Origin: Rickettsiales bacterium
Lineage (GTDB): Bacteria > Pseudomonadota > Alphaproteobacteria > Rickettsiales > SXRF01
Assembly (NCBI GenBank): GCA_040080715.1
Contig: JBEBHV010000001.1
Span: 1 to 62,508, forward strand
Direction: 5' to 3'
Length of the DNA stretch: 62,508 bases
The notes beneath the pieces are model-generated. The model was not told the DNA's origin, did not search any database, and was given only the letters and a program-made list of their open reading frames with translations. Positions 1 to 62,508 of this stretch are shown piece after piece (position 1 is the stretch's first letter; the number at the start of each line of letters is the position of its first letter). Position numbers and translations under genes: made by a program.

Positions 1-757
1 ATCCTATCATCTTTATTACTGAAATCTGGCGACCATAAGCCGGTTCACCCCGCTTACAGCTGCGCCTGTAACTGAAAAATTCATTATCGTTAAAATATGT
101 ATCTTGTGCAATGATATTTATTTGCGAAATTCCGGATTTTGTAAGCCTGTGTGTTGCATAGGCAGAAAGGTCGAAGAGATATTTATCATTCTGCATCATA
201 AAAAACCTAGAATTTTCTGAGCTTATAGCCACAAAACGCTCGAAAAATTCTGCGCCAACCTCATAGGATTTCTGGGCAATGGCTGGCCCAATAGTCGCGG
301 AAATATCAGCCATATTCGCCCCCAGCTGCTGCATTTTCTCTATGGTATTTTCAATTATCCCGCCCATTGCCCCTTTCCACCCGGAATGGGCGGCTGCTAT
401 CACCCTGTTTTTCCCATCGGCAAATAATATCGGCAGACAATCGGCAGTCAGCACACCAAGAATTATATTAAGTTTATTAGTTACCAGTGCGTCTGCCTTT
501 GGTGCGTCTTTATGCTCCCATATATCGGTTACTATCACCGCGTCAGGACTGTGGGTCTGGTGAACGGTACAAAGCGTTTCACCGCCCATTCCTGCTGCAA
601 CTCTTCTGCGATTTTCACTAACTTTTGCAAAATCATCGCCCGAGCCATAGCCACAATTGAGGGATGCATAAATTCCGTCACTGACCCCGCCATTCCTGGT
701 GAAAAATCCGTGGTTTATTAGAGAAATTTTAGAAAGTTCCGGACAGGTGTGATACAT
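1..757 (-). CDS. pgeF: YfiH/PgeF (DUF152) purine nucleoside phosphorylase / laccase-domain protein; 3' end runs off the window
   Basis: Absent from the ORF track because it runs off the left edge. Reverse-strand translation from ATG at 755-757: MYHTCPELSKISLINHGFFTRNGGVS...LTADCLPILFAD...AAAHSGWKGAMGG...FFSYRRS, the YfiH hallmark motifs. Confidence 0.8.
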   Translation of the reverse strand, partial: MYHTCPELSKISLINHGFFTRNGGVSDGIYASLNCGYGSGDDFAKVSENRRRVAAGMGGETLCTVHQTHSPDAVIVTDIWEHKDAPKADALVTNKLNIILGVLTADCLPILFADGKNRVIAAAHSGWKGAMGGIIENTIEKMQQLGANMADISATIGPAIAQKSYEVGAEFFERFVAISSENSRFFMMQNDKYLFDLSAYATHRLTKSGISQINIIAQDTYFNDNEFFSYRRSCKRGEPAYGRQISVIKMIG

Positions 758-867
758 GCAATCTTCATAAAATTGTAATACAATACGCGCTCAATGATGC
801 TATACTGGGACTCCTAATTCAAGGTTTTATAGTTCAAAATAACAAACCATTTACGGAGGATCTAATC

Positions 868-1008
868 ATGGCAGATAAAAACGAGGATTTTAAAGATCAG
901 GAACTTGTAAAAAGAACTGAAGAGGCAGCAGCGGAAAATATCAGAAGAACCGCTGCTCAGGCGGCTCTTGATAAAGCACAGAATCCAAAAACCACAAGAA
1001 CGCGCTGA
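868..1008 (+). CDS. small hypothetical protein (46 aa, below ORF-track cutoff)
   Basis: ATG at 868 preceded by GGAGGA (855-860); translation MADKNEDFKDQELVKRTEEAAAENIRRTAAQAALDKAQNPKTTRTR, stop TGA at 1006-1008. Fills the gap between pgeF and the methyltransferase gene. No family recognised. Confidence 0.35.
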   Translation: MADKNEDFKDQELVKRTEEAAAENIRRTAAQAALDKAQNPKTTRTR

Positions 1009-1027
1009 TGGAATAACGACCAAATAT

Positions 1028-2143
1028 TTATATAATATTCTTCGAAGTAATCGCCAGAACTTTGAACATCCCGCCCATTTCCTCTGGATCAGCCAAACGC
1101 TTAAGCCCGGTTATCAGAGCTTTTTGCTGTTCAGAGTTTGCGGTTTCGCATAAATTAGTAGTGCGGATGCCCGCTCCCATCTGCATCAGAAATGCGCCTT
1201 GCGCTATTGTTTGATGGACATTAACGCCTTCCGTCTGCGCTACCTGGGATAGTGCCAGAAAATCCACATGCGCGGTTAGATCAGCATCACCAACATCTTT
1301 CAGAACATCATGATAGGCATGGTTTTTCATTGCCTGCAAAGTGTCTTTCTGGCTGCCTTCCGTGTAGCCATAATCTATCACCAGTGCCGCCCCACCATGT
1401 TTGGAGATATGCTCGGAAACCTGCCTGATAATCATAATTGCCGGTTCGCAGGTCTCAATTATGTTTTCTTTAGAAGTTGCAACCGCTGCCAATTTTTTTT
1501 CTTCCCCGAGTATTCCTTCCAAATCTTCGAGTATTGACTGCGCAGGAATCATGGAAATAGGAAGCATCGCCTTTTTTTCATTAGTCATGAACACCAGCTT
1601 GTCGCCTTCCACACCCACCATCCGCTCATGCCAGCCATCGTGCTTTTTCACGAACTGGCGGATCGGCAAAGCATCAAAAAATTCATTGGCAACCAGCAAC
1701 ATTGGAAGCTGCGGCAACTCATCTATCGAACCATGCCATTCTACGCGCTTATGTTTTCCTGCGAGTAATTTCCATTGTTTCTGTTGAAGCACCGGACTGG
1801 TTTCCACCAGATGTACAGAAATAGCTTCATGAAAACCGCTGACATTTTTAGTGGAGCGGAGTATATCCGCCATCAGCGTCCCTCGCCCTGCTCCAAGCTC
1901 AACCAGCATGACCTCTTTAGGACTGCCGGATAACTGCCAGTTATGCACGAGCCAAGCCCCGATTATCTCCCCAAATACCTGCGAAATTTCCGGCGCAGTT
2001 ATAAAATCCCCTGCAACTCCCAAAGGATCGCGCTTCATGTAATAGCCATGTTCAGGATGTGAGAGTGCCATATGCATATAATCAGCAATGGTAATTGCCC
2101 CATACCTTCTGATACGTTCTTTTATTAATTCTTCAAGATTCAT
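1028..2143 (-). CDS. class I SAM-dependent methyltransferase, DUF185 / MidA / NDUFAF7-like
   Basis: 371 aa; motifs DFITAPEISQVFGEIIGAW and LVELGAGRGTLM (GxGxG). Its start overlaps the lgt stop by 11 nt, consistent with an operon. Confidence 0.8.
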   Translation of the reverse strand: MNLEELIKERIRRYGAITIADYMHMALSHPEHGYYMKRDPLGVAGDFITAPEISQVFGEIIGAWLVHNWQLSGSPKEVMLVELGAGRGTLMADILRSTKNVSGFHEAISVHLVETSPVLQQKQWKLLAGKHKRVEWHGSIDELPQLPMLLVANEFFDALPIRQFVKKHDGWHERMVGVEGDKLVFMTNEKKAMLPISMIPAQSILEDLEGILGEEKKLAAVATSKENIIETCEPAIMIIRQVSEHISKHGGAALVIDYGYTEGSQKDTLQAMKNHAYHDVLKDVGDADLTAHVDFLALSQVAQTEGVNVHQTIAQGAFLMQMGAGIRTTNLCETANSEQQKALITGLKRLADPEEMGGMFKVLAITSKNII

Positions 2144-2924
2144 ATTTTTTCCGTGTAACCAGATATAGACCTATTACAATCATGGGTAGGCTGAGCAACT
2201 GCCCCATAGTCGTGCCTGCATATAAGAACCCAAGGAAACTATCCGGCTCACGGAAATATTCACATATAATCCTTGCCAGGCCATATAATATTAGAAACAT
2301 TCCACTTAATTTTCCAGCCTTGTCCCGCGCATCAGTTTTTTTCAGCAGCAACATCATAATTATAAACAGCAGTAACCCTTCTAAAGCCGCTTCATAAAGC
2401 TGGCTGGGATGTCTGGGCAGTGAGCCACCATGCGGAAAAACCATTCCCACATAGGCATCTGTAACCCGCCCATATAATTCGCCATTGATAAAATTAGCTA
2501 TACGCCCAAAAAACAACCCAATCGGCGCAGCGCAGGCAACCAAATCCATAAGTCCCAGAAAATTAATCTTACGCTTACGGCAGAAGAGATAGAACGCCAG
2601 TATAGTTCCCAGCAACCCGCCATGAAAAGACATACCACCTTCCCAAACATGTAAAATCTCCAGCGGATATTGCAGATAATGCTCTGGTTTATAAAACAAT
2701 ACATAACCAAGCCTGCCACCTAGTACGATGCCCAATACCGCCCACACAATCATGTCATCAAGCGCGGACTTGGTTAAATTCACAAGAGACCTGCGCATAT
2801 TTTCGCGCGCAATAACCTGCCAGCCAAGAATAATGCCCGCCATATAAGCAAGTGAATACCAGCGTATGCCAAAGCTGCCAAGATGAATGGCAACAGGATC
2901 AATATCAGGAAATGGAATGGACAT
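2133..2924 (-). CDS. lgt: prolipoprotein diacylglyceryl transferase
   Basis: 263 aa polytopic membrane protein; GIRWYSLAYMAGIILGW, SFHGGLLG and FGRIANFINGELYGR motifs typical of Lgt. Confidence 0.9.
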   Translation of the reverse strand: MSIPFPDIDPVAIHLGSFGIRWYSLAYMAGIILGWQVIARENMRRSLVNLTKSALDDMIVWAVLGIVLGGRLGYVLFYKPEHYLQYPLEILHVWEGGMSFHGGLLGTILAFYLFCRKRKINFLGLMDLVACAAPIGLFFGRIANFINGELYGRVTDAYVGMVFPHGGSLPRHPSQLYEAALEGLLLFIIMMLLLKKTDARDKAGKLSGMFLILYGLARIICEYFREPDSFLGFLYAGTTMGQLLSLPMIVIGLYLVTRKKYES

Positions 2925-2948
2925 AGTGCTGAGTGCTGAGTGCTGAGT
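2925..2948. repeat. heptanucleotide tandem repeat (AGTGCTG)x3 plus AGT, directly upstream of the lgt start
   Basis: Read directly: AGTGCTG AGTGCTG AGTGCTG AGT at 2925-2948. Followed by CTGAC/AACTG-rich low complexity with an 11-bp direct repeat ACTGACAACTG at 2964-2974 and 2985-2995. Confidence 0.8.
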
Positions 2949-3034
2949 TAAGAGTTACAAATCACTGACAACTGACCACCGACTACTGACAACTGTCAAC
3001 TGCAAAATTAGACCTACACAATCTAAGAACCTGC

Positions 3035-3400
3035 CTAGTACTCATCCCATGCTTTTTTCTGAACCGGTGCAGATGCAGAAGGCTTTGGAACAACCCCCTG
3101 AGTGGATGGTTGCAACATATTATAAGTTGATGCCATTTCTTTACGAAGTGCTTCTGACGGAGTACCCTTGCCAGCACTCAGTATAGCTCCAAAATCGCTG
3201 GGAGTAAAATCCTGTCCAGAGTTAAGTGTGGCGTATAAACGTTTTATATCAGGAAGGGCTACCTCGACATAGCTATAAATAGAGTCGCCGAATGAGTTAC
3301 GTCCCTGCAGTAAAATGACGGCATGATCATCCTTGAACAAATCCCCGAAGGTATCTGCCCCGCTCTTATTAACATCACCTTCACTCATTCCAATATCCAT
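3035..3400 (-). CDS. hypothetical protein (121 aa)
   Basis: Only long ORF in this interval; composition matches the flanking core genes. No family recognised. Confidence 0.5.
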   Translation of the reverse strand: MDIGMSEGDVNKSGADTFGDLFKDDHAVILLQGRNSFGDSIYSYVEVALPDIKRLYATLNSGQDFTPSDFGAILSAGKGTPSEALRKEMASTYNMLQPSTQGVVPKPSASAPVQKKAWDEY

Positions 3401-3567
3401 AGAAATAACCAGTACTAAAAGTCAGCCATAGCGTATACCATAAAACTACGTCACAGGCAACCAATGGCAGATTATACACGCATTTGTCGTAATTGTACCG
3501 CATTTTTTGTAAAAAACTGATTAAGAAATTACATTAATATTTTATAAAATAATTTTCTTAAGGTAAA

Positions 3568-4149
3568 TTAATGCCTGTTTATCAATAACTCAAGAGCGTA
3601 CGGATAAAGGATATGTTCCTGCCGGTGAATACGCTGATGCAGTGTTTCCTGCGTATCATCTGACAAAATAGAAACTTTTGCCTGGGCGATAATCTCCCCT
3701 GCATCCATCTCTTCAGTCACCAGATGCACGCTGCAACCGCTTTCTTTCACACCGGAATTCAAAGCATCACGCACCGCATGCGCCCCCTTAAAGTCGGGAA
3801 GAAGAGAAGGATGGATATTCAGCATTTTTCCTTTCCATACATTAACGAATCTGGCAGATAAAATTCGCATGAAACCGGCAAGGCAAACAAATTCAATTTG
3901 GTTTTGCAGCAATAAAGCATTAACCGCCATATCAAATTCTTCACGCGAATTATAATCTTTGTGATTTACTACATAGGAAGCTATGCCAGCATTTTTTGCG
4001 CGGGTAAGTCCAAAAGCATCTTCTTTATTAGAAATAACCAGAACAATATTAGCCGGATAATCAGTCTTGCCCGCAGCGTCAATGAGCGCCTGCAGGTTAC
4101 TGCCATTTCCAGAAATCAGGACTGCGACACGGTGTTTTTTCATATGCAA
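3568..4149 (-). CDS. purN: phosphoribosylglycinamide formyltransferase
   Basis: VAVLISGNGSNLQALID, FVCLAGFMRIL and NIHPSLLP motifs; adjacent to purM. The start may be the third codon (4143). Confidence 0.9.
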   Translation of the reverse strand: MHMKKHRVAVLISGNGSNLQALIDAAGKTDYPANIVLVISNKEDAFGLTRAKNAGIASYVVNHKDYNSREEFDMAVNALLLQNQIEFVCLAGFMRILSARFVNVWKGKMLNIHPSLLPDFKGAHAVRDALNSGVKESGCSVHLVTEEMDAGEIIAQAKVSILSDDTQETLHQRIHRQEHILYPYALELLINRH

Positions 4150-4161
4150 TTAAGGGCAAAC

Positions 4162-5217
4162 TTATTTTATTTCGACCGCTTCATTACCACGCGGTATCAG
4201 AGTTCCAATCGTATAAACAGTCTCGCCAGCTTTAGTTAACAAAGCAGAGATTTCCTGCGCTGATTCTTTTTCTACAACCACCACCATCCCGATTCCGCAA
4301 TTAAACGTTCTAAGGAAATCATGTTCAGGAACATTGCCAACTTTTTTAAGCCAATTAAATACTTCCGGCATCGCCCACGAGTTTCTATCAATCCTGGCGG
4401 ATAACGAATCAGGCAGAACCCGTGGTAAATTTTCCGGCAACCCGCCGCCGGTAATATGCGCGAAAGCCTTTATCCCTTGCGGGAAAGCGCGAATCGCCGA
4501 TATGCAATTCTTTACATATATCCGCGTAGGTGTGAGTAATACATCAGCAACAGTTTTTCCGGAAGCAAACGGCGCAAGAGAATCAAATTTCAGGTTATTT
4601 TTATCAAGAATATAACGCACCAGAGAAAATCCATTAGAATGCACACCGCTGGAAGCAAGACCAAGCAGAACATCGCCAGCTTTCAGAGTTTTGAGTGGCA
4701 ATACATTGCCCCTCTCTACCGCTCCCACCGTAAAACCTGCCAGATCATATTCGCCGTCCGCATACATGCTCGGCATTTCCGCTGTCTCGCCACCAATAAG
4801 GGCGCAGCCAGCCTGCCTGCAACCTTCAGCAATACCTTTTATCACCTGTTCGGCAACATCGACTGACAATTTACCGGTGGCAAAATAATCAAGAAAGAAT
4901 AATGGCTCTGCCCCTTGCACTATTAAATCATTCACACACATCGCCACCAAATCTATACCGATAGTATCATGCTTGCCTGCTGCCTGTGCTATTTTCAGCT
5001 TTGTTCCTACGCCATCGGTCGATGAAACCAGCAAGGGATCTATGTAACCAGCTTTCTTAACATCAAATAACGCTCCAAACCCTCCAAGTTCATCCATTGA
5101 ACCAAGACGACGAGTAGCTTTTGCCAGCGGCTTTATCCGCTTCACCAGCTCATTGCCTGCATCTATATCAACACCTGCCTGTTTATAGCTGGTTGCTTCA
5201 TTCTTGTTAATTGCCAT
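4162..5217 (-). CDS. purM: phosphoribosylformylglycinamidine cyclo-ligase (AIR synthetase)
   Basis: 351 aa; [24 protein letters not shown] and GGETAEMP motifs of PurM. Confidence 0.95.
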
Positions 5218-5299
5218 TGATTTTATCCGCTTCTATCTTGCGATGTTCTACATTACCTAGTATGAATACTGAAGCATACACTCTCATTCAAGCATATTA

Positions 5300-6385
5300 A
5301 TGATGAAAATATTATATTTATTTATAATTTTTGTGCTTTTTGCTCCAGCAGCTTGGGCTGGAGAAGCTATTATTAACAGCCAGATAGAGGTGGACGTCAC
5401 CGGTAAGGACGCTGTGGATGCCCGTGCCCAGGCTATGGATAAGGGGGCGATGAACGCCTTAACCGACCTGCTTAACAAGCTTTCCTCTCCCGGTCAGGTA
5501 GATGACATCATGTCTTCTCTCGATACCCGCAAAATCAGCAAAATGGTCAAAGGAACCGAGGTTCTGGATGAGAAAATCAGTGGCAATCGTTATCATGCCC
5601 AACTCGTATTCAGCTTTGATGGTGATGAACTTTCGGAACTTATAAAAAAAGCTTCAGAACTGCCCGCTAACGCAAGAGATAACGCTATAAACTCTTTTCT
5701 GATAATACCTTCCTACCAGGAAGGTACGCAGGTGATTCTATGGGAAGATGCAAATCCGTGGCGTTCGATATGGAGAAACGTCGCCTTGGAAAATCCTGCC
5801 GGTGATATCATAGTTCCTTTCGGCGATGCCAAAGATAACAGTACCATTGATGTCGGGGATATTAATACGACTAACTATTCATCATTAGCACCGATGATTA
5901 TTCGTTATGGAATCAGTGATATAGTTATTGTTCAGGCAAAACTTGTACAGAAGCCAGACATGATTCTATCAGTAATTAAACGCCGAATTTCACGCAACAG
6001 TAGTGAAATAAATGCCCTAAGCTATCGTGCTGATCCGCAGGAAACCCGTGACCTGCTGTTAGCGCGCGCTGCCCGTGATATTATAACCGGTTTGCAGCAT
6101 AAAAAAACTGAAGACGTATCTACCTTGCAAGTGGTAAGGGGTGGCGAACGCAACAAAATTATGATGCTGGCGAGCATTTCTACTTTAGGAACATGGACCT
6201 CCCTACGCAGCAAACTCTCATCCTTGCCGATGGTTGATCGATTAGAATTACTTGCAGTTTCTCCAAAACAGGTAGATATGATATTACATTATCGCGGTGC
6301 TTCCGATTCACTTGCCAGAGCAATTACTGCGAATAAAATAAGATTATTACAAGGCAAAGACTATTGGACGGTATCACGTGACTGA
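5300..6385 (+). CDS. secreted protein, DUF2066-like (assignment from recalled purM/AI-2E gene neighbourhood)
   Basis: 361 aa with an N-terminal signal peptide MMKILYLFIIFVLFAPAAWAGEA. Divergent from purM and overlaps the AI-2E gene by 8 nt. Confidence 0.6.
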   Translation: MMKILYLFIIFVLFAPAAWAGEAIINSQIEVDVTGKDAVDARAQAMDKGAMNALTDLLNKLSSPGQVDDIMSSLDTRKISKMVKGTEVLDEKISGNRYHAQLVFSFDGDELSELIKKASELPANARDNAINSFLIIPSYQEGTQVILWEDANPWRSIWRNVALENPAGDIIVPFGDAKDNSTIDVGDINTTNYSSLAPMIIRYGISDIVIVQAKLVQKPDMILSVIKRRISRNSSEINALSYRADPQETRDLLLARAARDIITGLQHKKTEDVSTLQVVRGGERNKIMMLASISTLGTWTSLRSKLSSLPMVDRLELLAVSPKQVDMILHYRGASDSLARAITANKIRLLQGKDYWTVSRD

Positions 6386-7475
6386 AACAGATAACAAACC
6401 TGCAAATAATAGTAAAATATGGTTGTTCTGGCTGACTGTTGGAATAGTATTTTTTGTATTTATCTATCTGATACGCGGTATTCTCCTGCCCTTTGTCCTT
6501 GGCGCGTTAATCGCCTATTTCCTTGATCCGGCAGCCGATAAACTGGAAAAATATAAGGTTTCCCGTAGCCTTGCCACAGCTATTATTACGTTATCTTTCT
6601 TTGCAATTTTAACTCTTGTATCACTGCTGATTATTCCAACTGTTTTCAGCCAGCTATCGGATCTGCTCAAGGATTTTCCTACTTATTTTGTAGATATGGA
6701 AACTAAATATGAGGAAAAAATTTCCGGTTGGATAGGAACACTTCCGGCAGATTATGTGGAAAGCATCAAAACCGCAGCGAATAACTTTTCCGGTATCATG
6801 TTGAAGTTTGTTGGCGACATGGCAGGTGGCTTGTTTCAATCGGGAATGGCGATAATTAATATTTTATCTTTAATACTTATCACGCCTGTTATCGCTTTCT
6901 ACCTGCTTCGTGACTGGGATGTAATCACCGCACAATTTCACTCTCTACTTCCCCGCAAACATGAACAAACTATCCGTGAGCAGATGGCGATTATTGACGC
7001 AACACTTGCCGGATTTATTCGCGGACAGATAAATGTGTGCTTATTCCTTGGTGTATTTTATGCCATAGGCCTTTCAGTAGTTGGTCTGAAATTTGGTATT
7101 CTTATTGGTATGCTAACCGGTATTCTTGCTATTATTCCATATGCAGGATTGTTATTCAGTATGGCAATCGGGCTGACAGTTGCGTTTTTTCAATTCGGCA
7201 CATGGGAAGGAATGCTCCCGGTTTTGATTGTGTTTGTCGTAGGGCAGGTAATAGAGGGAAATTTCATAACTCCGAAATTAGTTGGTGAAAAAGTTGGCCT
7301 GCATCCTGCATGGATTATTTTTGGCTTGCTTGCCGGAACGGCACTTTTTGGCTTTGTCGGTGTATTGATCGCTATTCCGGTTACTGCCGTAATCGGTGTG
7401 TTAATTCGCTTTACTTTGTCACGTTACCTGTCCAGCAGATATTATAATGGCGGCATGCAGAAGATATCCATGTAG
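6378..7475 (+). CDS. AI-2E family transporter (PerM/YdiK-like permease)
   Basis: 365 aa, about 8 predicted TM segments; C-terminal region ...QVIEGNFITPKLVGEKVGLHP... typical of the AI-2E/UPF0118 family. Confidence 0.85.
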   Translation: MTETDNKPANNSKIWLFWLTVGIVFFVFIYLIRGILLPFVLGALIAYFLDPAADKLEKYKVSRSLATAIITLSFFAILTLVSLLIIPTVFSQLSDLLKDFPTYFVDMETKYEEKISGWIGTLPADYVESIKTAANNFSGIMLKFVGDMAGGLFQSGMAIINILSLILITPVIAFYLLRDWDVITAQFHSLLPRKHEQTIREQMAIIDATLAGFIRGQINVCLFLGVFYAIGLSVVGLKFGILIGMLTGILAIIPYAGLLFSMAIGLTVAFFQFGTWEGMLPVLIVFVVGQVIEGNFITPKLVGEKVGLHPAWIIFGLLAGTALFGFVGVLIAIPVTAVIGVLIRFTLSRYLSSRYYNGGMQKISM

Positions 7476-7522
7476 TCGGAAGCGGCGATAAGTCAACAAA
7501 CTGATAGCCTGAAAAAGTGGTA

Positions 7523-7918
7523 TTATTCTTGCGGAGGGAAGCGTTCGAATTCAGGCAATGTACCCACTTCGGTCAGCCAAGAAATTCGCTCAGCAGTTTG
7601 AATGTGACACCGCGCGGGTAATTGGTTGGGATCATCCAGCGTGCCTGTTTGAATGTCGATAATGCCTGGCAGAATTTCTGCATTTTTATAGAAAAGCCCT
7701 GTTCCACAATCGGGGCAAAATTCTCTGCGACCATGCTCGGATGATTTGTAGGTTTTTGTTTTGCCTTGGATGCCCACCTGATTCTCTAGAAACATTGCCC
7801 AACCAACCATCGGCGCACCCGCATGACGGCGACAATCGCTACAGTGGCAGAGTGCATGGGTGATTGATTCGCCCGTAGTTTCATAACGCACAGCACCACA
7901 ATGACAGCCACCTTTCAT
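7523..7918 (-). CDS. GFA family protein (glutathione-dependent formaldehyde-activating / CENP-V fold)
   Basis: 131 aa; CHCGAVRYE, CHCSDCRR and FCPDCGT zinc-binding Cys motifs. First gene on the GC-richer side of the compositional break. Confidence 0.8.
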   Translation of the reverse strand: MKGGCHCGAVRYETTGESITHALCHCSDCRRHAGAPMVGWAMFLENQVGIQGKTKTYKSSEHGRREFCPDCGTGLFYKNAEILPGIIDIQTGTLDDPNQLPARCHIQTAERISWLTEVGTLPEFERFPPQE

Positions 7919-7932
7919 AAGAATCCCTTTAA

Positions 7933-9090
7933 TTACGATTCAGCCAGGTTTTTCAGCTTGGCTTCTAAATCCACTATGCCAACCGCTTCAATATGTTCAT
8001 CCACCACATAACTTTTGCTGCCTGGATACGCAATAAACAGCTTGGTCAGCTCAAGCGTTTTAATCGCCTCGCGCATGGATTTAGTGGTTTTGGGCGCATC
8101 GGCATATTTAATCTCAAAACCGTAGCGTTTGCCCTGATGCAGTACAAAAAGGTCAAGCTCTGCACCGGCCTGAGTTGCCCAGAACATACAGTTGCGATCA
8201 CCGAACAGTTCTACGACGCGCTCGGTGATGAAGCCTTCCCAACTTGCTCCTAGTTTTGGGTGTGATTCAATCGTGGCGGCATTGCTGAGACCAAGCAGCG
8301 TGTGTAGAATACCCGTATCGCGCACATATACTTTCGGGGATTTGACTTGCCGTTTTCCTACATTCTCATGCCAAGGCTGAAGCTGGCGGAGCACCAACGC
8401 ACCTTCCAGAATATCGAGATGACGGCGGATCGTGGTGTGGTTTTCTCCTAGCGACCGCCCAATATCAGAGAGCTTTGCCACTTGCCCATGATAATGCGCG
8501 ATCATCATCCATAGCCGCCGCAGCGATTCTGGTGCCACCATAACTCCAAGGCGGCGCAGGTCGCGCTCCAAAAATGTCGCGATAAAATCCTCGCGCCATT
8601 TGAAGCTATCTGCATCTGATTCTGCCAGATATGACCGTGGAAAACCACCACGATGCCAAAGCTCTCGCCAATGCGGAGCACCTACTTCATGCAGATTGAA
8701 CCCAGACATATTCACGAAGTGAATTCTGCCTGCCAGTGATTCTGAAATGTTGCTCGCCAAATCAGGAGAAGCGCTGCCTAGAAGTAAGAACCGTGCGGGA
8801 AGCGGTGTGCGGTCAGCCAGCACGCGCAGCACGGGAAATAAGGCTGGCTCTAACTGTGCTTCGTCGATAACAACTAAACCTCGCAAATGCTCCAGCGCAG
8901 TGAGCGGATTTTTTAGCCGCTCGGCATCAACGGGATGCTCAAGATCAAAGAAGGTTGCTTCCTGAGATTTTCCAATGGCGCGTGCGAGTGTTGTCTTGCC
9001 ACACTGACGAGGGCCGATGAGCGACACCACGGGATTGCGCGAAAGTGCATGTTCAATCTGCTGAGTGAGTGTGTGGCGGGGCAATGTCAT
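7933..9090 (-). CDS. AAA-type ATPase with DUF4143-like C-terminal domain
   Basis: 385 aa; Walker A GPRQCGKTTLA and Walker B VVIDEAQ. Architecture recalled for the AAA_14 + DUF4143 family. Confidence 0.75.
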   Translation of the reverse strand: MTLPRHTLTQQIEHALSRNPVVSLIGPRQCGKTTLARAIGKSQEATFFDLEHPVDAERLKNPLTALEHLRGLVVIDEAQLEPALFPVLRVLADRTPLPARFLLLGSASPDLASNISESLAGRIHFVNMSGFNLHEVGAPHWRELWHRGGFPRSYLAESDADSFKWREDFIATFLERDLRRLGVMVAPESLRRLWMMIAHYHGQVAKLSDIGRSLGENHTTIRRHLDILEGALVLRQLQPWHENVGKRQVKSPKVYVRDTGILHTLLGLSNAATIESHPKLGASWEGFITERVVELFGDRNCMFWATQAGAELDLFVLHQGKRYGFEIKYADAPKTTKSMREAIKTLELTKLFIAYPGSKSYVVDEHIEAVGIVDLEAKLKNLAES

Positions 9091-9196
9091 TCTGGTATTC
9101 TGATGATTAAATGTTCAAAATGCAAGGATAATATGCTTTGAAACCCAGATAGTTAAGGGCATTTATGGCGACTATTGCAGAATTGACACCGTTTTT

Positions 9197-9277
9197 AAAC
9201 TTGCTAACATATTGAACTACAATAAAAAAACTTGCATAGCGTCACGGCGTTAGATATGATCTGAGCATAATCGGAAA
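9197..9277 (+). repeat. 81-bp direct repeat, copy A (76/81 identical to 20289-20369); contains a sigma70-like promoter
   Basis: Aligned by hand with copy B. -35 TTGCAT at 9232-9237, 17-nt spacer, -10 TATGAT at 9255-9260, reading rightward toward the tRNA fragments and the integrase 3' end. Confidence 0.85.
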
Positions 9278-9302
9278 CTTAGAACCAGAGCCAAGTCTTT
9301 GA

Positions 9303-9325
9303 CTGGAGCGGACTCGAACCGTTTT
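9303..9325 (-). pseudogene. tRNA 3'-end-like fragment 1 (T-loop GGTTCGAGTCC plus flanking bases only)
   Basis: Reverse complement reads CGGTTCGAGTCCGCTCCAG. No matching 5' acceptor strand, D arm or anticodon arm lies upstream. It differs from fragment 2, so it derives from a different tRNA. Confidence 0.4.
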
Positions 9326-9345
9326 CTAAACGGCCACTTCCGTAA

Positions 9346-9398
9346 TGGTGCCCCTGGTCGGACTCGAACCAACACGCCTTGCGGCACCGGATTTTGAG
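9346..9398 (-). pseudogene. 3' portion (anticodon loop to CCA) of a tRNA-Leu(CAA)-like gene; candidate att core or displaced tRNA end
   Basis: Reverse complement: CTCAAAA (loop, anticodon CAA) TCCGG TGCCGCAAGGCGTG (long variable arm) GTTGG TTCGAGT CCGAC CAGGGGC A CCA. The required 5' acceptor strand GCCCCTG and the D arm are absent upstream. Confidence 0.65.
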
Positions 9399-9590
9399 TC
9401 AGACATAGAGGCATCCCGTTGATGCACTATATAACCCTACAATCCACTATAAGACAAGATTTTTCAGGGTGTTGTTAAAATCAGGCATTACTACAGTTCC
9501 ATTTAGTTCGATAGGAGTTTCTATCCACCGTGCCGACTATGTGCCGACTGGAAGACGCAGAAGATTTTTCTGTCGAATGATTCTACCAGA

Positions 9591-10865
9591 TCATTTTTTG
9601 ATGTTTTCACGACGTTCATCCAGATTGATGACCGTCTCATCTTTTCTTTCCAATATGGCACTAATCTTCATGCCAACAGCATCAGAGATTTTCTTGCGAT
9701 GAGAATCAACCAGATGCGAATATCGCTTCGTAGTTTGCGGTGTTAGGTGACCAAGAAGCTGACCAATCTCTTCTAGCGTTAATCCAGCCATAATTGCAAA
9801 CGACGCGAAGGCATGACGCAAATCATGCTTACGCAGATTCGTAATACCAGCACGTTTAAGGACTCGATGCCACATTTCGTTTGGTGGCGAGTGATGTCTT
9901 CCCAGCTTCTCTTTCACGCCTACAAAATAGCCTGGGAACAGGTAAGGATTTCCAACCACACGCTCTAACTTCCCAATCTCTGAAATGGCCAATGGCGATA
10001 AGTTAATTTTCTTCTTCCCCGTTTTGGAATCAGGAAGGTCGAGAGTATTCTCGTCGTAATTGACGTAATCCCATTTTGCAGTCAGCAACTCCCCTTGGCG
10101 TGCACCTGTATAGATGAGCAGACGAAAGAAAATCATCATGCTGCGTTCTTCTGTGCCTTCTTCTTCGCATTGGTTGATGGTTTCTATCAGCTTACGTAAT
10201 TCGCTTTCATTAAGATAGCGGTCGCGCTTGTTCTCTTTGTAGCGTTTGATGCCAAGGCAAGGGTTGCTATTTGGCTGACGAATTCCCCAATCCTCTGCAA
10301 CACTCATCATGTGAGATATACAAGCAAGCGCACGGTTTGCGGTGATCGGTGACTTGTGGAGCTTGCCATGCCATTCCTGAACATCTTTACGCGTAATATC
10401 TTCCATCGCATGATTCCTGAAGTGCGGCATTATCAGAGTTCTTAAAACTTCCTTTTTGCCTGTAACCGTAGAAGGCTTGTTATGATGCACGATGTATTCA
10501 TTAACATATCGCTCCTGAAAGTCCTTGAGTAAGGTCTTGCCTCTTTCCGCTTGGCGCTGATCGGCAGGGTCATCACCAAGTGCGATTTTGGCATAATACT
10601 CTTTTGCGATGACCCTTGCCTGTTCAACAGTAAGAGCGCCATGCTTTCCTATTTTAACGCGCTTCTTCGGCGCATCCCTGCCGCCAGCACCAGAGCGATA
10701 ATCCAAAACATAGATTTTTGATCCACTTGGCTCGATTTTCACCGAGAACCCTGGGATGTCTGAATCGTAAATATGGTATCGCCTATCCAGAATTGGCGCG
10801 TTATCAACAATGGATTTTGTGAGCTTTTGTCTCTTCGGTTGGTTGGTTGTGGTAGTTTCTTCCAT
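9591..10865 (-). CDS. int: tyrosine integrase, P4-type with DUF4102-like N-terminal domain
   Basis: 424 aa; N-terminus LTKSIVDNA...GFSVKIEPSGSKIYVLDYR and C-terminus HDLRHAFASFAI...LLGH...TTKRYSHL (R..HxxR..Y catalytic set). RBS AAGGAA lies 7 nt before the ATG. Confidence 0.9.
   Translation of the reverse strand: MEETTTTNQPKRQKLTKSIVDNAPILDRRYHIYDSDIPGFSVKIEPSGSKIYVLDYRSGAGGRDAPKKRVKIGKHGALTVEQARVIAKEYYAKIALGDDPADQRQAERGKTLLKDFQERYVNEYIVHHNKPSTVTGKKEVLRTLIMPHFRNHAMEDITRKDVQEWHGKLHKSPITANRALACISHMMSVAEDWGIRQPNSNPCLGIKRYKENKRDRYLNESELRKLIETINQCEEEGTEERSMMIFFRLLIYTGARQGELLTAKWDYVNYDENTLDLPDSKTGKKKINLSPLAISEIGKLERVVGNPYLFPGYFVGVKEKLGRHHSPPNEMWHRVLKRAGITNLRKHDLRHAFASFAIMAGLTLEEIGQLLGHLTPQTTKRYSHLVDSHRKKISDAVGMKISAILERKDETVINLDERRENIKK
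10845..10855 (-). promoter_or_regulatory. CTACCACAACC leader motif, copy 1 (here just inside the int ORF, translated as TTTTNQP)
   Basis: Exact 11-mer. Sense-strand context: ATGGAAGAAACTACCACAACCAACCAACCGAAGAGAC. Confidence 0.7.
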
Positions 10866-10885
10866 GTGCAGTTCCTTTTTTATAC

Positions 10886-12577
10886 TTATGCCACCTGCGC
10901 TTCCTGTCCCTGCATTGCTGAGAGGTCATGCACCTTGCCTTCGATGACAGCGTAGGTGTTGCCGGCTTCTTTTGCGGCGAGATCGGGAGCGTTTTCTTCG
11001 GGGCGTTTGGCCATGCAAACCAGCGCGGGGATGCCAGACGAGATGATCATCGACATCAGGCAACCGCGATTTCTGCGGTCATTGATTTCATCCATGTCAT
11101 CAATCACCATGAGGTCGGACTGATCGGCCTTGGCAATGGCGACTTGCAGCAACACGCGCACGGCGTATCGAGCGGAGCGTGACAGCAGGTGATACGGGCG
11201 ATTTCCGCGCCAAGGGTTCAAATCACCGTCCAGCCACACCACTTCGCTGTTGAGTATATTCGATAGTGGTTTCAGCACCTGATCGTTGAAGGCCTTCAGT
11301 TGCTCGTCGAGTTTTGCCTTGCGCACGCCGTTCTGGTGAAGCGCAGCAACCAGTTCCTTTTGGGTCAGGATGGATTCGTAGGTGGCGCGGGCGCGTTGCA
11401 CGGCGTTGAACATATCCAGCCGACGTTCCGCACGTTCCAATGACTTTTTCGCAGAGCCTGAATCCTGCTCGGCAATCGGCACTTCGGTGATGGTTTCCAA
11501 TTTCGTCTTGGCATCCTGCGAGGCTTTAAGCTGATGCTGTGCGACGACCAGTTTTTCCTTCGCTTGATTCACCGCGCTGGCGGCATCTTTCAGTGCCTTA
11601 CCCAATCGATGATATTCTTCCTGTTGCTCCGGTGTTTGCTGCGCGGCGCGCACCAGCTGCTTCTCGCCCAGTAAATCTTCAGAGGCTTGAAGCATCAGCT
11701 CGGTGCCGCACTCGGGGCAGTTTAGCGTATGGCCGTCAGCGGTGGGTATCGCGGCAAGTTGCTGTGAAAGCTGTCGCAGTGAGGCTTCGGCATCGGTCAG
11801 TGCAGTTGTTGCCGTGGTGACCGCCTGAGCGTTTTCATCCAGTTTTGCTGCCTGTGCTTCCAGCTGTGAGCGGTCAAATGCAATCGCACCTTCCGACTTG
11901 AGCGCATCTTCATACGCCTTGTTGCACTCGGCAAAAGCTATCTCTAGCTGTGAACGATCAGCACGCTCCAGCTCAGGTTCCCATGCGGCGGGTCGCCAGT
12001 CACCAGCGGTCGATACATTCCAGCGGGATTCAGCCGTGATGTGCTTCCACTTGCCTGTCAGCTCGGCTTCTTCGCTTTTGGCCGTGGAATGCGCTTCTTC
12101 CCACCCTGATTCCTGAATCTGCTTCCAGATTTCTTCCAGCTTCGGATCAAGGCTTTTGGGAAGTACCAGCTGCAAATCCTTGAGCGTGGGTTCTGCTTTC
12201 AGCAAGCGGATGAAATAGGCCACGCGCTCGGCTGCGGAGAGCTGGAATATCGTGCGAAGCCCTACGGCGAACTCAGATGCCGTGATCGGCTTGCCTTGGC
12301 CGGTGGTTTTGAATTCCGCCAGTGGCCATGAGATTTCAGAGGTTACGCCGTTATGTGACAGCATGACCTTGCCGCTTTTAGCAAGATCATTGACCAGCTG
12401 CTTCGCATCCTTTTTGGCGATGTTTTTAGGCAAAGGCTGCTGCGCGGATGCAAGTGCTACCGCTTGCGCGATGCTGGATTTGCCGTTTTCATTTTCGCCA
12501 ACCAGCAACGCGATGGGCGCAATGTCAAAGCTCGCTTCCTGAACTTTGCGGAAATTGTGAATCGTGACGTTAATCAT
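10886..12577 (-). CDS. SMC/Rad50/SbcC-like ABC ATPase with central coiled coil and CxxC hook
   Basis: 563 aa; Walker A GENENGKSS, long Ala/Glu/Gln-rich coiled coil around NCPECG, signature-like LSRSARYAV and Walker B LMVIDDMDE. Start overlaps the recT stop (TAATG). Confidence 0.7.
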   Translation of the reverse strand: MINVTIHNFRKVQEASFDIAPIALLVGENENGKSSIAQAVALASAQQPLPKNIAKKDAKQLVNDLAKSGKVMLSHNGVTSEISWPLAEFKTTGQGKPITASEFAVGLRTIFQLSAAERVAYFIRLLKAEPTLKDLQLVLPKSLDPKLEEIWKQIQESGWEEAHSTAKSEEAELTGKWKHITAESRWNVSTAGDWRPAAWEPELERADRSQLEIAFAECNKAYEDALKSEGAIAFDRSQLEAQAAKLDENAQAVTTATTALTDAEASLRQLSQQLAAIPTADGHTLNCPECGTELMLQASEDLLGEKQLVRAAQQTPEQQEEYHRLGKALKDAASAVNQAKEKLVVAQHQLKASQDAKTKLETITEVPIAEQDSGSAKKSLERAERRLDMFNAVQRARATYESILTQKELVAALHQNGVRKAKLDEQLKAFNDQVLKPLSNILNSEVVWLDGDLNPWRGNRPYHLLSRSARYAVRVLLQVAIAKADQSDLMVIDDMDEINDRRNRGCLMSMIISSGIPALVCMAKRPEENAPDLAAKEAGNTYAVIEGKVHDLSAMQGQEAQVA

Positions 12578-13629
12578 TAGAAACCTCCATAGTTGAATGA
12601 TGCGGGATGTCCTGGCGGTGAGCCGTCAGGTTGTGCCAATGGCTGCTTTGGGCTGTTGCCGTTGGATTTGCTGGTAACGGGCTGCGCTTCAGGCTTACCG
12701 CCTAAATCCAGCGTCGGAATGGGCTTATCGCTGGGCTGCGGGAGTGCCGCGCGCTGTTGCTGCGCCGAGAACGCATCGAAGACTTCATGCTCGTCTTTTG
12801 CATCCACCACGGCTTTGAAATCCGCTTGCCCAACATCGGACAGGCTATCGATTTCAGCGGCGATGCTGACCTGCGTATCAAGATCACTCACTTTTGCCAG
12901 CCGCTTAATCGCGGGTTTGGCACACATGATGTCTTCCCACTTCACCCACGGCGTATCCGCGAGTTTCGCCTTGGCTTTATCGAGTTCCACCTTGTTGTTT
13001 TTCTTCTCCGCCTGTTCAACGCTCTTCACCAATGACTTGTAGGTTTCGGATGTGCTGCGAACCTGCTCGATGTCTTCGAGTGTGAGCAGTTCAAAATCCT
13101 GACCACCATTGAGCTTATTGATATGGCAGAATGAACCGATGACTTTGCCCCGTGATTGCAGGGCTTTGCTGTAGCGCACCACCATGTTCGTGCCTTCTTC
13201 ATGGTGGAAGGTATCGTTCTCACGTATTGCACGCGCACAGAAGGTCACGACTTTGCCTGTGCGGTGAAAGAGCTGGGCGAAACCGCGATAGCCTATCTGG
13301 AAGCTGCACTCAGCTTGCTTTTGTTTCCAGTTGCCCTGATCGTCTTTTGTCCAGCCTTTGTAGGGTATCAGATAGGCATGACCGAGCGGCGTGTTTGGCT
13401 CCAAGCCCAGTGACTGCGCCGTGATAAACGCGCCAAGGACGCTCAAATGGTCGCATTCACCAAGCGCAGGATTGTTTCGGACGCACTCAATCGCCAGAAA
13501 CAACATGCGTTCGGCGGTTAAATGCTCCTTGGCCAGTGCCTTAAAGCGGTCTTTGACCCAACCCTCATTCAAGAGCGATAGCAGCCCCTGAACATGCGGT
13601 TCGGTTTCGGTTTTCTGATTCATCGTCAT
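12577..13629 (-). CDS. recT: RecT-family single-strand annealing recombinase
   Basis: 350 aa; ...SVLGAFITAQSLGLEPNTPLGHAYLIPY... core typical of RecT. RBS spacing favours the third codon (ATG at 13621-13623) as the start. Confidence 0.85.
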   Translation of the reverse strand: MTMNQKTETEPHVQGLLSLLNEGWVKDRFKALAKEHLTAERMLFLAIECVRNNPALGECDHLSVLGAFITAQSLGLEPNTPLGHAYLIPYKGWTKDDQGNWKQKQAECSFQIGYRGFAQLFHRTGKVVTFCARAIRENDTFHHEEGTNMVVRYSKALQSRGKVIGSFCHINKLNGGQDFELLTLEDIEQVRSTSETYKSLVKSVEQAEKKNNKVELDKAKAKLADTPWVKWEDIMCAKPAIKRLAKVSDLDTQVSIAAEIDSLSDVGQADFKAVVDAKDEHEVFDAFSAQQQRAALPQPSDKPIPTLDLGGKPEAQPVTSKSNGNSPKQPLAQPDGSPPGHPASFNYGGF

Positions 13630-14438
13630 TCTCCTTTCACTTTGTGTTCACGGCAAAATGCTGTTCCCCAAGCGGGGCAGTACCGATCGGAGCACAGCAT
13701 GGATTGCGGGTTGGCGATAAAGGACGTGGGTTCACCGCTTGCGCGGAACGCTGCCGTATCGTCCTTGATGCGTTTCAAAATGGCGCGCGCGGCTTTGGTG
13801 GCGGCACCAACGTCATATTCAAAAAACTCAACCTCTGGCTCGCGTTTGCGCGGCAGGTAGTCTTCGATGATGCGCTCAACGGTGCGTTGATGCACAGAGC
13901 ACAAAAGCGCATACGCCCCATATTGCGAGATATTGGCGCGGCTGGCTGCACCCGTTTTCAGGTCGCGGATGGTGATTGCTTCGCGCACGTCAAACTGACC
14001 CGATAGGATGAACCCGCCGCCAATATCGGCTTCTAAACGGATTTCCACTTCGACAGGCTCAATAACAGGTGCAACCTGCACACGGTAAGAGCGCACCAGC
14101 GTTTTTAGCTGAAGCTCGGCGCGGTCGTAGGTGGGCGTGGTGCCGTCATAGATAATACCTTCGGTGCGGCTGATTTCATTGAAGGTTTCAAAGGCCAGAT
14201 CGAGCGCACTGTCTTCACTGCCTATATTGCCATCATAGATTTTGCTATTCAGCGAATAGGCTGCGGAGGCATGGGTGCTGCTACCGAGTGCCGCACCAAT
14301 TCCTTGCGGGGTTTCGCGTAGTTCGTATCCAGCCTTTATCAGCTCATCCCACAGGAATTTCGTCGCCGCACGCCGAGGGCAATCCGCATAAGACGGCAAG
14401 CCAGAAGAGCGGATGACGGTTTTCTCAATAGTGAGCAT
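13626..14438 (-). CDS. PD-(D/E)XK exonuclease, Cas4/RecB-like with a 4-Cys cluster
   Basis: 270 aa; N-terminal YADCPRR Cys plus C-terminal CSDRYCPAWGTAFC (Cas4-type Fe-S arrangement). Translationally coupled to recT. Confidence 0.65.
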   Translation of the reverse strand: MLTIEKTVIRSSGLPSYADCPRRAATKFLWDELIKAGYELRETPQGIGAALGSSTHASAAYSLNSKIYDGNIGSEDSALDLAFETFNEISRTEGIIYDGTTPTYDRAELQLKTLVRSYRVQVAPVIEPVEVEIRLEADIGGGFILSGQFDVREAITIRDLKTGAASRANISQYGAYALLCSVHQRTVERIIEDYLPRKREPEVEFFEYDVGAATKAARAILKRIKDDTAAFRASGEPTSFIANPQSMLCSDRYCPAWGTAFCREHKVKGE

Positions 14439-14949
14439 AACGCGGCGGCCTCCGTTTCCGTTTTGGCTTTTGCTTTTGGAATCGCGCCTGATGCCAGTTC
14501 AGAATCTGCTCACGGGTCACGCCCTTGCATACTTCAATCACTTGTTGGCAGCGGTGGATGTCGAATCGGGCAATATGGCAATCGCGCTTGGCATCATTGA
14601 TTTGCAGGACATACGCCAGCCAGTCATAGACCGCGTGGCGGTAACGCTTCTTTATCACCTGATGCAAGCTGTCATCATCACGCCCCCAGAGCGGATCAAG
14701 GGCAGCATGCGCGGCAATCCGCCAGCGTTTGGTTTCGGCATTGGCAGGAATGCCAAGCGGTGCACCATCGGGATGCGCACCGTGCGTGGCGCGGCACATC
14801 GGATAGTGCGTGCAGCCGTAAAATGGCTTCGGGAACTTCGGGCTTTTGCGCAGAATCATATCCCCGCCGCATTCAGGACAGATCAGCACCGTGGAGGCTG
14901 GATACTGGGATTGCAGCGTGGGCTTAAGGGAGAGAGTGCTCACTACCAT
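14425..14949 (-). CDS. zinc-finger protein (topoisomerase-type C4 finger, DUF3268-like)
   Basis: 174 aa; CPECGGDMILRKS...FYGCTHYPMC finger and a basic tail KQKPKRKRRPPR. Confidence 0.5.
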   Translation of the reverse strand: MVVSTLSLKPTLQSQYPASTVLICPECGGDMILRKSPKFPKPFYGCTHYPMCRATHGAHPDGAPLGIPANAETKRWRIAAHAALDPLWGRDDDSLHQVIKKRYRHAVYDWLAYVLQINDAKRDCHIARFDIHRCQQVIEVCKGVTREQILNWHQARFQKQKPKRKRRPPRYAHY

Positions 14950-15293
14950 GCGCGCCTCCCTACATCACAGAGCTGATGCGCTGATAAAGTGGCGGCTTCG
15001 CGATATGCCTTTGCATCCGCTTCTTTTTCGCGGATCCACGCATCAAGGTCGTCCATCAGGTCATCATGAAAGGTGATGCCAGCATTTTTGCCTTTGGCAT
15101 CCAGCGCGTGCTGATACGTGCCGTAGTAATTAAAGCCGTGCCTCCGCCAGCTGTCGGCGTAATCTTCCAGCTCCTGCATGGCATCATCGAAGGAAGCGAG
15201 TGCCTCACTTTCGATGCGAACCTCGCGCGCGGGTTTACCTGTTATCGGATGGGGTGCTATTTTTTCCCAAGCGTTAAACCATAGCTCTGGCAT
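14943..15293 (-). CDS. hypothetical protein (116 aa from the RBS-supported start MPELW)
   Basis: ORF 14943..15392. GGAGGACTCC lies directly before the ATG at 15291-15293, and upstream Met codons lack an RBS. Confidence 0.5.
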   Translation of the reverse strand: MPELWFNAWEKIAPHPITGKPAREVRIESEALASFDDAMQELEDYADSWRRHGFNYYGTYQHALDAKGKNAGITFHDDLMDDLDAWIREKEADAKAYREAATLSAHQLCDVGRRAW

Positions 15294-15468
15294 GGAGTCC
15301 TCCATTGCCATCATCAGAATCGCCGCGAGCAAAATAGGATAGCTCGTGGACGAATTCGCCCTCTGCGATGAGCTTATGTCCTTGCCGCTCAATCCTTATT
15401 TCAGGATCGGCTTCGGGCAGTGGCTCATCTGGCAATGGTAGGAGGGGTGCTTTGGTATGCACGCTCAT
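15274..15468 (-). CDS. hypothetical protein (64 aa, MSVHTKAPLL...)
   Basis: First gene behind the PL-like promoter and CA-rich leader. The longer track ORF (to 15594) would translate the leader as TTTTTKTKT, which is unlikely. Confidence 0.45.
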   Translation of the reverse strand: MSVHTKAPLLPLPDEPLPEADPEIRIERQGHKLIAEGEFVHELSYFARGDSDDGNGGLHARAMV

Positions 15469-15492
15469 GATGGTTTCCGTTTTGGTTTTGGT

Positions 15493-15503
15493 GGTTGTGG
15501 TAG
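15493..15503 (-). promoter_or_regulatory. CTACCACAACC leader motif, copy 2
   Basis: Sense strand: CTACCACAACCACCAAAACCAAAACGGAAACCATCATG (motif start 35 nt before the ATG at 15468). Confidence 0.7.
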
Positions 15504-15527
15504 TTTTGGTTGCGCAAGGTGTTACTC

Positions 15528-15570
15528 TTTTGCATATAGGCATACTTGCAAAATAAAGGAATACCGTCAA
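15528..15570 (-). promoter_or_regulatory. leftward early promoter candidate (-35 TTGACG 15565-15570, -10 AAGTAT 15542-15547) overlapped by inverted repeat TTTTGCA-N12-TGCAAAA (15528-15553)
   Basis: 17-nt spacing read directly. The inverted repeat shares the TTGCA half-site and the GTTACT flank with the repeats in the repressor/cro intergenic region. Confidence 0.5.
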
Positions 15571-15633
15571 CAGGAAATCGCTCACGCGTCGCATAAAGCG
15601 CCGTGATGCAGAATGAAGCAGCTTCTGGAAGGG

Positions 15634-16560
15634 TTACTGGCGGATCAGTTCAATTTTAGCCGCACGCTTGATTTTCGATTCCTGGATTGCTCCATCAATC
15701 AGTGAGTGCAGCCGGTAAAATCCCTCACGGTTGCTGCGCTCGATGAGCTTGATGCAGAGCGTTCCATCCTCCAGCTCCACAAAGCAGGTCTGGTCGAGGC
15801 AATCTTCCGTCATGCCTTTGGTTGGCTCATGGTAGTAAAGCGCCATGCCGTCCTTCACAAAGGCGCTGATCGTGGGGCCGCGCAGCTCAATGGCTCTGCC
15901 TCGCTTGGCATCCATTCCATCGGGCACAGGAATTTTGCGCTGCTCACGCTCATTCAGCAGCCAGATCTGATCGCTCGATTTAAGGGATACATAGCCCACC
16001 AGCGGAAGCTCGGATCGGGTGTCGGATTTCGCCTCTAAATGGCTGCGCAATCTCGGCGGAAAGTTAACCTTATGCTTTTCCTTAATTGCTTCCAGCTTCT
16101 TGAGGGGCAAGCCTTTTGGCAGTTTATCGTTAAAGAGGCGGCTCAAATCCCCGTCAGAAATTCCCGCGCTTTTGGCGACATCGGTGCGATAGATGCCCTG
16201 CGCTAATGAAACGTCGGTGATATATTGTTTGCACAGCTTGGCATATTCCGAGATGTCAGCCTTATCGTTTTCCATGCGGTAAAGCATATCGGGAGCAAAA
16301 CTCGGCTCCAACCCATAGGCCTTATAGAGCATGAACACCATGCGGTCGGAAAGAACGCGACTTTCTGCTTTGCTGGCATCCTTGTAGTTATAGAAGAAGT
16401 GGCGCAGGGTATCCTTCCCCACGACGCGCTGCTTTGTCTTCTCAGCATAGAGATTGCACGCCTCCGTCATCTGGGTGAAGTTGTCACCCGACCGCCGCTG
16501 AATTTCCTCCAGCCAGCTTTTTTGCGCGTCCCTTAGTTGCTTTGCAGTCTTCATGCTCAT
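15634..16560 (-). CDS. phage repressor, N-terminal DNA-binding region plus S24 (LexA/CI)-like C-terminal domain
   Basis: 308 aa, divergent from a cro-like gene. C-terminus AIELRGPTISAFVKDGMALYY...LCIKLIER aligns by eye to LexA GxSM...DGD...VKRL. Confidence 0.6.
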   Translation of the reverse strand: MSMKTAKQLRDAQKSWLEEIQRRSGDNFTQMTEACNLYAEKTKQRVVGKDTLRHFFYNYKDASKAESRVLSDRMVFMLYKAYGLEPSFAPDMLYRMENDKADISEYAKLCKQYITDVSLAQGIYRTDVAKSAGISDGDLSRLFNDKLPKGLPLKKLEAIKEKHKVNFPPRLRSHLEAKSDTRSELPLVGYVSLKSSDQIWLLNEREQRKIPVPDGMDAKRGRAIELRGPTISAFVKDGMALYYHEPTKGMTEDCLDQTCFVELEDGTLCIKLIERSNREGFYRLHSLIDGAIQESKIKRAAKIELIRQ

Positions 16561-16587
16561 GTTACTTCCTTGTATGAAGCGCGGGGT

Positions 16588-16605
16588 GTTTGCATGTTCG
16601 CAAAC
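16588..16605. promoter_or_regulatory. operator candidate: perfect inverted repeat GTTTGC-N6-GCAAAC
   Basis: Read directly, in the repressor 5' leader region. Confidence 0.5.
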
Positions 16606-16686
16606 TTTTTTTACCCTTTGGCTTCCTTCATATTCCTACAGATTACTATAGCTGTTATTCCTTTGCAAGTTTCCTCTTGACCACTT

Positions 16687-16731
16687 GTTACTTTGTTTGC
16701 ATCCTTGCGGATAAATGCAACGAAGTAACAG
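16687..16731. promoter_or_regulatory. operator candidate: 45-bp imperfect palindrome GTTACTTTGTTTGCAT-N12-ATGCAACGAAGTAAC
   Basis: Core TTGCAT (16697-16702) and ATGCAA (16715-20) are exact reverse complements. Sits immediately before the cro-like start at 16742. Confidence 0.55.
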
Positions 16732-16741
16732 GGCGGCAATT

Positions 16742-17173
16742 ATGAACGATCTACGCATTCCTAAGAATATCAGTGCCTTGGAGCGCAGGGTGTACGAAAT
16801 CATCCGCCTGCGCGCCAAGTTCGTCGGTGTCAGCATAAATGAGCTGTGTGCGCGCACAGGCGTTGCTCCTTCCACATTCTCGCGGTGGGTGAACGGCCAT
16901 AATAGTGGTCTCATTGCTACCATCGGGCGCATGGATGAAATCCTGACCGAGATGGAAGCGCAAAAATTCCAATCACTCCAGCAGCGCCTGTCAGTGATGG
17001 GGCGAAACCTTGCGGATGTTTGCCTGGAGTTAGACATATCCGCCCTCGATTACGTGCGCTGGGTAAAGCGAGAACTTGATCCCGATTATGAAAAGCTGGC
17101 GGTGTTTGAGTCATTCCTTGAGCGCATCGAAGCCGAGCACAGAAAAGCCTCCCGCCGCAGGAGGAAACCATGA
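16742..17173 (+). CDS. HTH DNA-binding protein (cro/cII-like early regulator)
   Basis: ORF 16715..17173; start moved to MNDLRIPK because the ATG at 16715 lies inside the operator palindrome. HTH-like segment SINELCARTGVAPSTFSRWVNG. Confidence 0.5.
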   Translation: MNDLRIPKNISALERRVYEIIRLRAKFVGVSINELCARTGVAPSTFSRWVNGHNSGLIATIGRMDEILTEMEAQKFQSLQQRLSVMGRNLADVCLELDISALDYVRWVKRELDPDYEKLAVFESFLERIEAEHRKASRRRRKP

Positions 17174-17490
17174 GAAACAAAGAAGAACTACAGGCGCTCA
17201 TCACTGAAGGCGTGAAGCAATGCCTCAAGCGCGAGGGATTTGGCGAAACCTACCTTACACCTGAGCAACTCTGCGAACGCTGGCAGGTGACCATGAAAGC
17301 CCTCGAAAAATGGCGGCTTGAGGGCAAACCTCCCGTGTTCATGAAAGTACAGGCCAGCAAAAAAGCCATCATTCGCTACCCGCTGCACGGCACTGACGGC
17401 GTGCTCGATGTGGAAAGAAAGTGGCTCCGCAGCTCCACAACCGACCAAGGCAATGTCCACCCCTTTAGTGGCGGTTCAACCCAACGATGA
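17170..17490 (+). CDS. HTH protein (excisionase/MerR-type helix-turn-helix)
   Basis: 106 aa; LTPEQLCERWQVTMKALEKWRLEGKPPVFMKV resembles HTH_17/Xis-type motifs. RBS GGAGGA. Confidence 0.45.
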   Translation: MRNKEELQALITEGVKQCLKREGFGETYLTPEQLCERWQVTMKALEKWRLEGKPPVFMKVQASKKAIIRYPLHGTDGVLDVERKWLRSSTTDQGNVHPFSGGSTQR

Positions 17491-17499
17491 GGAAACGCC

Positions 17500-17892
17500 A
17501 TGCACGATTTAGCACGACTTGAACTATCGCCTTCCAAAAACCCATTGCTTTATCTGGAGTATGAAGGGCAAAAGCTGCGCGTCGTCATCGACCGCTTTGG
17601 CAAGCCCTGGGCAGTGATCGGTGATCTATGCGCAATCCTCGAATTGACGGAACCATCCGCCATTCTCAGGCGCATCACGCTGCGTCCTTACCTCTCACAG
17701 GCGGTGCTGGAATCACTTTCCGGCATGTATCACCTGCCACTCATCAATCGTGCGGGAATCGATATCGTCCTTGAGATGTTCGGATTTAGCAACCGCCAGA
17801 GATTTAAGGATTGGCTCGATCACGCATTCAACCACATATCAACGCTTGGACGCATAGAACCGCCGACGCTTGATCTTGACCTGGAGGGATAA
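17500..17892 (+). CDS. Bro-N / antirepressor N-terminal-like domain protein
   Basis: 130 aa; LRVVIDRFGKPWAVIGDLCAILEL matches the Bro-N pattern (VR...G.PWF.A.DV...LG). Confidence 0.5.
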   Translation: MHDLARLELSPSKNPLLYLEYEGQKLRVVIDRFGKPWAVIGDLCAILELTEPSAILRRITLRPYLSQAVLESLSGMYHLPLINRAGIDIVLEMFGFSNRQRFKDWLDHAFNHISTLGRIEPPTLDLDLEG

Positions 17893-17893
17893 C

Positions 17894-18931
17894 ATGCCCT
17901 CACAGCCAGAAAGCAAACGACCTTGGTTCAAATTCTTTCCAACGGATTGGCAAGCCGACTCGTCGCTGCGGATATGCAGCCTTGCCGCGCGCGGTCTCTG
18001 GATCGAGCTGCTGGCACTCATGCACCAGTCGGAACCCTATGGGCATTTGCTCATTCGTGGCAATCCTCCCAATGATGACCAGCTGGCACGCCTAACGGCA
18101 TCCACCCCTGCAAGCATTCGTACCTGCATGAATGAACTCGAACAGGCGGGTGTATTCAGCCGCGATCAGAACGGCGTAATTTTCTCACGGCGCATGGTGC
18201 GCGATTATCTTGTGAGCGAGGAAGGCCGCAAATTTGGCTCAATGGGCGGCAATCCTAAGCTCGGAAAAACACCGAAAGCCAAGGATAACCGTAAGGTTAA
18301 CCCACCCCATAACCCCACGGTTAAGAGGGGGGTTAACCCCCCCGTTATCCCAAAGGATACGCACGGGGTTAAGCCAGACGATAACCCGACATTACTGGGC
18401 GAGGATATCCCACCCGATAAGGGCATGGATAACCCTCACGCGCATGCGTCAGATGCCAGAGGCCAGAGTCCAGAAGCCATAATCCATATTCCAGAATCAG
18501 AAGAGGATGAAATCATCTCTCCTGAAGCTGCGCGTGCGAAACCCGTCGTGGAAGTCATTAAGCTCTTCGATGACTGCATTGCCGAAGTGTACGGCGAGAA
18601 TATGCGAAGACCGTGGCCGCATGGCGATGACTCCGACCATGCACGCGAATTCCTGAAAGCAGGAGCCGACATCGAATTGTGCCGGCAGGTGTTTCTCAAA
18701 CATCTGCATGTGTTCAAACGCAAGGACAAACACCCGATCAGCAGCCTTGCGTACTTCCGAACAGCCATCCCGGATGCTGTCAAAGATCGGGCGTACTACC
18801 ACAACCACCAAACACAGGAGATAACCCATGACCCAGCAAGTCACCACCATCCACCGCGAGAGCCAAGAACTCGAAGCGGCCATGACGCGTTTACTGAAGC
18901 ACTGGTTGAAGTCGTATCTGAACGCAAGTGA
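17894..18931 (+). CDS. DUF1376 (YdaU-like) replication-associated protein
   Basis: Start at MPSQPESKRPWFKFFPTDWQADSSLRICSLAARGLWIELL (DUF1376 signature), RBS GGAGGGA. The central Pro/Asn-rich linker is encoded by the iteron-like repeats. Confidence 0.65.
   Translation: MPSQPESKRPWFKFFPTDWQADSSLRICSLAARGLWIELLALMHQSEPYGHLLIRGNPPNDDQLARLTASTPASIRTCMNELEQAGVFSRDQNGVIFSRRMVRDYLVSEEGRKFGSMGGNPKLGKTPKAKDNRKVNPPHNPTVKRGVNPPVIPKDTHGVKPDDNPTLLGEDIPPDKGMDNPHAHASDARGQSPEAIIHIPESEEDEIISPEAARAKPVVEVIKLFDDCIAEVYGENMRRPWPHGDDSDHAREFLKAGADIELCRQVFLKHLHVFKRKDKHPISSLAYFRTAIPDAVKDRAYYHNHQTQEITHDPASHHHPPREPRTRSGHDAFTEALVEVVSERK
18284..18435. repeat. iteron-like repeats (GATAACC(C) x5-6 and GGTTAA(C/G)CC x3, including the palindrome GGGGTTAACCCC) inside the DUF1376 gene; candidate replication origin
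   Basis: Read directly: GATAACC 18284, CATAACCCC 18308, GGGGGGTTAACCCCCCC 18327-18343, GTTATCC 18344, GATAACCC 18380, GATAA 18416, GATAACCC 18428. An AT-richer stretch follows at about 18478-18520. Confidence 0.5.
18796..18806 (+). promoter_or_regulatory. CTACCACAACC leader motif, copy 3 (the only + strand copy, in front of a + strand gene)
   Basis: CTACCACAACCACCAAACACAGGAGATAACCCATG; motif start is 32 nt before the ATG at 18828. Confidence 0.7.
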
Positions 18932-19655
18932 CATCGACTGGTCATGCCGCTATCCGCTGACGGCAACGGGCGCGATTGATCGGCGCAAGGCAGAATCGCA
19001 AGGGCTGAATACCACCAGTTCCATCCGCCCGATTCCAACCATCCGCCTTGGCAGCGACGAATACCGTGTGCTGGTTAACGCAACGGAGCTGGCGCGGCGC
19101 ATGGTGGAACCTGCCTCCGATGAGCATATCGGGTTTGAGCTTAAGCGGCTTTCGGTCTGGTGTCCTATGCCGAGCCGCGACGTTCGGGATTATAAGCTCA
19201 TGCTGCATGATGCACTCACAGATCTGGCAGGATTTCCGCATGACCTGATTCAGAAGGCCTGTGCGCGCTATCGCAACGATCCTGATCCGCGCTGTGACTT
19301 CTTCCCGCGCCCTGGAAGGCTCAAAGCCTCCATCGAGGGTGAGCTGCGTGAACGCAAGCAACGGCTTTTCCGGCTGGAGCGGTTACTGGCGATTGCCAAC
19401 GAGCCTCCGAAATTACCCGCACCGATACCGCTTGCAGAGATCGAGGCTGAAGCCAAGCACCAGATCGACGTGGATAAAATGCTGGCGCAACTCACCCACA
19501 AGCCCGTGCCGGAATTCTCACCCGAAGCACTGATCATCGAGATCAAGGCGCGCACGCTTGCGAAAATCGAAGCCTATGAGCGCGACAAGCACCTCACGCC
19601 AGAAATTGCCTCATCGTACCGTCATCAGCTGGAGGCTGCGCATGGGCAAGGCTAA
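18828..19655 (+). CDS. hypothetical protein of the replication module (275 aa)
   Basis: RBS AGGAG; overlaps the end of the DUF1376 gene. No P-loop or other motif recognised. Confidence 0.55.
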   Translation: MTQQVTTIHRESQELEAAMTRLLKHWLKSYLNASDIDWSCRYPLTATGAIDRRKAESQGLNTTSSIRPIPTIRLGSDEYRVLVNATELARRMVEPASDEHIGFELKRLSVWCPMPSRDVRDYKLMLHDALTDLAGFPHDLIQKACARYRNDPDPRCDFFPRPGRLKASIEGELRERKQRLFRLERLLAIANEPPKLPAPIPLAEIEAEAKHQIDVDKMLAQLTHKPVPEFSPEALIIEIKARTLAKIEAYERDKHLTPEIASSYRHQLEAAHGQG

Positions 19656-20280
19656 ATCAAAGAAGAAGAAAATCGACTTCACCATCCGCCACAGCAAAAT
19701 CAACCGTAAGCTCAAGGGCGACGGCTTCTGCTCGGATCTGGGAACCCCTGAGCTTGAAAACCACCATGCCATGAAAATTGAGTATGTCGATGCCGAGGGC
19801 AACTATACCGATCCGCAAAAAGGCAGAAAGCGCGCACGCAATATCACCCAGACCACGCTCGATTATTGCAAAGCCTATGCACTTATTTCTGAAGAGCAGC
19901 ATGCGGCGGGTGAGCGGCTTTACTGGGATTGCTACTATGGCGGGCTGGTGCCGCGTGCGGTGGCCTTGATCCCCACAGGGATGCCCCGCAGCAAGACCAA
20001 TAAGTTCCCAGATTTTGCCGAGGGGCGCGTGGACTCCCAGCGGCGGTATGCAAGGGTGCGTGACGAACTGAACCGCAGGTATATTGATCGGCAGCTGGGC
20101 ATCACCTACTGGAAGGTTGCCTATCAGGTGTGCATAGAGGGCATCGCCGTGGACGCGCTCGAAAAATGGACGCAGTGGCCAAGGCGTTCAGGCAAGAAGC
20201 TCATCAGCCTTGTGCTGGATGAGCTCTCCAGCATTTACGAAGCCATGTACAAAGAGCAGCAGCGTCGCAAGCGGAGATAG
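19642..20280 (+). CDS. hypothetical basic protein (212 aa, MGKAKSKKKK...)
   Basis: ATG at 19642 with GGAGG at 19631-19635; overlaps the previous stop. The track ORF starts earlier (19558) without an RBS. Confidence 0.5.
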   Translation: MGKAKSKKKKIDFTIRHSKINRKLKGDGFCSDLGTPELENHHAMKIEYVDAEGNYTDPQKGRKRARNITQTTLDYCKAYALISEEQHAAGERLYWDCYYGGLVPRAVALIPTGMPRSKTNKFPDFAEGRVDSQRRYARVRDELNRRYIDRQLGITYWKVAYQVCIEGIAVDALEKWTQWPRRSGKKLISLVLDELSSIYEAMYKEQQRRKRR

Positions 20281-20288
20281 GCGCTTGC

Positions 20289-20369
20289 AAACTTGCTAAC
20301 ATATTGAATAGCAATAAAAACACTTGCATAGCGTCACGGCGTTAGCTATGATCTGAGCATAATCGGAAA
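20289..20369 (+). repeat. 81-bp direct repeat, copy B (promoter: -35 TTGCAT 20324-20329, -10 TATGAT 20347-20352)
   Basis: 76/81 identity to 9197-9277 by hand alignment. Confidence 0.85.
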
Positions 20370-20412
20370 ATTACGCACCCCACCCAGCTGGCACCCCCAC
20401 GCTGGGTTTTTT
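20358..20412 (+). ncRNA. candidate small RNA (about 55 nt) from the copy-B promoter to an intrinsic terminator
   Basis: Predicted transcript GAGCATAATCGGAAAATTACGCACCCCA CCCAGC TGGCACCCCCAC GCTGGG TTTTTT. No ORF present. Confidence 0.4.
20383..20412 (+). terminator. rho-independent terminator (6-bp stem CCCAGC/GCTGGG, T6)
   Basis: Read directly. Confidence 0.55.
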
Positions 20413-20441
20413 ATTGGCCGGTTATCCTCCCTGTGCAGCTC

Positions 20442-20479
20442 GGGCGGGAAGCGTGATTGCTTTCCGCCCACCTTTTTTT
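20442..20479 (+). terminator. strong rho-independent terminator (11-bp stem GGGCGGGAAGC/GCTTTCCGCCC, one G-U pair, T7)
   Basis: Read directly; closes the rightward replication operon. Confidence 0.75.
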
Positions 20480-20679
20480 GCCTTATTTCCGAATTTCGGT
20501 ACCTGTTGGTACATCACTGGGACGTGATTTTACCCCTAAATGACCCTGTTTTTGGTCAAAAACACCCTCATAAGTGGGATTGGTAGGGATTTTCTAATTC
20601 TGGCACAATCACAGCAAGCCATTGTAATTGCCTGCACTTGCATGATTTTATGCTGCCTCTTCGGGATAACCGAATCACT

Positions 20680-20715
20680 AAAAAAAGCCGGACAGCCTCA
20701 TTCGGCCATCCGGCT
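20680..20715 (-). terminator. rho-independent terminator of the leftward parB operon (AGCCGGA...TCCGGCT plus U7)
   Basis: Read directly, 10 nt downstream of the parB stop. Confidence 0.7.
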
Positions 20716-20725
20716 TCGGTCTCAC

Positions 20726-21748
20726 TTACGCAGCTTCCATTTCATCCGCTACCACGTCTTCGGCTTCGGCATTGCCACGCTGAACACCAAGCTCAACAAT
20801 GACGCGTTGATGCGCAGCAGGTGCACGCAGCTTCTTTTCGGCAAGCGTCAGCACGGAACCGATGACACGGATCTTCTCAGCAATCGTCAGCGCGCGGGCG
20901 GGGTCAATCTTTTTCAGGATGTCCATCTCACCGTCCTTGTTAAAGAAACGACTGACAGTGCCAGCCATGCTCTCGATATAGGTTTCGAGATTGCGCAGGG
21001 CTTTGACTTCCTCAGCTGAAAGGCGGGCTTCTGGAAACAGATCAACCTGATTGGCAGTGTCGATAAACCCTTGCGCCACGGCTGCGAGAGAATTGGTATC
21101 GACGCGGCCATCACGGATCATGCGCCAGAACGTATCCTGAAATTCAGTCGGCACTTTCGACATGTAGTAGGCCTGGGTCGGAGTCAGGAAATCATCTTCC
21201 AGCAGCACCTGATATTCTTCCTTCAGGTTCAAAAGCGTCAGGCGATCCAGAATGCGATGCGGCTGGCTGATGCCAATCCGCGCTGCAAGCTGCTCAACGC
21301 TGTAATCAAAATCCTGCATCGCCTTGCGGAAGGCTCTGGCTTCTTCGAGCGGTGTAATATCCTGCCGCTGAAGGTTTTCGATAATCATCTGGCAGGTGAG
21401 CGCCTCATCATCCATCTTTTTGATGATGACAGGCACTTCCTTCAGCTCAAGCAGTTGGCATGCGCGGAAGCGACGCTCACCTGCAACGATCATGAAACGG
21501 CCTTCACCATCGGGGCGCACAACAATCGGGTTCATCAAGCCCTGCACACGGATGGATGCGGCAAGCTCGCGCAGTTTGGATTCCTCGAAAATCTTTCTGG
21601 CTTGCTCGGCGTTTGGATAGACGCGCTCGAGTGCGATCATCTGCATGCCTTCTTCGGCAACAGGTGCTTTTGGTTTTGCAATCGGCTTGCGCTTTACAGC
21701 AACAGGTTTTTTCTTGGCTGCAACGCGTTTTTTGGTGTCTTTGGTCAT
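20726..21748 (-). CDS. parB: ParB/Spo0J/KorB-like protein with N-terminal ParB domain and HTH; no cognate ParA
   Basis: 340 aa; box II FMIVAGERRFRA, LTCQMIIENLQRQDITPLEEA and HTH SVEQLAARIGISQPHI-like segment; Lys-rich N-terminal tail. Confidence 0.85.
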   Translation of the reverse strand: MTKDTKKRVAAKKKPVAVKRKPIAKPKAPVAEEGMQMIALERVYPNAEQARKIFEESKLRELAASIRVQGLMNPIVVRPDGEGRFMIVAGERRFRACQLLELKEVPVIIKKMDDEALTCQMIIENLQRQDITPLEEARAFRKAMQDFDYSVEQLAARIGISQPHRILDRLTLLNLKEEYQVLLEDDFLTPTQAYYMSKVPTEFQDTFWRMIRDGRVDTNSLAAVAQGFIDTANQVDLFPEARLSAEEVKALRNLETYIESMAGTVSRFFNKDGEMDILKKIDPARALTIAEKIRVIGSVLTLAEKKLRAPAAHQRVIVELGVQRGNAEAEDVVADEMEAA

Positions 21749-21769
21749 AACTTTCTCCTTGTGGTTGGT

Positions 21770-21780
21770 GGTTGTGGTAG
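21770..21780 (-). promoter_or_regulatory. CTACCACAACC leader motif, copy 4 (promoter-less 36-nt intercistronic gap before parB)
   Basis: CTACCACAACCACCAACCACAAGGAGAAAGTTATG. Confidence 0.7.
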
Positions 21781-21784
21781 TGGG

Positions 21785-22045
21785 TTAATTAGTTTCTGCT
21801 GCTTGCATCGCCTGGATGTCAGACAGCGATTCTTTTGCGGCATGGAACAAAGCCGCGTCTTTTGGCAGGTCGCTGAGAGCAGAACAAATCAGTGACGTGA
21901 CTTCGTCATGTGATTCAAGCCGCTTGAGTTCGTCTTGCAAAAGCCGAATGGCAAATTCCATGTCACTCTTGAGTTGCTTGCGTGCATCTTCAACACGGCG
22001 TTCGGCTTTTCTAACTAAGAGGCGGCTGACGAGATTATCGGTCAT
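21785..22045 (-). CDS. hypothetical coiled-coil protein (86 aa)
   Basis: RBS AAGGA; first gene behind promoter cassette 1. Confidence 0.5.
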   Translation of the reverse strand: MTDNLVSRLLVRKAERRVEDARKQLKSDMEFAIRLLQDELKRLESHDEVTSLICSALSDLPKDAALFHAAKESLSDIQAMQAAETN

Positions 22046-22084
22046 GGCTGAATCCTTTTTGTGTTGTGTTTCAATTTCTTATAA

Positions 22085-22126
22085 GGAAATCCAATCACAC
22101 GGACACTTTGCCGTACACAAAAATCG
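22085..22126 (-). promoter_or_regulatory. repeated promoter cassette, copy 1
   Basis: Sense strand: CGATTTTTGTGTACGGCAAAGTGTCCGTGTGATTGGATTTCC; aligns with the copies at 24.9, 26.9 and 28.4 kb. Confidence 0.55.
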
Positions 22127-22172
22127 ACCATCACAGCGAAAATAAATCTTTATGTTTCAATGAGATAACGCT

Positions 22173-22200
22173 TTCCAGAATTCTGAATCTTGAGTATAAT
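22173..22200 (+). promoter_or_regulatory. rightward promoter candidate with consensus -10 (TTCCAG-N16-TATAAT)
   Basis: Read directly. Points into the structured element and then antisense into the DUF488 gene. Confidence 0.35.
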
Positions 22201-22202
22201 CT

Positions 22203-22270
22203 GCGGCGACCTGTAGAGGATGACGGGGCACCACCCTGTCAGCTAGGTGCAACTCCTAGTAGCCGCTCCA
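22203..22270. ncRNA. structured RNA candidate: closing stem plus two hairpins (tRNA-like three-way junction ending GCCGC-T-CCA on the + strand)
   Basis: GCGGCGA/TAGCCGC closing stem (6 of 7 pairs), hairpin TGACGGGG-CACCA-CCCTGTCA, hairpin CTAGG-TGCAACT-CCTAG. 68 nt, no D arm, no canonical anticodon loop. Confidence 0.25.
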
Positions 22271-22271
22271 A

Positions 22272-22691
22272 CTATTCATCAAAGAGCGATGCCTGAGCTG
22301 GAAGCCGCTTGCGCTTCTTTGGTATCTCAAACTTCATCTCAGGCACAACAATGCCCAGTTCGGATTCAAACCAATCCGCAACAATGCGGCGATGACACCA
22401 TTCTTCAGGATTGCACACGGGGTCTTTTTCCCAGCACAGCAACACAGGCTCATGCGGGAAAGCCAGCTCATGCAGTTTGTCATGCACTGCTTGCGGATCG
22501 AGCGGCTTCAGAATTTCTGATTCATACCGCTTACGATAGGCATCGTAACTGGAATTGTAGGGCGGTTCGTTAAACCATTTGCCCGGAGCGAGAGCACGGA
22601 AGATTCTAAAACCTCCCATGCCTCTTGGAGCAAATCGTGCGATGGAAACTCGGCCTGGGCCGGTGTAAAGAAAGAAGCTGCTGGTCTGCAT
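22272..22691 (-). CDS. DUF488 family protein
   Basis: 139 aa; PVLLCWEKDP...CHRRIVADW resembles the DUF488 LLC(F/W)E...CHR signature (from memory). Confidence 0.6.
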   Translation of the reverse strand: MQTSSFFLYTGPGRVSIARFAPRGMGGFRIFRALAPGKWFNEPPYNSSYDAYRKRYESEILKPLDPQAVHDKLHELAFPHEPVLLCWEKDPVCNPEEWCHRRIVADWFESELGIVVPEMKFEIPKKRKRLPAQASLFDE

Positions 22692-22712
22692 GTGTCCTCG
22701 GTTCGTTCGGTT

Positions 22713-22723
22713 GGTTGTGGTAG
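22713..22723 (-). promoter_or_regulatory. CTACCACAACC leader motif, copy 5
   Basis: CTACCACAACCAACCGAACGAACCGAGGACACATG. Confidence 0.7.
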
Positions 22724-22772
22724 CAGCAGCATGTTAGCAGCATTGCACAAGAAAGCACGCTTTTTCAGCACC

Positions 22773-23201
22773 TTAACCACTCTTTTTTGATAGCACCCTT
22801 GCCAACAAAACATGGTCGTCATCGTCGGAACTAATGATGCCAAAATACGGGCTGTCAGGATGTTCCTGTGCGATAATCAGCTGATCGAAAGACACATAGC
22901 GCAACTTTTCATTGCCACCTGCAACCACATTCACAATCTGGCGCGGTTCGAGATGTTCGCACAGCTCCTTGGCAAAGGCGTTCAAATCCACCTCTACCAA
23001 TTCGTCTTCTTCCTCGTCCATGATGCGCGGATAGGCGGAGGGGTATTGCTCGTACCCGCCGAAAGAAACATGCCGCTCTTCATTGCGCACGAATAGCTCG
23101 ATGTCCTGCCCGAAATGATACTGGGCAAACCATTCCTTGAATTTCTCCACGTCTTTGACCTGGAACACATTGGAGCATACCGCTCCATACATATCAGCCA
23201 T
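22773..23201 (-). CDS. small strongly acidic hypothetical protein (142 aa)
   Basis: RBS AGGAGG. Hand count gives about 28 Asp/Glu against 13 Lys/Arg, with runs MDEEEDELVEVD and SSDDDDH. Confidence 0.55.
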   Translation of the reverse strand: MADMYGAVCSNVFQVKDVEKFKEWFAQYHFGQDIELFVRNEERHVSFGGYEQYPSAYPRIMDEEEDELVEVDLNAFAKELCEHLEPRQIVNVVAGGNEKLRYVSFDQLIIAQEHPDSPYFGIISSDDDDHVLLARVLSKKSG

Positions 23202-23218
23202 GATAATCCTCCTAAATG

Positions 23219-23782
23219 TTAGCTGTGCATGTCGAGAAATACGATGTAGCGCTGCTTGCCGTCGCTCGTAGCGGTCATGTCGGTCACGCCTGTCTGGTCA
23301 AACTGCCAATCGTAAAACTCTGGCAGGTCATTACCCTTCGCTAGGGAGCGGCGTGCACCGAGCAACTCATAGAGCTGTTTGATGTTGCGGCTGGCTGCCC
23401 ATAATTCATGAAGCTCGCCGTTCTCAACGTCGAAGTGCATCAGGTGATTGGCGACCGTACTGATGCCTTCCTTGAAGTCGCAGATCGAAGCCCAAGGCTG
23501 GTATTCCAGCGTGACTGGGTCTTTCACCAGCCACTGAACATACGACACAGTACGCGCAAAATATGAGCCTTCCTTCGGGATTTCCTCCAGCTCGTCCAGA
23601 AAGGATAATCCCCAGCGGCCACCATCGTGGTTTTCTATGTCGTCCTGACCATCTTCAGAGGCAACGCCGCCGATAGAACGCCAGTTGTTTTCATTACCCC
23701 AGTTGCTAATTTCGGATTCCACTTCGTTGGCGGCATCACTGGCTGAATCGGCTTTGACGATGATAAAATGCAGATTGTGCAT
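23219..23782 (-). CDS. acidic hypothetical protein (187 aa)
   Basis: RBS GGAGGG; tightly packed (2-nt gap) with the upstream gene. Confidence 0.55.
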   Translation of the reverse strand: MHNLHFIIVKADSASDAANEVESEISNWGNENNWRSIGGVASEDGQDDIENHDGGRWGLSFLDELEEIPKEGSYFARTVSYVQWLVKDPVTLEYQPWASICDFKEGISTVANHLMHFDVENGELHELWAASRNIKQLYELLGARRSLAKGNDLPEFYDWQFDQTGVTDMTATSDGKQRYIVFLDMHS

Positions 23783-23784
23783 GA

Positions 23785-24198
23785 TTAACCCTCCACCGTT
23801 TCAGCCAGCGTGTGGCCTTGTGATTTTAGGTTGCGAAGCCATTGGCTAAGGAAGGAGGCCTGATCTGCGGCCTCGCGCTTATTGCCTTTGCCGTCTTCAT
23901 CCATCGCCTCGCGGTAGTACAACGCATTCTGGAATGACATGGGCATTGCCGCTTTGTGCTTCAGATCAACGCGGATGCGCATATCGGGGTCAGGCACTAA
24001 ATCGCCGTTCTGCTTGTAGTAATGCGCTATCGCAATATCCATGCTGTTGCCTGATCGGGTCAGCACTTCAAAGCTCAAATCCATATAGCCTTTGGCTTTG
24101 AGCTTGCGGTAGCAGCCGCCGCGCAAATTCTCTAAATCGGGAACCAGCTCGATCAGGCGTTTGTAATTATTCATGCACAGTTTAACAAAATCACTCAT
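23785..24198 (-). CDS. hypothetical protein, paralog of 24487..24873 (DUF1249/DUF6908-like pattern, from memory)
   Basis: 137 aa; LCMNNYKRLIELVPDL...DIAIAHYYKQNGDLVPDPDMRIRVDLKHKAAMP...FLSQWLRNL. Confidence 0.55.
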   Translation of the reverse strand: MSDFVKLCMNNYKRLIELVPDLENLRGGCYRKLKAKGYMDLSFEVLTRSGNSMDIAIAHYYKQNGDLVPDPDMRIRVDLKHKAAMPMSFQNALYYREAMDEDGKGNKREAADQASFLSQWLRNLKSQGHTLAETVEG

Positions 24199-24467
24199 GG
24201 GTAACTCCTTTGGGTGTTGATTATGAAGGTTGCAAACTCATCTCCGGCGAAGTGGAAGCGATTGCCGCTACGCCTTAGAATCTTTTCGTCATCGAGCCAC
24301 ACGCGGTGCGGATCATCGGGGTCACAAAACACCAGATGCACCGTGCCTTCCGCCGATTCAGCGACGTTTGCCAGTGGGCCAATGGTCTGAATCACGCCGA
24401 CATACGTGCCGTTTTCGGTGATTTCAGGGCGCGCTAATCCGCGCACCAAATGCAGGTACATCGCCAT
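24195..24467 (-). CDS. hypothetical protein (90 aa)
   Basis: 4-nt ATGA overlap with the downstream gene indicates translational coupling. Confidence 0.5.
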   Translation of the reverse strand: MAMYLHLVRGLARPEITENGTYVGVIQTIGPLANVAESAEGTVHLVFCDPDDPHRVWLDDEKILRRSGNRFHFAGDEFATFIINTQRSYP

Positions 24468-24486
24468 TGTCTTGCTCGTGTGTCGG

Positions 24487-24873
24487 TTAGTGAACGGTTG
24501 CTGCGGATGCGGAAAGCATCTCCAGCCATGCGTTCAGCCGGTTGGTCAGCACCGTCTGGATGCCCTGATCGATGCCCTTGTTCGGCACGCGGGTATGCGT
24601 CGTACCCTTGCAGCGAAACCAGATGGATTCAGGAATGGCCTTGCGGTGATACATATCCACCTTCACCAGCATTTTATGGTCAGGCGAGAGCTTGCCCTGC
24701 TGCTCGGTGTTAAAGGCAATCTCTACTCGCATGACGGATGCGCCACGATGTTTCACCGTGATGCTGCCGGGCATCGGGCTTGCTGGAATCAGGAGGCTTT
24801 CTTTGGCCTGACGTTCGGGCAGCAACGGATCGAGGTTTAATAGTTGTTCATAATGCTCTGCATGAATGCACAT
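24487..24873 (-). CDS. hypothetical protein, paralog of 23785..24198
   Basis: Start set at MCIHAEHYEQLLNLDPLLP (ATG 24871-24873) behind leader copy 6. ...RVEIAFNTEQQGKLSPDHKMLVKVDMYHRKAIP...RLNAWLEML aligns with the paralog. Confidence 0.55.
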   Translation of the reverse strand: MCIHAEHYEQLLNLDPLLPERQAKESLLIPASPMPGSITVKHRGASVMRVEIAFNTEQQGKLSPDHKMLVKVDMYHRKAIPESIWFRCKGTTHTRVPNKGIDQGIQTVLTNRLNAWLEMLSASAATVH

Positions 24874-24899
24874 AACGGTTTCTCCTTGGTGGTTTGGTT

Positions 24900-24910
24900 G
24901 GTTGTGGTAG
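24900..24910 (-). promoter_or_regulatory. CTACCACAACC leader motif, copy 6
   Basis: CTACCACAACCAACCAAACCACCAAGGAGAAACCGTTATG. Confidence 0.7.
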
Positions 24911-24912
24911 TA

Positions 24913-24954
24913 GGAAAATCCTAGCTTTTTTGACTTTACCGTCCACAAAAATCG
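24913..24954 (-). promoter_or_regulatory. repeated promoter cassette, copy 2
   Basis: Sense strand: CGATTTTTGTGGACGGTAAAGTCAAAAAAGCTAGGATTTTCC. With its leader it is about 65 bp near-identical to the 26.9-kb copy. Confidence 0.6.
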
Positions 24955-24976
24955 ACAATAAAACCAATAAAATCAG

Positions 24977-25213
24977 CTAGTTATTTGCAAGGTTGCTATC
25001 GTTCCACTGCGCGTCGCAATAGGCGTTCAGCAAATCCTTGTGCATTCCCGAAAACGACTCGACTGGAAACACATGGATGTTGGCGATTGCGTCAGGCGGT
25101 AGCTCGCTTCCTTCGATGTCTAAGTCGAGCACGGTGACTTTGAGCGCAGCAGGATCGTTGGCATAGATTTCTCGGACGACACCGCCTTCAACAACAATGG
25201 CAAGATGGTTCAT
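24977..25213 (-). CDS. hypothetical protein (78 aa)
   Basis: RBS AAAGGA; last gene of the operon that starts at 26.9 kb. Confidence 0.5.
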   Translation of the reverse strand: MNHLAIVVEGGVVREIYANDPAALKVTVLDLDIEGSELPPDAIANIHVFPVESFSGMHKDLLNAYCDAQWNDSNLANN

Positions 25214-25225
25214 GGCTTATCCTTT

Positions 25226-25687
25226 CTAAAACAGGGTGAGTTGTGGGGTTTTGTAGGCGCGCAGCTCTTCGATCATGCGCTTGGCATCGCTTCGGTTCTT
25301 TTCGCCTGAGCAGCTGTTTCGTTCCTGAGCGATGGTTGCAAACGAGCGGGTAATCTCTTCTGCGATTGCCGCCAGTGCGTCTTCACGGTTCAGGAAGGCT
25401 TGGCGCTCCCATACGGAAGGGGCAGAACCTGCGCCGCCATAGCCATAATCGTAGCTGCTGCTGGCTGCCCACCAGCCTTTGCCTGTCTGGATGATGCGTG
25501 CCTCGGCATTGCATGAGCCGACTTTCGCCAGCGTGATGGTTTCATACCCCATGAACACGCCGTGCCGATTGGCTTTGCCTTGCCAGAGTGCTTCTGCGTC
25601 ATGCACCGCTTCTTCTGCCAGATACCAGCGGTCACCATGCTTGAGCTTGATAGCCTCTAGCAGCTCTGTCAGATCGACGATCTGCAT
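25226..25687 (-). CDS. hypothetical protein (153 aa)
   Basis: RBS AGGAGG; overlaps the upstream gene by 19 nt. Confidence 0.55.
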   Translation of the reverse strand: MQIVDLTELLEAIKLKHGDRWYLAEEAVHDAEALWQGKANRHGVFMGYETITLAKVGSCNAEARIIQTGKGWWAASSSYDYGYGGAGSAPSVWERQAFLNREDALAAIAEEITRSFATIAQERNSCSGEKNRSDAKRMIEELRAYKTPQLTLF

Positions 25688-26169
25688 ACAGCCTCCTGCG
25701 TGCGGGTGCGGGTTGAGCTGAATGCGCCAATCCTGCGCTGAATCTCGGCAATTTCCCGTTCAAGCTCGGTGCGATTGGTGAAGCTCTGATTCAGCTGTTC
25801 ATCGCTATATTGCGTTCCAAAATGCAGCACACAGGCGGCGCGGCAATATCGCTCGATGACTCCCAGATAATAGGCTTTGTCATATTTGCCGAACCAGTCT
25901 TCGGGTGACATGGTATGTCCCTGAAGACCATGCTTCAGGCAGTGCTCCCTTAAAGCATCGTGGAAAAAGTAAAACGGTATGGCGAACTCGCAGTCCTCTT
26001 CATACCAGCCTTCAGGATTCCTAAATGGCGGCGGGATTTGTTCATTGAGCGTGAGGGCGAGCTTAATGCCGCCATGACTGGCGGTGTGGTAAAAATCAAC
26101 ACCCGGCATGTAGCGATTGCCACCTTGTGAGCGTCCCCACGGTGTCCATATTCCTTCGTGCGTCATCAT
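25669..26169 (-). CDS. hypothetical protein (TPWG...HGG motif; DUF7007-like, from memory)
   Basis: 166 aa; IWTPWGRSQGG...FYHTASHGGIKL; RBS GGAGAT. Confidence 0.5.
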   Translation of the reverse strand: MMTHEGIWTPWGRSQGGNRYMPGVDFYHTASHGGIKLALTLNEQIPPPFRNPEGWYEEDCEFAIPFYFFHDALREHCLKHGLQGHTMSPEDWFGKYDKAYYLGVIERYCRAACVLHFGTQYSDEQLNQSFTNRTELEREIAEIQRRIGAFSSTRTRTQEAVCRSSI

Positions 26170-26244
26170 AATGTATCTCCATCTGGGCGTGCGTCATCGC
26201 CCGCTGCTTTCACAGCGGGTCGAAATTCACAGCGCGGTTAAGGG

Positions 26245-26835
26245 TTAAACGGCTTCGGCCAAGAACTCGGCGCGTTCGGCTTCGTAGCGGGCAAGCTGCT
26301 CATCAATCTGCTTAAGCTGCTGGCGGAATTGATAGCTATCCGCTGGCGTGCCGTCATTTTTGGTAACGCCAACAAGAGCGCGTGCTTCGCCCAACATGCG
26401 ATACAGCTCGTATTCAATATCCAGCTCCTGATGACTGGAGCAGAAATCATAATCGCCGATGACAGCCTCTACACGTCCCGTCATGGCAAAGGCGGCATCG
26501 TGGATATTGGCTTCTTCCTCGCCATTGTCATCGATGCGCGGCAGTGTCACCTGAACTTCAACCCCTTCAGGCACTGGATGCTGGCTGATAAAATAGCCAA
26601 GCCGATCTGCGAAGTGATAGCCGCTGGTGATGTAATCACCATCGTCACCGCTGCATAGCGTCCAGATGGTATTTTGCGGCTGGGCAACGACATAATCATG
26701 CTCGTCGCCGTAGGTTTCAAACATCGTGCCGTATCCGTTGCCCCAGTCAAAGGATGCAGATTCTTTCAGATGATTTTTGACTGGCTGGAATAAGGCGACA
26801 AAGGCTTCTTCCTGAAGTTCGATTAAAGTGGTCAT
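26245..26835 (-). CDS. acidic hypothetical protein (196 aa)
   Basis: First gene behind promoter cassette 3 and leader copy 7; RBS GGAGAC. Confidence 0.55.
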   Translation of the reverse strand: MTTLIELQEEAFVALFQPVKNHLKESASFDWGNGYGTMFETYGDEHDYVVAQPQNTIWTLCSGDDGDYITSGYHFADRLGYFISQHPVPEGVEVQVTLPRIDDNGEEEANIHDAAFAMTGRVEAVIGDYDFCSSHQELDIEYELYRMLGEARALVGVTKNDGTPADSYQFRQQLKQIDEQLARYEAERAEFLAEAV

Positions 26836-26859
26836 AACAAGTCTCCGTTTGGTTTGGTT

Positions 26860-26870
26860 GGTTGTGGTAG
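26860..26870 (-). promoter_or_regulatory. CTACCACAACC leader motif, copy 7
   Basis: CTACCACAACCAACCAAACCAAACGGAGACTTGTTATG. Confidence 0.7.
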
Positions 26871-26876
26871 TAGTTT

Positions 26877-26918
26877 GAAAATCCTAGCTTTTTTGACTTT
26901 ACAGTCAACAAGAAAACG
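26877..26918 (-). promoter_or_regulatory. repeated promoter cassette, copy 3 (TTGACT-N16-TAGGAT; contains the palindrome TTGACT-N4-AGTCAA)
   Basis: Sense strand: CGTTTTCTTGTTGACTGTAAAGTCAAAAAAGCTAGGATTTTC. Confidence 0.6.
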
Positions 26919-26935
26919 CCATATAAAACAAGTAT

Positions 26936-27340
26936 TTATGCAGCGTTCGGGGCGTATTTCTCCCATTTCCAGATCGCGTTGCTGCATGTGACTTCCACGC
27001 CGATGGATTCCAGATGGCGGCAGCGTTCGGCAAGCTCTATGGCGGATCGTTTGCCGCGCTCGGTGAAGGCAAAATCATTATCGTAATGCTCGACCTCGCG
27101 GCCTTTCCAGAACACGTAACCCACATGGTCAATCGTCAGGTGTTCGATGCCATGAAACCACGGCTTCTCATAACCGGCGCGGCAACGGGCAAGCAGTGCC
27201 ATGATGGCCGCTTCGATCTTCTCGCTCGGCTTGGCATTGACAGCGATTTCAACCAGCCGCAAATGCTCAGGCGATAGGTCGTCACCGTCATGGGTACGCC
27301 TCAGTATTTCAATGCAATTCTCGTGGATGGATGCAGACAT
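26936..27340 (-). CDS. hypothetical protein (134 aa)
   Basis: RBS AAGGAG 7 nt before the ATG. Confidence 0.55.
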   Translation of the reverse strand: MSASIHENCIEILRRTHDGDDLSPEHLRLVEIAVNAKPSEKIEAAIMALLARCRAGYEKPWFHGIEHLTIDHVGYVFWKGREVEHYDNDFAFTERGKRSAIELAERCRHLESIGVEVTCSNAIWKWEKYAPNAA

Positions 27341-27406
27341 TTTAAGCTCCTTTCATGCGCTCATGGTTGCAGACTTGATAAAACTATTGATAATCGGGGG
27401 CGCATC

Positions 27407-27485
27407 TGGGGTGGTACCCTGATGCCGCCTCTGACCGTCTCCGACGTTTGGAGGTTGTGGTAGTACGCTTTGGGGTGGTACCCTG
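27407..27485. repeat. 15-bp perfect direct repeat TGGGGTGGTACCCTG (27407-27421 and 27471-27485) flanking leader copy 8
   Basis: Read directly; 64-bp period; each copy contains GGTACC. Confidence 0.75.
27453..27463 (-). promoter_or_regulatory. CTACCACAACC leader motif, copy 8 (atypical, about 120 nt from the next start codon)
   Basis: CTACCACAACCTCCAAACGTCGGAGAC. Confidence 0.6.
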
Positions 27486-27494
27486 GCGTAGGGT

Positions 27495-27516
27495 GACGGA
27501 GGGGCAACCCTCCGTC
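27495..27516. other. perfect 9-bp GC-rich hairpin GACGGAGGG-GCAA-CCCTCCGTC without a U tract
   Basis: Read directly, 34 nt downstream of the stop of the HsdM-like gene. Confidence 0.6.
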
Positions 27517-27549
27517 ATTTACTTGCTGCAATGCCTTCATCACTTCCTC

Positions 27550-28347
27550 CTAAAACTGAAATGCGAATTGCTGGGTACTTCTGGCCTGTACCGCTTGTGG
27601 CACTGGAACTTCCGCCTGTGACTTCAGCGGCACAATGACGTTTGGCAGAATCTCGGCAGGAACGTGGTGCTTGGTCATCAGCTTCCATTGCGGCGTAGCG
27701 CGGCACTCCCATACTTCGGCTCTTAGCGTATCTCCGTGGATGACGTTTCCCGCAAGCCCAAGCATGGAAAGCTGGATATACGCCATGTTGAAGCACACGC
27801 GGTTAATATCGATTGCCTGAAACAGCATCGTGTATCGCGGATCATGCCCGTGCCGGCGGATGACATTGGCGGCTTCGATGACCATGACACCCGCGCCACA
27901 TGTCGGCTCTTGCAAGGTGATATAGCCTTTCGACTGGATAGTATCCCCACAGCCCTGCATGCTTAATTCCGCCATCATCCGCGCCATGTGCGTGGGTGTG
28001 AAGTATTCGCCGTTGTGTTTATTGTGGATTTCCAAATCCATATATTGCTGACCCAGAAAGTCCTCACCTGTTGACCCCAGTGCCATGTGCGTAAACGCAT
28101 AGAGCTTACTCACCAGATCCAGTTCTTCCTTATCGAAGCGTTTGATGGTGGACATGTAGAGCTCTTCTATACGCTCATAATCATCGTCACGCTCAAGCAG
28201 CCCGCGATGGTACGGCTCCTGATGCACAACACAGGCGGTGATGTCGATGAAGTCACGAAACGCGTCGTGCCAATTCCTGCGGTATGTGAAGCGATCAAAC
28301 AGTTTTCTAAATTCTTTGCCTAAGTCGATTGGTTCTTTCTGTCTCAT
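27550..28347 (-). CDS. HsdM/N6_Mtase-like protein that ends before catalytic motif IV (NPPF/Y)
   Basis: Start set at MRQKEP (ATG 28345-28347) behind leader copy 9. Motif X GEYFTP, motif I LQEPTCGAGVM and the GDTL segment are present; the protein stops about 45 aa later with no (N/D)PP(F/Y). Confidence 0.6.
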   Translation of the reverse strand: MRQKEPIDLGKEFRKLFDRFTYRRNWHDAFRDFIDITACVVHQEPYHRGLLERDDDYERIEELYMSTIKRFDKEELDLVSKLYAFTHMALGSTGEDFLGQQYMDLEIHNKHNGEYFTPTHMARMMAELSMQGCGDTIQSKGYITLQEPTCGAGVMVIEAANVIRRHGHDPRYTMLFQAIDINRVCFNMAYIQLSMLGLAGNVIHGDTLRAEVWECRATPQWKLMTKHHVPAEILPNVIVPLKSQAEVPVPQAVQARSTQQFAFQF

Positions 28348-28363
28348 CGTCTGGTTCGGTAGT

Positions 28364-28374
28364 GGGTGTGGTAG
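28364..28374 (-). promoter_or_regulatory. leader motif variant CTACCACACCC, copy 9
   Basis: CTACCACACCCACTACCGAACCAGACGATG. Confidence 0.55.
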
Positions 28375-28376
28375 GT

Positions 28377-28420
28377 GAGATAATCCAAGCACATAGCCCA
28401 TGTGCCGTACACAAGAAACG
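28377..28420 (-). promoter_or_regulatory. repeated promoter cassette, copy 4 (contains the palindrome GCACAT-N5-ATGTGC)
   Basis: Sense strand: CGTTTCTTGTGTACGGCACATGGGCTATGTGCTTGGATTATCTC. Confidence 0.55.
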
Positions 28421-28464
28421 ACCGCCGAAACAAAGAAATATCATGCAAAAACAAGGCTCTATCA

Positions 28465-29817
28465 ATGTTCTATGGCGCAGTCCCAACCGCCTGCATCGAG
28501 CAGGTTTTTAGAATACTCGACTTTAAGAAATGGGAGCGTGCCTATGTATGCTGCTCAGGTAGTTTTCGGATTGAGCGTGCGCTGAAATCGAAGTTTCCGC
28601 ATCTGCCTGTCTTCAGCAATGATGTCAGCCTGTATTCATCCGCCGTGGGTTATCTTGCCAGCAACCGTGAATTCAACATCCGTTTTGAAGGCGCACTTTC
28701 CTTCATTCAGGAACGGCCAGACGTAAACAGCTTCTTCGAGAAAACTGCCGCCGTCCTGGTAGCTTGTGACATGGCGCGCTACGGTGCGCGCAAGAATGAA
28801 TATGCCATTAAGCATTTCGATTACTACGTCGAAAACTTTGACCACTTCTTCGATAAGGCGAAAGACAAGCTCGATCAGCTTCTACCCGACATGCAGCTGC
28901 ACGGCTACTTCGCAGGGGATTGGCGAAAGCACGTAAAACAAGCCATTGCTGAAGACGCTGGCATTTTAGCGTTTCCGCCATTTTTCAAAGGCGACTATGA
29001 AAGCCAGTTCAAGTTCATTGAGGAAAACATCCACTGGCCTGCACCGGATTATGACCTGTATGACCCAAAAATGCTGGGCGACATCATCGACGAGGTGGAT
29101 GCCTCGGGCGTTCCATACTGCATTCTTTCAGACCAGCTATTTCCTCACCGCAAGCCGGTGCTGGAATATGTGACTGGGCGGAAAGTGCCGCATTATTGCT
29201 ACGCCAGAACGGAGAAGTCATCGGTGCGGCATCTCTACAAGGAGCCTGAGCCTTTCGCCTATGATCCGATAGAACCGCTGAAACTTAACCCTGATAGTCG
29301 AGTGCAGATTGTCCAAGCAGAAAGCCGCCACATGGATTTCATCAAAGATATCTACCTTCAGAAAACCATTATCCATTCAACGGGAGTTGCCAATTTCCTT
29401 GTCTTTATCGACAAAATGCTGGTCGGCGGAATCATCTACAGCCTGCCGAAATATCCGACGTTTGGACACAGCACCATTTACTTGCTTTCGGATGTAACGA
29501 TCTGCCGCGAGGCGAAGCTATCCAAGTTTATCGCCTATCTCGCCACATCCAAAACCTTACTCGATATCGTCAGCAAGAAAATCATTAGCCGTATTGATTA
29601 TGTGGTGACAACAGCGCGCACTCATAACGCGGTATCAATGAAATATCGCGGCATCTACGAAATGCTGAACCGCCGTGAAGCCGACGATCCTGCCGAGGGG
29701 AACATCATCAACTACGGCTCCGCCATGCGTAACGAAACCCCGCAGGATATTTATTCAAACTGGTGGTGGCCTAAATTCGGGAAGTCCTATGTCGAAAAAC
29801 TATCCAGCAAGCGTTGA
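28465..29817 (+). CDS. Dam-like (D12-class layout) Rossmann protein with non-canonical FPPF motif IV and an uncharacterised C-terminal domain
   Basis: Start moved to MFYGAVP because the ATG at 28402 lies inside the divergent promoter. VCCSGSFRIE (motif I-like), FSNDVS, LAFPPFFKGDYE at about residue 190; the C-terminal 150 aa look GNAT-like by eye. Confidence 0.5.
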   Translation: MFYGAVPTACIEQVFRILDFKKWERAYVCCSGSFRIERALKSKFPHLPVFSNDVSLYSSAVGYLASNREFNIRFEGALSFIQERPDVNSFFEKTAAVLVACDMARYGARKNEYAIKHFDYYVENFDHFFDKAKDKLDQLLPDMQLHGYFAGDWRKHVKQAIAEDAGILAFPPFFKGDYESQFKFIEENIHWPAPDYDLYDPKMLGDIIDEVDASGVPYCILSDQLFPHRKPVLEYVTGRKVPHYCYARTEKSSVRHLYKEPEPFAYDPIEPLKLNPDSRVQIVQAESRHMDFIKDIYLQKTIIHSTGVANFLVFIDKMLVGGIIYSLPKYPTFGHSTIYLLSDVTICREAKLSKFIAYLATSKTLLDIVSKKIISRIDYVVTTARTHNAVSMKYRGIYEMLNRREADDPAEGNIINYGSAMRNETPQDIYSNWWWPKFGKSYVEKLSSKR

Positions 29818-30616
29818 ACTTTCAACGGATCCCGATCAATACAGCTATCTTCAACCTGAGCAAATCTGCTTCTTTGAGCCGGATGACGGAGAGGAAAAGC
29901 CGCTTCGGGTCAATTTCTCTACTTTGCCAATCGAGGCGCTTTATACGCTCTCGGCTGAAGAGAATGCGCGTTACATGACCGCCGATCAGATGCGCCGTCT
30001 TTCTGGAAACATCAAAAAAGACGGAGCATCCACCAGTGCGGTGCTGATCTATCCTGATATTGGAATCAATAAACTCGTGGTTCTTTCTGGCAATCACCGT
30101 GTGGAAGCCGCCAAGCTCGCAGGGCAAAGCGTGGTGCCGGTGATGGTTATTCAAAATTACCTAACCCCTGAGCGCAGGGTATCCATCCAGCTTTCACATA
30201 ATGCCATCACTGGGCAGGATGACCCTAATATCCTCGGGCGGCTCTATGAATCGCTATCTCTACAATACAAAGCCTATTCTGGCCTGACCGATGATTCCTT
30301 CAACGTACTCGAAAAACTAGACATCGATAGCTTGTCCCTTGGCACGCCGAAATATGAAGAAATCACATTGCTGTTTCTGCCTTCGGAAAAAGAGGTTTTC
30401 CAGAAAGCGGTCGAAATTATCGACAAATCCAAAGCAACAAAGACGATCCATCTTGCGCATTATGAAGAGTTCGGGCGGCTTTTTGATGCGCTGGTGCTCG
30501 TGAAAGAGCGCAACAATGTCTTCAATAGCGCGGTGGCACTTCGTGATCTGGTTGATTTAGCGATGGAGCGGCTGGAGCAACTGAAGGCGGAACCAACGCA
30601 TGCCGAGGAAACCTAG
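29789..30616 (+). CDS. ParB-like nuclease domain (ParB/Srx fold) protein
   Basis: Start at MSKNYPAS. VVLSGNHRVEAAKLAG matches the DGxHR-type ParBc motif. Typical position just upstream of the terminase genes. Confidence 0.65.
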   Translation: MSKNYPASVELSTDPDQYSYLQPEQICFFEPDDGEEKPLRVNFSTLPIEALYTLSAEENARYMTADQMRRLSGNIKKDGASTSAVLIYPDIGINKLVVLSGNHRVEAAKLAGQSVVPVMVIQNYLTPERRVSIQLSHNAITGQDDPNILGRLYESLSLQYKAYSGLTDDSFNVLEKLDIDSLSLGTPKYEEITLLFLPSEKEVFQKAVEIIDKSKATKTIHLAHYEEFGRLFDALVLVKERNNVFNSAVALRDLVDLAMERLEQLKAEPTHAEET

Positions 30617-31046
30617 ATTTACTGTTGAACAGATCGAACATGCACTGAGAGAATCCGCAGGTCTGCAATATGTCGCCGCCAATTTACTCCGCTGCGCGCC
30701 AAGCACGGTCACCAGCTATGTCCAGTCCAGCAAGCGGCTGCAACGCGTTATCGAAGAGTGTCAACAGGGTGTGCTCGATCTGGCCGAGGGCAAGATTGTC
30801 GAAAAAATACGCGACGGTGATTTAACGGCCATTATTTTTTACCTGAAAACTAAAGGCAAAAACCGTGGATACACCGAGCGGCATGAACACTCGGGGCCAG
30901 AAGGCAAGGATTTACCGCATGTCATCGTTGCACCTCAACTCAGCGAGAATCCCGACGCATGGCAAAGCAGGTTCAAACCAAAGGCGGTGGCCGACAATAT
31001 ATTGCCGTTTGGCAGCCCCAACCCGGACCCCAAGAAGCCCTCTTAA
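30600..31046 (+). CDS. terS: terminase small subunit
   Basis: 148 aa; N-terminal HTH-like FTVEQIEHALRESAGLQYVAANLLRCAPSTVTSYV and AIIFYLKTKGKNRGY; located immediately before terL. Confidence 0.65.
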   Translation: MPRKPRFTVEQIEHALRESAGLQYVAANLLRCAPSTVTSYVQSSKRLQRVIEECQQGVLDLAEGKIVEKIRDGDLTAIIFYLKTKGKNRGYTERHEHSGPEGKDLPHVIVAPQLSENPDAWQSRFKPKAVADNILPFGSPNPDPKKPS

Positions 31047-32383
31047 GCTGTCCGATTTTTGAAGTCTTTTATGGCGGCGCTCGCGGCGGTGGCAAAACAG
31101 ACGGCATGCTGGGTGATTTTGCTTACCACGCCCATCTCTACGGTGAATTTGCACGCGGCGTATTCTTCCGCCGTACCTACAAGCAACTGGAAGAAGTGCT
31201 GTTCCGTTCGTTCCAACTTTACCCGAAGCTGGGAGCAACATGGCACAAAGGTAACCAACTCTGGACGTTTCTCAATGGCGCAACCCTGAAACTGCGTCAT
31301 CTCTGGGATGAGAATGACGCGGAAAACTACCAAGGACATAGCTACACGTGGGTGTGTATCGAGGAAGTCACCAACTGGCCGTCACCTGCACCGATTGACC
31401 GTATCAGAGCGACATTGCGTTCTGCGCATGGCGTGCCTGTGCGGTTGCGGATGACTGGCAACCCTGGGGGTGCTGGTCATAACTGGGTAAAACAGCGTTT
31501 TGTCACGCCAGCACCTGGGGGATTCACGCCCATCATTGACCCTGTAAGCCACGAAGTGCGGGTATTTATTCCTGCGCGGCTTGAAGACAACCCTGCGCTG
31601 ACACTGAAAGACCCCAACTATGAGCGCCGTCTGCTCCAAGCAGGATCATCGGCACTTATCAAAGCATGGCGCTTTGGCATTTGGGATATTGTCGCGGGCG
31701 GGTTCTTCGATGATGTCTGGAGTCCAACCCATCATGTGCTGACCCCCTTCGAGATTCCTTCAGGCTGGCGCTTGCGTCGTTCCTTTGACTGGGGTTCGGC
31801 CAAACCGTCATCCTTAGGCTTCTGGGCAGAAAGCGACGGCGTGCCGATCGAGGCACTTGGTAAACACTTCCCACGCGGCTCCATGATCCGCATCGGAGAA
31901 TGGTACACCGTTGATAAGGATGTGCAGGGCTACACCAAGGCGAATGTCGGCTTACATCTGAACAACAAGCAGCTCGGAGCTGGCATTGCTAACCGCAGCC
32001 AGAACCGCATCTGGCGAGGCTGTGTTGCCGATCCATCCATCTTTATCAAAGCAGGTGGGCCAAGCATTTACGACCAGCTACGCGAGGGTGCACGCGAGGT
32101 GGGCGGTCAGATTGTCTTCTCTAAAGCCGATAACAACCGTGTCGCGGGGTGGCAGAAAATGCGCTCCATGCTGCAAGCCGCAATATCAGACAAGCCAGAA
32201 AGCCCTGGCTTGTGGATTTTTGAGAATTGTACCGACTGGATACGCACCGTGCCCGTGCTTCAGCGTGACCAGAAAAATCCTGACGATGTGGACACGGATT
32301 CGGAAGACCACGCCGCCGATGAAAGCCGCTATGCCCTGATGGGTGGCGGGGACAAACAACAAAGTCAAGAGTTTCTGCTGTAG
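30959..32383 (+). CDS. terL: terminase large subunit
   Basis: 474 aa; Walker A GGARGGGKT, Walker B VCIEE, C-terminal nuclease motif DSEDHAADESRYALM. The only in-frame start gives an 88-nt overlap with terS. Confidence 0.9.
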   Translation: MAKQVQTKGGGRQYIAVWQPQPGPQEALLSCPIFEVFYGGARGGGKTDGMLGDFAYHAHLYGEFARGVFFRRTYKQLEEVLFRSFQLYPKLGATWHKGNQLWTFLNGATLKLRHLWDENDAENYQGHSYTWVCIEEVTNWPSPAPIDRIRATLRSAHGVPVRLRMTGNPGGAGHNWVKQRFVTPAPGGFTPIIDPVSHEVRVFIPARLEDNPALTLKDPNYERRLLQAGSSALIKAWRFGIWDIVAGGFFDDVWSPTHHVLTPFEIPSGWRLRRSFDWGSAKPSSLGFWAESDGVPIEALGKHFPRGSMIRIGEWYTVDKDVQGYTKANVGLHLNNKQLGAGIANRSQNRIWRGCVADPSIFIKAGGPSIYDQLREGAREVGGQIVFSKADNNRVAGWQKMRSMLQAAISDKPESPGLWIFENCTDWIRTVPVLQRDQKNPDDVDTDSEDHAADESRYALMGGGDKQQSQEFLL

Positions 32384-32385
32384 TT

Positions 32386-33801
32386 ATGACCGTAAAGAAA
32401 ACCACTGTTGCCACGCCGAGCCTTGATTGGCTCGACATGCAGGACAATCTGGATCTTGTCGATACGCTCATGCAGGGCAATGATGCCCTGCGTGCGGCTG
32501 GAACACGGTATTTGCCACGCGAACCAAAAGAAAGCCAGCAAGCCTATCGCAACCGCTTGGCACGCTCGTTTCTCTACAATGCCTTTGCCGATACGATTCA
32601 GAAAATGGTGGGCAAACCGTTCTCTAAGCCTGTGGTGGTGAAGGAATCAACCCCAGAACTGATCGATGAATGGGCGGAAAACATCGATCTATGCGGTAGC
32701 AATATCACCACTTTTGCCCGCGAGGTGCTTGAAGCGGGATTACGCGATGGGCTTACTCATATTCTCGTGGATTATCCGCCCAACAAAACCGATGGCACGC
32801 TGGCCGATGAAAAAGCAGCCAAGTTGCGGCCTTACTGCGTGAACGTACTGGCGAAGAACCTCTTCGCATGGCGTGCGGAAACCGTTGCCGGTGTGAAGCA
32901 ACTCACCCAGATCCGCATCCGTGAAGCTGTCAGCATGCCTGACGGTGACTGGGGCGAGAAAATTGTGCAACGTATCCGCGTCATTACGCCTGATCGCTTT
33001 GAAGTCTATCAGCTTGAAAGTAAAGACAAGTGGGTGCTGGTCGATCAGGGCGATATCTCCCTCAAGCGTATTGCGTTGGTCACCTTCTACACGGGCAAGA
33101 CAGGCTTCATGACCGCCAAGCCACCGCTGCTGGATCTGGCGCATCTTAATATCCAGCACTGGCAATCTTCGTCGGATCAGGAGCACATTCTGCACTTTAT
33201 CCGCTTCCCGTTGCTTCACGGTGCTGGTTTTAACCAAGACCAGAAGGAAATCGAAGTCGGGCCGAACCGGATGATCATCTCCGATGATCCGCAAGCCAAG
33301 CTCACCTATGTCGAACATTCGGGCAAGGCGGTGGAAGCTGGCCGTCAGGCAATCAAAGACATCGAAGAGAAAATGGATTCGATGGGCGCGCAGCTCCTGC
33401 TCAAGCGGCCTGGTGCATCCACAGCAACCGCTGCTTCGCTGGACACTGCTCAGTCGCATTCATCCTTGCAGGACATGGTGCGCAAGCTCGAAAACGCGTT
33501 TGCAGAAGTCTTTACTCTCATGGCGCAATGGGCAAAGCTCACCGACACGGAGTTTGGCGGCATCGACATCAATCAGGATTTTGGGCTCTCGCTCATCTCA
33601 GGAAAAGATGAAGACACATTGCTGAAATCAAGGCTCTCAGGTGAACTATCTCGCGAAACGTACCTCACCGAAATGAAGCGGCGCGGTGTGCTCCGCGAAG
33701 AACTGGATGTTCAAGAAGAAATCGAACTCATTAACGCCGAGGGCGAAAGCTTTAATGATGTCCCGCAGGTAAGTGAGCCGAACGATGCCAACCGTCAATG
33801 A
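32386..33801 (+). CDS. portal protein (DUF4055-like N-terminus)
   Basis: 471 aa directly after terL; ...RYLPREPKESQQAYRNRLARSFLYNAF... Confidence 0.8.
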   Translation: MTVKKTTVATPSLDWLDMQDNLDLVDTLMQGNDALRAAGTRYLPREPKESQQAYRNRLARSFLYNAFADTIQKMVGKPFSKPVVVKESTPELIDEWAENIDLCGSNITTFAREVLEAGLRDGLTHILVDYPPNKTDGTLADEKAAKLRPYCVNVLAKNLFAWRAETVAGVKQLTQIRIREAVSMPDGDWGEKIVQRIRVITPDRFEVYQLESKDKWVLVDQGDISLKRIALVTFYTGKTGFMTAKPPLLDLAHLNIQHWQSSSDQEHILHFIRFPLLHGAGFNQDQKEIEVGPNRMIISDDPQAKLTYVEHSGKAVEAGRQAIKDIEEKMDSMGAQLLLKRPGASTATAASLDTAQSHSSLQDMVRKLENAFAEVFTLMAQWAKLTDTEFGGIDINQDFGLSLISGKDEDTLLKSRLSGELSRETYLTEMKRRGVLREELDVQEEIELINAEGESFNDVPQVSEPNDANRQ

Positions 33802-34843
33802 AACCCTGTTTGATGCTAGTGTTAAGCATCAGATTTACCTGCAACGCCTCTCAAGCAAGACAGTCCGTGAGATTCTGGAAACGCTGGTGCGCAGTGAACA
33901 GGATATTTTAAGCAAACTCGCCAATGCCGAAATTACCGATTTTTCGGAACGTCGCCTGAAGGCAATGCTTGCAGAAATTCGAGCCTTAACCAAAGAAGCC
34001 TATGCGGTTTTGTATGACCAGCTGGACGGAAAGCTCTCTGGCATCAGCCAGTATGAATCGGATTTTACGGCCAACCTGATCGAAAAGCTCATCCCCGTTG
34101 AAATCACACTGGTGCGGCCATCGGTTGAGATTCTGCGTGCGATTATCGAAACAAAGCCGCTTGCCGGCAGGTTTATCGCTGACGAAGTGAAAGACCTAAG
34201 CAGCGAAACGGTCAATCGTATTGAGCAGGCGCTGCGTATTGGCATGGTTGAAGGCGAAACCACTCCTGAGATTGTTCGCAGGATTCGCGGAACCAAAGCC
34301 TTGAACTATAAGGACGGTTTGCTGCAACGCTCCCGCGATGATGTCGAGCGTCTGGTGCGTACCTCTGTCACTCATGTTACGGCGCGCGCACGCGATGAGC
34401 TGTATCAGTCCAATGCCGATCTGGTAAAGGGCTGGCGCTTTGTAGCAACACTGGATTCTCGCACATCCAAGATTTGCATCTCGCTCGACGGCACTGCCCA
34501 TAACCTGAACACGGGGCCGATGCCGCCGCGTCATCCCAACTGCCGCTCCACAACATCGCCAATCCTAAAAAGCTGGCAGGAACTTGGCAGTGAGTTTGCG
34601 GAGTTGCCAGAAGCAACACGCGCATCGATGGATGGGCAAGTGCCTGAATCGCTGACCTATCAGCAATGGCTTAAAAAACAGCCGCGCGAATTCGTCGAAG
34701 ACGTGCTTGGCAAAACCAAGGCAAAACTCTTTCTCGACGGCAACCTTACCGTGGATAAGTTTTTTGACCTGAGCGGTCAGGAACTCACGCTCGACGCACT
34801 CAAAAAAACGGAGGCAAAACTGTTTGCAAAGTTGCAAATATAA
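33785..34843 (+). CDS. head morphogenesis protein (Mu F / SPP1 gp7 family)
   Basis: PPRHPNCRST motif; position directly after the portal gene. Confidence 0.8.
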   Translation: MPTVNETLFDASVKHQIYLQRLSSKTVREILETLVRSEQDILSKLANAEITDFSERRLKAMLAEIRALTKEAYAVLYDQLDGKLSGISQYESDFTANLIEKLIPVEITLVRPSVEILRAIIETKPLAGRFIADEVKDLSSETVNRIEQALRIGMVEGETTPEIVRRIRGTKALNYKDGLLQRSRDDVERLVRTSVTHVTARARDELYQSNADLVKGWRFVATLDSRTSKICISLDGTAHNLNTGPMPPRHPNCRSTTSPILKSWQELGSEFAELPEATRASMDGQVPESLTYQQWLKKQPREFVEDVLGKTKAKLFLDGNLTVDKFFDLSGQELTLDALKKTEAKLFAKLQI

Positions 34844-34865
34844 TCCCCGCTGATACAATGGCGGG

Positions 34866-35114
34866 ATGGATGTCATACAGCATAGATTTCATGTGATTGA
34901 AGGCGGGAAACAGGCAAAGCATGTTTCCAGCGAAGACGATGCTGCGAGCAGATTGGAATGCAAGGTTTGCGAGTTTCATGAAGGCGTATCCAGCACGGAA
35001 TTTTTAGCGGTACATCCAGCGGTATTTGTCAAAGGCAATAGCGTACATTCCATTATGACGCGGTATCTGTGCCTGTGCTGTCATTACAAGGGCAGGAAAA
35101 CATATCTAACGTAA
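34866..35114 (+). CDS. small Cys-rich (CxxC...CxCC) hypothetical protein; moron-like insert
   Basis: 82 aa; CKVC and CLCCH motifs; visibly lower GC than its neighbours. Hairpin CCCGC...GCGGG upstream and its own terminator downstream. Confidence 0.45.
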   Translation: MDVIQHRFHVIEGGKQAKHVSSEDDAASRLECKVCEFHEGVSSTEFLAVHPAVFVKGNSVHSIMTRYLCLCCHYKGRKTYLT

Positions 35115-35142
35115 TCTGAATTCTGCGATCAACGCAGATGCA

Positions 35143-35174
35143 AGCCGTTTTGAGGAAACTCAGGCGGCTTTTTT
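35143..35174 (+). terminator. rho-independent terminator after the Cys-rich gene (AGCCG...CGGCT plus T6)
   Basis: Read directly. Confidence 0.5.
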
Positions 35175-35248
35175 GTTGCGCGCATTCTGGCGTGAGGCTG
35201 GCTGCGTGCATGTTCAACTGGCGGGATGCCATAACCCAAGGAGACCCT

Positions 35249-36025
35249 ATGTCTGATCTTCCCACTATCATTGACGCTCTGGACGCTGTGCCGGAGGAAA
35301 GCCGCAAATTCTATAAGCAGGCGGAGGATGGAAAGTTTGCCATCAACCCTGCCGAGCTGCTGGCGGCACTGAACGCGAAAGACAAAGCCCTGAACAGCGA
35401 ACGTAAAATTCGCACCGACTTTGAAACCCGCTTCAATAAAACCGCCAAGGAGCTCGAATCGATTGACCGTGAAAAATACACCAAACTCATGGAAAAAGAA
35501 AAAGAATGGGAAACGGAAAAAGAGCAGCGCGAGCGCGAGACGTTGGAAGCCAAAGGTAAATATGAGGAAGCCCTGGAGCGCGCCAAAGCCAACTTCACCA
35601 AGGAATTGAGCGATCTCAAAACCGATTACGAAAAGAAGCTCAAGAAGAGTCAGGAAACGATTGAGCGCGTTGAAGGTGACAAGAAAAATTACATCCTCAA
35701 TGATACGGTACGCCGCGCAATCACTAAATCTGGCGTGTTTGCTGATGATGTCGAGGATGTGCTGACACTCACCCGCAATCGCTTTGCCCTTGATGATCAT
35801 CTCAACGTGATCGTGCGCGATGATTCCGGCAACCCCATTCCTGAACTGACCATCGACAGCTTCTTCTCCGATCAGTTCAAGAAGCAAAAACCTAAATTTT
35901 ATCAGGGCAGTAATGCTTCAGGCAGCGGCTCTCCTGCGGGGAACACAAAAACTACCAATGCGGGTTCCAAGGCCGAGCTGAACTCAGTCGATAAAATTGC
36001 CCAAGGGCTTGCGCAGCGCAAATAG
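35249..36025 (+). CDS. scaffolding protein
   Basis: Start MSDLPTII with RBS AAGGAGA. Highly charged Lys/Glu coiled-coil protein immediately upstream of the major capsid gene. Confidence 0.7.
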   Translation: MSDLPTIIDALDAVPEESRKFYKQAEDGKFAINPAELLAALNAKDKALNSERKIRTDFETRFNKTAKELESIDREKYTKLMEKEKEWETEKEQRERETLEAKGKYEEALERAKANFTKELSDLKTDYEKKLKKSQETIERVEGDKKNYILNDTVRRAITKSGVFADDVEDVLTLTRNRFALDDHLNVIVRDDSGNPIPELTIDSFFSDQFKKQKPKFYQGSNASGSGSPAGNTKTTNAGSKAELNSVDKIAQGLAQRK

Positions 36026-36053
36026 ACTGCACAGCCATACCACCAGTTTTAAT

Positions 36054-36083
36054 GCGTTCACCGTGAGGGTGACCGCCTTTTTT
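36054..36083 (+). terminator. hairpin plus T6 between the scaffold and capsid genes (GCGTTCACC-GTGAG-GGTGACCGC)
   Basis: Read directly; one mismatch in a 9-bp stem. Confidence 0.5.
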
Positions 36084-36215
36084 GTTGTCACGCACTTTCA
36101 CTTTCGGGAGAGCCGGTTGCGGAAGTTGGCAAGCAAAACCCACGTTTGAACAGCGGGGGATCCAACGTTCGAGCGTCATTGAAACCTTTTTTAATCTCAA
36201 TGATGGAGAACCATT

Positions 36216-37136
36216 ATGCCTTCTGTAACGCTCGCGGAGAGTGCCAAGCTCTCCCAAGACTTGCTGGTTTCGGGGGTGATTGAAAACGTCATCACCGTTA
36301 ACCAGTTCTATCAAGTGCTTCCTTTCCAGCCGATTGAAGGAAACGCGCTCGCTTATAACCGTGAAAACGCGTTAGGCGACGTGCAATTTGCTGGCGTGGG
36401 TAGCACCATTACCGCCAAAGCTCCTGCAACTTTCACGCAGGTGACTTCCAGCCTGACCACTATCGTCGGTGATGCCGAAGTGAACGGTCTTATCCAAGCC
36501 ACACGCTCTACGGTGCAGGATCAGAAAGCCACTCAGGTCGCCTCGAAAGCGAAGTCCGTTGGCCGACAGTACCAAAACACCATGATTAACGGTGATGGTA
36601 CGGCTAACAGCTTCAACGGCTTGCTGTCGCTGGTCGTGCCTGGTCAGGCCGTGACAGGCGCTGGTGCTAACGGCGATCCTTTATCCTTCCAGCTGCTCGA
36701 CGAATTGCTCGACAAGGTGGTGGATAAGGATGGTCAGGTGGACTACATGCTGATGCACTCTCGCACTATTCGTTCCTATCTCGCGCTTCTGCGTGCGTTA
36801 GGCGGTGCAAGTATCGGTGATGTCGTCACTCTGCCTAACGGTTCGCAGGTGCCTGCTTACCGTAACATCCCGATTTTCCGTAACGACTATTTCCCTGTTA
36901 ACCAAACCAAAGGCTCCACCACGACCTGTACGTCGGTGATTGCCGGTACGCTGGATGACGGCTCAATGATGCACGGTATTTCCGGTATCACTGCCGCCAA
37001 TGCCAATGGTTTGCAGATCGAGGAAGTGGGTATCTCGGAAACCAAGGATGAAACCATCACCCGTGTCAAATGGTACTGCGGCATGGCGCTATTCTCTGAA
37101 AAGGGCATCGGCGCGCTGACGGGCATTACCAACTAA
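36216..37136 (+). CDS. major capsid protein
   Basis: 306 aa. Supported by synteny (scaffold then capsid), a strong RBS GGAGAA and a strong terminator downstream. Confidence 0.8.
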   Translation: MPSVTLAESAKLSQDLLVSGVIENVITVNQFYQVLPFQPIEGNALAYNRENALGDVQFAGVGSTITAKAPATFTQVTSSLTTIVGDAEVNGLIQATRSTVQDQKATQVASKAKSVGRQYQNTMINGDGTANSFNGLLSLVVPGQAVTGAGANGDPLSFQLLDELLDKVVDKDGQVDYMLMHSRTIRSYLALLRALGGASIGDVVTLPNGSQVPAYRNIPIFRNDYFPVNQTKGSTTTCTSVIAGTLDDGSMMHGISGITAANANGLQIEEVGISETKDETITRVKWYCGMALFSEKGIGALTGITN

Positions 37137-37161
37137 CCACTACTTTCTACCCACGCAGCAG

Positions 37162-37194
37162 AGGGGAGTCCGTTTGGGCTCCCCTTTGTCTTTC
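37162..37194 (+). terminator. rho-independent terminator after the capsid gene (AGGGGAG...CTCCCCT plus T-rich tail)
   Basis: Read directly. Confidence 0.6.
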
Positions 37195-37219
37195 ACCCAT
37201 CAACTTTCGGAGAAATCTT

Positions 37220-37726
37220 ATGGAACGCACCGTTAAACTTACTACCTATGGACCTAACCACGGTCTTACTCTCGACATCGGCACCTATCATTTTGAAAAT
37301 GGTGTCTGCGAAATTCCTGAGAAGGACGCATCGGCTGCTGCCAGTATCCTGTGCCGTTATCACGATGTTTGCTTCGAGCATGAGCTGGAAGGCAAGCTCG
37401 CGGAATACAAAGCCATTGCTGACCAGAACGCTCAGGCGGCAACCAGCACACCCATTCCTGAACCTGCAACACCAGCTCCCGCAATCGAATCTACGGCTGC
37501 ACCGGAATCAACAGCAGAAGCTGCACCTGCCGCCAACCAAGATGAGCCTGAGCTTTTCTCAGCACCTGAGCCTGTACCAACACCTGAAGAGCAAGCGCCT
37601 GTTTCAGAGCCTGTAGCTGATCCTGCACCGCAAGCAGAGCCTGAAAAGGAGCCAGCCACGGATGCACCAGAACCAGCGGCACAGCCAAAGCCTCAAGGCA
37701 ATAAACGCCAGCAAAAACAATCCTAG
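37220..37726 (+). CDS. hypothetical protein with a Pro/Ala/Glu-rich low-complexity C-terminal half
   Basis: 168 aa; small N-terminal domain followed by PEPATPAPAIESTAAPESTAEAAPA... Confidence 0.5.
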   Translation: MERTVKLTTYGPNHGLTLDIGTYHFENGVCEIPEKDASAAASILCRYHDVCFEHELEGKLAEYKAIADQNAQAATSTPIPEPATPAPAIESTAAPESTAEAAPAANQDEPELFSAPEPVPTPEEQAPVSEPVADPAPQAEPEKEPATDAPEPAAQPKPQGNKRQQKQS

Positions 37727-37735
37727 GAGGCGCAC

Positions 37736-37942
37736 ATGCTGAATGGCTTCAAAACCGTCATCTTCAATCTGGTGGCGATATTCGCGGCGTGGATGTCCAC
37801 CCAGTTCGGAATCGATATTGACCCTGAACTGCAAATGGCCATCGCCGTGACCATCGTGGGCGTGGGCAACTTGATTCTGCGCGCCATCACTAAAAACCCC
37901 ATCTTCAATCTCGGAAAGGAAGAACCCGATGAAACACCTTAG
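37736..37942 (+). CDS. two-TM small membrane protein (class II holin-like)
   Basis: 68 aa; TM1 TVIFNLVAIFAAWM, TM2 MAIAVTIVGVGNLILRAI, charged C-terminus KEEPDETP. Confidence 0.5.
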   Translation: MLNGFKTVIFNLVAIFAAWMSTQFGIDIDPELQMAIAVTIVGVGNLILRAITKNPIFNLGKEEPDETP

Positions 37943-38282
37943 CCTTATCGCCCTGTGCTGCATGCTCATTGCCTGCACGACCTTACAGGGAAAAACCACG
38001 CTCCAACGCTTCTATGGCCTGGAGAGCGATTACCAGCGCGTGCTGATTACGGCCATTGCTTATAAGGATAGCTGCACGCCGCAGCCAGTGTCCAGCCCAT
38101 GCCATAAAGCCGTAAAAGCCATTCAGTCGGCGGTATCAAAAACGGATACCGCGCTGAATCTGGCGCGCACGGCGCGCGCACTCGCAAGCCCAGAAGCAGA
38201 CTTTGCCATCAAAGTGAATGCGGCAGCAGCTGCGCTTCAGGAAGCGGAACAACTCATCCTTACCTATACGGAGAAACGATAA
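37929..38282 (+). CDS. lipoprotein (lipobox LIAC)
   Basis: 117 aa; MKHLSLIALCCMLIAC signal and lipobox; overlaps the preceding membrane-protein gene by 14 nt. Confidence 0.55.
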   Translation: MKHLSLIALCCMLIACTTLQGKTTLQRFYGLESDYQRVLITAIAYKDSCTPQPVSSPCHKAVKAIQSAVSKTDTALNLARTARALASPEADFAIKVNAAAAALQEAEQLILTYTEKR

Positions 38283-38494
38283 TGGCCATGTCACCCCAGC
38301 AAACCCAATTCTTCCTCGAACTCCTGCGCGGCATCATTGCGCTGGTTCAAGTCAGCCCAAACCTGAAAGCCAATTACGCCAGCAGTGCGGAAAAAATGCA
38401 GCAATTCTTAAGCGAAGGCCGCGATCCCACTGAGGCGGAGTTTCAGGCCATTCGTGACCAGAACGAAGCACTCCTTGCCGAGCTGCTGCGTTAA
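38282..38494 (+). CDS. hypothetical protein (70 aa)
   Basis: ATG overlaps the previous stop (TAATG). Confidence 0.45.
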   Translation: MAMSPQQTQFFLELLRGIIALVQVSPNLKANYASSAEKMQQFLSEGRDPTEAEFQAIRDQNEALLAELLR

Positions 38495-38521
38495 TCATTC
38501 ACCAAGTTAAGGATTCACGTC

Positions 38522-39019
38522 ATGACGCTAGTCGTCGAAAACGGTACTGGCCTCGCAAATGCCAACGCCTATCTCACCTTAGCGGAGGCGGATGCGTATT
38601 TTCAGGCACGCAACAACACCGTATGGCAGCAGAAAACCAATCCCGAAAAGGAAGCTGCCATACTGTATGCCACGAGCTTTCTGGACAGTAACTTTTACTG
38701 GCTGGGACATATCAAGGTGTACAATCAGGCACTCGGCTGGCCGCGTATCCTTGTCTATGACAAGGATTACCGAAACATCGATTCGGATTCCGTGCCAAAA
38801 CGCGTGAAAGATGCAACCGCAGAGCTGGCGCTAGAGGCTACCCAAGCTCCGCTTTCTCCCTCACTCGCGCGTGGCGGAGGCGTGAAGCGCCAGAAGGTTG
38901 CCTCACTGGAAATCGAGTATTTCGATAACGCCAATCCGCAGCGCACCTATCCACTCGTCAGGCAGTTACTGAACGGCCTGTACAAAGATTCACCCACCGC
39001 AGAATTGTTTCGCGCATGA
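38522..39019 (+). CDS. head-tail adaptor (gp6-like / DnaT-like family)
   Basis: NANAYLTLAEADAYFQARN...KEAAILYATSFLDSNFYWLG pattern; position in the connector module. Confidence 0.6.
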   Translation: MTLVVENGTGLANANAYLTLAEADAYFQARNNTVWQQKTNPEKEAAILYATSFLDSNFYWLGHIKVYNQALGWPRILVYDKDYRNIDSDSVPKRVKDATAELALEATQAPLSPSLARGGGVKRQKVASLEIEYFDNANPQRTYPLVRQLLNGLYKDSPTAELFRA

Positions 39020-39375
39020 GCTTTACTCACGAATTTCAGTCTTTTGCGAAAGACAGCATTGAAACCTACGGCGCATCCGTCACCCTGCGCAAGCCCACCA
39101 TAGAGAGCTACGATACGGCTACAGGGCAAGTGACCAGCACCGTGAATGATTACCCCATCAAGGGCATTATTGAAGATTTCAGCGAGCATTTTATCGCGCG
39201 CGGGCTGGTGAAGGCAGGTGACCGCAAGGTAACGATTGCCGCTACTGCACTACTGGTTACACCCGAACAGGGCGACAAGCTGCTGATCGGCAGCGCAGCC
39301 TATGACATCGTGCATGTTAAAGCGGATTACGCCGGAGACAGCGCAGTCGTCTATGAGCTGCATGTTCGCGCATAA
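39016..39375 (+). CDS. head-tail joining protein (by position)
   Basis: 119 aa; 4-nt overlap with both neighbouring genes. Confidence 0.45.
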   Translation: MSFTHEFQSFAKDSIETYGASVTLRKPTIESYDTATGQVTSTVNDYPIKGIIEDFSEHFIARGLVKAGDRKVTIAATALLVTPEQGDKLLIGSAAYDIVHVKADYAGDSAVVYELHVRA

Positions 39376-39791
39376 TGCCTTCCAATATCAACGAATTTGA
39401 CCGTGACCTGCGGATTTTCTCTACCATCGTGGTGCCGCAGGATCATGCAAAGCTCACCCGCAAGCTCGCGCTGGAAGTGCTCCGGCGCGTGGTGATTCGT
39501 ACCCCCGTTGATACTGGCAGAGCGCGAAGCAACTGGCTGGTTGCCGTCAATAACGTGCCTGCTGGCACGATTGAGATTGATAAATTCACCAAGGATCAAG
39601 CCACGCAATATGCACTCTCAAACGGCATACCTGTCATTGAAGGCGCAGAGCCGTTCACCGCAATCTCTATCGCCAACAACCTGCCATATATCGGCGTGCT
39701 GGAATTCGGCTCCAGCAAACAAGCGCCGCAGGGGATGTTGCGCGTAACACTTTCAGAAATCCAAGCACAGTTCGGAGGCTCTGGGCTATGA
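39375..39791 (+). CDS. HK97 gp10-family tail-completion/neck protein
   Basis: RTPVDTGRARSNW and NNLPYIGVLEFGS motifs. Confidence 0.65.
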   Translation: MPSNINEFDRDLRIFSTIVVPQDHAKLTRKLALEVLRRVVIRTPVDTGRARSNWLVAVNNVPAGTIEIDKFTKDQATQYALSNGIPVIEGAEPFTAISIANNLPYIGVLEFGSSKQAPQGMLRVTLSEIQAQFGGSGL

Positions 39792-40192
39792 CCTATGATG
39801 CACAGCGCATTGCCATTCAGGAGCGTTTCAAGAATCAGTTTACGGCTCTTTATCCCTCAGTGCCGCTTGTATTTGATAATCTGAAAGCCGAGAAAGCGAC
39901 GGAAACGGGCTATCTTAAACTATCGATTCTTAACGGTGATGCAGCCCTCAAAGGCATCGGGCAAACCCGACTGTTTCGCTATGCAGGTGTCATCAGCGTC
40001 GATATTTACGTACCGCAGAAAACCGGCATCAAACAGGCTGATCTCTATGCTCAGGCCGTCGATGATATTTTTCGCGGTCAGGGCTTTAGCGGCATCGTGT
40101 GCAGGTATAGCGGCAGAAACGATATCGGGATCGAAGACAATTACTGGCGGGTGAACATCAGCGTCCCGTTCTACCGCGACCGCATTTCTTAA
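39788..40192 (+). CDS. tail terminator (DUF4128 / gpU-like)
   Basis: 134 aa; position immediately before the tail tube gene. Family assignment is from memory. Confidence 0.55.
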   Translation: MTYDAQRIAIQERFKNQFTALYPSVPLVFDNLKAEKATETGYLKLSILNGDAALKGIGQTRLFRYAGVISVDIYVPQKTGIKQADLYAQAVDDIFRGQGFSGIVCRYSGRNDIGIEDNYWRVNISVPFYRDRIS

Positions 40193-40214
40193 ACTCAATT
40201 TCTCAGTGCCATAC

Positions 40215-40246
40215 GCCAGATTCCGCCCTGCGGGTCTGGCTTTGTT
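40215..40246 (+). terminator. hairpin GCCAGA...TCTGGC plus T-rich tail before the tail tube gene
   Basis: Read directly. Confidence 0.4.
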
Positions 40247-40276
40247 CATTCCACTCAACCCCAAAGGAGAATCCCT

Positions 40277-41452
40277 ATGCCTTTTGCAGATACCGCGCGC
40301 GCGCAACTATTTTACCTCAAAGAAGTGACCTGGGGCGTAACCCCAGCCGCCGCTATGACAGCGGCTCGCTTTACGGGTGAAACCTTAAACCTTGGCATTG
40401 AAACTATTCAATCCAAAGAAATTCGCTCGGATCGGCAGATTACTGACCTGATTCAGACCGATGCCGAACCGGAAGGCGACGTAAATGTCGAGCTGTCTTA
40501 CGGTGCGTTTGATGATTTCTTTGAAGGCGCATTGTTCGATAGCTGGGCGACCGCCGTTAACTTGTCGGGTAGCACTTATGCCGCTGTTTCTGGTGCCCCT
40601 GACAGCTTCACCGATTCTGCTAACGGTTTTGTCACCGCAGGTATCAAAGCGGGACAATGGATTAAAACGGCGGGCTTCACCAATCCCAACAATAACGGCT
40701 TCTTTCAGGTGCTGACCGTTGCGGCTGGCACCATCACCGTGAAAGGCGAAACCAATCTGGTGAATGAAACCGCCGCTGCTGGCCGGAGCATTAAAGGCAC
40801 GACCATCCGTAACGGTACCACGCAAAAGAGCTTCTCGATTGAAACGCTGTTCTCGGATGTCACCAAGTACAAAAACTTCACGGGCATGCGCGTTTCCAAA
40901 ATGAGCTGGAAGCTATCGGTGGGCGATATCCTTACCGCCGTCTTCAATCTCATGGGCAAGGGTTCCGCTATCTCCAACACTTCCATTGGCACAGGTGGGC
41001 CGGTGGCGGCTCCCACCAATAACGTACTGAACGCGGTGAACAATGTCGCCTTCATCATGGAAGCTGGCAGTGCCTATGCGGGTAAGATTCAGGAGTTCAA
41101 TCTCGATATTGACAATAACCTGCGCGCGCAGAAAGCGGTCGGCACGCTGGGCAATGTCGGCATCGGGCTTGGCCGCGCGGTGGTGACAGGCAAGCTCAAT
41201 GCCTATTACGAAGGAACGGCGGGCAGCCTCTACAGCAAATATCTGGCCGGCACGGAAAGCTCACTTGCTTTACGCCTGACCGACAGTGCAGGCAATGCCT
41301 ACATCCTGACCATGCCGCGCATCAAATTCACTGAAGGCAATCTGGTGGCGGGCGAACCTGATGCCGACGTAATCGAAGAGCTTTCCTTCCAAGCGCTGCG
41401 GCATCCGACCTACGGATTTACCGTGCAAATTGACCGTTTCCCTAACCCATAA
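40277..41452 (+). CDS. major tail (tube) protein
   Basis: 391 aa; RBS AAGGAGA; position directly upstream of the frameshifting chaperone pair and the tape measure gene. Confidence 0.7.
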   Translation: MPFADTARAQLFYLKEVTWGVTPAAAMTAARFTGETLNLGIETIQSKEIRSDRQITDLIQTDAEPEGDVNVELSYGAFDDFFEGALFDSWATAVNLSGSTYAAVSGAPDSFTDSANGFVTAGIKAGQWIKTAGFTNPNNNGFFQVLTVAAGTITVKGETNLVNETAAAGRSIKGTTIRNGTTQKSFSIETLFSDVTKYKNFTGMRVSKMSWKLSVGDILTAVFNLMGKGSAISNTSIGTGGPVAAPTNNVLNAVNNVAFIMEAGSAYAGKIQEFNLDIDNNLRAQKAVGTLGNVGIGLGRAVVTGKLNAYYEGTAGSLYSKYLAGTESSLALRLTDSAGNAYILTMPRIKFTEGNLVAGEPDADVIEELSFQALRHPTYGFTVQIDRFPNP

Positions 41453-41480
41453 TCAATCATAACTTACAAGGAGTTTCCTC

Positions 41481-41948
41481 ATGTCTGACTTGCTCTCGCT
41501 TTATGCTACCGATGTCGAAAAAGAAAACCAGGGTGTCTGGACGGATGACCTCGGTGGCGGCTTGCGCCTTAAAGTAGCTCGGCTTCGCAATCCCAATTTC
41601 AAGCAGCTCTATGCCAAGCTCACCAAGCCTTATGAACGCCAGATCCGTGCACGCACGCTGGATGAGGCAACCGAGAACCGCATCCTTAATCAGTGCCTTT
41701 CCAAAACCGTGTTGCTTGACTGGGAAAACCTGACACTTGGCGGGCAAATCCTTGAGTATTCCATCGAGAATGCGCTTAAAGTGCTGAGTGACCCGCGTTT
41801 GCAGGACTTCCGCGATCTGGTGGTCGATCTTGCCAGCGATGCCCAGTTCTTCCGCGATGAATCGCTGGGGCAAGCGGAAAAAAACTTACCGAGTGGGTCA
41901 GATGGAGCGTCGAATGGGGCTCCCACATCGGGTTCCTTAGACGCATAG
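41481..41948 (+). CDS. tail assembly chaperone (G analog)
   Basis: 155 aa, located between the tube and tape measure genes; contains the slippery heptamer. Confidence 0.75.
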   Translation: MSDLLSLYATDVEKENQGVWTDDLGGGLRLKVARLRNPNFKQLYAKLTKPYERQIRARTLDEATENRILNQCLSKTVLLDWENLTLGGQILEYSIENALKVLSDPRLQDFRDLVVDLASDAQFFRDESLGQAEKNLPSGSDGASNGAPTSGSLDA

Positions 41949-42247
41949 AAGAACAGGAAGGCAAAACCCCATCAGCCTTGCTGCGAGAACCAGAGATATT
42001 TCCTGATCTTCTCGACATTCAGGATGCGTTTATCTTCCTGTCCCCAAGTCGGACAGCGGGGTTTGGCACAGGCTTTATCCCGCTGTCTGAAATTGAAACC
42101 TATCTGCGCCTGTTTCCAACGGATGATATTGAACGCTTCACCATCCTCATACGGGCGATGGATCATGCCTATGTAGAATCAGTCGAAAAGCGGGCGCAGC
42201 GCATGGAAAAGAAACCCCGTGGAATCCAGACTCGTCGTAACCATTGA
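41481..42247 (+). CDS. tail assembly chaperone frameshift fusion (GT analog): 41481-41884 joined by a -1 shift to 41885-42247
   Basis: Codons checked by hand from 41885 (CTT ACC GAG TGG ...) to track ORF 41978..42247, which is in the same frame and lacks its own ATG or RBS. Confidence 0.6.
41879..41885 (+). promoter_or_regulatory. -1 programmed ribosomal frameshift slippery heptamer A_AAA_AAC
   Basis: Zero-frame codons are GAA AAA AAC (E K N). The -1 frame from 41885 is open with no stop until 42245-42247. Confidence 0.65.
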
Positions 42248-45200
42248 TGGCCGTGGGGCAACCAGCGGCAGCAGGCAGGTTAATAGCGCCATTGATAGCG
42301 TGCGCTCCAACGCCCGTGGCATGGTCACGGAAGTGGACGGCAGCTTCAACCGCTTGCGCCGTAGTCTTTTCTCCATTCAAGGCGCAATCGCCAGCCTCGG
42401 CATCGGTGAGTTTGTTCGTCGTTCCATCCGATCCTTTGCCGAGTTCGAGACAGGGCTGGTTGGCGTGGGCAAAACCACCGGCATGGCAGGTCAGGAGCTG
42501 GAAGAACTGGGCAAGCGCATTATCGCTCTTTCCAAATCCACACCCGTTGCACGAAATCAGCTGCTTGATATTGCCCAAGCCGCAGGTCAGCTTGGCATTT
42601 CTGGAAACGATAACATCCTGAAATTCACTGACACCATTGCCAAAATGGGAGTGGCAACTGACCTGGTGGGCGATGAAGCCGCTGTCACAATGGCACGCAT
42701 CCTAAGCATTACAGGTGAAGCCGTTCAATCCGTCGATAAGCTCGGATCCACGCTGGTATTTCTCGGCAATGCGTCTTCAGCCACCGAAGCCGAAATTGCG
42801 CGCATGACGATTGAGCTGGCCAAGGCAACCGCTCAGTTCAATGTTTCCAGCGCAAACCTTGCGGGGCTTGGCACTGCGCTAAAAGAGTTTGGCCAGCAGC
42901 CCGAGCTTGCCCGTTCATCGATCCTGCGTACATTCCTGACACTTAAAAGCGCAACCGATGAAGGCGGTCAAAAGCTGCGTATCCTTGGCAAGCTGGCGGG
43001 TCAGACGGGCGAACAATTCGCCCAAGGCTTCGGTAAAGATGCGTTTGGCGCATTCATGAAATTCATCGAAGGCCTGCGCGGAGTGATTGAGCAAGGCGGC
43101 AATGCCGAGAAAGTGCTGGAAGCCCTTGGGCTAAATGGCACGGAGATCAACGCCGTGTTGCCTCTGCTTGCGGTGCGGTTCGATACGCTGAAGCAGCGGG
43201 TCAAGGAAGCAAACGAGGCATACATTGAAAACACTGCGCTGAATAAGGAAGCTGCGGTTGCTTTCACGACACTCGACAGCAAACTGACAGTCCTAAAGAA
43301 CAACGTGCAGGATGCCACTCGGCGCATCGGCGCGCAGCTTGCACCCGCACTCTCCACGCTGGCCGATAAGCTGATTGTTTTTGCCAATAGCGGCTTTGCC
43401 GATGCCATTGGCGCAGGACTTGGCGCAGCCTTGCAGGTCATTGCCGATAATATCGGACTGATTACGGCTGCACTATCCGTCCTGGCGGCAGGGAAACTCT
43501 TAAGCATCTTCATAAATCTGAGCAAAGGGGCGCTTACGCTTGCAACCAACCTTCGCCTTGGTGCGCTGGAGGCCATTGCACAGGCAAGCGGCTTAACCCG
43601 TGCTCAGGCTGCGGCGAATCTCTACGTCACAGGCGCAACGGCGGTTGCCACGTCTTCCCGCAATGTGTCTCTGTGGACGCGCGCGGCAGCGATAGGCACT
43701 TTCGCGCTTAACACCGCACTGGGTTTGGTAGGGCTGAATCTTGCCACTGTCAGCGGTGTCTTCAGCCGTTTGAGCGCGGTCATGTCGTCAGCCGGTGGGC
43801 TGTTATTGCGCGTGGGCAATAGCATTGGCGCAGCGGTTGCGCCGTTTCTGACCATGAGCACCGTCACTGCGGCAGCGGGTATTGCTGTTCGCGGGTTGGC
43901 AGCGGCCTTTGGCATTCTTCTAAGCCCCATCGGTATCGTGGTGGCGGCAATCACTGGGCTTGTCCTGCTGTTCCAAAGCTACAAAGACGAAGTGGTGCAG
44001 ATCGGCGAACTGAATGCCTCGGTCGGCAACATCCTTCAGGCAATCTGGAATGTGACGCTCACGCGCATCCGCGAGACGATTACAGGCTGGGTTGAGGGCG
44101 TGAAGCAAGCCTATAACGGCCTTTCCACCTATATCTCCGATCTATGGCAGCGCATCACTCAGGCGATTGGCGGATATATCGATAGCGCCATATCCTTTGT
44201 GTCCGAAGGTGTGGCAGCGATTGCCGAGCGGTTTAACTTTCTGCCTGAACCGGTGGTAGCAGTGTTCAGCAGTATCTATGAATCTATTCGTGGATTCTTC
44301 GAGCAAATCGTTACCTTCATTTCTGAAAAAATCGACGCGATTCTGGGCTTCTTCCGCAAGCTCAAAGAAGAAGCCATGTCCCTGTTTAACGACATCAAAC
44401 AGGGATTAAGCGATGCGGTCGATTCCATCCCGAATCTGCTTGGCAAGGATGTGGTGAAAGAAGCTAACCGCTTGCAACAGCAATCCTCACCCGCAAGCAA
44501 AGCGCAAGAAGCGGTAAAAGGCGGCAAGGTTTCAGATACGCCGTTTGGTCCTGCATTGCCTGCACCGCCAAAGCGTAATGTGAGCCTCACTGAAATCAAC
44601 GGCTTACTGGGCGGTAAAGGTTCAGGCAAAACAGGCGGCGGCGGATTGGCTGATCCTGCAATTCAAAAGCAGGAGCGGCTGAAGCAGCTCATCGAAGAAA
44701 CGCTTACCCCGCAGGAACGCTACAACCGCGCCATTGAAGAGCTAAACAGCTTACAGCCTAAATCGGCAGAGGGCGTGGAAGCGGTACGCCGTAAAATGGC
44801 CGAGCTGACGCAGGAGCTACGCGATCAGGATCCTGTCTGGCGCGAAAACCAGCGTCTGGCAGAACAGTTCAAAGGTGACTTTGAAAACACCTTTAAGCGT
44901 GGGCTGGAAAGCGTCTTCCGTAAAGGTAAAGACGGTTTCAAGGATATGATGTCTGGCTTCAAAGACATGTATTTCAATATCCTGACTGAAATCACGGCGC
45001 GTCCCATACTGGAAGCATTGCTTGGCCAGAAGGAAACCATCTTCGGCGGTCGCAGCGGGGGCATTCTGTCTGACATCTTCGGGCAGATTGCTGGCGATAG
45101 CGGCGGCGGTGGCATCTTTGGCCAGATACTCGGCAAGCCTGCCAATGACAATAAACCTGGTGGGCCGTTCTCCACCATCTTCGTGCCTGACTATGGCAAA

Positions 45201-45923
45201 AAGCTGGGCGAAGACATGGCAGGACAGTTTGCCAAAGATAGTGCCGGTAGCACGGGCTTTCTTAGCAAGCTCGGTTCGATCTTCTCCAGCTCGGGCGAAG
45301 GCGGCGGATTTCTCAGTGGCATTCAAGGCATATTCCAGAGTTTCAGCAGCGGTATTGGCGGCATCTTCAGCCAGCTCGGTGGTGCACTGGGTGGCCTCTT
45401 TGGGTTTGGCGGCGGTGCTGGTGGCGGAGGCTTTGGCAGTATCCTGAGCCTTGCCGGTAGCTTTATCGGCAACAGTATTCTGCCTGGGTTTGGCTCCATC
45501 ATCGGTAGCGTGTTCGGCGGCTTTTTTGCCGATGGCGGGAGAGTCCGTGCGGGCGTGCCAATCGTGGTGGGCGAACGTGGTCCTGAGCTATTCACCCCTT
45601 CAGTGAATGGCGAAATCATCCCGCATGAGAAAGTGCGGCGCATGATGGCAGTGAATGACAACATTGCCGGATTCATGGCCGATGGCGGACGTGTGCTCGC
45701 TGGTAATCGCTATGTCACGGGTGAGCGCGGGCGGGAATTATTCGTACCCGATGAGCTGCCCCGATTCAGCGGCACGCAGGAAAGCCAGCAGCCACAGCAG
45801 GAATCCCCCGTGGTCATCCACATGAACATCAGCACGCCTGATGCTCAAACCTTCCGCCGCAGCCAAGGGCAGATCATGACCGAGGCGGCACTGGCAATCA
45901 AGAAAGCACGGAGAAACATGTGA
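42219..45923 (+). CDS. tape measure protein
   Basis: 1234 aa; Ala/Gly/Leu-rich with Gly-rich C-terminal repeats; position after the chaperone pair. Confidence 0.9.
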   Translation: MESRLVVTIDGRGATSGSRQVNSAIDSVRSNARGMVTEVDGSFNRLRRSLFSIQGAIASLGIGEFVRRSIRSFAEFETGLVGVGKTTGMAGQELEELGKRIIALSKSTPVARNQLLDIAQAAGQLGISGNDNILKFTDTIAKMGVATDLVGDEAAVTMARILSITGEAVQSVDKLGSTLVFLGNASSATEAEIARMTIELAKATAQFNVSSANLAGLGTALKEFGQQPELARSSILRTFLTLKSATDEGGQKLRILGKLAGQTGEQFAQGFGKDAFGAFMKFIEGLRGVIEQGGNAEKVLEALGLNGTEINAVLPLLAVRFDTLKQRVKEANEAYIENTALNKEAAVAFTTLDSKLTVLKNNVQDATRRIGAQLAPALSTLADKLIVFANSGFADAIGAGLGAALQVIADNIGLITAALSVLAAGKLLSIFINLSKGALTLATNLRLGALEAIAQASGLTRAQAAANLYVTGATAVATSSRNVSLWTRAAAIGTFALNTALGLVGLNLATVSGVFSRLSAVMSSAGGLLLRVGNSIGAAVAPFLTMSTVTAAAGIAVRGLAAAFGILLSPIGIVVAAITGLVLLFQSYKDEVVQIGELNASVGNILQAIWNVTLTRIRETITGWVEGVKQAYNGLSTYISDLWQRITQAIGGYIDSAISFVSEGVAAIAERFNFLPEPVVAVFSSIYESIRGFFEQIVTFISEKIDAILGFFRKLKEEAMSLFNDIKQGLSDAVDSIPNLLGKDVVKEANRLQQQSSPASKAQEAVKGGKVSDTPFGPALPAPPKRNVSLTEINGLLGGKGSGKTGGGGLADPAIQKQERLKQLIEETLTPQERYNRAIEELNSLQPKSAEGVEAVRRKMAELTQELRDQDPVWRENQRLAEQFKGDFENTFKRGLESVFRKGKDGFKDMMSGFKDMYFNILTEITARPILEALLGQKETIFGGRSGGILSDIFGQIAGDSGGGGIFGQILGKPANDNKPGGPFSTIFVPDYGKKLGEDMAGQFAKDSAGSTGFLSKLGSIFSSSGEGGGFLSGIQGIFQSFSSGIGGIFSQLGGALGGLFGFGGGAGGGGFGSILSLAGSFIGNSILPGFGSIIGSVFGGFFADGGRVRAGVPIVVGERGPELFTPSVNGEIIPHEKVRRMMAVNDNIAGFMADGGRVLAGNRYVTGERGRELFVPDELPRFSGTQESQQPQQESPVVIHMNISTPDAQTFRRSQGQIMTEAALAIKKARRNM

Positions 45924-46519
45924 GCTTTGTCGAGATTCAATTTCCAGCCGACATTTCTTACGGCTCAAGCGGTGGGCCTACATTCTCCACCGATGTCATC
46001 GAGGCATTTAGCGGGTTCGAGCAGCGCAACATTAACTGGAGTGCCGCTCGCGCCCGCTACAATGTGGCGCATGGAGTGAAAACCCAAAGCCAGCTCGATG
46101 AGCTGATTGCGTTTTTCCGTGCGCGCCAAGGCAAGGCGATTGGCTTTCGCTTTAAGGACTGGACGGATTATCAGGCGGTTGCCCAGAACATCGGTACGGG
46201 CAACGGCTCACAAAACGTGTTTCAGCTGACGAAAAAATACACCAGCAGCGTAACGGTGACTCGCGTCATTAAGAAGCCCGTCAACAATAGCGCGCTCAAA
46301 ATCTACCTCAATGCCGTTCTGCAATCATCGGGCTACACGGTGAATTACGCCACAGGCGCAGTGACATTCACTACCGCGCCTGGAAGCGGCGTTGCGGTCA
46401 CCGCTGACTTTGAGTTCGACGTGCCAGTGCGCTTCGACACCGATCAGCTCGATGCGGCGATTGATGATTTCGGTACTCGCAGCTGGTCGGATATTCCGCT
46501 GGTGGAGGTACGCCTGTGA
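45920..46519 (+). CDS. distal tail protein, DUF2460 (RcGTA g12-like)
   Basis: GTG start. MSFVEIQFPADISYGSSGGPTFSTDV...GFEQRN signature of TIGR02217/DUF2460. Confidence 0.8.
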   Translation: MSFVEIQFPADISYGSSGGPTFSTDVIEAFSGFEQRNINWSAARARYNVAHGVKTQSQLDELIAFFRARQGKAIGFRFKDWTDYQAVAQNIGTGNGSQNVFQLTKKYTSSVTVTRVIKKPVNNSALKIYLNAVLQSSGYTVNYATGAVTFTTAPGSGVAVTADFEFDVPVRFDTDQLDAAIDDFGTRSWSDIPLVEVRL

Positions 46520-47364
46520 GACCCATCACACCTAATCTAACCGCGCATCTGCAAGGGGAAGTCACGACGCTTGCGACATGCTGGAAAATCACTCGCACGG
46601 ATGGTGTGGTCAAAACCTTCACCGATCTGGATAGTGATATTGTTTTCGCCAGCCTGACCTACCTTTCCATAGCAGGGTTCACACCTTCGAGCGTTGAAAC
46701 CAAGGATAACTTCTCCGTCGATAACGTCGAGGTGCAAGGCATGTTTCAGGCGGGCTACATTACCGCGCCTGACTTGCTGGCTGGCAAATATGATTTTGCC
46801 GAAGTTGAAATCTTCATCGTGAACTACCTCGATCTTTCGCAGGGCAGAATGCTACTGCGCCGGGGACGGCTTGGCGAAGTGACCATGCAGAAAGACACAT
46901 TCATTGCCGAGCTGCGCGGGTTGGCAGAAAACCTTCAGCAAACCATCGGGGAGCTTTATCAACCATCCTGCCGCGCCATTTTGGGCGATAGCGAATGCAA
47001 GAAGGTGCTGACCAGCTTTACCTTCACAGGCACGGTGACCACTGTCACCAGCGGCCTGATCTTTACCAGTAACGCGCTAACGCAAGCCGCAGGATATTTC
47101 ACTGGCGGTCAAATCACGTGGACTTCGGGCAACAATAACGGCCTCAAAATGGAAGTGAAAGAGTTTGCCAACAAGCAAGTGGTACTCGCACAAGCCATGC
47201 CCTACGCCATACAGGTCGGCAACATCTTCCAGATCATCGCTGGATGCGACAAAACGCATCAAACCTGCATCAGCAAGTTCAACAATATCATCAATTTTCG
47301 TGGTGAGCCGTTTGTCCCTGGCACAGATGCCATTAGCAAGACGGCTGGCACGATGGACAGATAG
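46516..47364 (+). CDS. DUF2163 / BR0599-family tail protein (RcGTA g13-like)
   Basis: ...LATCWKITRTDGVVKTFTDLDSDIVF... signature. Confidence 0.8.
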   Translation: MRPITPNLTAHLQGEVTTLATCWKITRTDGVVKTFTDLDSDIVFASLTYLSIAGFTPSSVETKDNFSVDNVEVQGMFQAGYITAPDLLAGKYDFAEVEIFIVNYLDLSQGRMLLRRGRLGEVTMQKDTFIAELRGLAENLQQTIGELYQPSCRAILGDSECKKVLTSFTFTGTVTTVTSGLIFTSNALTQAAGYFTGGQITWTSGNNNGLKMEVKEFANKQVVLAQAMPYAIQVGNIFQIIAGCDKTHQTCISKFNNIINFRGEPFVPGTDAISKTAGTMDR

Positions 47365-48141
47365 TTACACCATGCCAATCATTAGCAATCCGCCAAGCAG
47401 ATAGAGCATTACAGCAACCAGCTTTTGAATAAAGCCAATCGTTACTTTCTTGAGAAAACGCGTTCCAATAAATACACCAAGAAAGGCCGCGAGCGTTGTG
47501 AATCCAATCAATCCGCTTTGTGATTGAATCAACAGCAGATCGAATGTCAGACCATAAACAATGATGCGTGAGGTATCCACCAATGCGGCAATCGCAGCGT
47601 TCGTAGCAACAAATGCCTCTTTACCCAACCCTGCTTTGATGAGGAAAGCACTGCGGAATGCACCTTGATGACCCGATAGGCCTCCAAAGAAACCACTCAA
47701 GATTCCACCCAAAGTGATGCTTGCGCGGTGGTTGGTGATGCGACCTAAGACAGGAAACAACTCAGCGGTAGCAAATACGATCAGCAGCAGTCCAGCGGCA
47801 AGTTTAACAGGGGTAATGACTCTTTCTTGCTCAAGCCAGCTATAGCTGGCAAGCGGATCTAAAACCGATAGATAATCCAACAAAACTGCGCCAGGGATTG
47901 CCGCAATCAAAGCGGGTAACCCAAAATTTATGAGAACCTTTTTGTTAATATGTTGCCACAGAAATCCCAGTTTGAAGAGATTGTTCAGCAAGTGAACAAT
48001 AGCTGTGATTGCAACCGCCACCGGTATTGGAAAAAAGATTGCGACAACAGGCATCAGGATCGTGCCAAGACCAAATCCTGAAAACAACGTCAGCCCTGAA
48101 GCAATAAAGGCTGCAAACAATATGAAAAACCAATCCATCAC
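47365..48141 (-). CDS. TauE/SafE-family membrane permease, inserted antisense in the tail module
   Basis: 258 aa, about 8 TM; LTLFSGFGLGTILMPV and SGFFGGLSGHQGAFRSAF repeated half-motifs of TauE/SafE. Visibly lower GC than the flanking tail genes. Confidence 0.8.
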   Translation of the reverse strand: MMDWFFILFAAFIASGLTLFSGFGLGTILMPVVAIFFPIPVAVAITAIVHLLNNLFKLGFLWQHINKKVLINFGLPALIAAIPGAVLLDYLSVLDPLASYSWLEQERVITPVKLAAGLLLIVFATAELFPVLGRITNHRASITLGGILSGFFGGLSGHQGAFRSAFLIKAGLGKEAFVATNAAIAALVDTSRIIVYGLTFDLLLIQSQSGLIGFTTLAAFLGVFIGTRFLKKVTIGFIQKLVAVMLYLLGGLLMIGMV

Positions 48142-48160
48142 ACCAACATAGAGGGCTTTC

Positions 48161-48631
48161 GTGGAAATATCAAAGCGCGAGCAAATAGTTCTTCAGGCGC
48201 GCGGCTATCTCGGCACGCCGTTTCATCACCAAGGCCGATTAAAGGGTGTCGGCGTGGATTGCATCGGGCTGGTGGTCGGCGTGGCGGAAACACTCGGATT
48301 AACCGATGATAAAGGAATTCCGCTCGCCAGTTATGACCATGCTGATTATCCCCCTACTCCGGTGGGGGAGAGTCTAAAACGACCAGTTTCCCTACATTTA
48401 TACGAATTACCCACGGCAGGGGAGTACCAGCCCGCTGACATATTATTGTTTCGGTTTCATCAGGATCCACAGCATGTCGGCATCGTTTCGCGGCTGCCTG
48501 ACGGGGAGCTTGGTATCATCCACTGCTATGCCAGCATCGGCAAAGTGGTCGAGCATCGGCTGAATGACACATGGAAGCGGCTGATTGTCGCAGCCTTTCG
48601 ATTTCCTCAGTTACTTACGGATTCAACATAA
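48161..48631 (+). CDS. NlpC/P60 family peptidase (RcGTA g14-like)
   Basis: GTG start. ARGYLGTPFHHQGRLKGVGVDCIGLV with the catalytic Cys context. Confidence 0.8.
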   Translation: MEISKREQIVLQARGYLGTPFHHQGRLKGVGVDCIGLVVGVAETLGLTDDKGIPLASYDHADYPPTPVGESLKRPVSLHLYELPTAGEYQPADILLFRFHQDPQHVGIVSRLPDGELGIIHCYASIGKVVEHRLNDTWKRLIVAAFRFPQLLTDST

Positions 48632-48634
48632 CTC

Positions 48635-51600
48635 ATGTCTAGCGTTCTTCCTGTTGTCGGTGCTGTTGGCGGATTTCTCATCGGTGGGCCGCAAGGCGCG
48701 GTGATCGGTTATGGCCTCGGTATGGGCGTGGCAGGTGCGTTCGGCGGCGGGAAAACCGTCAGGCTTCCTGATGTCGAAGGACCGCGTTTATCCGATTTAC
48801 GCATCCAGACTTCCAATTACGGCAAGGTCATACCGGAAATTTTTGGTACGGCGCGGCTTTCAGGCAATGTCATCTGGGCGCGTCCTATCAGCGAAGTTCG
48901 TAAGGAAACCACTACATCCAGCACGCAAAGCGGGGGCAAAGGCGGTGGCGGTGGGCGTGTGACGCAGATGCAAACCAGCGTGTCCTATGAATACTTCGTC
49001 ACTATGGCGATTGCCGTTTGCAAAGGGCCGATTGATGAAATCGTGCGTGTCTGGGCGGATGCCAAGGTGCTGGATGAAAACTTTTTGCAATCTGGTCAAG
49101 GCAAGTATCACGTCTATCTGGGTACGGAAACCCAAAACCCCGATACGATTATGGAAGGGTTTGAGGGGGTCGGAAAAACACCTGCTTTCCGTGGGCTTGC
49201 CTATGTGGTGATACAGGATTTTCCTCTGGCGCAGTTTGGCAACCGCATTCCTAACTTCACGTTTGAAGTAAGGCGCAGCGTTCGTTTCCAACCCGCCGTC
49301 GAAGATAAGGTGAAAGACATCATCCTGATTCCTGGTGCGGGCGAGTTTGTCTATGCGCCAAGCATTTACACCAAGCAGCTGGGCGAAGATACGGCGGGCG
49401 GCTTTGTTGCCAGTTCGGGCAAAGACCCAATCAACATGCACAATTTCAACAATGTGGCGGATGTAAAGCTATCGCTCGATCAGCTTCAGGCCACATTTCC
49501 AAACCTCGAATGGGTGGGGCTGGTCGTCACATGGTTTGCCACTTCCACGGATGCAGGCGCATGTACCATTGTTCCGAAAGTGGAGTTTGGCACGGCGGGC
49601 ATTTCCATTGAGCCGCAGGATTGGTCAGTAGCAGGGCTAACCAGAGCAACCGCACAGCAAGTGTTGTTGTTTGGCGACGGAAAACCAACCTACGGCGGAA
49701 CACCCAGTGATAAGTCAGTCGTGGATTTATGCGCCGAAATCAAATCACGCGGGTTGAAGGTTCTCTTCTATCCGATGATTTTCGTCGATCAGATCACGCC
49801 AACACCGAAGCCTTGGCGCGGGCGGATTACTCCTGCCAATCTGACGGACTGTAATAGCTGGTTCACCAAAACCAATGGCTTTAACGCCTTTATCCGTCAC
49901 TATTCGCAGCTTCAGGTAGGCGGTGTCTATCTCAAGAACAATATCGATGCCTTCGTGATTGGCTCTGAGTTGGTGGGCATGACCAGCTACAGCAACACCA
50001 CAGGCAATTTTCCTGCGGTAGGCCAGATAGTATCGCTTGCAGCACTGGTAAAAGCCGATGTCGGCGCAGCCGTTAAAACCACCTATGCCGCAGACTGGAG
50101 CGAGTATCACTCCACGGGCGGCTGGTTTAACTTGGATCCGCTTTGGGCTTCCTCCAGCATCGATTTTGTCGGCATCGACAGCTACTTCCCACTTACGCCT
50201 GATCTGCCTCAAAGCCAGATTACCGAAGCCAAAATCAAGGAATACTGGGAAAAAGGCGAAGGCTGGGACTATTTCTACGCCGATTCTGTCAATCGCACTG
50301 GGCTTACCAATTACACCGATGCAAAATACGCATGGAAAAACCTCGAATACTGGTGGTCAAATGTCCATGTGAACCCAAACAGTGTGCAAACTGCATGGAC
50401 TTCCAAAATGAAGGAAGTCTGGTTCACGGAGTTTGGCTTTCCATCCGTTGACGGTGCGGCAAATCAGCCGAACGTCTTTTATGACCCAACATCCAGCGAA
50501 TCCTTTTATCCTCGTGCCAGCAAGGGGCGTGTCGATTTTAAGGCGCAGCGTGAAGCCATAAATGCAACCCTCGATTATCTGCAAGCACGCAATGCCCTAA
50601 GTGGCAAAAGCGGTTTGGTGCCGCGTTCCTTCATCTGGACATGGGATGCGCGCCCGTTTTCTTTCTGGCCAGATCTGGGTAATGTCTGGGCGGATGCAAT
50701 CCTTTGGAAAACTGGTCACTGGATCAACGGCAAGCTCGGCAATTCCACGCTCGGGGCTATCGTTGCCAAGCTACTGGAAAAGGTCGGACTCACGGCAAGT
50801 GATTATGATGTGAACCGTCTGACGGATACCGTGGATGGGTTCTTAGTCGCGCAAACCATCACCATTCGTGAAGCCTTAGAGCAGCTGCAATCAGCGTATT
50901 TCTTTGATTGCGTTGAATCGGACGGGCTGCTCAAGTTCATTAAGCGTGGTGGGCAGGAAACCGCGACTATCAGCGATCAGGACGTTATCCCGAACAGCAA
51001 AGACGGCAATGTGCGCGATCTGGTGGAAACGATCCGCAAGCATGAGCTGGATTTGCCGCAGCAGGTCAATGTCACCTACATCAACCGAGCCGCATTCTTC
51101 GATCCCGGCACGCAGCTTTCTCAGCGGCAAACCGTGAATGCGGTCAATAAGGTTGGGCTGAACCTGCCCGTGGTGATGACAGACCAGCAGGGCAAGACGA
51201 TTGCCGATGTCACGCTCTACAATGCCTGGAATGAGCGCAATAACTACAAATTCAATGTGAGTGCGCGCTATTCCACCATCGAGCCCACCGACATTATCAT
51301 CGTGAGTCAAAACGCGGTGCCAACTTCCATGCGGGTGCTTTCCACGCGCATCGAGCGCAACGGCCTGACGGAAGTCACGGCGGCTTCGGAAGACGTATCC
51401 ACCTATGATTTCTACACACCGCCCGGTGAAACACCGCCTGTTGTCGAGCAAGGCACTGTTATACCCGGTACGCGGCTGGAGATGATTGATATTCCTCCAC
51501 TGCCCAATGACATTGACCCAGTGGGCATTATGCGCGTTGCCGTAACTGCGCTCGGTGAAAACTGGAATGGCGCGGTCGTCTATCGCTCGGACGACGGCGG

Positions 51601-52402
51601 AGAAGCAGGAGGCAACAATTTTAACCTCCTGACTTCCTTGGTCAGTCAGGCAACGGTTGGCGGTGCATTAACGGTGCTGCCAGCTGGTCCTACGCATGTG
51701 TTTGATGTTGCCAGAACGGTGGAAGTGCTACTTGCCAGTGGCACGCTATCCAGCACTACTGAACTTGGCGTTCTCAACGGTGCCAATGCCGCATTACTTG
51801 GCAATGAGATCATCCAGTTTCAAACCGCCACGCTGATTGGTGCAAACCGTTACAGGCTATCCATGTTGCTGCGTGGGCGCGCAGGAACGGAGCACGAAGT
51901 TGGCACGCATGCTTTGGCAGAGCGATTCGTGCTGTTGTCTTCAAGTGTTGCCCGTATTGCCCTTCAGAACAATCTGATTGGCCTTGCGCGCTGGTATAAG
52001 GGGGTGAGCGTTGGCGATACGCTGGCGGTGACACCTGAGCAGGTTTTTACCTACACAGGGAAAACCCTGAAGCCGTTTTCACCCGTGATGATCACTGGTG
52101 TGCGCAACCTGACAGCCGCAAACGACTGGACAATCACATGGGTGCGGCGAACACGCGTTGGCGGCGAATGGCGCGACGGCGTAGATGTTCCGCTCTCAGA
52201 AGAAAGCGAGCGCTATGAAGTTGAAATCATGCAGGGCGTAACCGTCAAACGCACATTCACAGACATTACATCACCGAGCATCGTTTATACCGCCGAACAG
52301 CAAGTCACGGATTTCGGCGCAGTGCAAACTACCTTAAGCGTCAAAATCTACCAGATGTCAGCAGTCGTTGGACGCGGCACGCCCGGAATTGCAACGCTTT
52401 AA
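48635..52402 (+). CDS. host-specificity / central tail fibre protein (RcGTA g15-like, TIM-barrel glycoside-hydrolase-like domain)
   Basis: 1255 aa; N-terminal Gly-rich segment; position after the P60 gene; FVGIDSYFPL region. Confidence 0.85.
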   Translation: MSSVLPVVGAVGGFLIGGPQGAVIGYGLGMGVAGAFGGGKTVRLPDVEGPRLSDLRIQTSNYGKVIPEIFGTARLSGNVIWARPISEVRKETTTSSTQSGGKGGGGGRVTQMQTSVSYEYFVTMAIAVCKGPIDEIVRVWADAKVLDENFLQSGQGKYHVYLGTETQNPDTIMEGFEGVGKTPAFRGLAYVVIQDFPLAQFGNRIPNFTFEVRRSVRFQPAVEDKVKDIILIPGAGEFVYAPSIYTKQLGEDTAGGFVASSGKDPINMHNFNNVADVKLSLDQLQATFPNLEWVGLVVTWFATSTDAGACTIVPKVEFGTAGISIEPQDWSVAGLTRATAQQVLLFGDGKPTYGGTPSDKSVVDLCAEIKSRGLKVLFYPMIFVDQITPTPKPWRGRITPANLTDCNSWFTKTNGFNAFIRHYSQLQVGGVYLKNNIDAFVIGSELVGMTSYSNTTGNFPAVGQIVSLAALVKADVGAAVKTTYAADWSEYHSTGGWFNLDPLWASSSIDFVGIDSYFPLTPDLPQSQITEAKIKEYWEKGEGWDYFYADSVNRTGLTNYTDAKYAWKNLEYWWSNVHVNPNSVQTAWTSKMKEVWFTEFGFPSVDGAANQPNVFYDPTSSESFYPRASKGRVDFKAQREAINATLDYLQARNALSGKSGLVPRSFIWTWDARPFSFWPDLGNVWADAILWKTGHWINGKLGNSTLGAIVAKLLEKVGLTASDYDVNRLTDTVDGFLVAQTITIREALEQLQSAYFFDCVESDGLLKFIKRGGQETATISDQDVIPNSKDGNVRDLVETIRKHELDLPQQVNVTYINRAAFFDPGTQLSQRQTVNAVNKVGLNLPVVMTDQQGKTIADVTLYNAWNERNNYKFNVSARYSTIEPTDIIIVSQNAVPTSMRVLSTRIERNGLTEVTAASEDVSTYDFYTPPGETPPVVEQGTVIPGTRLEMIDIPPLPNDIDPVGIMRVAVTALGENWNGAVVYRSDDGGEAGGNNFNLLTSLVSQATVGGALTVLPAGPTHVFDVARTVEVLLASGTLSSTTELGVLNGANAALLGNEIIQFQTATLIGANRYRLSMLLRGRAGTEHEVGTHALAERFVLLSSSVARIALQNNLIGLARWYKGVSVGDTLAVTPEQVFTYTGKTLKPFSPVMITGVRNLTAANDWTITWVRRTRVGGEWRDGVDVPLSEESERYEVEIMQGVTVKRTFTDITSPSIVYTAEQQVTDFGAVQTTLSVKIYQMSAVVGRGTPGIATL

Positions 52403-52432
52403 TCAACAAACAATTCATCAAATGGAAAGCCA

Positions 52433-53146
52433 ATGGCCAATACCACTGGACGATTACTACTGCCCTACATTGTGCAATCGCAGTCGCAAAAGGAAGTAAC
52501 CCATAATCAGGCGCTAAACCTGCTTGATGTGTTACTTCAGGCGGTAGCGCAAGACGTAGGGCTGAATACTCCGCCTGGAAGCCCAACGGTCGGGCACTGC
52601 TGGGTGGTAGGTACTTCTCCAACGGGTGCGTGGGCAGGAAAAGCTGGCCAGATCGCTCAGGCGGTGGAAGGTGGCAGCTGGTATTTTGTCGCTCCCTTCA
52701 AGCGCCTACGGCTCTGGAATGAAGCCGCCGATGAATACTTCGTATATGACGGTTCGGCATGGGTGCCAGATAGCCTGCTGCTGAAAGAAACGGGCGAGTA
52801 TTTGCGCGTTGAGCATAAAACTCAGGATGTGACTGTAAGCTCAGGGGCATTCGTCGATAGCACCATCTTTATTCCCGACCGTTCGATAGTGCTGACTGTG
52901 AATGTACGCGTAATGACTGCAATCACAGGCGCGACATCGTTTGGCGTAGGCGTGGCGGGTGACACCACCAAGTTCGGAAACTTTATCGGCATTGGCCTTG
53001 ATTCCACGAATATCGGCATCATCGGGCCGACCGCCTATTATGCGAATACGCCCATACGTCTTACTGCCAATGGCGGTAATTTCACGGGCGGCGTGATCCG
53101 CACCACGATGCAGTATCTGAAACCACGTGGTCCTTGGACTTGGTAG
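52433..53146 (+). CDS. DUF2793 domain protein (fibre/spike-associated)
   Basis: LLLPYIVQSQSQKEVTHNQALNLLD N-terminal signature. Confidence 0.7.
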   Translation: MANTTGRLLLPYIVQSQSQKEVTHNQALNLLDVLLQAVAQDVGLNTPPGSPTVGHCWVVGTSPTGAWAGKAGQIAQAVEGGSWYFVAPFKRLRLWNEAADEYFVYDGSAWVPDSLLLKETGEYLRVEHKTQDVTVSSGAFVDSTIFIPDRSIVLTVNVRVMTAITGATSFGVGVAGDTTKFGNFIGIGLDSTNIGIIGPTAYYANTPIRLTANGGNFTGGVIRTTMQYLKPRGPWTW

Positions 53147-53187
53147 CAGATCGTATCACCTAATCATCATTATTCTCAGAGGTTTTC

Positions 53188-53559
53188 ATGGAACAGCAGC
53201 TTTTACAGCTCGGGGCTGGAGGGCTTTTCGCGCTTCTGGTTCTGCGCGAGGTATTCGGATTTCTCAAAGAGCGAGTGCGTTACACCCACAACGCCGCGCT
53301 CGAACAAATGGCTAAGGAAGTGCACGAGATGCACGAATGGCACGCTGTCACTGACGAGGACGGTGTGAAAGTCTGGTACATCCGCCGCTCGCTTGAAAAC
53401 ACTCTGGATAAGCTCTCACACACCCTCGATGCCCAAACGCAGCTCCTGAAAGAGATGGTGCTGATCCTCAAAGACACACGCAACGAAATGGACGCGGTGA
53501 TTCGCGAAACCCGTGAGATACACCGTGAAATCCGTAACGAACATCGAAAGGCAGGCTAA
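53188..53559 (+). CDS. single-TM coiled-coil protein directly upstream of the endolysin (holin or lysis-accessory candidate)
   Basis: 123 aa; N-terminal TM GAGGLFALLVLREVFGF followed by a charged helical region. Confidence 0.4.
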   Translation: MEQQLLQLGAGGLFALLVLREVFGFLKERVRYTHNAALEQMAKEVHEMHEWHAVTDEDGVKVWYIRRSLENTLDKLSHTLDAQTQLLKEMVLILKDTRNEMDAVIRETREIHREIRNEHRKAG

Positions 53560-53563
53560 TCCT

Positions 53564-53989
53564 ATGAAAACCAATCCAGAAGCAATCAGCCTCATTAAAG
53601 AATTCGAGGGGCTGAAACTCAAACCCTATGCCGATCTTGGCGGTAAAATGACCATCGGCTGGGGGCATCTCATTAAGCCGGGGGAGCGTTTTAGCTCCAT
53701 CACCACGGCACAAGCGGAGGCGATATTCCAAAAGGATCTGCTGGATGCGGAAAGAGTTGTTACCCGCAAGGTACGCGTAAAACTCACCAATAATCAGTTT
53801 TCCGCGCTCGTCGCGCTGGCGTTTAATATCCCGAAAGCCTTTGGCAATACCACGCTGGTGGAAGTGCTGAATGCTCTGCGTTTTGATGATACCCCGGAAC
53901 AGATGCTGCGCTGGCATCGTATGGGAAAAAAACCCGTGAAGGGATTGATCCGCCGTCGTGCCGCAGAAGCCATGCTGTTTGTATCCTAA
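53564..53989 (+). CDS. endolysin, GH24 (T4 lysozyme-like)
   Basis: Start MKTNPEAISLIKEFEGLKLKPYADLGGKMTIGWGH (E...D...T catalytic context). Confidence 0.85.
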   Translation: MKTNPEAISLIKEFEGLKLKPYADLGGKMTIGWGHLIKPGERFSSITTAQAEAIFQKDLLDAERVVTRKVRVKLTNNQFSALVALAFNIPKAFGNTTLVEVLNALRFDDTPEQMLRWHRMGKKPVKGLIRRRAAEAMLFVS

Positions 53990-53998
53990 GGACTTGTA

Positions 53999-54838
53999 AT
54001 GGCACAATTCGCAGATTTAAGTGAAGTCATCAATCGCATGACGGGTGGAAACTCAGGAAACCCTGAGAATCTGTTTGTGTGGATTGATAACCGCATTGAT
54101 AGCGCGGCAGCCAATGCCACGGTTGCAGGCCGCATGTCATCGCTCTGGCAGTATAATTCCAGCATGGGCGGATCGGGTGCTGTTCCCACCGCCGCCGCCA
54201 TTCCCGATAACACCACACGCGGCGGGTTGATGCAGGCCAACCCCTCGGGTGGCCGTGAAAAGTGGTTACTCGGCAATGGCATGACATGCAGCGCAGCGGG
54301 TGCGGTACTGCTTTATGACAGGCTGCTGCATAACGGTGGGCTTTCGGGCATTGTCACTACGGCGCAAACAGTCGGCGGCACGCTCACTCGCAACACAGGC
54401 GGCATAGGCAACCAGATATGGATAGAGATTTACGCCCTTATTGGTGCGACTTCCCGCACCATCACTGCATCCTATACCAATCAGGACGGCGTATCTGGCC
54501 GCACGACAAAACCCGCCTTGATAGGTGCAACGGGCTATCGTGAAGCGCAACGCCTCATCATGCTCCCATTGCAGGACGGTGATACGGGCGTGCAGGCTGT
54601 TGATTCTGTCACGCTTTCAGCAAGCACGGGAACGGCTGGAAACTTCGGCGTGGTGATCGCCAAACCACTAGGGCTTGGCCTGATTCCTGGAGCAGGCACA
54701 GGCTATTGGCGTGATTATCTGACGGGATTACCTGGGCTTCCCAAAATAGACACCGATGCCTGCCTTGCGCTCGCATTCATGGCCAACAGCACGGCTGCAC
54801 CGCAAATCATGTTCGCCGCTGGCTTTGCGGAGAGGTAG
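53999..54838 (+). CDS. hypothetical protein, tandem paralog 1
   Basis: 279 aa; LYDRLLHNGGLSG...IWIEIYALIGATSRTITASYTNQDGVSGRTTKPALIGAT. Confidence 0.6.
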   Translation: MAQFADLSEVINRMTGGNSGNPENLFVWIDNRIDSAAANATVAGRMSSLWQYNSSMGGSGAVPTAAAIPDNTTRGGLMQANPSGGREKWLLGNGMTCSAAGAVLLYDRLLHNGGLSGIVTTAQTVGGTLTRNTGGIGNQIWIEIYALIGATSRTITASYTNQDGVSGRTTKPALIGATGYREAQRLIMLPLQDGDTGVQAVDSVTLSASTGTAGNFGVVIAKPLGLGLIPGAGTGYWRDYLTGLPGLPKIDTDACLALAFMANSTAAPQIMFAAGFAER

Positions 54839-54840
54839 TT

Positions 54841-55668
54841 ATGGCACTGGCAGATTATCAGGCATTGAAAGATGCGATTGAGAAAGGAAAGCAATATCTC
54901 TTCACCAAGAATTCGCAAACTGCCACCTCCACCAAACTAACCAGCCTATGGCTCACCACGCCTGATGCTGGCGCAATCCCTTCCACTCCAGCAGCGTGCA
55001 ATGCGGATACGGTGGGGGCGTTGTTTTCTGAGCCGAAATTAACCAACCTCACCAAATCCTACCATCTGGCTCAGGCTGAGGCAGGATGCTTTACTACGTC
55101 TAACAGTTCACTATGGCTGATTGATCGCTTGTGTCATCAGGGCGGCTTGTCAGGAACAGCAACTGCAACCCAGACCACGAATCTGCCCACGGCAGCACTT
55201 ACGCGCTACACGGACGGCGTGGGTGTCATGGCCGCCATAGAGATTTACGCAGCCATCGGCACGCTCGCGCAAACTGCCACGGTTTCCTATACCAATCAGG
55301 CAGGTGTGGCTGGGCGCACGAGTAAGCCCGTAGTGATTGGCGCAACAAACGATAACGCGCTCGGGCGGTTCATACCGATACCGTTGCAGGATGATGATAT
55401 TGGCGTTCGTTCGGTGGAATCCGTAACGCCTTCATCATCCACCGCCACGGCTGGCAATTATGGCATCACGCTATTCAAGCCACTGATGCTTCTGCCCAAT
55501 CTCGCCGTGGGCATTCATGCGATCCAGCAGCGTTGCATGAATCCGTTTCTCGGCGGGTTCGGCGGAAGCCCTATCATTGACGATGCCGCCTGTTTGCAGC
55601 TTCTAGCCGTGGCCAATACCAGCTCAGTAGGAATCGTGCATGGAGCGTTTCACTTAGCGGAGGCATAA
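54841..55668 (+). CDS. hypothetical protein, tandem paralog 2
   Basis: 275 aa; LIDRLCHQGGLSG...AAIEIYAAIGTLAQTATVSYTNQAGVAGRTSKPVVIGAT aligns with paralog 1. Confidence 0.6.
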   Translation: MALADYQALKDAIEKGKQYLFTKNSQTATSTKLTSLWLTTPDAGAIPSTPAACNADTVGALFSEPKLTNLTKSYHLAQAEAGCFTTSNSSLWLIDRLCHQGGLSGTATATQTTNLPTAALTRYTDGVGVMAAIEIYAAIGTLAQTATVSYTNQAGVAGRTSKPVVIGATNDNALGRFIPIPLQDDDIGVRSVESVTPSSSTATAGNYGITLFKPLMLLPNLAVGIHAIQQRCMNPFLGGFGGSPIIDDAACLQLLAVANTSSVGIVHGAFHLAEA

Positions 55669-55669
55669 C

Positions 55670-56722
55670 ATGCGTTTTGGCTCACGAAATTTACTCTTTG
55701 ATGGAGCGCAGGTTGAAACTGGCAGTATTCCGCTTGAGGCAACGGGTTCACTAGTTGCCAGTGATATGTCACCGGTATGGAATAGCCTATCGCTTGTTTT
55801 CCAAGCGCTAACGCCGCAATGGAATACGCTATCCAGCATTCTCTCAGAAGAGGCCTTGCAGTGGCATTTGCTGGCCTCAGCCACTGAATCAAGTGATGTG
55901 CGCTGGAATCTCCTAAGCAATGCGGGCAAAAACCTTGATACGCGCTTCCATATCATCCAGAGCGTTTTTGCGAGTGCAGATTGCCGTTGGAACACGATTG
56001 CCTCCATCGGCATAGCCGCAGACCTTCGCTTTCATCTGCTTCAGGCTGCGATCTCTCAATCATCAATCCAGTGGAACCTTCTGGCTGCAACGACAAATCA
56101 GGCCGAAATCCGCTATGATGTATTGCAGCAGGTGCTGACATCCTCAGATGCGCGCTGGAATATCACCGCACTGGTGTCATCACTGGAAACAGCAGTATGG
56201 AACCTGAGCGAGAGCGTTGCGCGGGCGATTGATTATCGCTGGAACGCCTTACAATCGGTTATCAGCCCATCGCGATACGACTGGAATATTCACACACTGA
56301 CCGGCAAGAATCTGGATACGCGCTGGAATGCTGTCGCACTGGCTGCGAATAACCTGATTGCTCAATGGAACGGGCTTCAGGGCGTGATCCAGCAGTTGAA
56401 CCTGTCATGGGATGCGCGCCAGCATATTATGCAGCAGCTGGCTACACAATGGCACACACTGAATGCGATTGCGCATCAGCTCGAAACACTCTGGCAAATT
56501 GAGCAGATTGCCGCTTCCAACAATGACCTGCGTTGGCACATCAATATCGGCCAGATCATAACCCCAGCCGATCGCACGCTCAACATTCAGGAGCGTGAGG
56601 CGTTGCTTCATATTCTGGCTTCAGAGCGTTCTCATGCCGTTCCTGTCAGGCAAGCGTCGAGCAGCCTGAGCGCTGAGCCGCGCATTGTGACCATTTTGCC
56701 AGAAAGCCGAACCATCCACTAA
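55670..56722 (+). CDS. fibre-like protein built from 19 in-register 14-residue repeats
   Basis: 350 aa; an aromatic residue (W, or F/Y three times) at every 14th position from residue 37 to residue 289, counted by hand. Confidence 0.65.
   Translation: MRFGSRNLLFDGAQVETGSIPLEATGSLVASDMSPVWNSLSLVFQALTPQWNTLSSILSEEALQWHLLASATESSDVRWNLLSNAGKNLDTRFHIIQSVFASADCRWNTIASIGIAADLRFHLLQAAISQSSIQWNLLAATTNQAEIRYDVLQQVLTSSDARWNITALVSSLETAVWNLSESVARAIDYRWNALQSVISPSRYDWNIHTLTGKNLDTRWNAVALAANNLIAQWNGLQGVIQQLNLSWDARQHIMQQLATQWHTLNAIAHQLETLWQIEQIAASNNDLRWHINIGQIITPADRTLNIQEREALLHILASERSHAVPVRQASSSLSAEPRIVTILPESRTIH
55766..56578 (+). repeat. 42-nt (14-aa) periodic coding repeat, about 19-20 units
   Basis: Units such as SDVRWNLLSNAGKN, LDTRFHIIQSVFAS, ADCRWNTIASIGIA and LDTRWNAVALAANN, with no indels. 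Confidence 0.8.
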
Positions 56723-56743
56723 TTGACAACACGGAGCTTCACT

Positions 56744-57253
56744 ATGCCCATTACATCGACCGATCTGAAATTTCACCTGAGCGGTGGAGCCGCTAACTCT
56801 GACCCCAATGCGGCACTCGGCGGCGCAATAAGCACCACACAAATCGTGGATGCCACGGTTGCCAACCTGTTTGACAATGTCAGCAGCGCGGAATCGGCGG
56901 CGGGTGATACGGAGTATCGCTGCTTCTACGTCAAGAACACGCATGCGACCCTGACGCTGCAAGCGGCCAAAGTCTATATCCAGACGAATACCCCAAGTGC
57001 TGACACCTCTGCTGAGATTGGCCTTGGCACATCTGCGGTGAACGGTACGGAACAGACGGTTGCCAATGAATCCACTGCGCCAAGCGCGGTGACATTCTCA
57101 TCGGCGGCAGGATCAGGCAATGCGCTCTCGATTGGAAACATCCCAGCTGGTCAACATAAGGCAATCTGGCTGAAACGCATCGTGAATGCCGCCGCCGCTG
57201 CGTATAACTCCGATTCCGTCATCATCCGGGTTGAAGGTGATACTGCCGCATAA
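56744..57253 (+). CDS. hypothetical virion-associated protein
   Basis: Start MPITSTDLKFHLSGGAANSDPNAALGG with RBS GGAG. I recall this N-terminal pattern from phage structural regions but cannot name a family. Confidence 0.55.
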   Translation: MPITSTDLKFHLSGGAANSDPNAALGGAISTTQIVDATVANLFDNVSSAESAAGDTEYRCFYVKNTHATLTLQAAKVYIQTNTPSADTSAEIGLGTSAVNGTEQTVANESTAPSAVTFSSAAGSGNALSIGNIPAGQHKAIWLKRIVNAAAAAYNSDSVIIRVEGDTAA

Positions 57254-57263
57254 AGAGGGTTTC

Positions 57264-57635
57264 ATGGCACTACCAACACGTTTTTCCAAAAGTCCGGCAG
57301 AACTGCTGGATTACAAAATTGATTATGGCACCGAGCTGGCTCAAACAGGCGACACAATACAAACCAGCCTGTGGATCGTGCCCAGCAACAGCGTGGATGC
57401 TCCTGGCAATGCTTCTATCGCGCTGGCGGATAATGTCGCAGTTAGCGAAGACCCAGTTTCGCCAAGCCCTACGTTCACACAGGGAGGCACGGCAAAAACC
57501 ACCACGACAGTCACCATCTTTCTGTCAGGTGGCACACTTGGCAATGTGTACCGCGTGCAGAACCGTGCCACCACACTTCAAGGACGAAAATACAGCCGCA
57601 TTATCGAAGTTGTCATAGAGTCCAAGTACGCTTGA
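57264..57635 (+). CDS. hypothetical fibre/adhesin-associated protein
   Basis: Start MALPTRFSKSPAELLDYKIDYG...GDTIQTSLW...LSGGTLGNVYRV...GRKYSRIIEV. Pattern recalled from alphaproteobacterial phage tail-end genes. Confidence 0.55.
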   Translation: MALPTRFSKSPAELLDYKIDYGTELAQTGDTIQTSLWIVPSNSVDAPGNASIALADNVAVSEDPVSPSPTFTQGGTAKTTTTVTIFLSGGTLGNVYRVQNRATTLQGRKYSRIIEVVIESKYA

Positions 57636-57656
57636 GCAAGCAAGCGTCACTACTCC

Positions 57657-57688
57657 GCCCCGAGCCGAAAGGTTCGGGGCTTTTTTTT
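57657..57688 (+). terminator. strong rho-independent terminator (GCCCCGA...TCGGGGC plus T8) closing the phage late operon
   Basis: Read directly. The T-run overlaps the stop codon of the convergent CDF gene. Confidence 0.8.
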
Positions 57689-58295
57689 ATAATTCTTTTT
57701 TTGCTGATTGAATAATCCGCCACGCGCCAGATACAGACAACCAGCCGAGAATGGCGGCGACGATAATATCTGGCCAGATGGTACTGGAGGCGAACACGCC
57801 AGCGGCGGCGATCATCACGGCGATATTGCCAATGGCATCGTTGCGGCTGCATATCCATACGGATTCGCGGTTGCTGTCACCGCCACGGTATTTGTAGAGC
57901 AGCACCGCGCAGCCGACATTGACCGCCAGTGCAATCACACTGATAGCGCCCATAATGAGGGGTTTTGGCATTTCTGGCTGTAGTGCGTGGTCGAGTGTTT
58001 CAAACGCCACCCACAGCCCCACCAAGCCCAAGGAAACGCCTTTGAATAGCGAGGCCTTGGCACGCTGGCGAAGTGATTGATCCAGCACATAGAGGCTGAT
58101 GCCATAGTTAGCGGCATCGGAGAGAAAATCTGCGCTATTCGCCAGAAGGGATACAGAATGCGCGGCGTAGCTTGCCACCATCTGCGCCACAAACATCACC
58201 GCGTTGGCAATCAAACATATCCACAGCACCTTGCGGTATTCTGTCGATACGCCTGATTGCCCGCTTTCATTACAATGATCGTGGCAGAAACTCAC
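57687..58295 (-). CDS. cation diffusion facilitator (CDF) transporter, short form apparently lacking the cytoplasmic C-terminal domain
   Basis: 202 aa; HSVSLLANSADFLSDAANY (TM2 HxxxD-like site) and SRNDAIGNIAV (TM5). The protein ends right after TM6. Confidence 0.75.
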   Translation of the reverse strand: MSFCHDHCNESGQSGVSTEYRKVLWICLIANAVMFVAQMVASYAAHSVSLLANSADFLSDAANYGISLYVLDQSLRQRAKASLFKGVSLGLVGLWVAFETLDHALQPEMPKPLIMGAISVIALAVNVGCAVLLYKYRGGDSNRESVWICSRNDAIGNIAVMIAAAGVFASSTIWPDIIVAAILGWLSVSGAWRIIQSAKKEL

Positions 58296-58726
58296 AGTTT
58301 CTGACCCGTCATTTCCTTGCAGATATGCGCGATGCGGTCTGCATGTTCAGCCCAGCCTTTACCTTCCTTTTGCTTCTTAGCAGCGACTTTGGTGGCGCAT
58401 GCTGTAGCCAGCTCTTTCGGCAGCAGTTTTTCTTCCGCATCCGCCGTGGTGAGGTCGTCCATCTGGCGGCAGAGTGACTTCACTTCCGTTATCTCAGGCG
58501 TGCGCTTCAAGCGTTGACGTTGCTGTGTTCCGTGCCGCCCTGTGGTGCGAACCTTCTGCAAGCTGGCTGGCCATTCTGCTTCATTCAGGCACGCAAGCCG
58601 CAGCGTTTCTTTGCGATCTGCTGCGTCAGAGGTTTCAGAAAGTTTCTGGTCAAGTGTTTTGGGTGGTTGCGATGCACAGGCACTCAGTGCCAGTGCAGTA
58701 GCGGCTAATATCATCCATGTTTTCAT
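58292..58726 (-). CDS. lipoprotein (lipobox LSAC)
   Basis: 144 aa; MKTWMILAATALALSAC; 4-nt overlap with the CDF gene. Confidence 0.55.
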   Translation of the reverse strand: MKTWMILAATALALSACASQPPKTLDQKLSETSDAADRKETLRLACLNEAEWPASLQKVRTTGRHGTQQRQRLKRTPEITEVKSLCRQMDDLTTADAEEKLLPKELATACATKVAAKKQKEGKGWAEHADRIAHICKEMTGQKL

Positions 58727-58781
58727 TGTTTTCTCCGTGGTTAAAATCCCCCTCCGCCCGAAGGCGGAGGGGTAAGTTCAT

Positions 58782-59066
58782 CTATCTGTTTCCGTAGTGT
58801 TTCTGCACATAGCCGCCAAGTTCATGGCTATAGACACACCCTTTACCGCAAGGATACTGCGATACTTTGGGCGTTGCAGCGGCATCAGACATTTGGCGTT
58901 CGCCACGCGCTGGGCTGGAATCAGGATTTTTCTTGTTCCAGTATTCCCAGCTACGTTCCACACGCGCCTGCTGAGGCGATACAGGATAATCACGCGCCAC
59001 CGCAGCAGAGCTTACGGATAGCACGGCAACACCAGATAAAATCAGGCTTTTTAGTAGCATTTTCAT
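58782..59066 (-). CDS. small secreted protein
   Basis: 94 aa; signal peptide MKMLLKSLILSGVAVLSVSSAAVA; RBS AAGGAGAAAG. Confidence 0.5.
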   Translation of the reverse strand: MKMLLKSLILSGVAVLSVSSAAVARDYPVSPQQARVERSWEYWNKKNPDSSPARGERQMSDAAATPKVSQYPCGKGCVYSHELGGYVQKHYGNR

Positions 59067-59204
59067 ACTTTCTCCTTAGAATGGTTAAACATTCCTGACG
59101 AAACCCGTCAGGTTTGGGGAGCGCGGCGGGAAGGTCATGTCGCTAAACTTGTTCCTTCCCGTCGCACCTACGATCAAAAGCACCATGCCTCTGACCGTAT
59201 TCAT

Positions 59205-59465
59205 TTACTGGCCTTTGCTTTTTGCATCGGATTTCCCAGCTTTTTCCTTATCATAATCGTGACCGTCGCCCTCTTTATGGTCATGATGATCGCCCTCTTT
59301 ATGGCCTTCATGCTTGCCATGATCTTTATGGTCACCGTTTTTGTGTTCGTGCTTTTCCATTTTCTTGCCATCTTCGGCTTTATGCTCACCTGCCATCGCT
59401 GGTGCGGCAGTGCCAATCACCAGCGCGAGGGCAGATGCAGCAAACAGGGATTTTAGCTCGGTCAT
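59205..59465 (-). CDS. His-rich periplasmic metal-binding protein
   Basis: Internal start MTELKSLFAASALALVIGTAAPAMA (signal peptide) with RBS AAGGAG. The mature part carries 11 His in (D/E)(G)HK-type repeats. The longer track ORF (to 59870) overlaps czcA and is rejected. Confidence 0.65.
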   Translation of the reverse strand: MTELKSLFAASALALVIGTAAPAMAGEHKAEDGKKMEKHEHKNGDHKDHGKHEGHKEGDHHDHKEGDGHDYDKEKAGKSDAKSKGQ

Positions 59466-59494
59466 AGAGTCTCCTTTAGGGTTGGTTGAAAAAA

Positions 59495-62400
59495 TCACAG
59501 TTCCTCCTTTGCCAGCAGGTCGCGGGCAAGGTTGAACCGTTTGTAAATGGCGGGAAGCACCAGCAACGTAAGGATGGTTGCGGTAATCAACCCGCCGATC
59601 ACCACTGTTGCCAGTGGTTTTTGTACTTCCGCGCCAGCACCTGTGGCAATCGCCATCGGCACGAAGCCCAAGGAAGCAACGAGTGCCGTCATCAGGACGG
59701 GGCGGAAGCGGGAAAGCGCACCTTCGATGATGGCTGTGTTCGCCTCGATGCCTTCGCGCACCAGCTGGTTGATGCGGGTAATCATCACCAGCCCGTTCAG
59801 CACGGCCACGCCCGAAAGCGCAATCAAGCCCACCGCTGCCGAGATAGAGAACGGCATCCCGCGCAGCCAAAGGGTGATAATGCCGCCCGTGAGTGCCAGC
59901 GGTACGCCAGAGAACACCAGCAGAGCTTGCTTCACAGAACCAAGCGCGGTGAACAGCAGCAGGAAAATCATGAAGAAGCAGGCTGGCACAACAACACCAA
60001 GCCGCGCTTTGGCTTCTTCAAGGTTTTTGAACTGCCCACCCCATTCCAGCCAGTAGCCAGCGGGGATTTGCACTTTGCTATCAATCGCGGCCTGAGCATC
60101 CTTCACAAATGAACCGATGTCGCGTCCGCGCACGTTGGCTTGTACCACCACGCGGCGCTTACCGTTTTCACGGCTGATCTGGTTTGGTCCGTCCGTCACT
60201 TCCAGCTTCGCCACTTGCTTTAGAGGGATATAGGCTGGGCGAGTGTGCGGCTGGCCACCGATGCGGTCTGACATATTATCGTCATCCATAGGCAGCAGCA
60301 CGGGCAGGTTTTCCAACACCGTTAAATCCTGCCGCATGGAATCGGGCATGCGCACCAGAATATCAAAGCGGCGATCCCCTTGAAACACCAAGCCAGCCTC
60401 GCGGCCACCTACGGCAATCGCGAGTACGTCCAGCACATCGCTGACATTCAGGCCGTAACGGGCAATGGCGTTTTTATCCAGCTTCACTTCCAGCATGGGA
60501 AGGCCGCTGGTTTGCTCCATCTTCACATCCGCACTGCCCTCAACAGACTTTAGCGTTTGCACCAGCTGGGCTGCGGTTTTCTCCATTACGCCGAAATCAT
60601 CGCCGTAGATCTTCACCGCCACATCCGAGCGCACACCTGAAATCAGTTCGTTGAAGCGCATCTGAATCGGTTGGGTGAATTCGTAGTTGTTCCCTGGAAC
60701 GTCAGACACAGCTTTGTTGATTTTCGCAATGATTTCTGACTTTTCGATACTGGAATCAGGCCACTGGTCTTTGTCTTTCAGAATAATAAATGTGTCCGAT
60801 ACGTTAGGTGGCATCGGGTCAGCGGCCATTTCCGCCGTGCCCGTTTTGGAGAATACAAACTCCACTTCTGGCACGCTGCTAACGGCTTTTTCCACGGCAA
60901 ACTGCAATTCCTGCGACTGCGTGAGCGAGGTGGAAGGAATCCGCATGGCGTGCATGGCAATGTCTTTTTCATCGAGCGTCGGAATGAATTCCTGCCCCAT
61001 CGTGGAAAACAACACGAGAGAGAGCACAAAACCACCTGTGGCCGCACCGATGATTTTTAGCGGCGCACGCAATGCCCAATGTAAGGCGGGTTCATACCAG
61101 CCTTTGGTTTTATGGATGATGCGGCTTTCTTTTTCCTCCACCTTGCCTTTCACAAAAATGGCAATCATGGCGGGAACAAAAGTAAGCGATAACACAAACG
61201 CGGCGATCAGGGCAAAAATCACCGTCATCGCCATCGGCTCGAACATCTTGCCTTCCACACCGCTGAAGGTCAGCAGCGGGATATACACCATAATAATAAT
61301 CGCCTGACCAAACACGGAAGGCTGAATCATTTCTCGGCTGGCCACCATTACTTCATGCAATCGTTCTTGCAGGGTGAGCATTCGGCCTTCATGGTGCTGG
61401 CGGTGCGCCAAGCGGCTCAAGACATTCTCGGTGATAATCACTGCGCCATCGACGATCAGCCCGAAATCAAGCGCACCAAGACTCATCAAGTTGCCGCTGA
61501 TGCCAGCGCGAATCATCCCCATGCTGGTCATCAACATGGAAAGCGGGATAACGAGCGCGGTAATCAACGCAGCGCGGAAGTTGCCCAGCAGCAAAAACAG
61601 TATCACGATGACGAGCAGTGCGCCTTCAGCCAAGTTTTTCTGAACCGTACCGATGGTACGATCCACCAGCTTGGTGCGGTTCAGCACCGTTTTGGCGTGG
61701 ATGCCTTCGGGCAGTGATTTGTTGATTTCCGTGATTTTCTCATCCACGGCTTGCGATACGGTGCGGCTATTCTCGCCAATCAGCATCAGTGCTGTGCCAA
61801 CCACCACCTCGTAGCCGTTTTCAGAAGCCGAACCCGTGCGGAGTTCTTTACCGATGCCTACGGTCGCAATGTCCTTCAGGTAAATGGTGATGCCGCCACG
61901 GTTGGCCACCACAATATTGCCGATCTGCTCGGCATTCTCGATACGCCCATCTGCACGCACCACATAGGCTTCGCCGCTGCGTTCGATATAGCCAGCACCA
62001 ATGCTGGTATTATTGCGCTCCAGCACATTCACCACATCCGAGAAACTTAAACCCAAAGCCACCAGCTTTTCAGGGTTAGGCTGCACATGGTACTGCTTCA
62101 CATAGCCGCCAATGGCATCGACACCCGCCACACCTTTCACACCTTTCAGCTGAGGGCGGATAATCCAGTCCTGCACCGTGCGAAGGTAGGAGGCTAATTC
62201 TACATCCGAGTTCATGCGCTGGCCTTCGGGTGTGAGGTAGCTGCCATCGGATTGCCAGCCAGCCTTGCCATCTTTTATGTCTGCGCCTTTGCCGCGTGGA
62301 TGTTCATATTCCACCGTCCACATGTAAATCTCACCAAGGCCAGTCGAGATCGCGCCCATCTTCGGGTCAACGCCTTCGGGCAGGCTTTCTTTTGCTTCGG

Positions 62401-62508
62401 CAATGCGCTCATTCACCTGAGCGCGGGCAAAGTAAATATCTACGTCATCGCGGAATACAGCCGTTACCTGAGAGAATCCGTTGCGCGAAATCGAGCGTGT
62501 ATATTCAA
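59495..62508 (-). CDS. czcA: heavy-metal efflux RND transporter, CzcA/CusA family (5' end beyond the window)
   Basis: More than 1000 aa, 12-TM RND layout. The reading frame stays open upstream of the track start to the window edge (...[40 protein letters not shown]). Confidence 0.9.
   Translation of the reverse strand, partial: [1003 protein letters not shown]

Follow-up and report, generated by a model that had tools for sequence, protein, structure and literature searches.

A prophage of ~48 kb in a Rickettsiales bacterium repeats one short sequence, CTACCACAACC, at the starts of a whole series of its early and accessory genes, and the question raised by this locus is what so exact a repeat does there. 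The window analysed here is the entire stretch of 62,508 nucleotides from contig JBEBHV010000001.1 (assembly GCA_040080715.1), which was compared with related prophages. The data suggest that the repeat, hereafter the tag, probably marks the non-structural messages of the prophage for joint control of protein synthesis.

The window contains eight exact copies of the 11-mer and one copy with a single mismatch (CTACCACACCC), all nine confined to the non-structural part of the prophage (Table 1); a recount returned the same copies at the same coordinates as the preliminary description. In L121, a near-identical prophage, the 11-mer is exact at the position of the mismatch copy. The repeat is not a chance product: dinucleotide shuffles gave a mean of 0.56 matches at up to one mismatch and a maximum of 3, and nine were reached in 0 of 100 shuffles. 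The motif is the top 10-12-mer by k-mer ranking in the window and in L121, L122 and L123. Sites in a position weight matrix (PWM) scan were either perfect or absent, and neither exact nor degenerate copies occur in the late genes or host flanks of the window, which bears out an earlier statement to that effect. The tag is missing from four independent early start regions of the window (15634-16560, 16745-17173, 21785-22045 and 25669-26169). The unit first described was the 11-mer, which holds, but the full conserved element is in fact 13 nt long, R-CTACCACAACC-W, and this is also the top k-mer in related prophages (Rickettsiales/Alphaproteobacteria MAGs, IMG/VR).

Table 1. Copies of the tag and the associated intergenic element in the window.
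Feature	Coordinates	Strand	Context
Tag copy in integrase gene	10845..10855	-	codons 4-7 ACT ACC ACA ACC = TTTT; ATG at 10865
Tag copy before recombination operon	15493..15503	-	35 nt before ATG 15468, first small ORF
Tag copy, sole + strand one	18796..18806	+	32 nt before ATG 18828
Tag copy before parB	21770..21780	-	36-nt intercistronic gap; 32 nt before ATG 21748
Tag copy before DUF488 protein gene	22713..22723	-	32 nt before ATG 22691
Tag copy before 128-aa 'MCIH' protein gene	24900..24910	-	37 nt before ATG 24873
Tag copy before 196-aa acidic protein gene	26860..26870	-	35 nt before ATG 26835
Structured intergenic element	27380..27520	-	contains tag copy 27453-27463
One-mismatch copy CTACCACACCC	28364..28374	-	27 nt before ATG 28347, N6-adenine methylase gene

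All copies read in the sense direction of the adjacent gene, as previously noted, and this extends to every lineage, three independent strand flips included; the rule holds for the plus-strand site at 18796 and for the sites on the minus strand at HTH genes of L122, L254 and L187. Measured distances agree with the earlier claim that seven of the nine copies begin 27-37 nt before the start codon (Table 1), with the methylase gene starting at ATG 28347 and not at 28401. Across four tag-bearing lineages, 21 of 29 sites begin 27-37 nt before an ATG led by a Shine-Dalgarno (SD) sequence and another five lie 7-10 nt after the ATG, and both groups fall entirely inside the ribosome footprint of -39 to +19 (PMC5900567). 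The spacing from tag to SD is loose (8-15 nt), as it likewise is for ACA enhancers (PMC3879156). A C/A-only tract running from the tag into the SD, proposed as a general feature, is present in five to six leaders, while those of the 22713, 27453 and 28364 copies contain G. The motif itself is G-free and, in predicted structures, single-stranded, with a mean P(unpaired) of 0.85 vs 0.61 for the surrounding 101 nt.

Nine of 11 promoter-proximal copies have a sigma-70-type -10 hexamer (TAGAAT, TATAAT, TAGGAT or TAACAT) ending exactly 7 nt upstream, so that the conserved purine at -1 of the motif would be the +1 and the RNA would begin A-CUACCACAACC, transcription starts being predicted here from hexamer spacing alone. 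The predicted start never cuts the motif, and the promoter appears to be placed as near as possible without truncating the transcribed sequence. At 24900, a -35 element TGGACG (24940-24945) and a -10 element TAGGAT (24918-24923) precede the tag at this 7-nt distance, and the orthologous leaders of lineages 2, 3 and 4 keep both tag and spacing. The -10-like TAACAT (22731-22736) of the 22713 leader also ends 7 nt upstream; the 26860 leader has TTGACT (26903-26908) and TAGGAT (26881-26886), and the 28364 leader has -10-like TTGGAT (28383-28388) or GATTAT (28380-28385). An operator at +2 to +12 would show the same exact 7-nt spacing to the -10 hexamer, an observation that counts against an RNA tag. 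The 15493 leader carries promoter-like TTGACG (15565-15570) and AAGTAT (15542-15547), 17 nt apart and 38 nt upstream of the tag, in front of a recombination operon encoding a Zn-ribbon protein, a PD-(D/E)XK nuclease, RecT, an SMC-like ATPase and the integrase.

Other copies stand between or within cistrons. The tag at 21770 begins 4 nt past the upstream stop codon, and that at 18796 sits in the 3' end of an overlapping ORF upstream, in whose frame it is translated YYHN, ahead of a 275-aa gene that is a member of the rightward early/replication operon; the label 'DUF1376' earlier attached to 17870-18931 was not reproduced by Pfam. The otherwise tag-less phage L126 has a single tag copy, at the position orthologous to 18796. 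The tag tracks the gene and not the promoter: the parB copy has a full promoter in front of it in lineage 2 and occupies a gap between cistrons in lineages 1 and 3. A sister clade has the same promoters and ~40-nt G-poor leaders with no tag, and since it keeps these promoters, the tag is not a promoter part.

The copy at 27453 belongs to a structured intergenic element with a hairpin GACGGAGGG..CCCTCCGTC (27495-27516), two GGTACCACCCCA boxes (27471-27482 and 27407-27418) and a second hairpin, CCTCC..GGAG (27439-27454), which overlaps the 3' end of the tag. The fold has an MFE z of -4.4 and one compensatory pair (CCTCC/GGAGG to CCTTC/GAAGG), and all four lineages with the tag have the element, which the tag-less clade lacks. 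Its tag copies lie 79-123 nt from the next ATG (123 nt for 27453), and those of lineages 2-4 are predicted to be partly base-paired.

Conservation of the tag far exceeds that of its surroundings. The sequence of 12-13 letters is letter-perfect among several distantly related prophages of uncultured alphaproteobacteria, and protein identity among the four tag-bearing lineages is only ~50-70%. In 33 pairs of orthologous leaders, the 11-mer has an identity of 0.992, compared with 0.57 for the sequence upstream and 0.43 for that downstream. The integrase copy, correctly described as lying just after the ATG and read as TTTT(NQP), starts 10 nt past the A of the ATG; it is also found in frame in lineages 2 and 3 with identical synonymous sites, the threonine codons ACT ACC ACA ACC being invariant in integrases 80-89% identical. 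The corresponding integrase codons in the clade without the motif are ACC ACT ATA ATC. Judged by sequence comparison, the conservation across four lineages demonstrates purifying selection at the nucleotide level.

The explanation that we tentatively prefer, at a little short of an even chance, is an RNA-level, start-associated leader tag that combines a C/A-type enhancer with a docking site for a partner. R-CUACCACAACC-W would be transcribed as the first bases of most early and accessory transcripts and would also be embedded before some internal cistrons, giving the ribosome-binding region an unpaired C/A module, free of G, along its 5' edge; two genes, those of the integrase and an HTH regulator, carry the tag just inside the coding region. 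There it may keep the initiation region open as an 'ACA'-type translational enhancer, and may at every copy offer the same docking site to a single conserved factor acting in trans, be it an sRNA with a G/U-rich seed (GGUUGUGGUAG) or a protein that binds RNA; through this factor, the entire non-structural gene set would be turned on or off in concert, by way of translation or of stability. Docking to one conserved partner, as proposed, would account for the letter-by-letter conservation. As for enhancer action, a generic enhancer needs no 11 invariant bases, a point against the tag as an enhancer. The four untagged early start regions also weigh against the leader-tag reading, as do the copies in the intergenic element with their long distance to the next ATG and, in lineages 2-4, their partial pairing. 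Action in RNA, an effect on translation and the existence of a partner are what we infer here, much as the preliminary description had suggested: orientation, placement, predicted starts that leave the motif whole, G-free unpaired sequence and conservation are all compatible with an RNA-level enhancer or docking site, and several favour it, but no partner was found. Available phage DNA contains no conserved complementary G/U-rich sequence of at least 8 nt, and the stretch from the terminase gene to the integrase gene yielded no phage protein specific to tag bearers, the sole candidate being an acidic plasmid leading-region protein that also occurs elsewhere without the tag. With no phage-borne partner found, a partner would be host-encoded or located in unsampled DNA. 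The tag-less sister clade infects related hosts, with which a partner in the host sits uneasily.

The main rival, which we consider unlikely, places the action in DNA, where a protein would bind a site whose effect depends on orientation, as with the 'stoperators' of mycobacteriophage L5: a repressor monomer on the asymmetric 13-bp site would block initiation at +2 to +12 of early promoters and elongation at intercistronic copies, with the non-structural genes silent in the lysogen. An asymmetric 13-mer in one orientation to transcription, at promoters and in short intergenic gaps, is precisely the description of the stoperators of Cluster A mycobacteriophages (L5 gp71; PMC9283540). The fixed position abutting the predicted start in nine of 11 promoters would fit such a site, as would three TACCAC-type boxes clustered at 27380-27520, a possible nucleation site, and HTH proteins at the divergent control region (16745-17173, HTH_23; 15634-16560, weak Cro/C1 HTH). 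Stoperators, however, number more than 20, cover the whole genome including late genes, act on DNA and co-vary in specificity with their repressors, whereas the tag is restricted to early genes, leaves the late operon without sites, and has an 11-mer that is invariant although candidate repressors from different tag-bearing lineages share only ~50% identity, no more than with the tag-less clade. Nor does k-mer ranking of the tag-less clade yield an alternative dispersed asymmetric motif, and no sequence match to solved stoperator-type repressors was obtained. In MAG JAIEPI01, two lineages are represented by contigs, both with the same tag, a situation unfavourable to an immunity operator, and a duplex DNA site needs neither a G-free sense strand nor avoidance of overlap with the -10 and the transcription start. 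Composition and placement of the tag point to RNA and not to stoperator-type action on DNA.

Three further explanations have smaller probabilities. It is improbable that the tag loads an elongation or antitermination factor, making RNA polymerase termination-resistant across early operons, with the signal read either from the non-template DNA strand while the complex pauses, in the manner of ops/RfaH, or from the nascent transcript, in the manner of boxA/nut or put. The ops element recruiting this comparison, GGCGGTAGnnTG, is a 12-nt exact sense element in the transcribed leaders of horizontally acquired operons, and the tag shares this format, 12-13 nt, exact and sense only, in leaders that directly follow the promoters of horizontally mobile genes. 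The copy in the intergenic element is also preceded by a hairpin lacking a U-tract. The tag nevertheless lacks similarity to boxA or ops, is accompanied by strong SD sequences, and occurs several times per operon, before individual internal cistrons and inside the integrase, the operon's last gene, a pattern of gene starts and not operon starts; polymerase is barely past the promoter at +2 to +12, and Pfam detected no NusG/RfaH-like (NGN/KOW), Q-like or sigma-like protein among ~60 prophage proteins, many ORFs having no match. More improbable still is the core of a phage-specific promoter for a sigma-like factor or RNA polymerase, modelled on TATAAATA, which serves the late genes of T4; transcripts would then begin within the C/A tract, a few bases further on. 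Exact, short, gene-oriented motifs before many phage genes are most often promoters, 27-37 nt to the ATG leaves a plausible 10-20-nt leader with an SD, and copies in gaps without a sigma-70 promoter (21770, 18796) would be accounted for; yet the motif follows a well-supported ATG in the integrase (three lineages; Pfam arm-binding domain from residue 15) and the HTH regulator (two), with no alternative downstream start, nine copies have a good sigma-70 -10 hexamer, paired with a -35 element, exactly 7 nt upstream, and no RNA polymerase or sigma gene was detected in the prophage. We regard as very improbable that the tag has no regulatory role and is a relic of promoter-leader cassette duplication or 'linker' homology for accessory-cassette exchange, for which the promoter-early stem-loop cassettes of T4-type phages offer a comparison. 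Several promoter-tag cassettes are clearly paralogous (GATTTTTGTGGACGGT...TAGGAT/TAGAAT + 7 nt + tag), gene content between tags varies among lineages, and the phage encodes RecT and an exonuclease. Neutral relics, however, would decay like the flanks (43-57% identity vs 99% in the 11-mer) and would not be kept inside coding sequence with invariant synonymous sites; the gene-content differences do not match tag-delimited cassettes, and 11-bp homology accounts for neither strict sense orientation nor fixed start-codon distance.

The preliminary description found no described element to match the tag. Its sequence is indeed new, but the phenomenon has close precedents in Start-Associated Sequences (SAS), Microbacterium phage repeats and GcvB/ACA sites, with SAS motifs and GcvB seed sites the closest. 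SAS were described in Cluster K mycobacteriophages (PMC3203893), and Microbacterium phages carry repeated motifs 22-30 bp upstream of starts (PMC7302621). Like the tag, the SAS/ESAS system of Cluster K and Cluster EF phages and the EC repeats are short and asymmetric (13 bp), present in 10-19 copies per genome in the non-structural half only, in one orientation, linked to gene starts, conserved across subclusters before genes of different families, and without copies in the host genome (PMC3203893, PMC7302621). The 18-bp repeats of Quhwah (Cluster EC), 22-30 bp upstream of start codons, come near the 27-37 nt of the tag (PMC7302621). SAS differ in lying 3-7 bp before the start codon and including the SD core (GGGATAGGAGCCC), whereas the tag is G-free, lies upstream of a separate SD at the predicted 5' end of the transcript or sometimes just inside the ORF, has no adjoining ESAS-like inverted repeat, and belongs to prophages of Gram-negative alphaproteobacterial MAGs. 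The function of SAS is still unexplained; one proposal is a partner, either RNA or protein, encoded by the host or the phage (PMC3203893, PMC7302621).

GcvB/ACA modules of enterobacterial and Pasteurella mRNAs are, like the tag, G-free C/A sequences that lie inside the ribosome footprint or just ahead of it, at a flexible distance from the SD; their regulon is defined by pairing with one sRNA seed, and they are translation enhancers and repressor docking sites at once (PMC3879156, PMC5900567). The tag core CACAAC is the core of the GcvB seed-binding consensus CACAACAT (PMC5900567). Unlike GcvB sites, the tag is longer (11-13 nt), far more exact, and marks phage rather than host genes; GcvB is a gammaproteobacterial sRNA, whereas the hosts here are labelled Alphaproteobacteria/Rickettsiales and a complementary sRNA was not found in the phage DNA. 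Prophages are known to encode C/A-rich mimics of GcvB sites, as in the anti-sRNA AgvB (PMC4104026).

The 11-mer CTACCACAACC, referred to here as the tag, is a real, specific and conserved feature of the prophage of ~48 kb carried in the window. A search of both strands recovered the copies listed in the table and bore out in full the coordinates, orientations and distances of the preliminary description. The proposed confinement of the motif to the non-structural part of the prophage also held, with all copies lying at 10.8-28.4 kb and none, even degenerate, at 28.4-57.6 kb. Chance or low complexity as the origin of the tag is ruled out by dinucleotide-preserving shuffles (mean 0.56 matches, 0 of 100 reaching nine), by k-mer ranking, in which the tag is the commonest 10-, 11- and 12-mer in the whole 62.5-kb window, and by a scan with a position-weight model trained on 26 distinct tag sites, in which sites score 16.5-33 bits or are absent, with no weaker copies.

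Positions of the tag and of other features in the window
Feature	Position	Strand	Content
Tag, exact copies	10845, 15493, 21770, 22713, 24900, 26860, 27453	-	CTACCACAACC
Tag, exact copy	18796	+	CTACCACAACC
Tag, one-mismatch copy	28364	-	CTACCACACCC
Integrase	9591-10865		
Leftward recombination operon			SMC-like ATPase, RecT, PD-(D/E)XK nuclease, Zn-ribbon protein
Divergent control region	~16.6 kb		308-aa protein leftward, 142-aa HTH_23 protein rightward
Rightward early/replication operon			
Leftward block	28.4-20.7 kb		N6-adenine methylase, DUF7007, DUF6908, DUF488, ParB
Rightward block	28.4 kb to ~57.6 kb		DAM-like methylase/GNAT fusion, terminase, portal (DUF4055), MuF, capsid, tail genes
Proteins with generic HTH matches only	16745-17173, 15634-16560		
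Overlapping ORFs	17870-18931, 18828-19655	+	tag in overlap
Gene set resembling plasmid leading regions	20726-29817		ParB, DUF488, DUF6908, DUF7007, both methylases
Tag-less promoter	22089-22117	-	drives 86-aa gene and parB
Acidic protein	26245-26835		
Intergenic element	27380-27520	-	hairpins, boxes and tag
Region at inverted DAM-like/GNAT gene	28402-28445	+	tag-less
Transporter gene	47365-48141	-	TauE/SafE family
tRNA-Leu(CAA)-like gene, 3' part	9346-9440	-	anticodon loop, long variable arm, T arm, ACCA
Second T-arm-like fragment	9305-9321		near integrase
Left flank	1-9500		42-45% GC, many genes without SD
Flank regions with homologues in L277	7933-9090, 59495-62416		

Using ParB, a 128-aa protein termed MCIH and the integrase as queries, we retrieved a syntenic prophage family from MAGs labelled Rickettsiales or Alphaproteobacteria, IMG/VR and metagenomes. 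Its tag-bearing members fall into lineage 1 (the window, L121 and L264), lineage 2 (L122, L123, L179, L260 and L262), lineage 3 (L259 and L187, with 9 copies) and lineage 4 (the fragment L268), and lineages 1-3 hold 8-9 copies of an asymmetric 13-nt unit per prophage. Protein identity between these relatives and the window is only ~50-70%, and the same 11-mer is found on the same genes, namely those for the acidic protein, MCIH, DUF488, ParB and the integrase, as well as at the first ORF of the recombination operon and in an intergenic element. Across 33 orthologous leader pairs, identity is 0.992 within the 11-mer and drops in the flanking 29 nt, to 0.57 on the upstream side and 0.43 on the downstream side; just three single-base variants occur (A9C, A9G and C11T). 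As judged from these alignments, the tag is evidently under strong selection at the nucleotide level. In integrases that are 80-89% identical, the Thr codons ACT ACC ACA ACC are constant and the adjacent codons variable. In the HTH regulator, lineages 2 and 3 have the tag as an inserted MRTTTTN, and the orthologue in the window (MNDLRIPKN) is without it. The tag tracks the gene, not the promoter: for parB it lies behind a full promoter in lineage 2 and is intercistronic in lineages 1 and 3. Every copy is in the sense orientation when the lineages are compared, that is, the tag is read in one orientation.

At motif-anchored sites the information content, ~0.4 bit ahead of the tag, reaches 2 bits at its first C and drops past its last C; the only other conserved positions are a purine at -1, in 29 of 30 sites (A in 26), and an A/T at +12. 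This profile, together with the flanking bases, sets the unit as R-CTACCACAACC-W, after which comes a CCAAA of looser conservation. Of the 11 promoter-proximal copies from four lineages, nine are preceded by a good -10 hexamer (TAGAAT, TATAAT, TAGGAT or TAACAT) whose end is exactly 7 nt from the tag, with a -35 partner, for example TGGACG or TTGACT, 16 nt upstream of the hexamer. Since the six linker bases between hexamer and tag vary between copies, it is the spacing that is kept. Transcription usually starts 7 nt past the -10 hexamer, and by this rule the conserved purine is the predicted +1 and the RNA would begin A-CUACCACAACC. Copies without a promoter are located 4 nt past the stop codon of the gene preceding parB, inside coding sequence and, in a further case, at the 3' end of an ORF overlapping a 275-aa gene. 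The tag is always in transcribed DNA, directly past the predicted start where a promoter is present. Two + strand ORFs of the window overlap by 104 nt, with the tag in the overlap read as YYHN; both frames, and the SD and ATG of the second ORF, are conserved in relatives.

The tag is likewise tied to the independently initiated gene starts of the non-structural set. The four lineages provide 29 distinct sites. At 21 of them the tag starts 27-37 nt ahead of an ATG, and a separate GGAG/GAGG belonging to that ATG lies 8-15 nt past the tag; five sites, in the integrase and, for lineages 2 and 3, in the HTH regulator, are placed 7-10 nt past the ATG; and four sites belong to the structured intergenic element, where the next ATG is 78-123 nt away. 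The ribosome footprint range of -39..+19 takes in 26 of the 29. In partition-function folding, the mean unpaired probability is 0.85 for the tag versus 0.61 for the surrounding 101 nt, the exception being the intergenic-element copies of lineages 2-4, at only 0.36-0.52.

A sister clade of tag-less relatives (L124, L125/L261, L126 and L266) provides a natural control, with the same genes, promoters of the same type (TGGACGG...CCGTGTGnTTGGAT) and G-poor leaders of like length, in which neither a shared tag nor an alternative repeated motif was found. One sister-clade MAG has host genes in common with the window, at 72-87% amino-acid identity, which indicates related hosts. The integrase of the clade starts ATG GAA ACC ACT ATA ATC AAC CAG, a degenerate counterpart of the tag, and L126 holds one perfect 13-mer at the YYHN-coding position before a 279-aa gene. 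The early promoter family, with -35 TGGACG/TGTACG, an inverted repeat ACGG-N6-8-CCGT in the spacer and -10 TTGGAT/TAGGAT, looks operator-bearing and is common to tag-bearing and tag-less phages. Beyond the family, the tag was absent from ~14 kb of host flank in the window, from the 10-kb flanks of L270 and L271 and from 582 kb of phage contigs sharing the common capsid module. A first genome scan with 16-18-mers gave only chance singletons, and in a scan of a genome collection, among the matches listed, those in relevant MAGs were all prophage copies. Matches discarded as unrelated comprised >120 in IMG/VR to the extended pattern, which represent a TTTTTK coding stretch of an abundant gut phage, many genome matches antisense to the GGCGSA coding sequence of aquaporin Z, and a six-contig IMG/VR family with one copy each.

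The preliminary description could match the tag to no described element. This stands for the sequence itself, for which the literature searched yielded unrelated primers only, and does not stand for the phenomenon, which comes close to two actinobacteriophage systems. The Start-Associated Sequence (SAS) of Cluster K mycobacteriophages, as defined by Pope et al. in 2011, is a 13-bp element with 11-19 copies, ~10-19 by the general definition; it keeps to the non-structural half of the genome, has a single orientation and does not occur in the host (PMC3203893). The tag is similarly short, asymmetric, repeated, limited to the non-structural part and oriented in one way. However, SAS lies 3-7 bp upstream of start codons and includes the SD core AGGAG, whereas the tag lies 27-37 nt upstream, is G-free and is followed by a separate GGAG/GAGG; as it neither contains nor replaces the SD, it is not a strict SAS. 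It is also close to the repeats of Microbacterium phage Quhwah, 22-30 bp upstream of starts (PMC7302621). In these prophages, which belong to Gram-negative alphaproteobacteria, the tag was invented independently. A third likeness is to the C/A-rich seed-binding sites of the sRNA GcvB (CACAACAT), which are found upstream of the ribosome footprint, inside it or just past it, and which also serve as enhancers (PMC5900567, PMC3879156). With these sites the tag shares CACAAC, and like GcvB and ACA sites it is G-poor, predicted to be unstructured, near the ribosome footprint and flexible in its SD spacing (8-15 nt).

Several features suggest that the tag acts in RNA: promoters come as near as possible and never truncate the motif, it is placed before or after the ATG yet inside the ribosome footprint, its SD spacing is loose, as for ACA enhancers (PMC3879156), and it is G-free and predicted to be unpaired. 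We tentatively prefer, at a little below an even chance, an RNA-level leader tag that would combine a C/A enhancer with a docking site for one conserved partner, the docking function being added because a generic enhancer needs no 11 fixed bases. Docking could be modelled on the GcvB regulon, and a hypothetical G/U-rich sRNA complementary to the tag would read GGTTGTGGTAG (A/G opposite U). A wider version, possible but doubtful, would make the tag a virus-specific mRNA "address label", its 12-13 nt being read by one partner at the 5' end of each independently translated non-structural message and switching the early/lysogeny set post-transcriptionally; possible readers would be the ribosome, a G/U-rich sRNA of the host or a decoy RNA from the intergenic element.

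The main rival to an RNA-level tag is a stoperator-like DNA site, which we regard as unlikely. The resemblance to the stoperators of Cluster A mycobacteriophages (PMC9283540) lies in asymmetry, orientation rule and intergenic placement, since the tag too is an asymmetric 13-bp site, found both at promoters and in gaps between genes, whose orientation is tied to transcription. In that system a monomeric repressor with an HTH and a stoperator domain recognises the sites, whose sequence co-varies with it. Stoperators, however, are spread genome-wide, structural operons included, and the structural genes here have none. Moreover, the tag is invariant while the HTH candidates are ~50% identical between lineages, which speaks against site-repressor co-variation and counters a co-evolving DNA-binding repressor; the two proteins of the window with generic HTH matches gave no sequence match to solved repressors. 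A loading site for an antitermination factor fits less well and is improbable. The ops element recruiting RfaH has the consensus GGCGGTAGnnTG and a cognate NusG paralogue; the tag is unrelated in sequence, and there is no NGN/KOW protein among ~60 prophage proteins, in which no NusG-, Q- or sigma-like protein was detected.

The remaining alternatives also fit less well. A phage-specific promoter core has a very small probability in our estimate. A role as part of the promoter is ruled out by the sister clade, which has the same -35/-10 architecture without the tag, and by one promoter of the same type in the window (22089-22117), which has no tag. A functionless motif or a relic of recombination is barely credible. 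Thr-codon attenuation is ruled out by the missing upstream start codon for most copies, and integrase arm-type sites by the spread of copies across 17.5 kb and their adherence to gene orientation.

A partner for an RNA-level tag was sought in several ways. Neither the window nor the available related phage DNA has a conserved complement of at least 8 nt, and we know of no convincing complement in the 16S rRNA 3' tail or in E. coli 16S. Rfam returned nothing at gathering threshold in the window and only noise at E<=10 around the intergenic element. From terminase to integrase, the sole gene limited to tag-bearing lineages is the N-domain of the acidic protein; this protein was rejected as a partner because the 8 homologues of the domain, which neighbour TrwC relaxase, ArdC and methylases in the leading regions of plasmids/ICEs, are tag-less. 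The other tag-specific feature, the intergenic element, is non-coding. It combines a GC hairpin that lacks a U-tract with two GGTACCACCCCA boxes, the tag and a further hairpin, which overlaps the tag at its 3' end; there is one compensatory pair, and z = -4.4. All four tag-bearing lineages have the element and the tag-less clade does not; it lies 3' of the methylase gene in the window and 79-86 nt before it in the other lineages, and might possibly yield a decoy RNA.

Temperate phages have been known since 2011 to carry short exact motifs at gene starts of their non-structural half (SAS/ESAS), without a mechanism. The anatomy of the tag is cleaner than that of SAS, being apart from the SD, G-free, at a predicted +2 and tolerated on either side of the ATG, and the contrast with the sister clade makes both the RNA-versus-DNA question and the partner search directly testable by reporters. 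A docking site would define a compact post-transcriptional regulon of phage early, recombination, partition, anti-defence and integration genes and would be a portable 5'-UTR module for synthetic biology. The address label, if true, would be a phage-wide translational regulon set by an exact tag and would offer a mechanism for actinobacteriophage SAS; a stoperator-like site would extend that mode of repression beyond actinobacteriophages.

Similar annotated phages were not found by blastn, and PHROGs added nothing. The gene set around the leftward block resembles plasmid "leading-region"/anti-defence clusters, with its DAM-like methylase fused to a phage GNAT domain. The transporter gene, encoding a membrane protein, lies mid-block against the strand of the tail genes and looks like a moron. 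The tRNA-Leu(CAA)-like fragment adjoins the integrase; ARAGORN called no complete tRNA in the window, and no direct repeat of at least 12 nt was found between this region and the right prophage end. The left flank is not beside the 100%-identical integrase in CAZAGG010000010.1 (L270), and in L277 homologues of both window flanks occur on the same side of its integrase, which points either to different integration contexts or to a rearrangement of the region. The DAM-like/GNAT gene of lineages 2 and 3 is tagged and runs in the same direction as the methylase block (L122 2140-2170); in the window it is inverted, and the methylase has gained the one-mismatch copy, which places an inversion breakpoint beside a tag. 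Finally, MAG JAIEPI01 contains contigs of two tag-bearing lineages (L273 and L275), with integrases 99% and 90% identical to that of the window, which could reflect double lysogeny or a mixed population bin.
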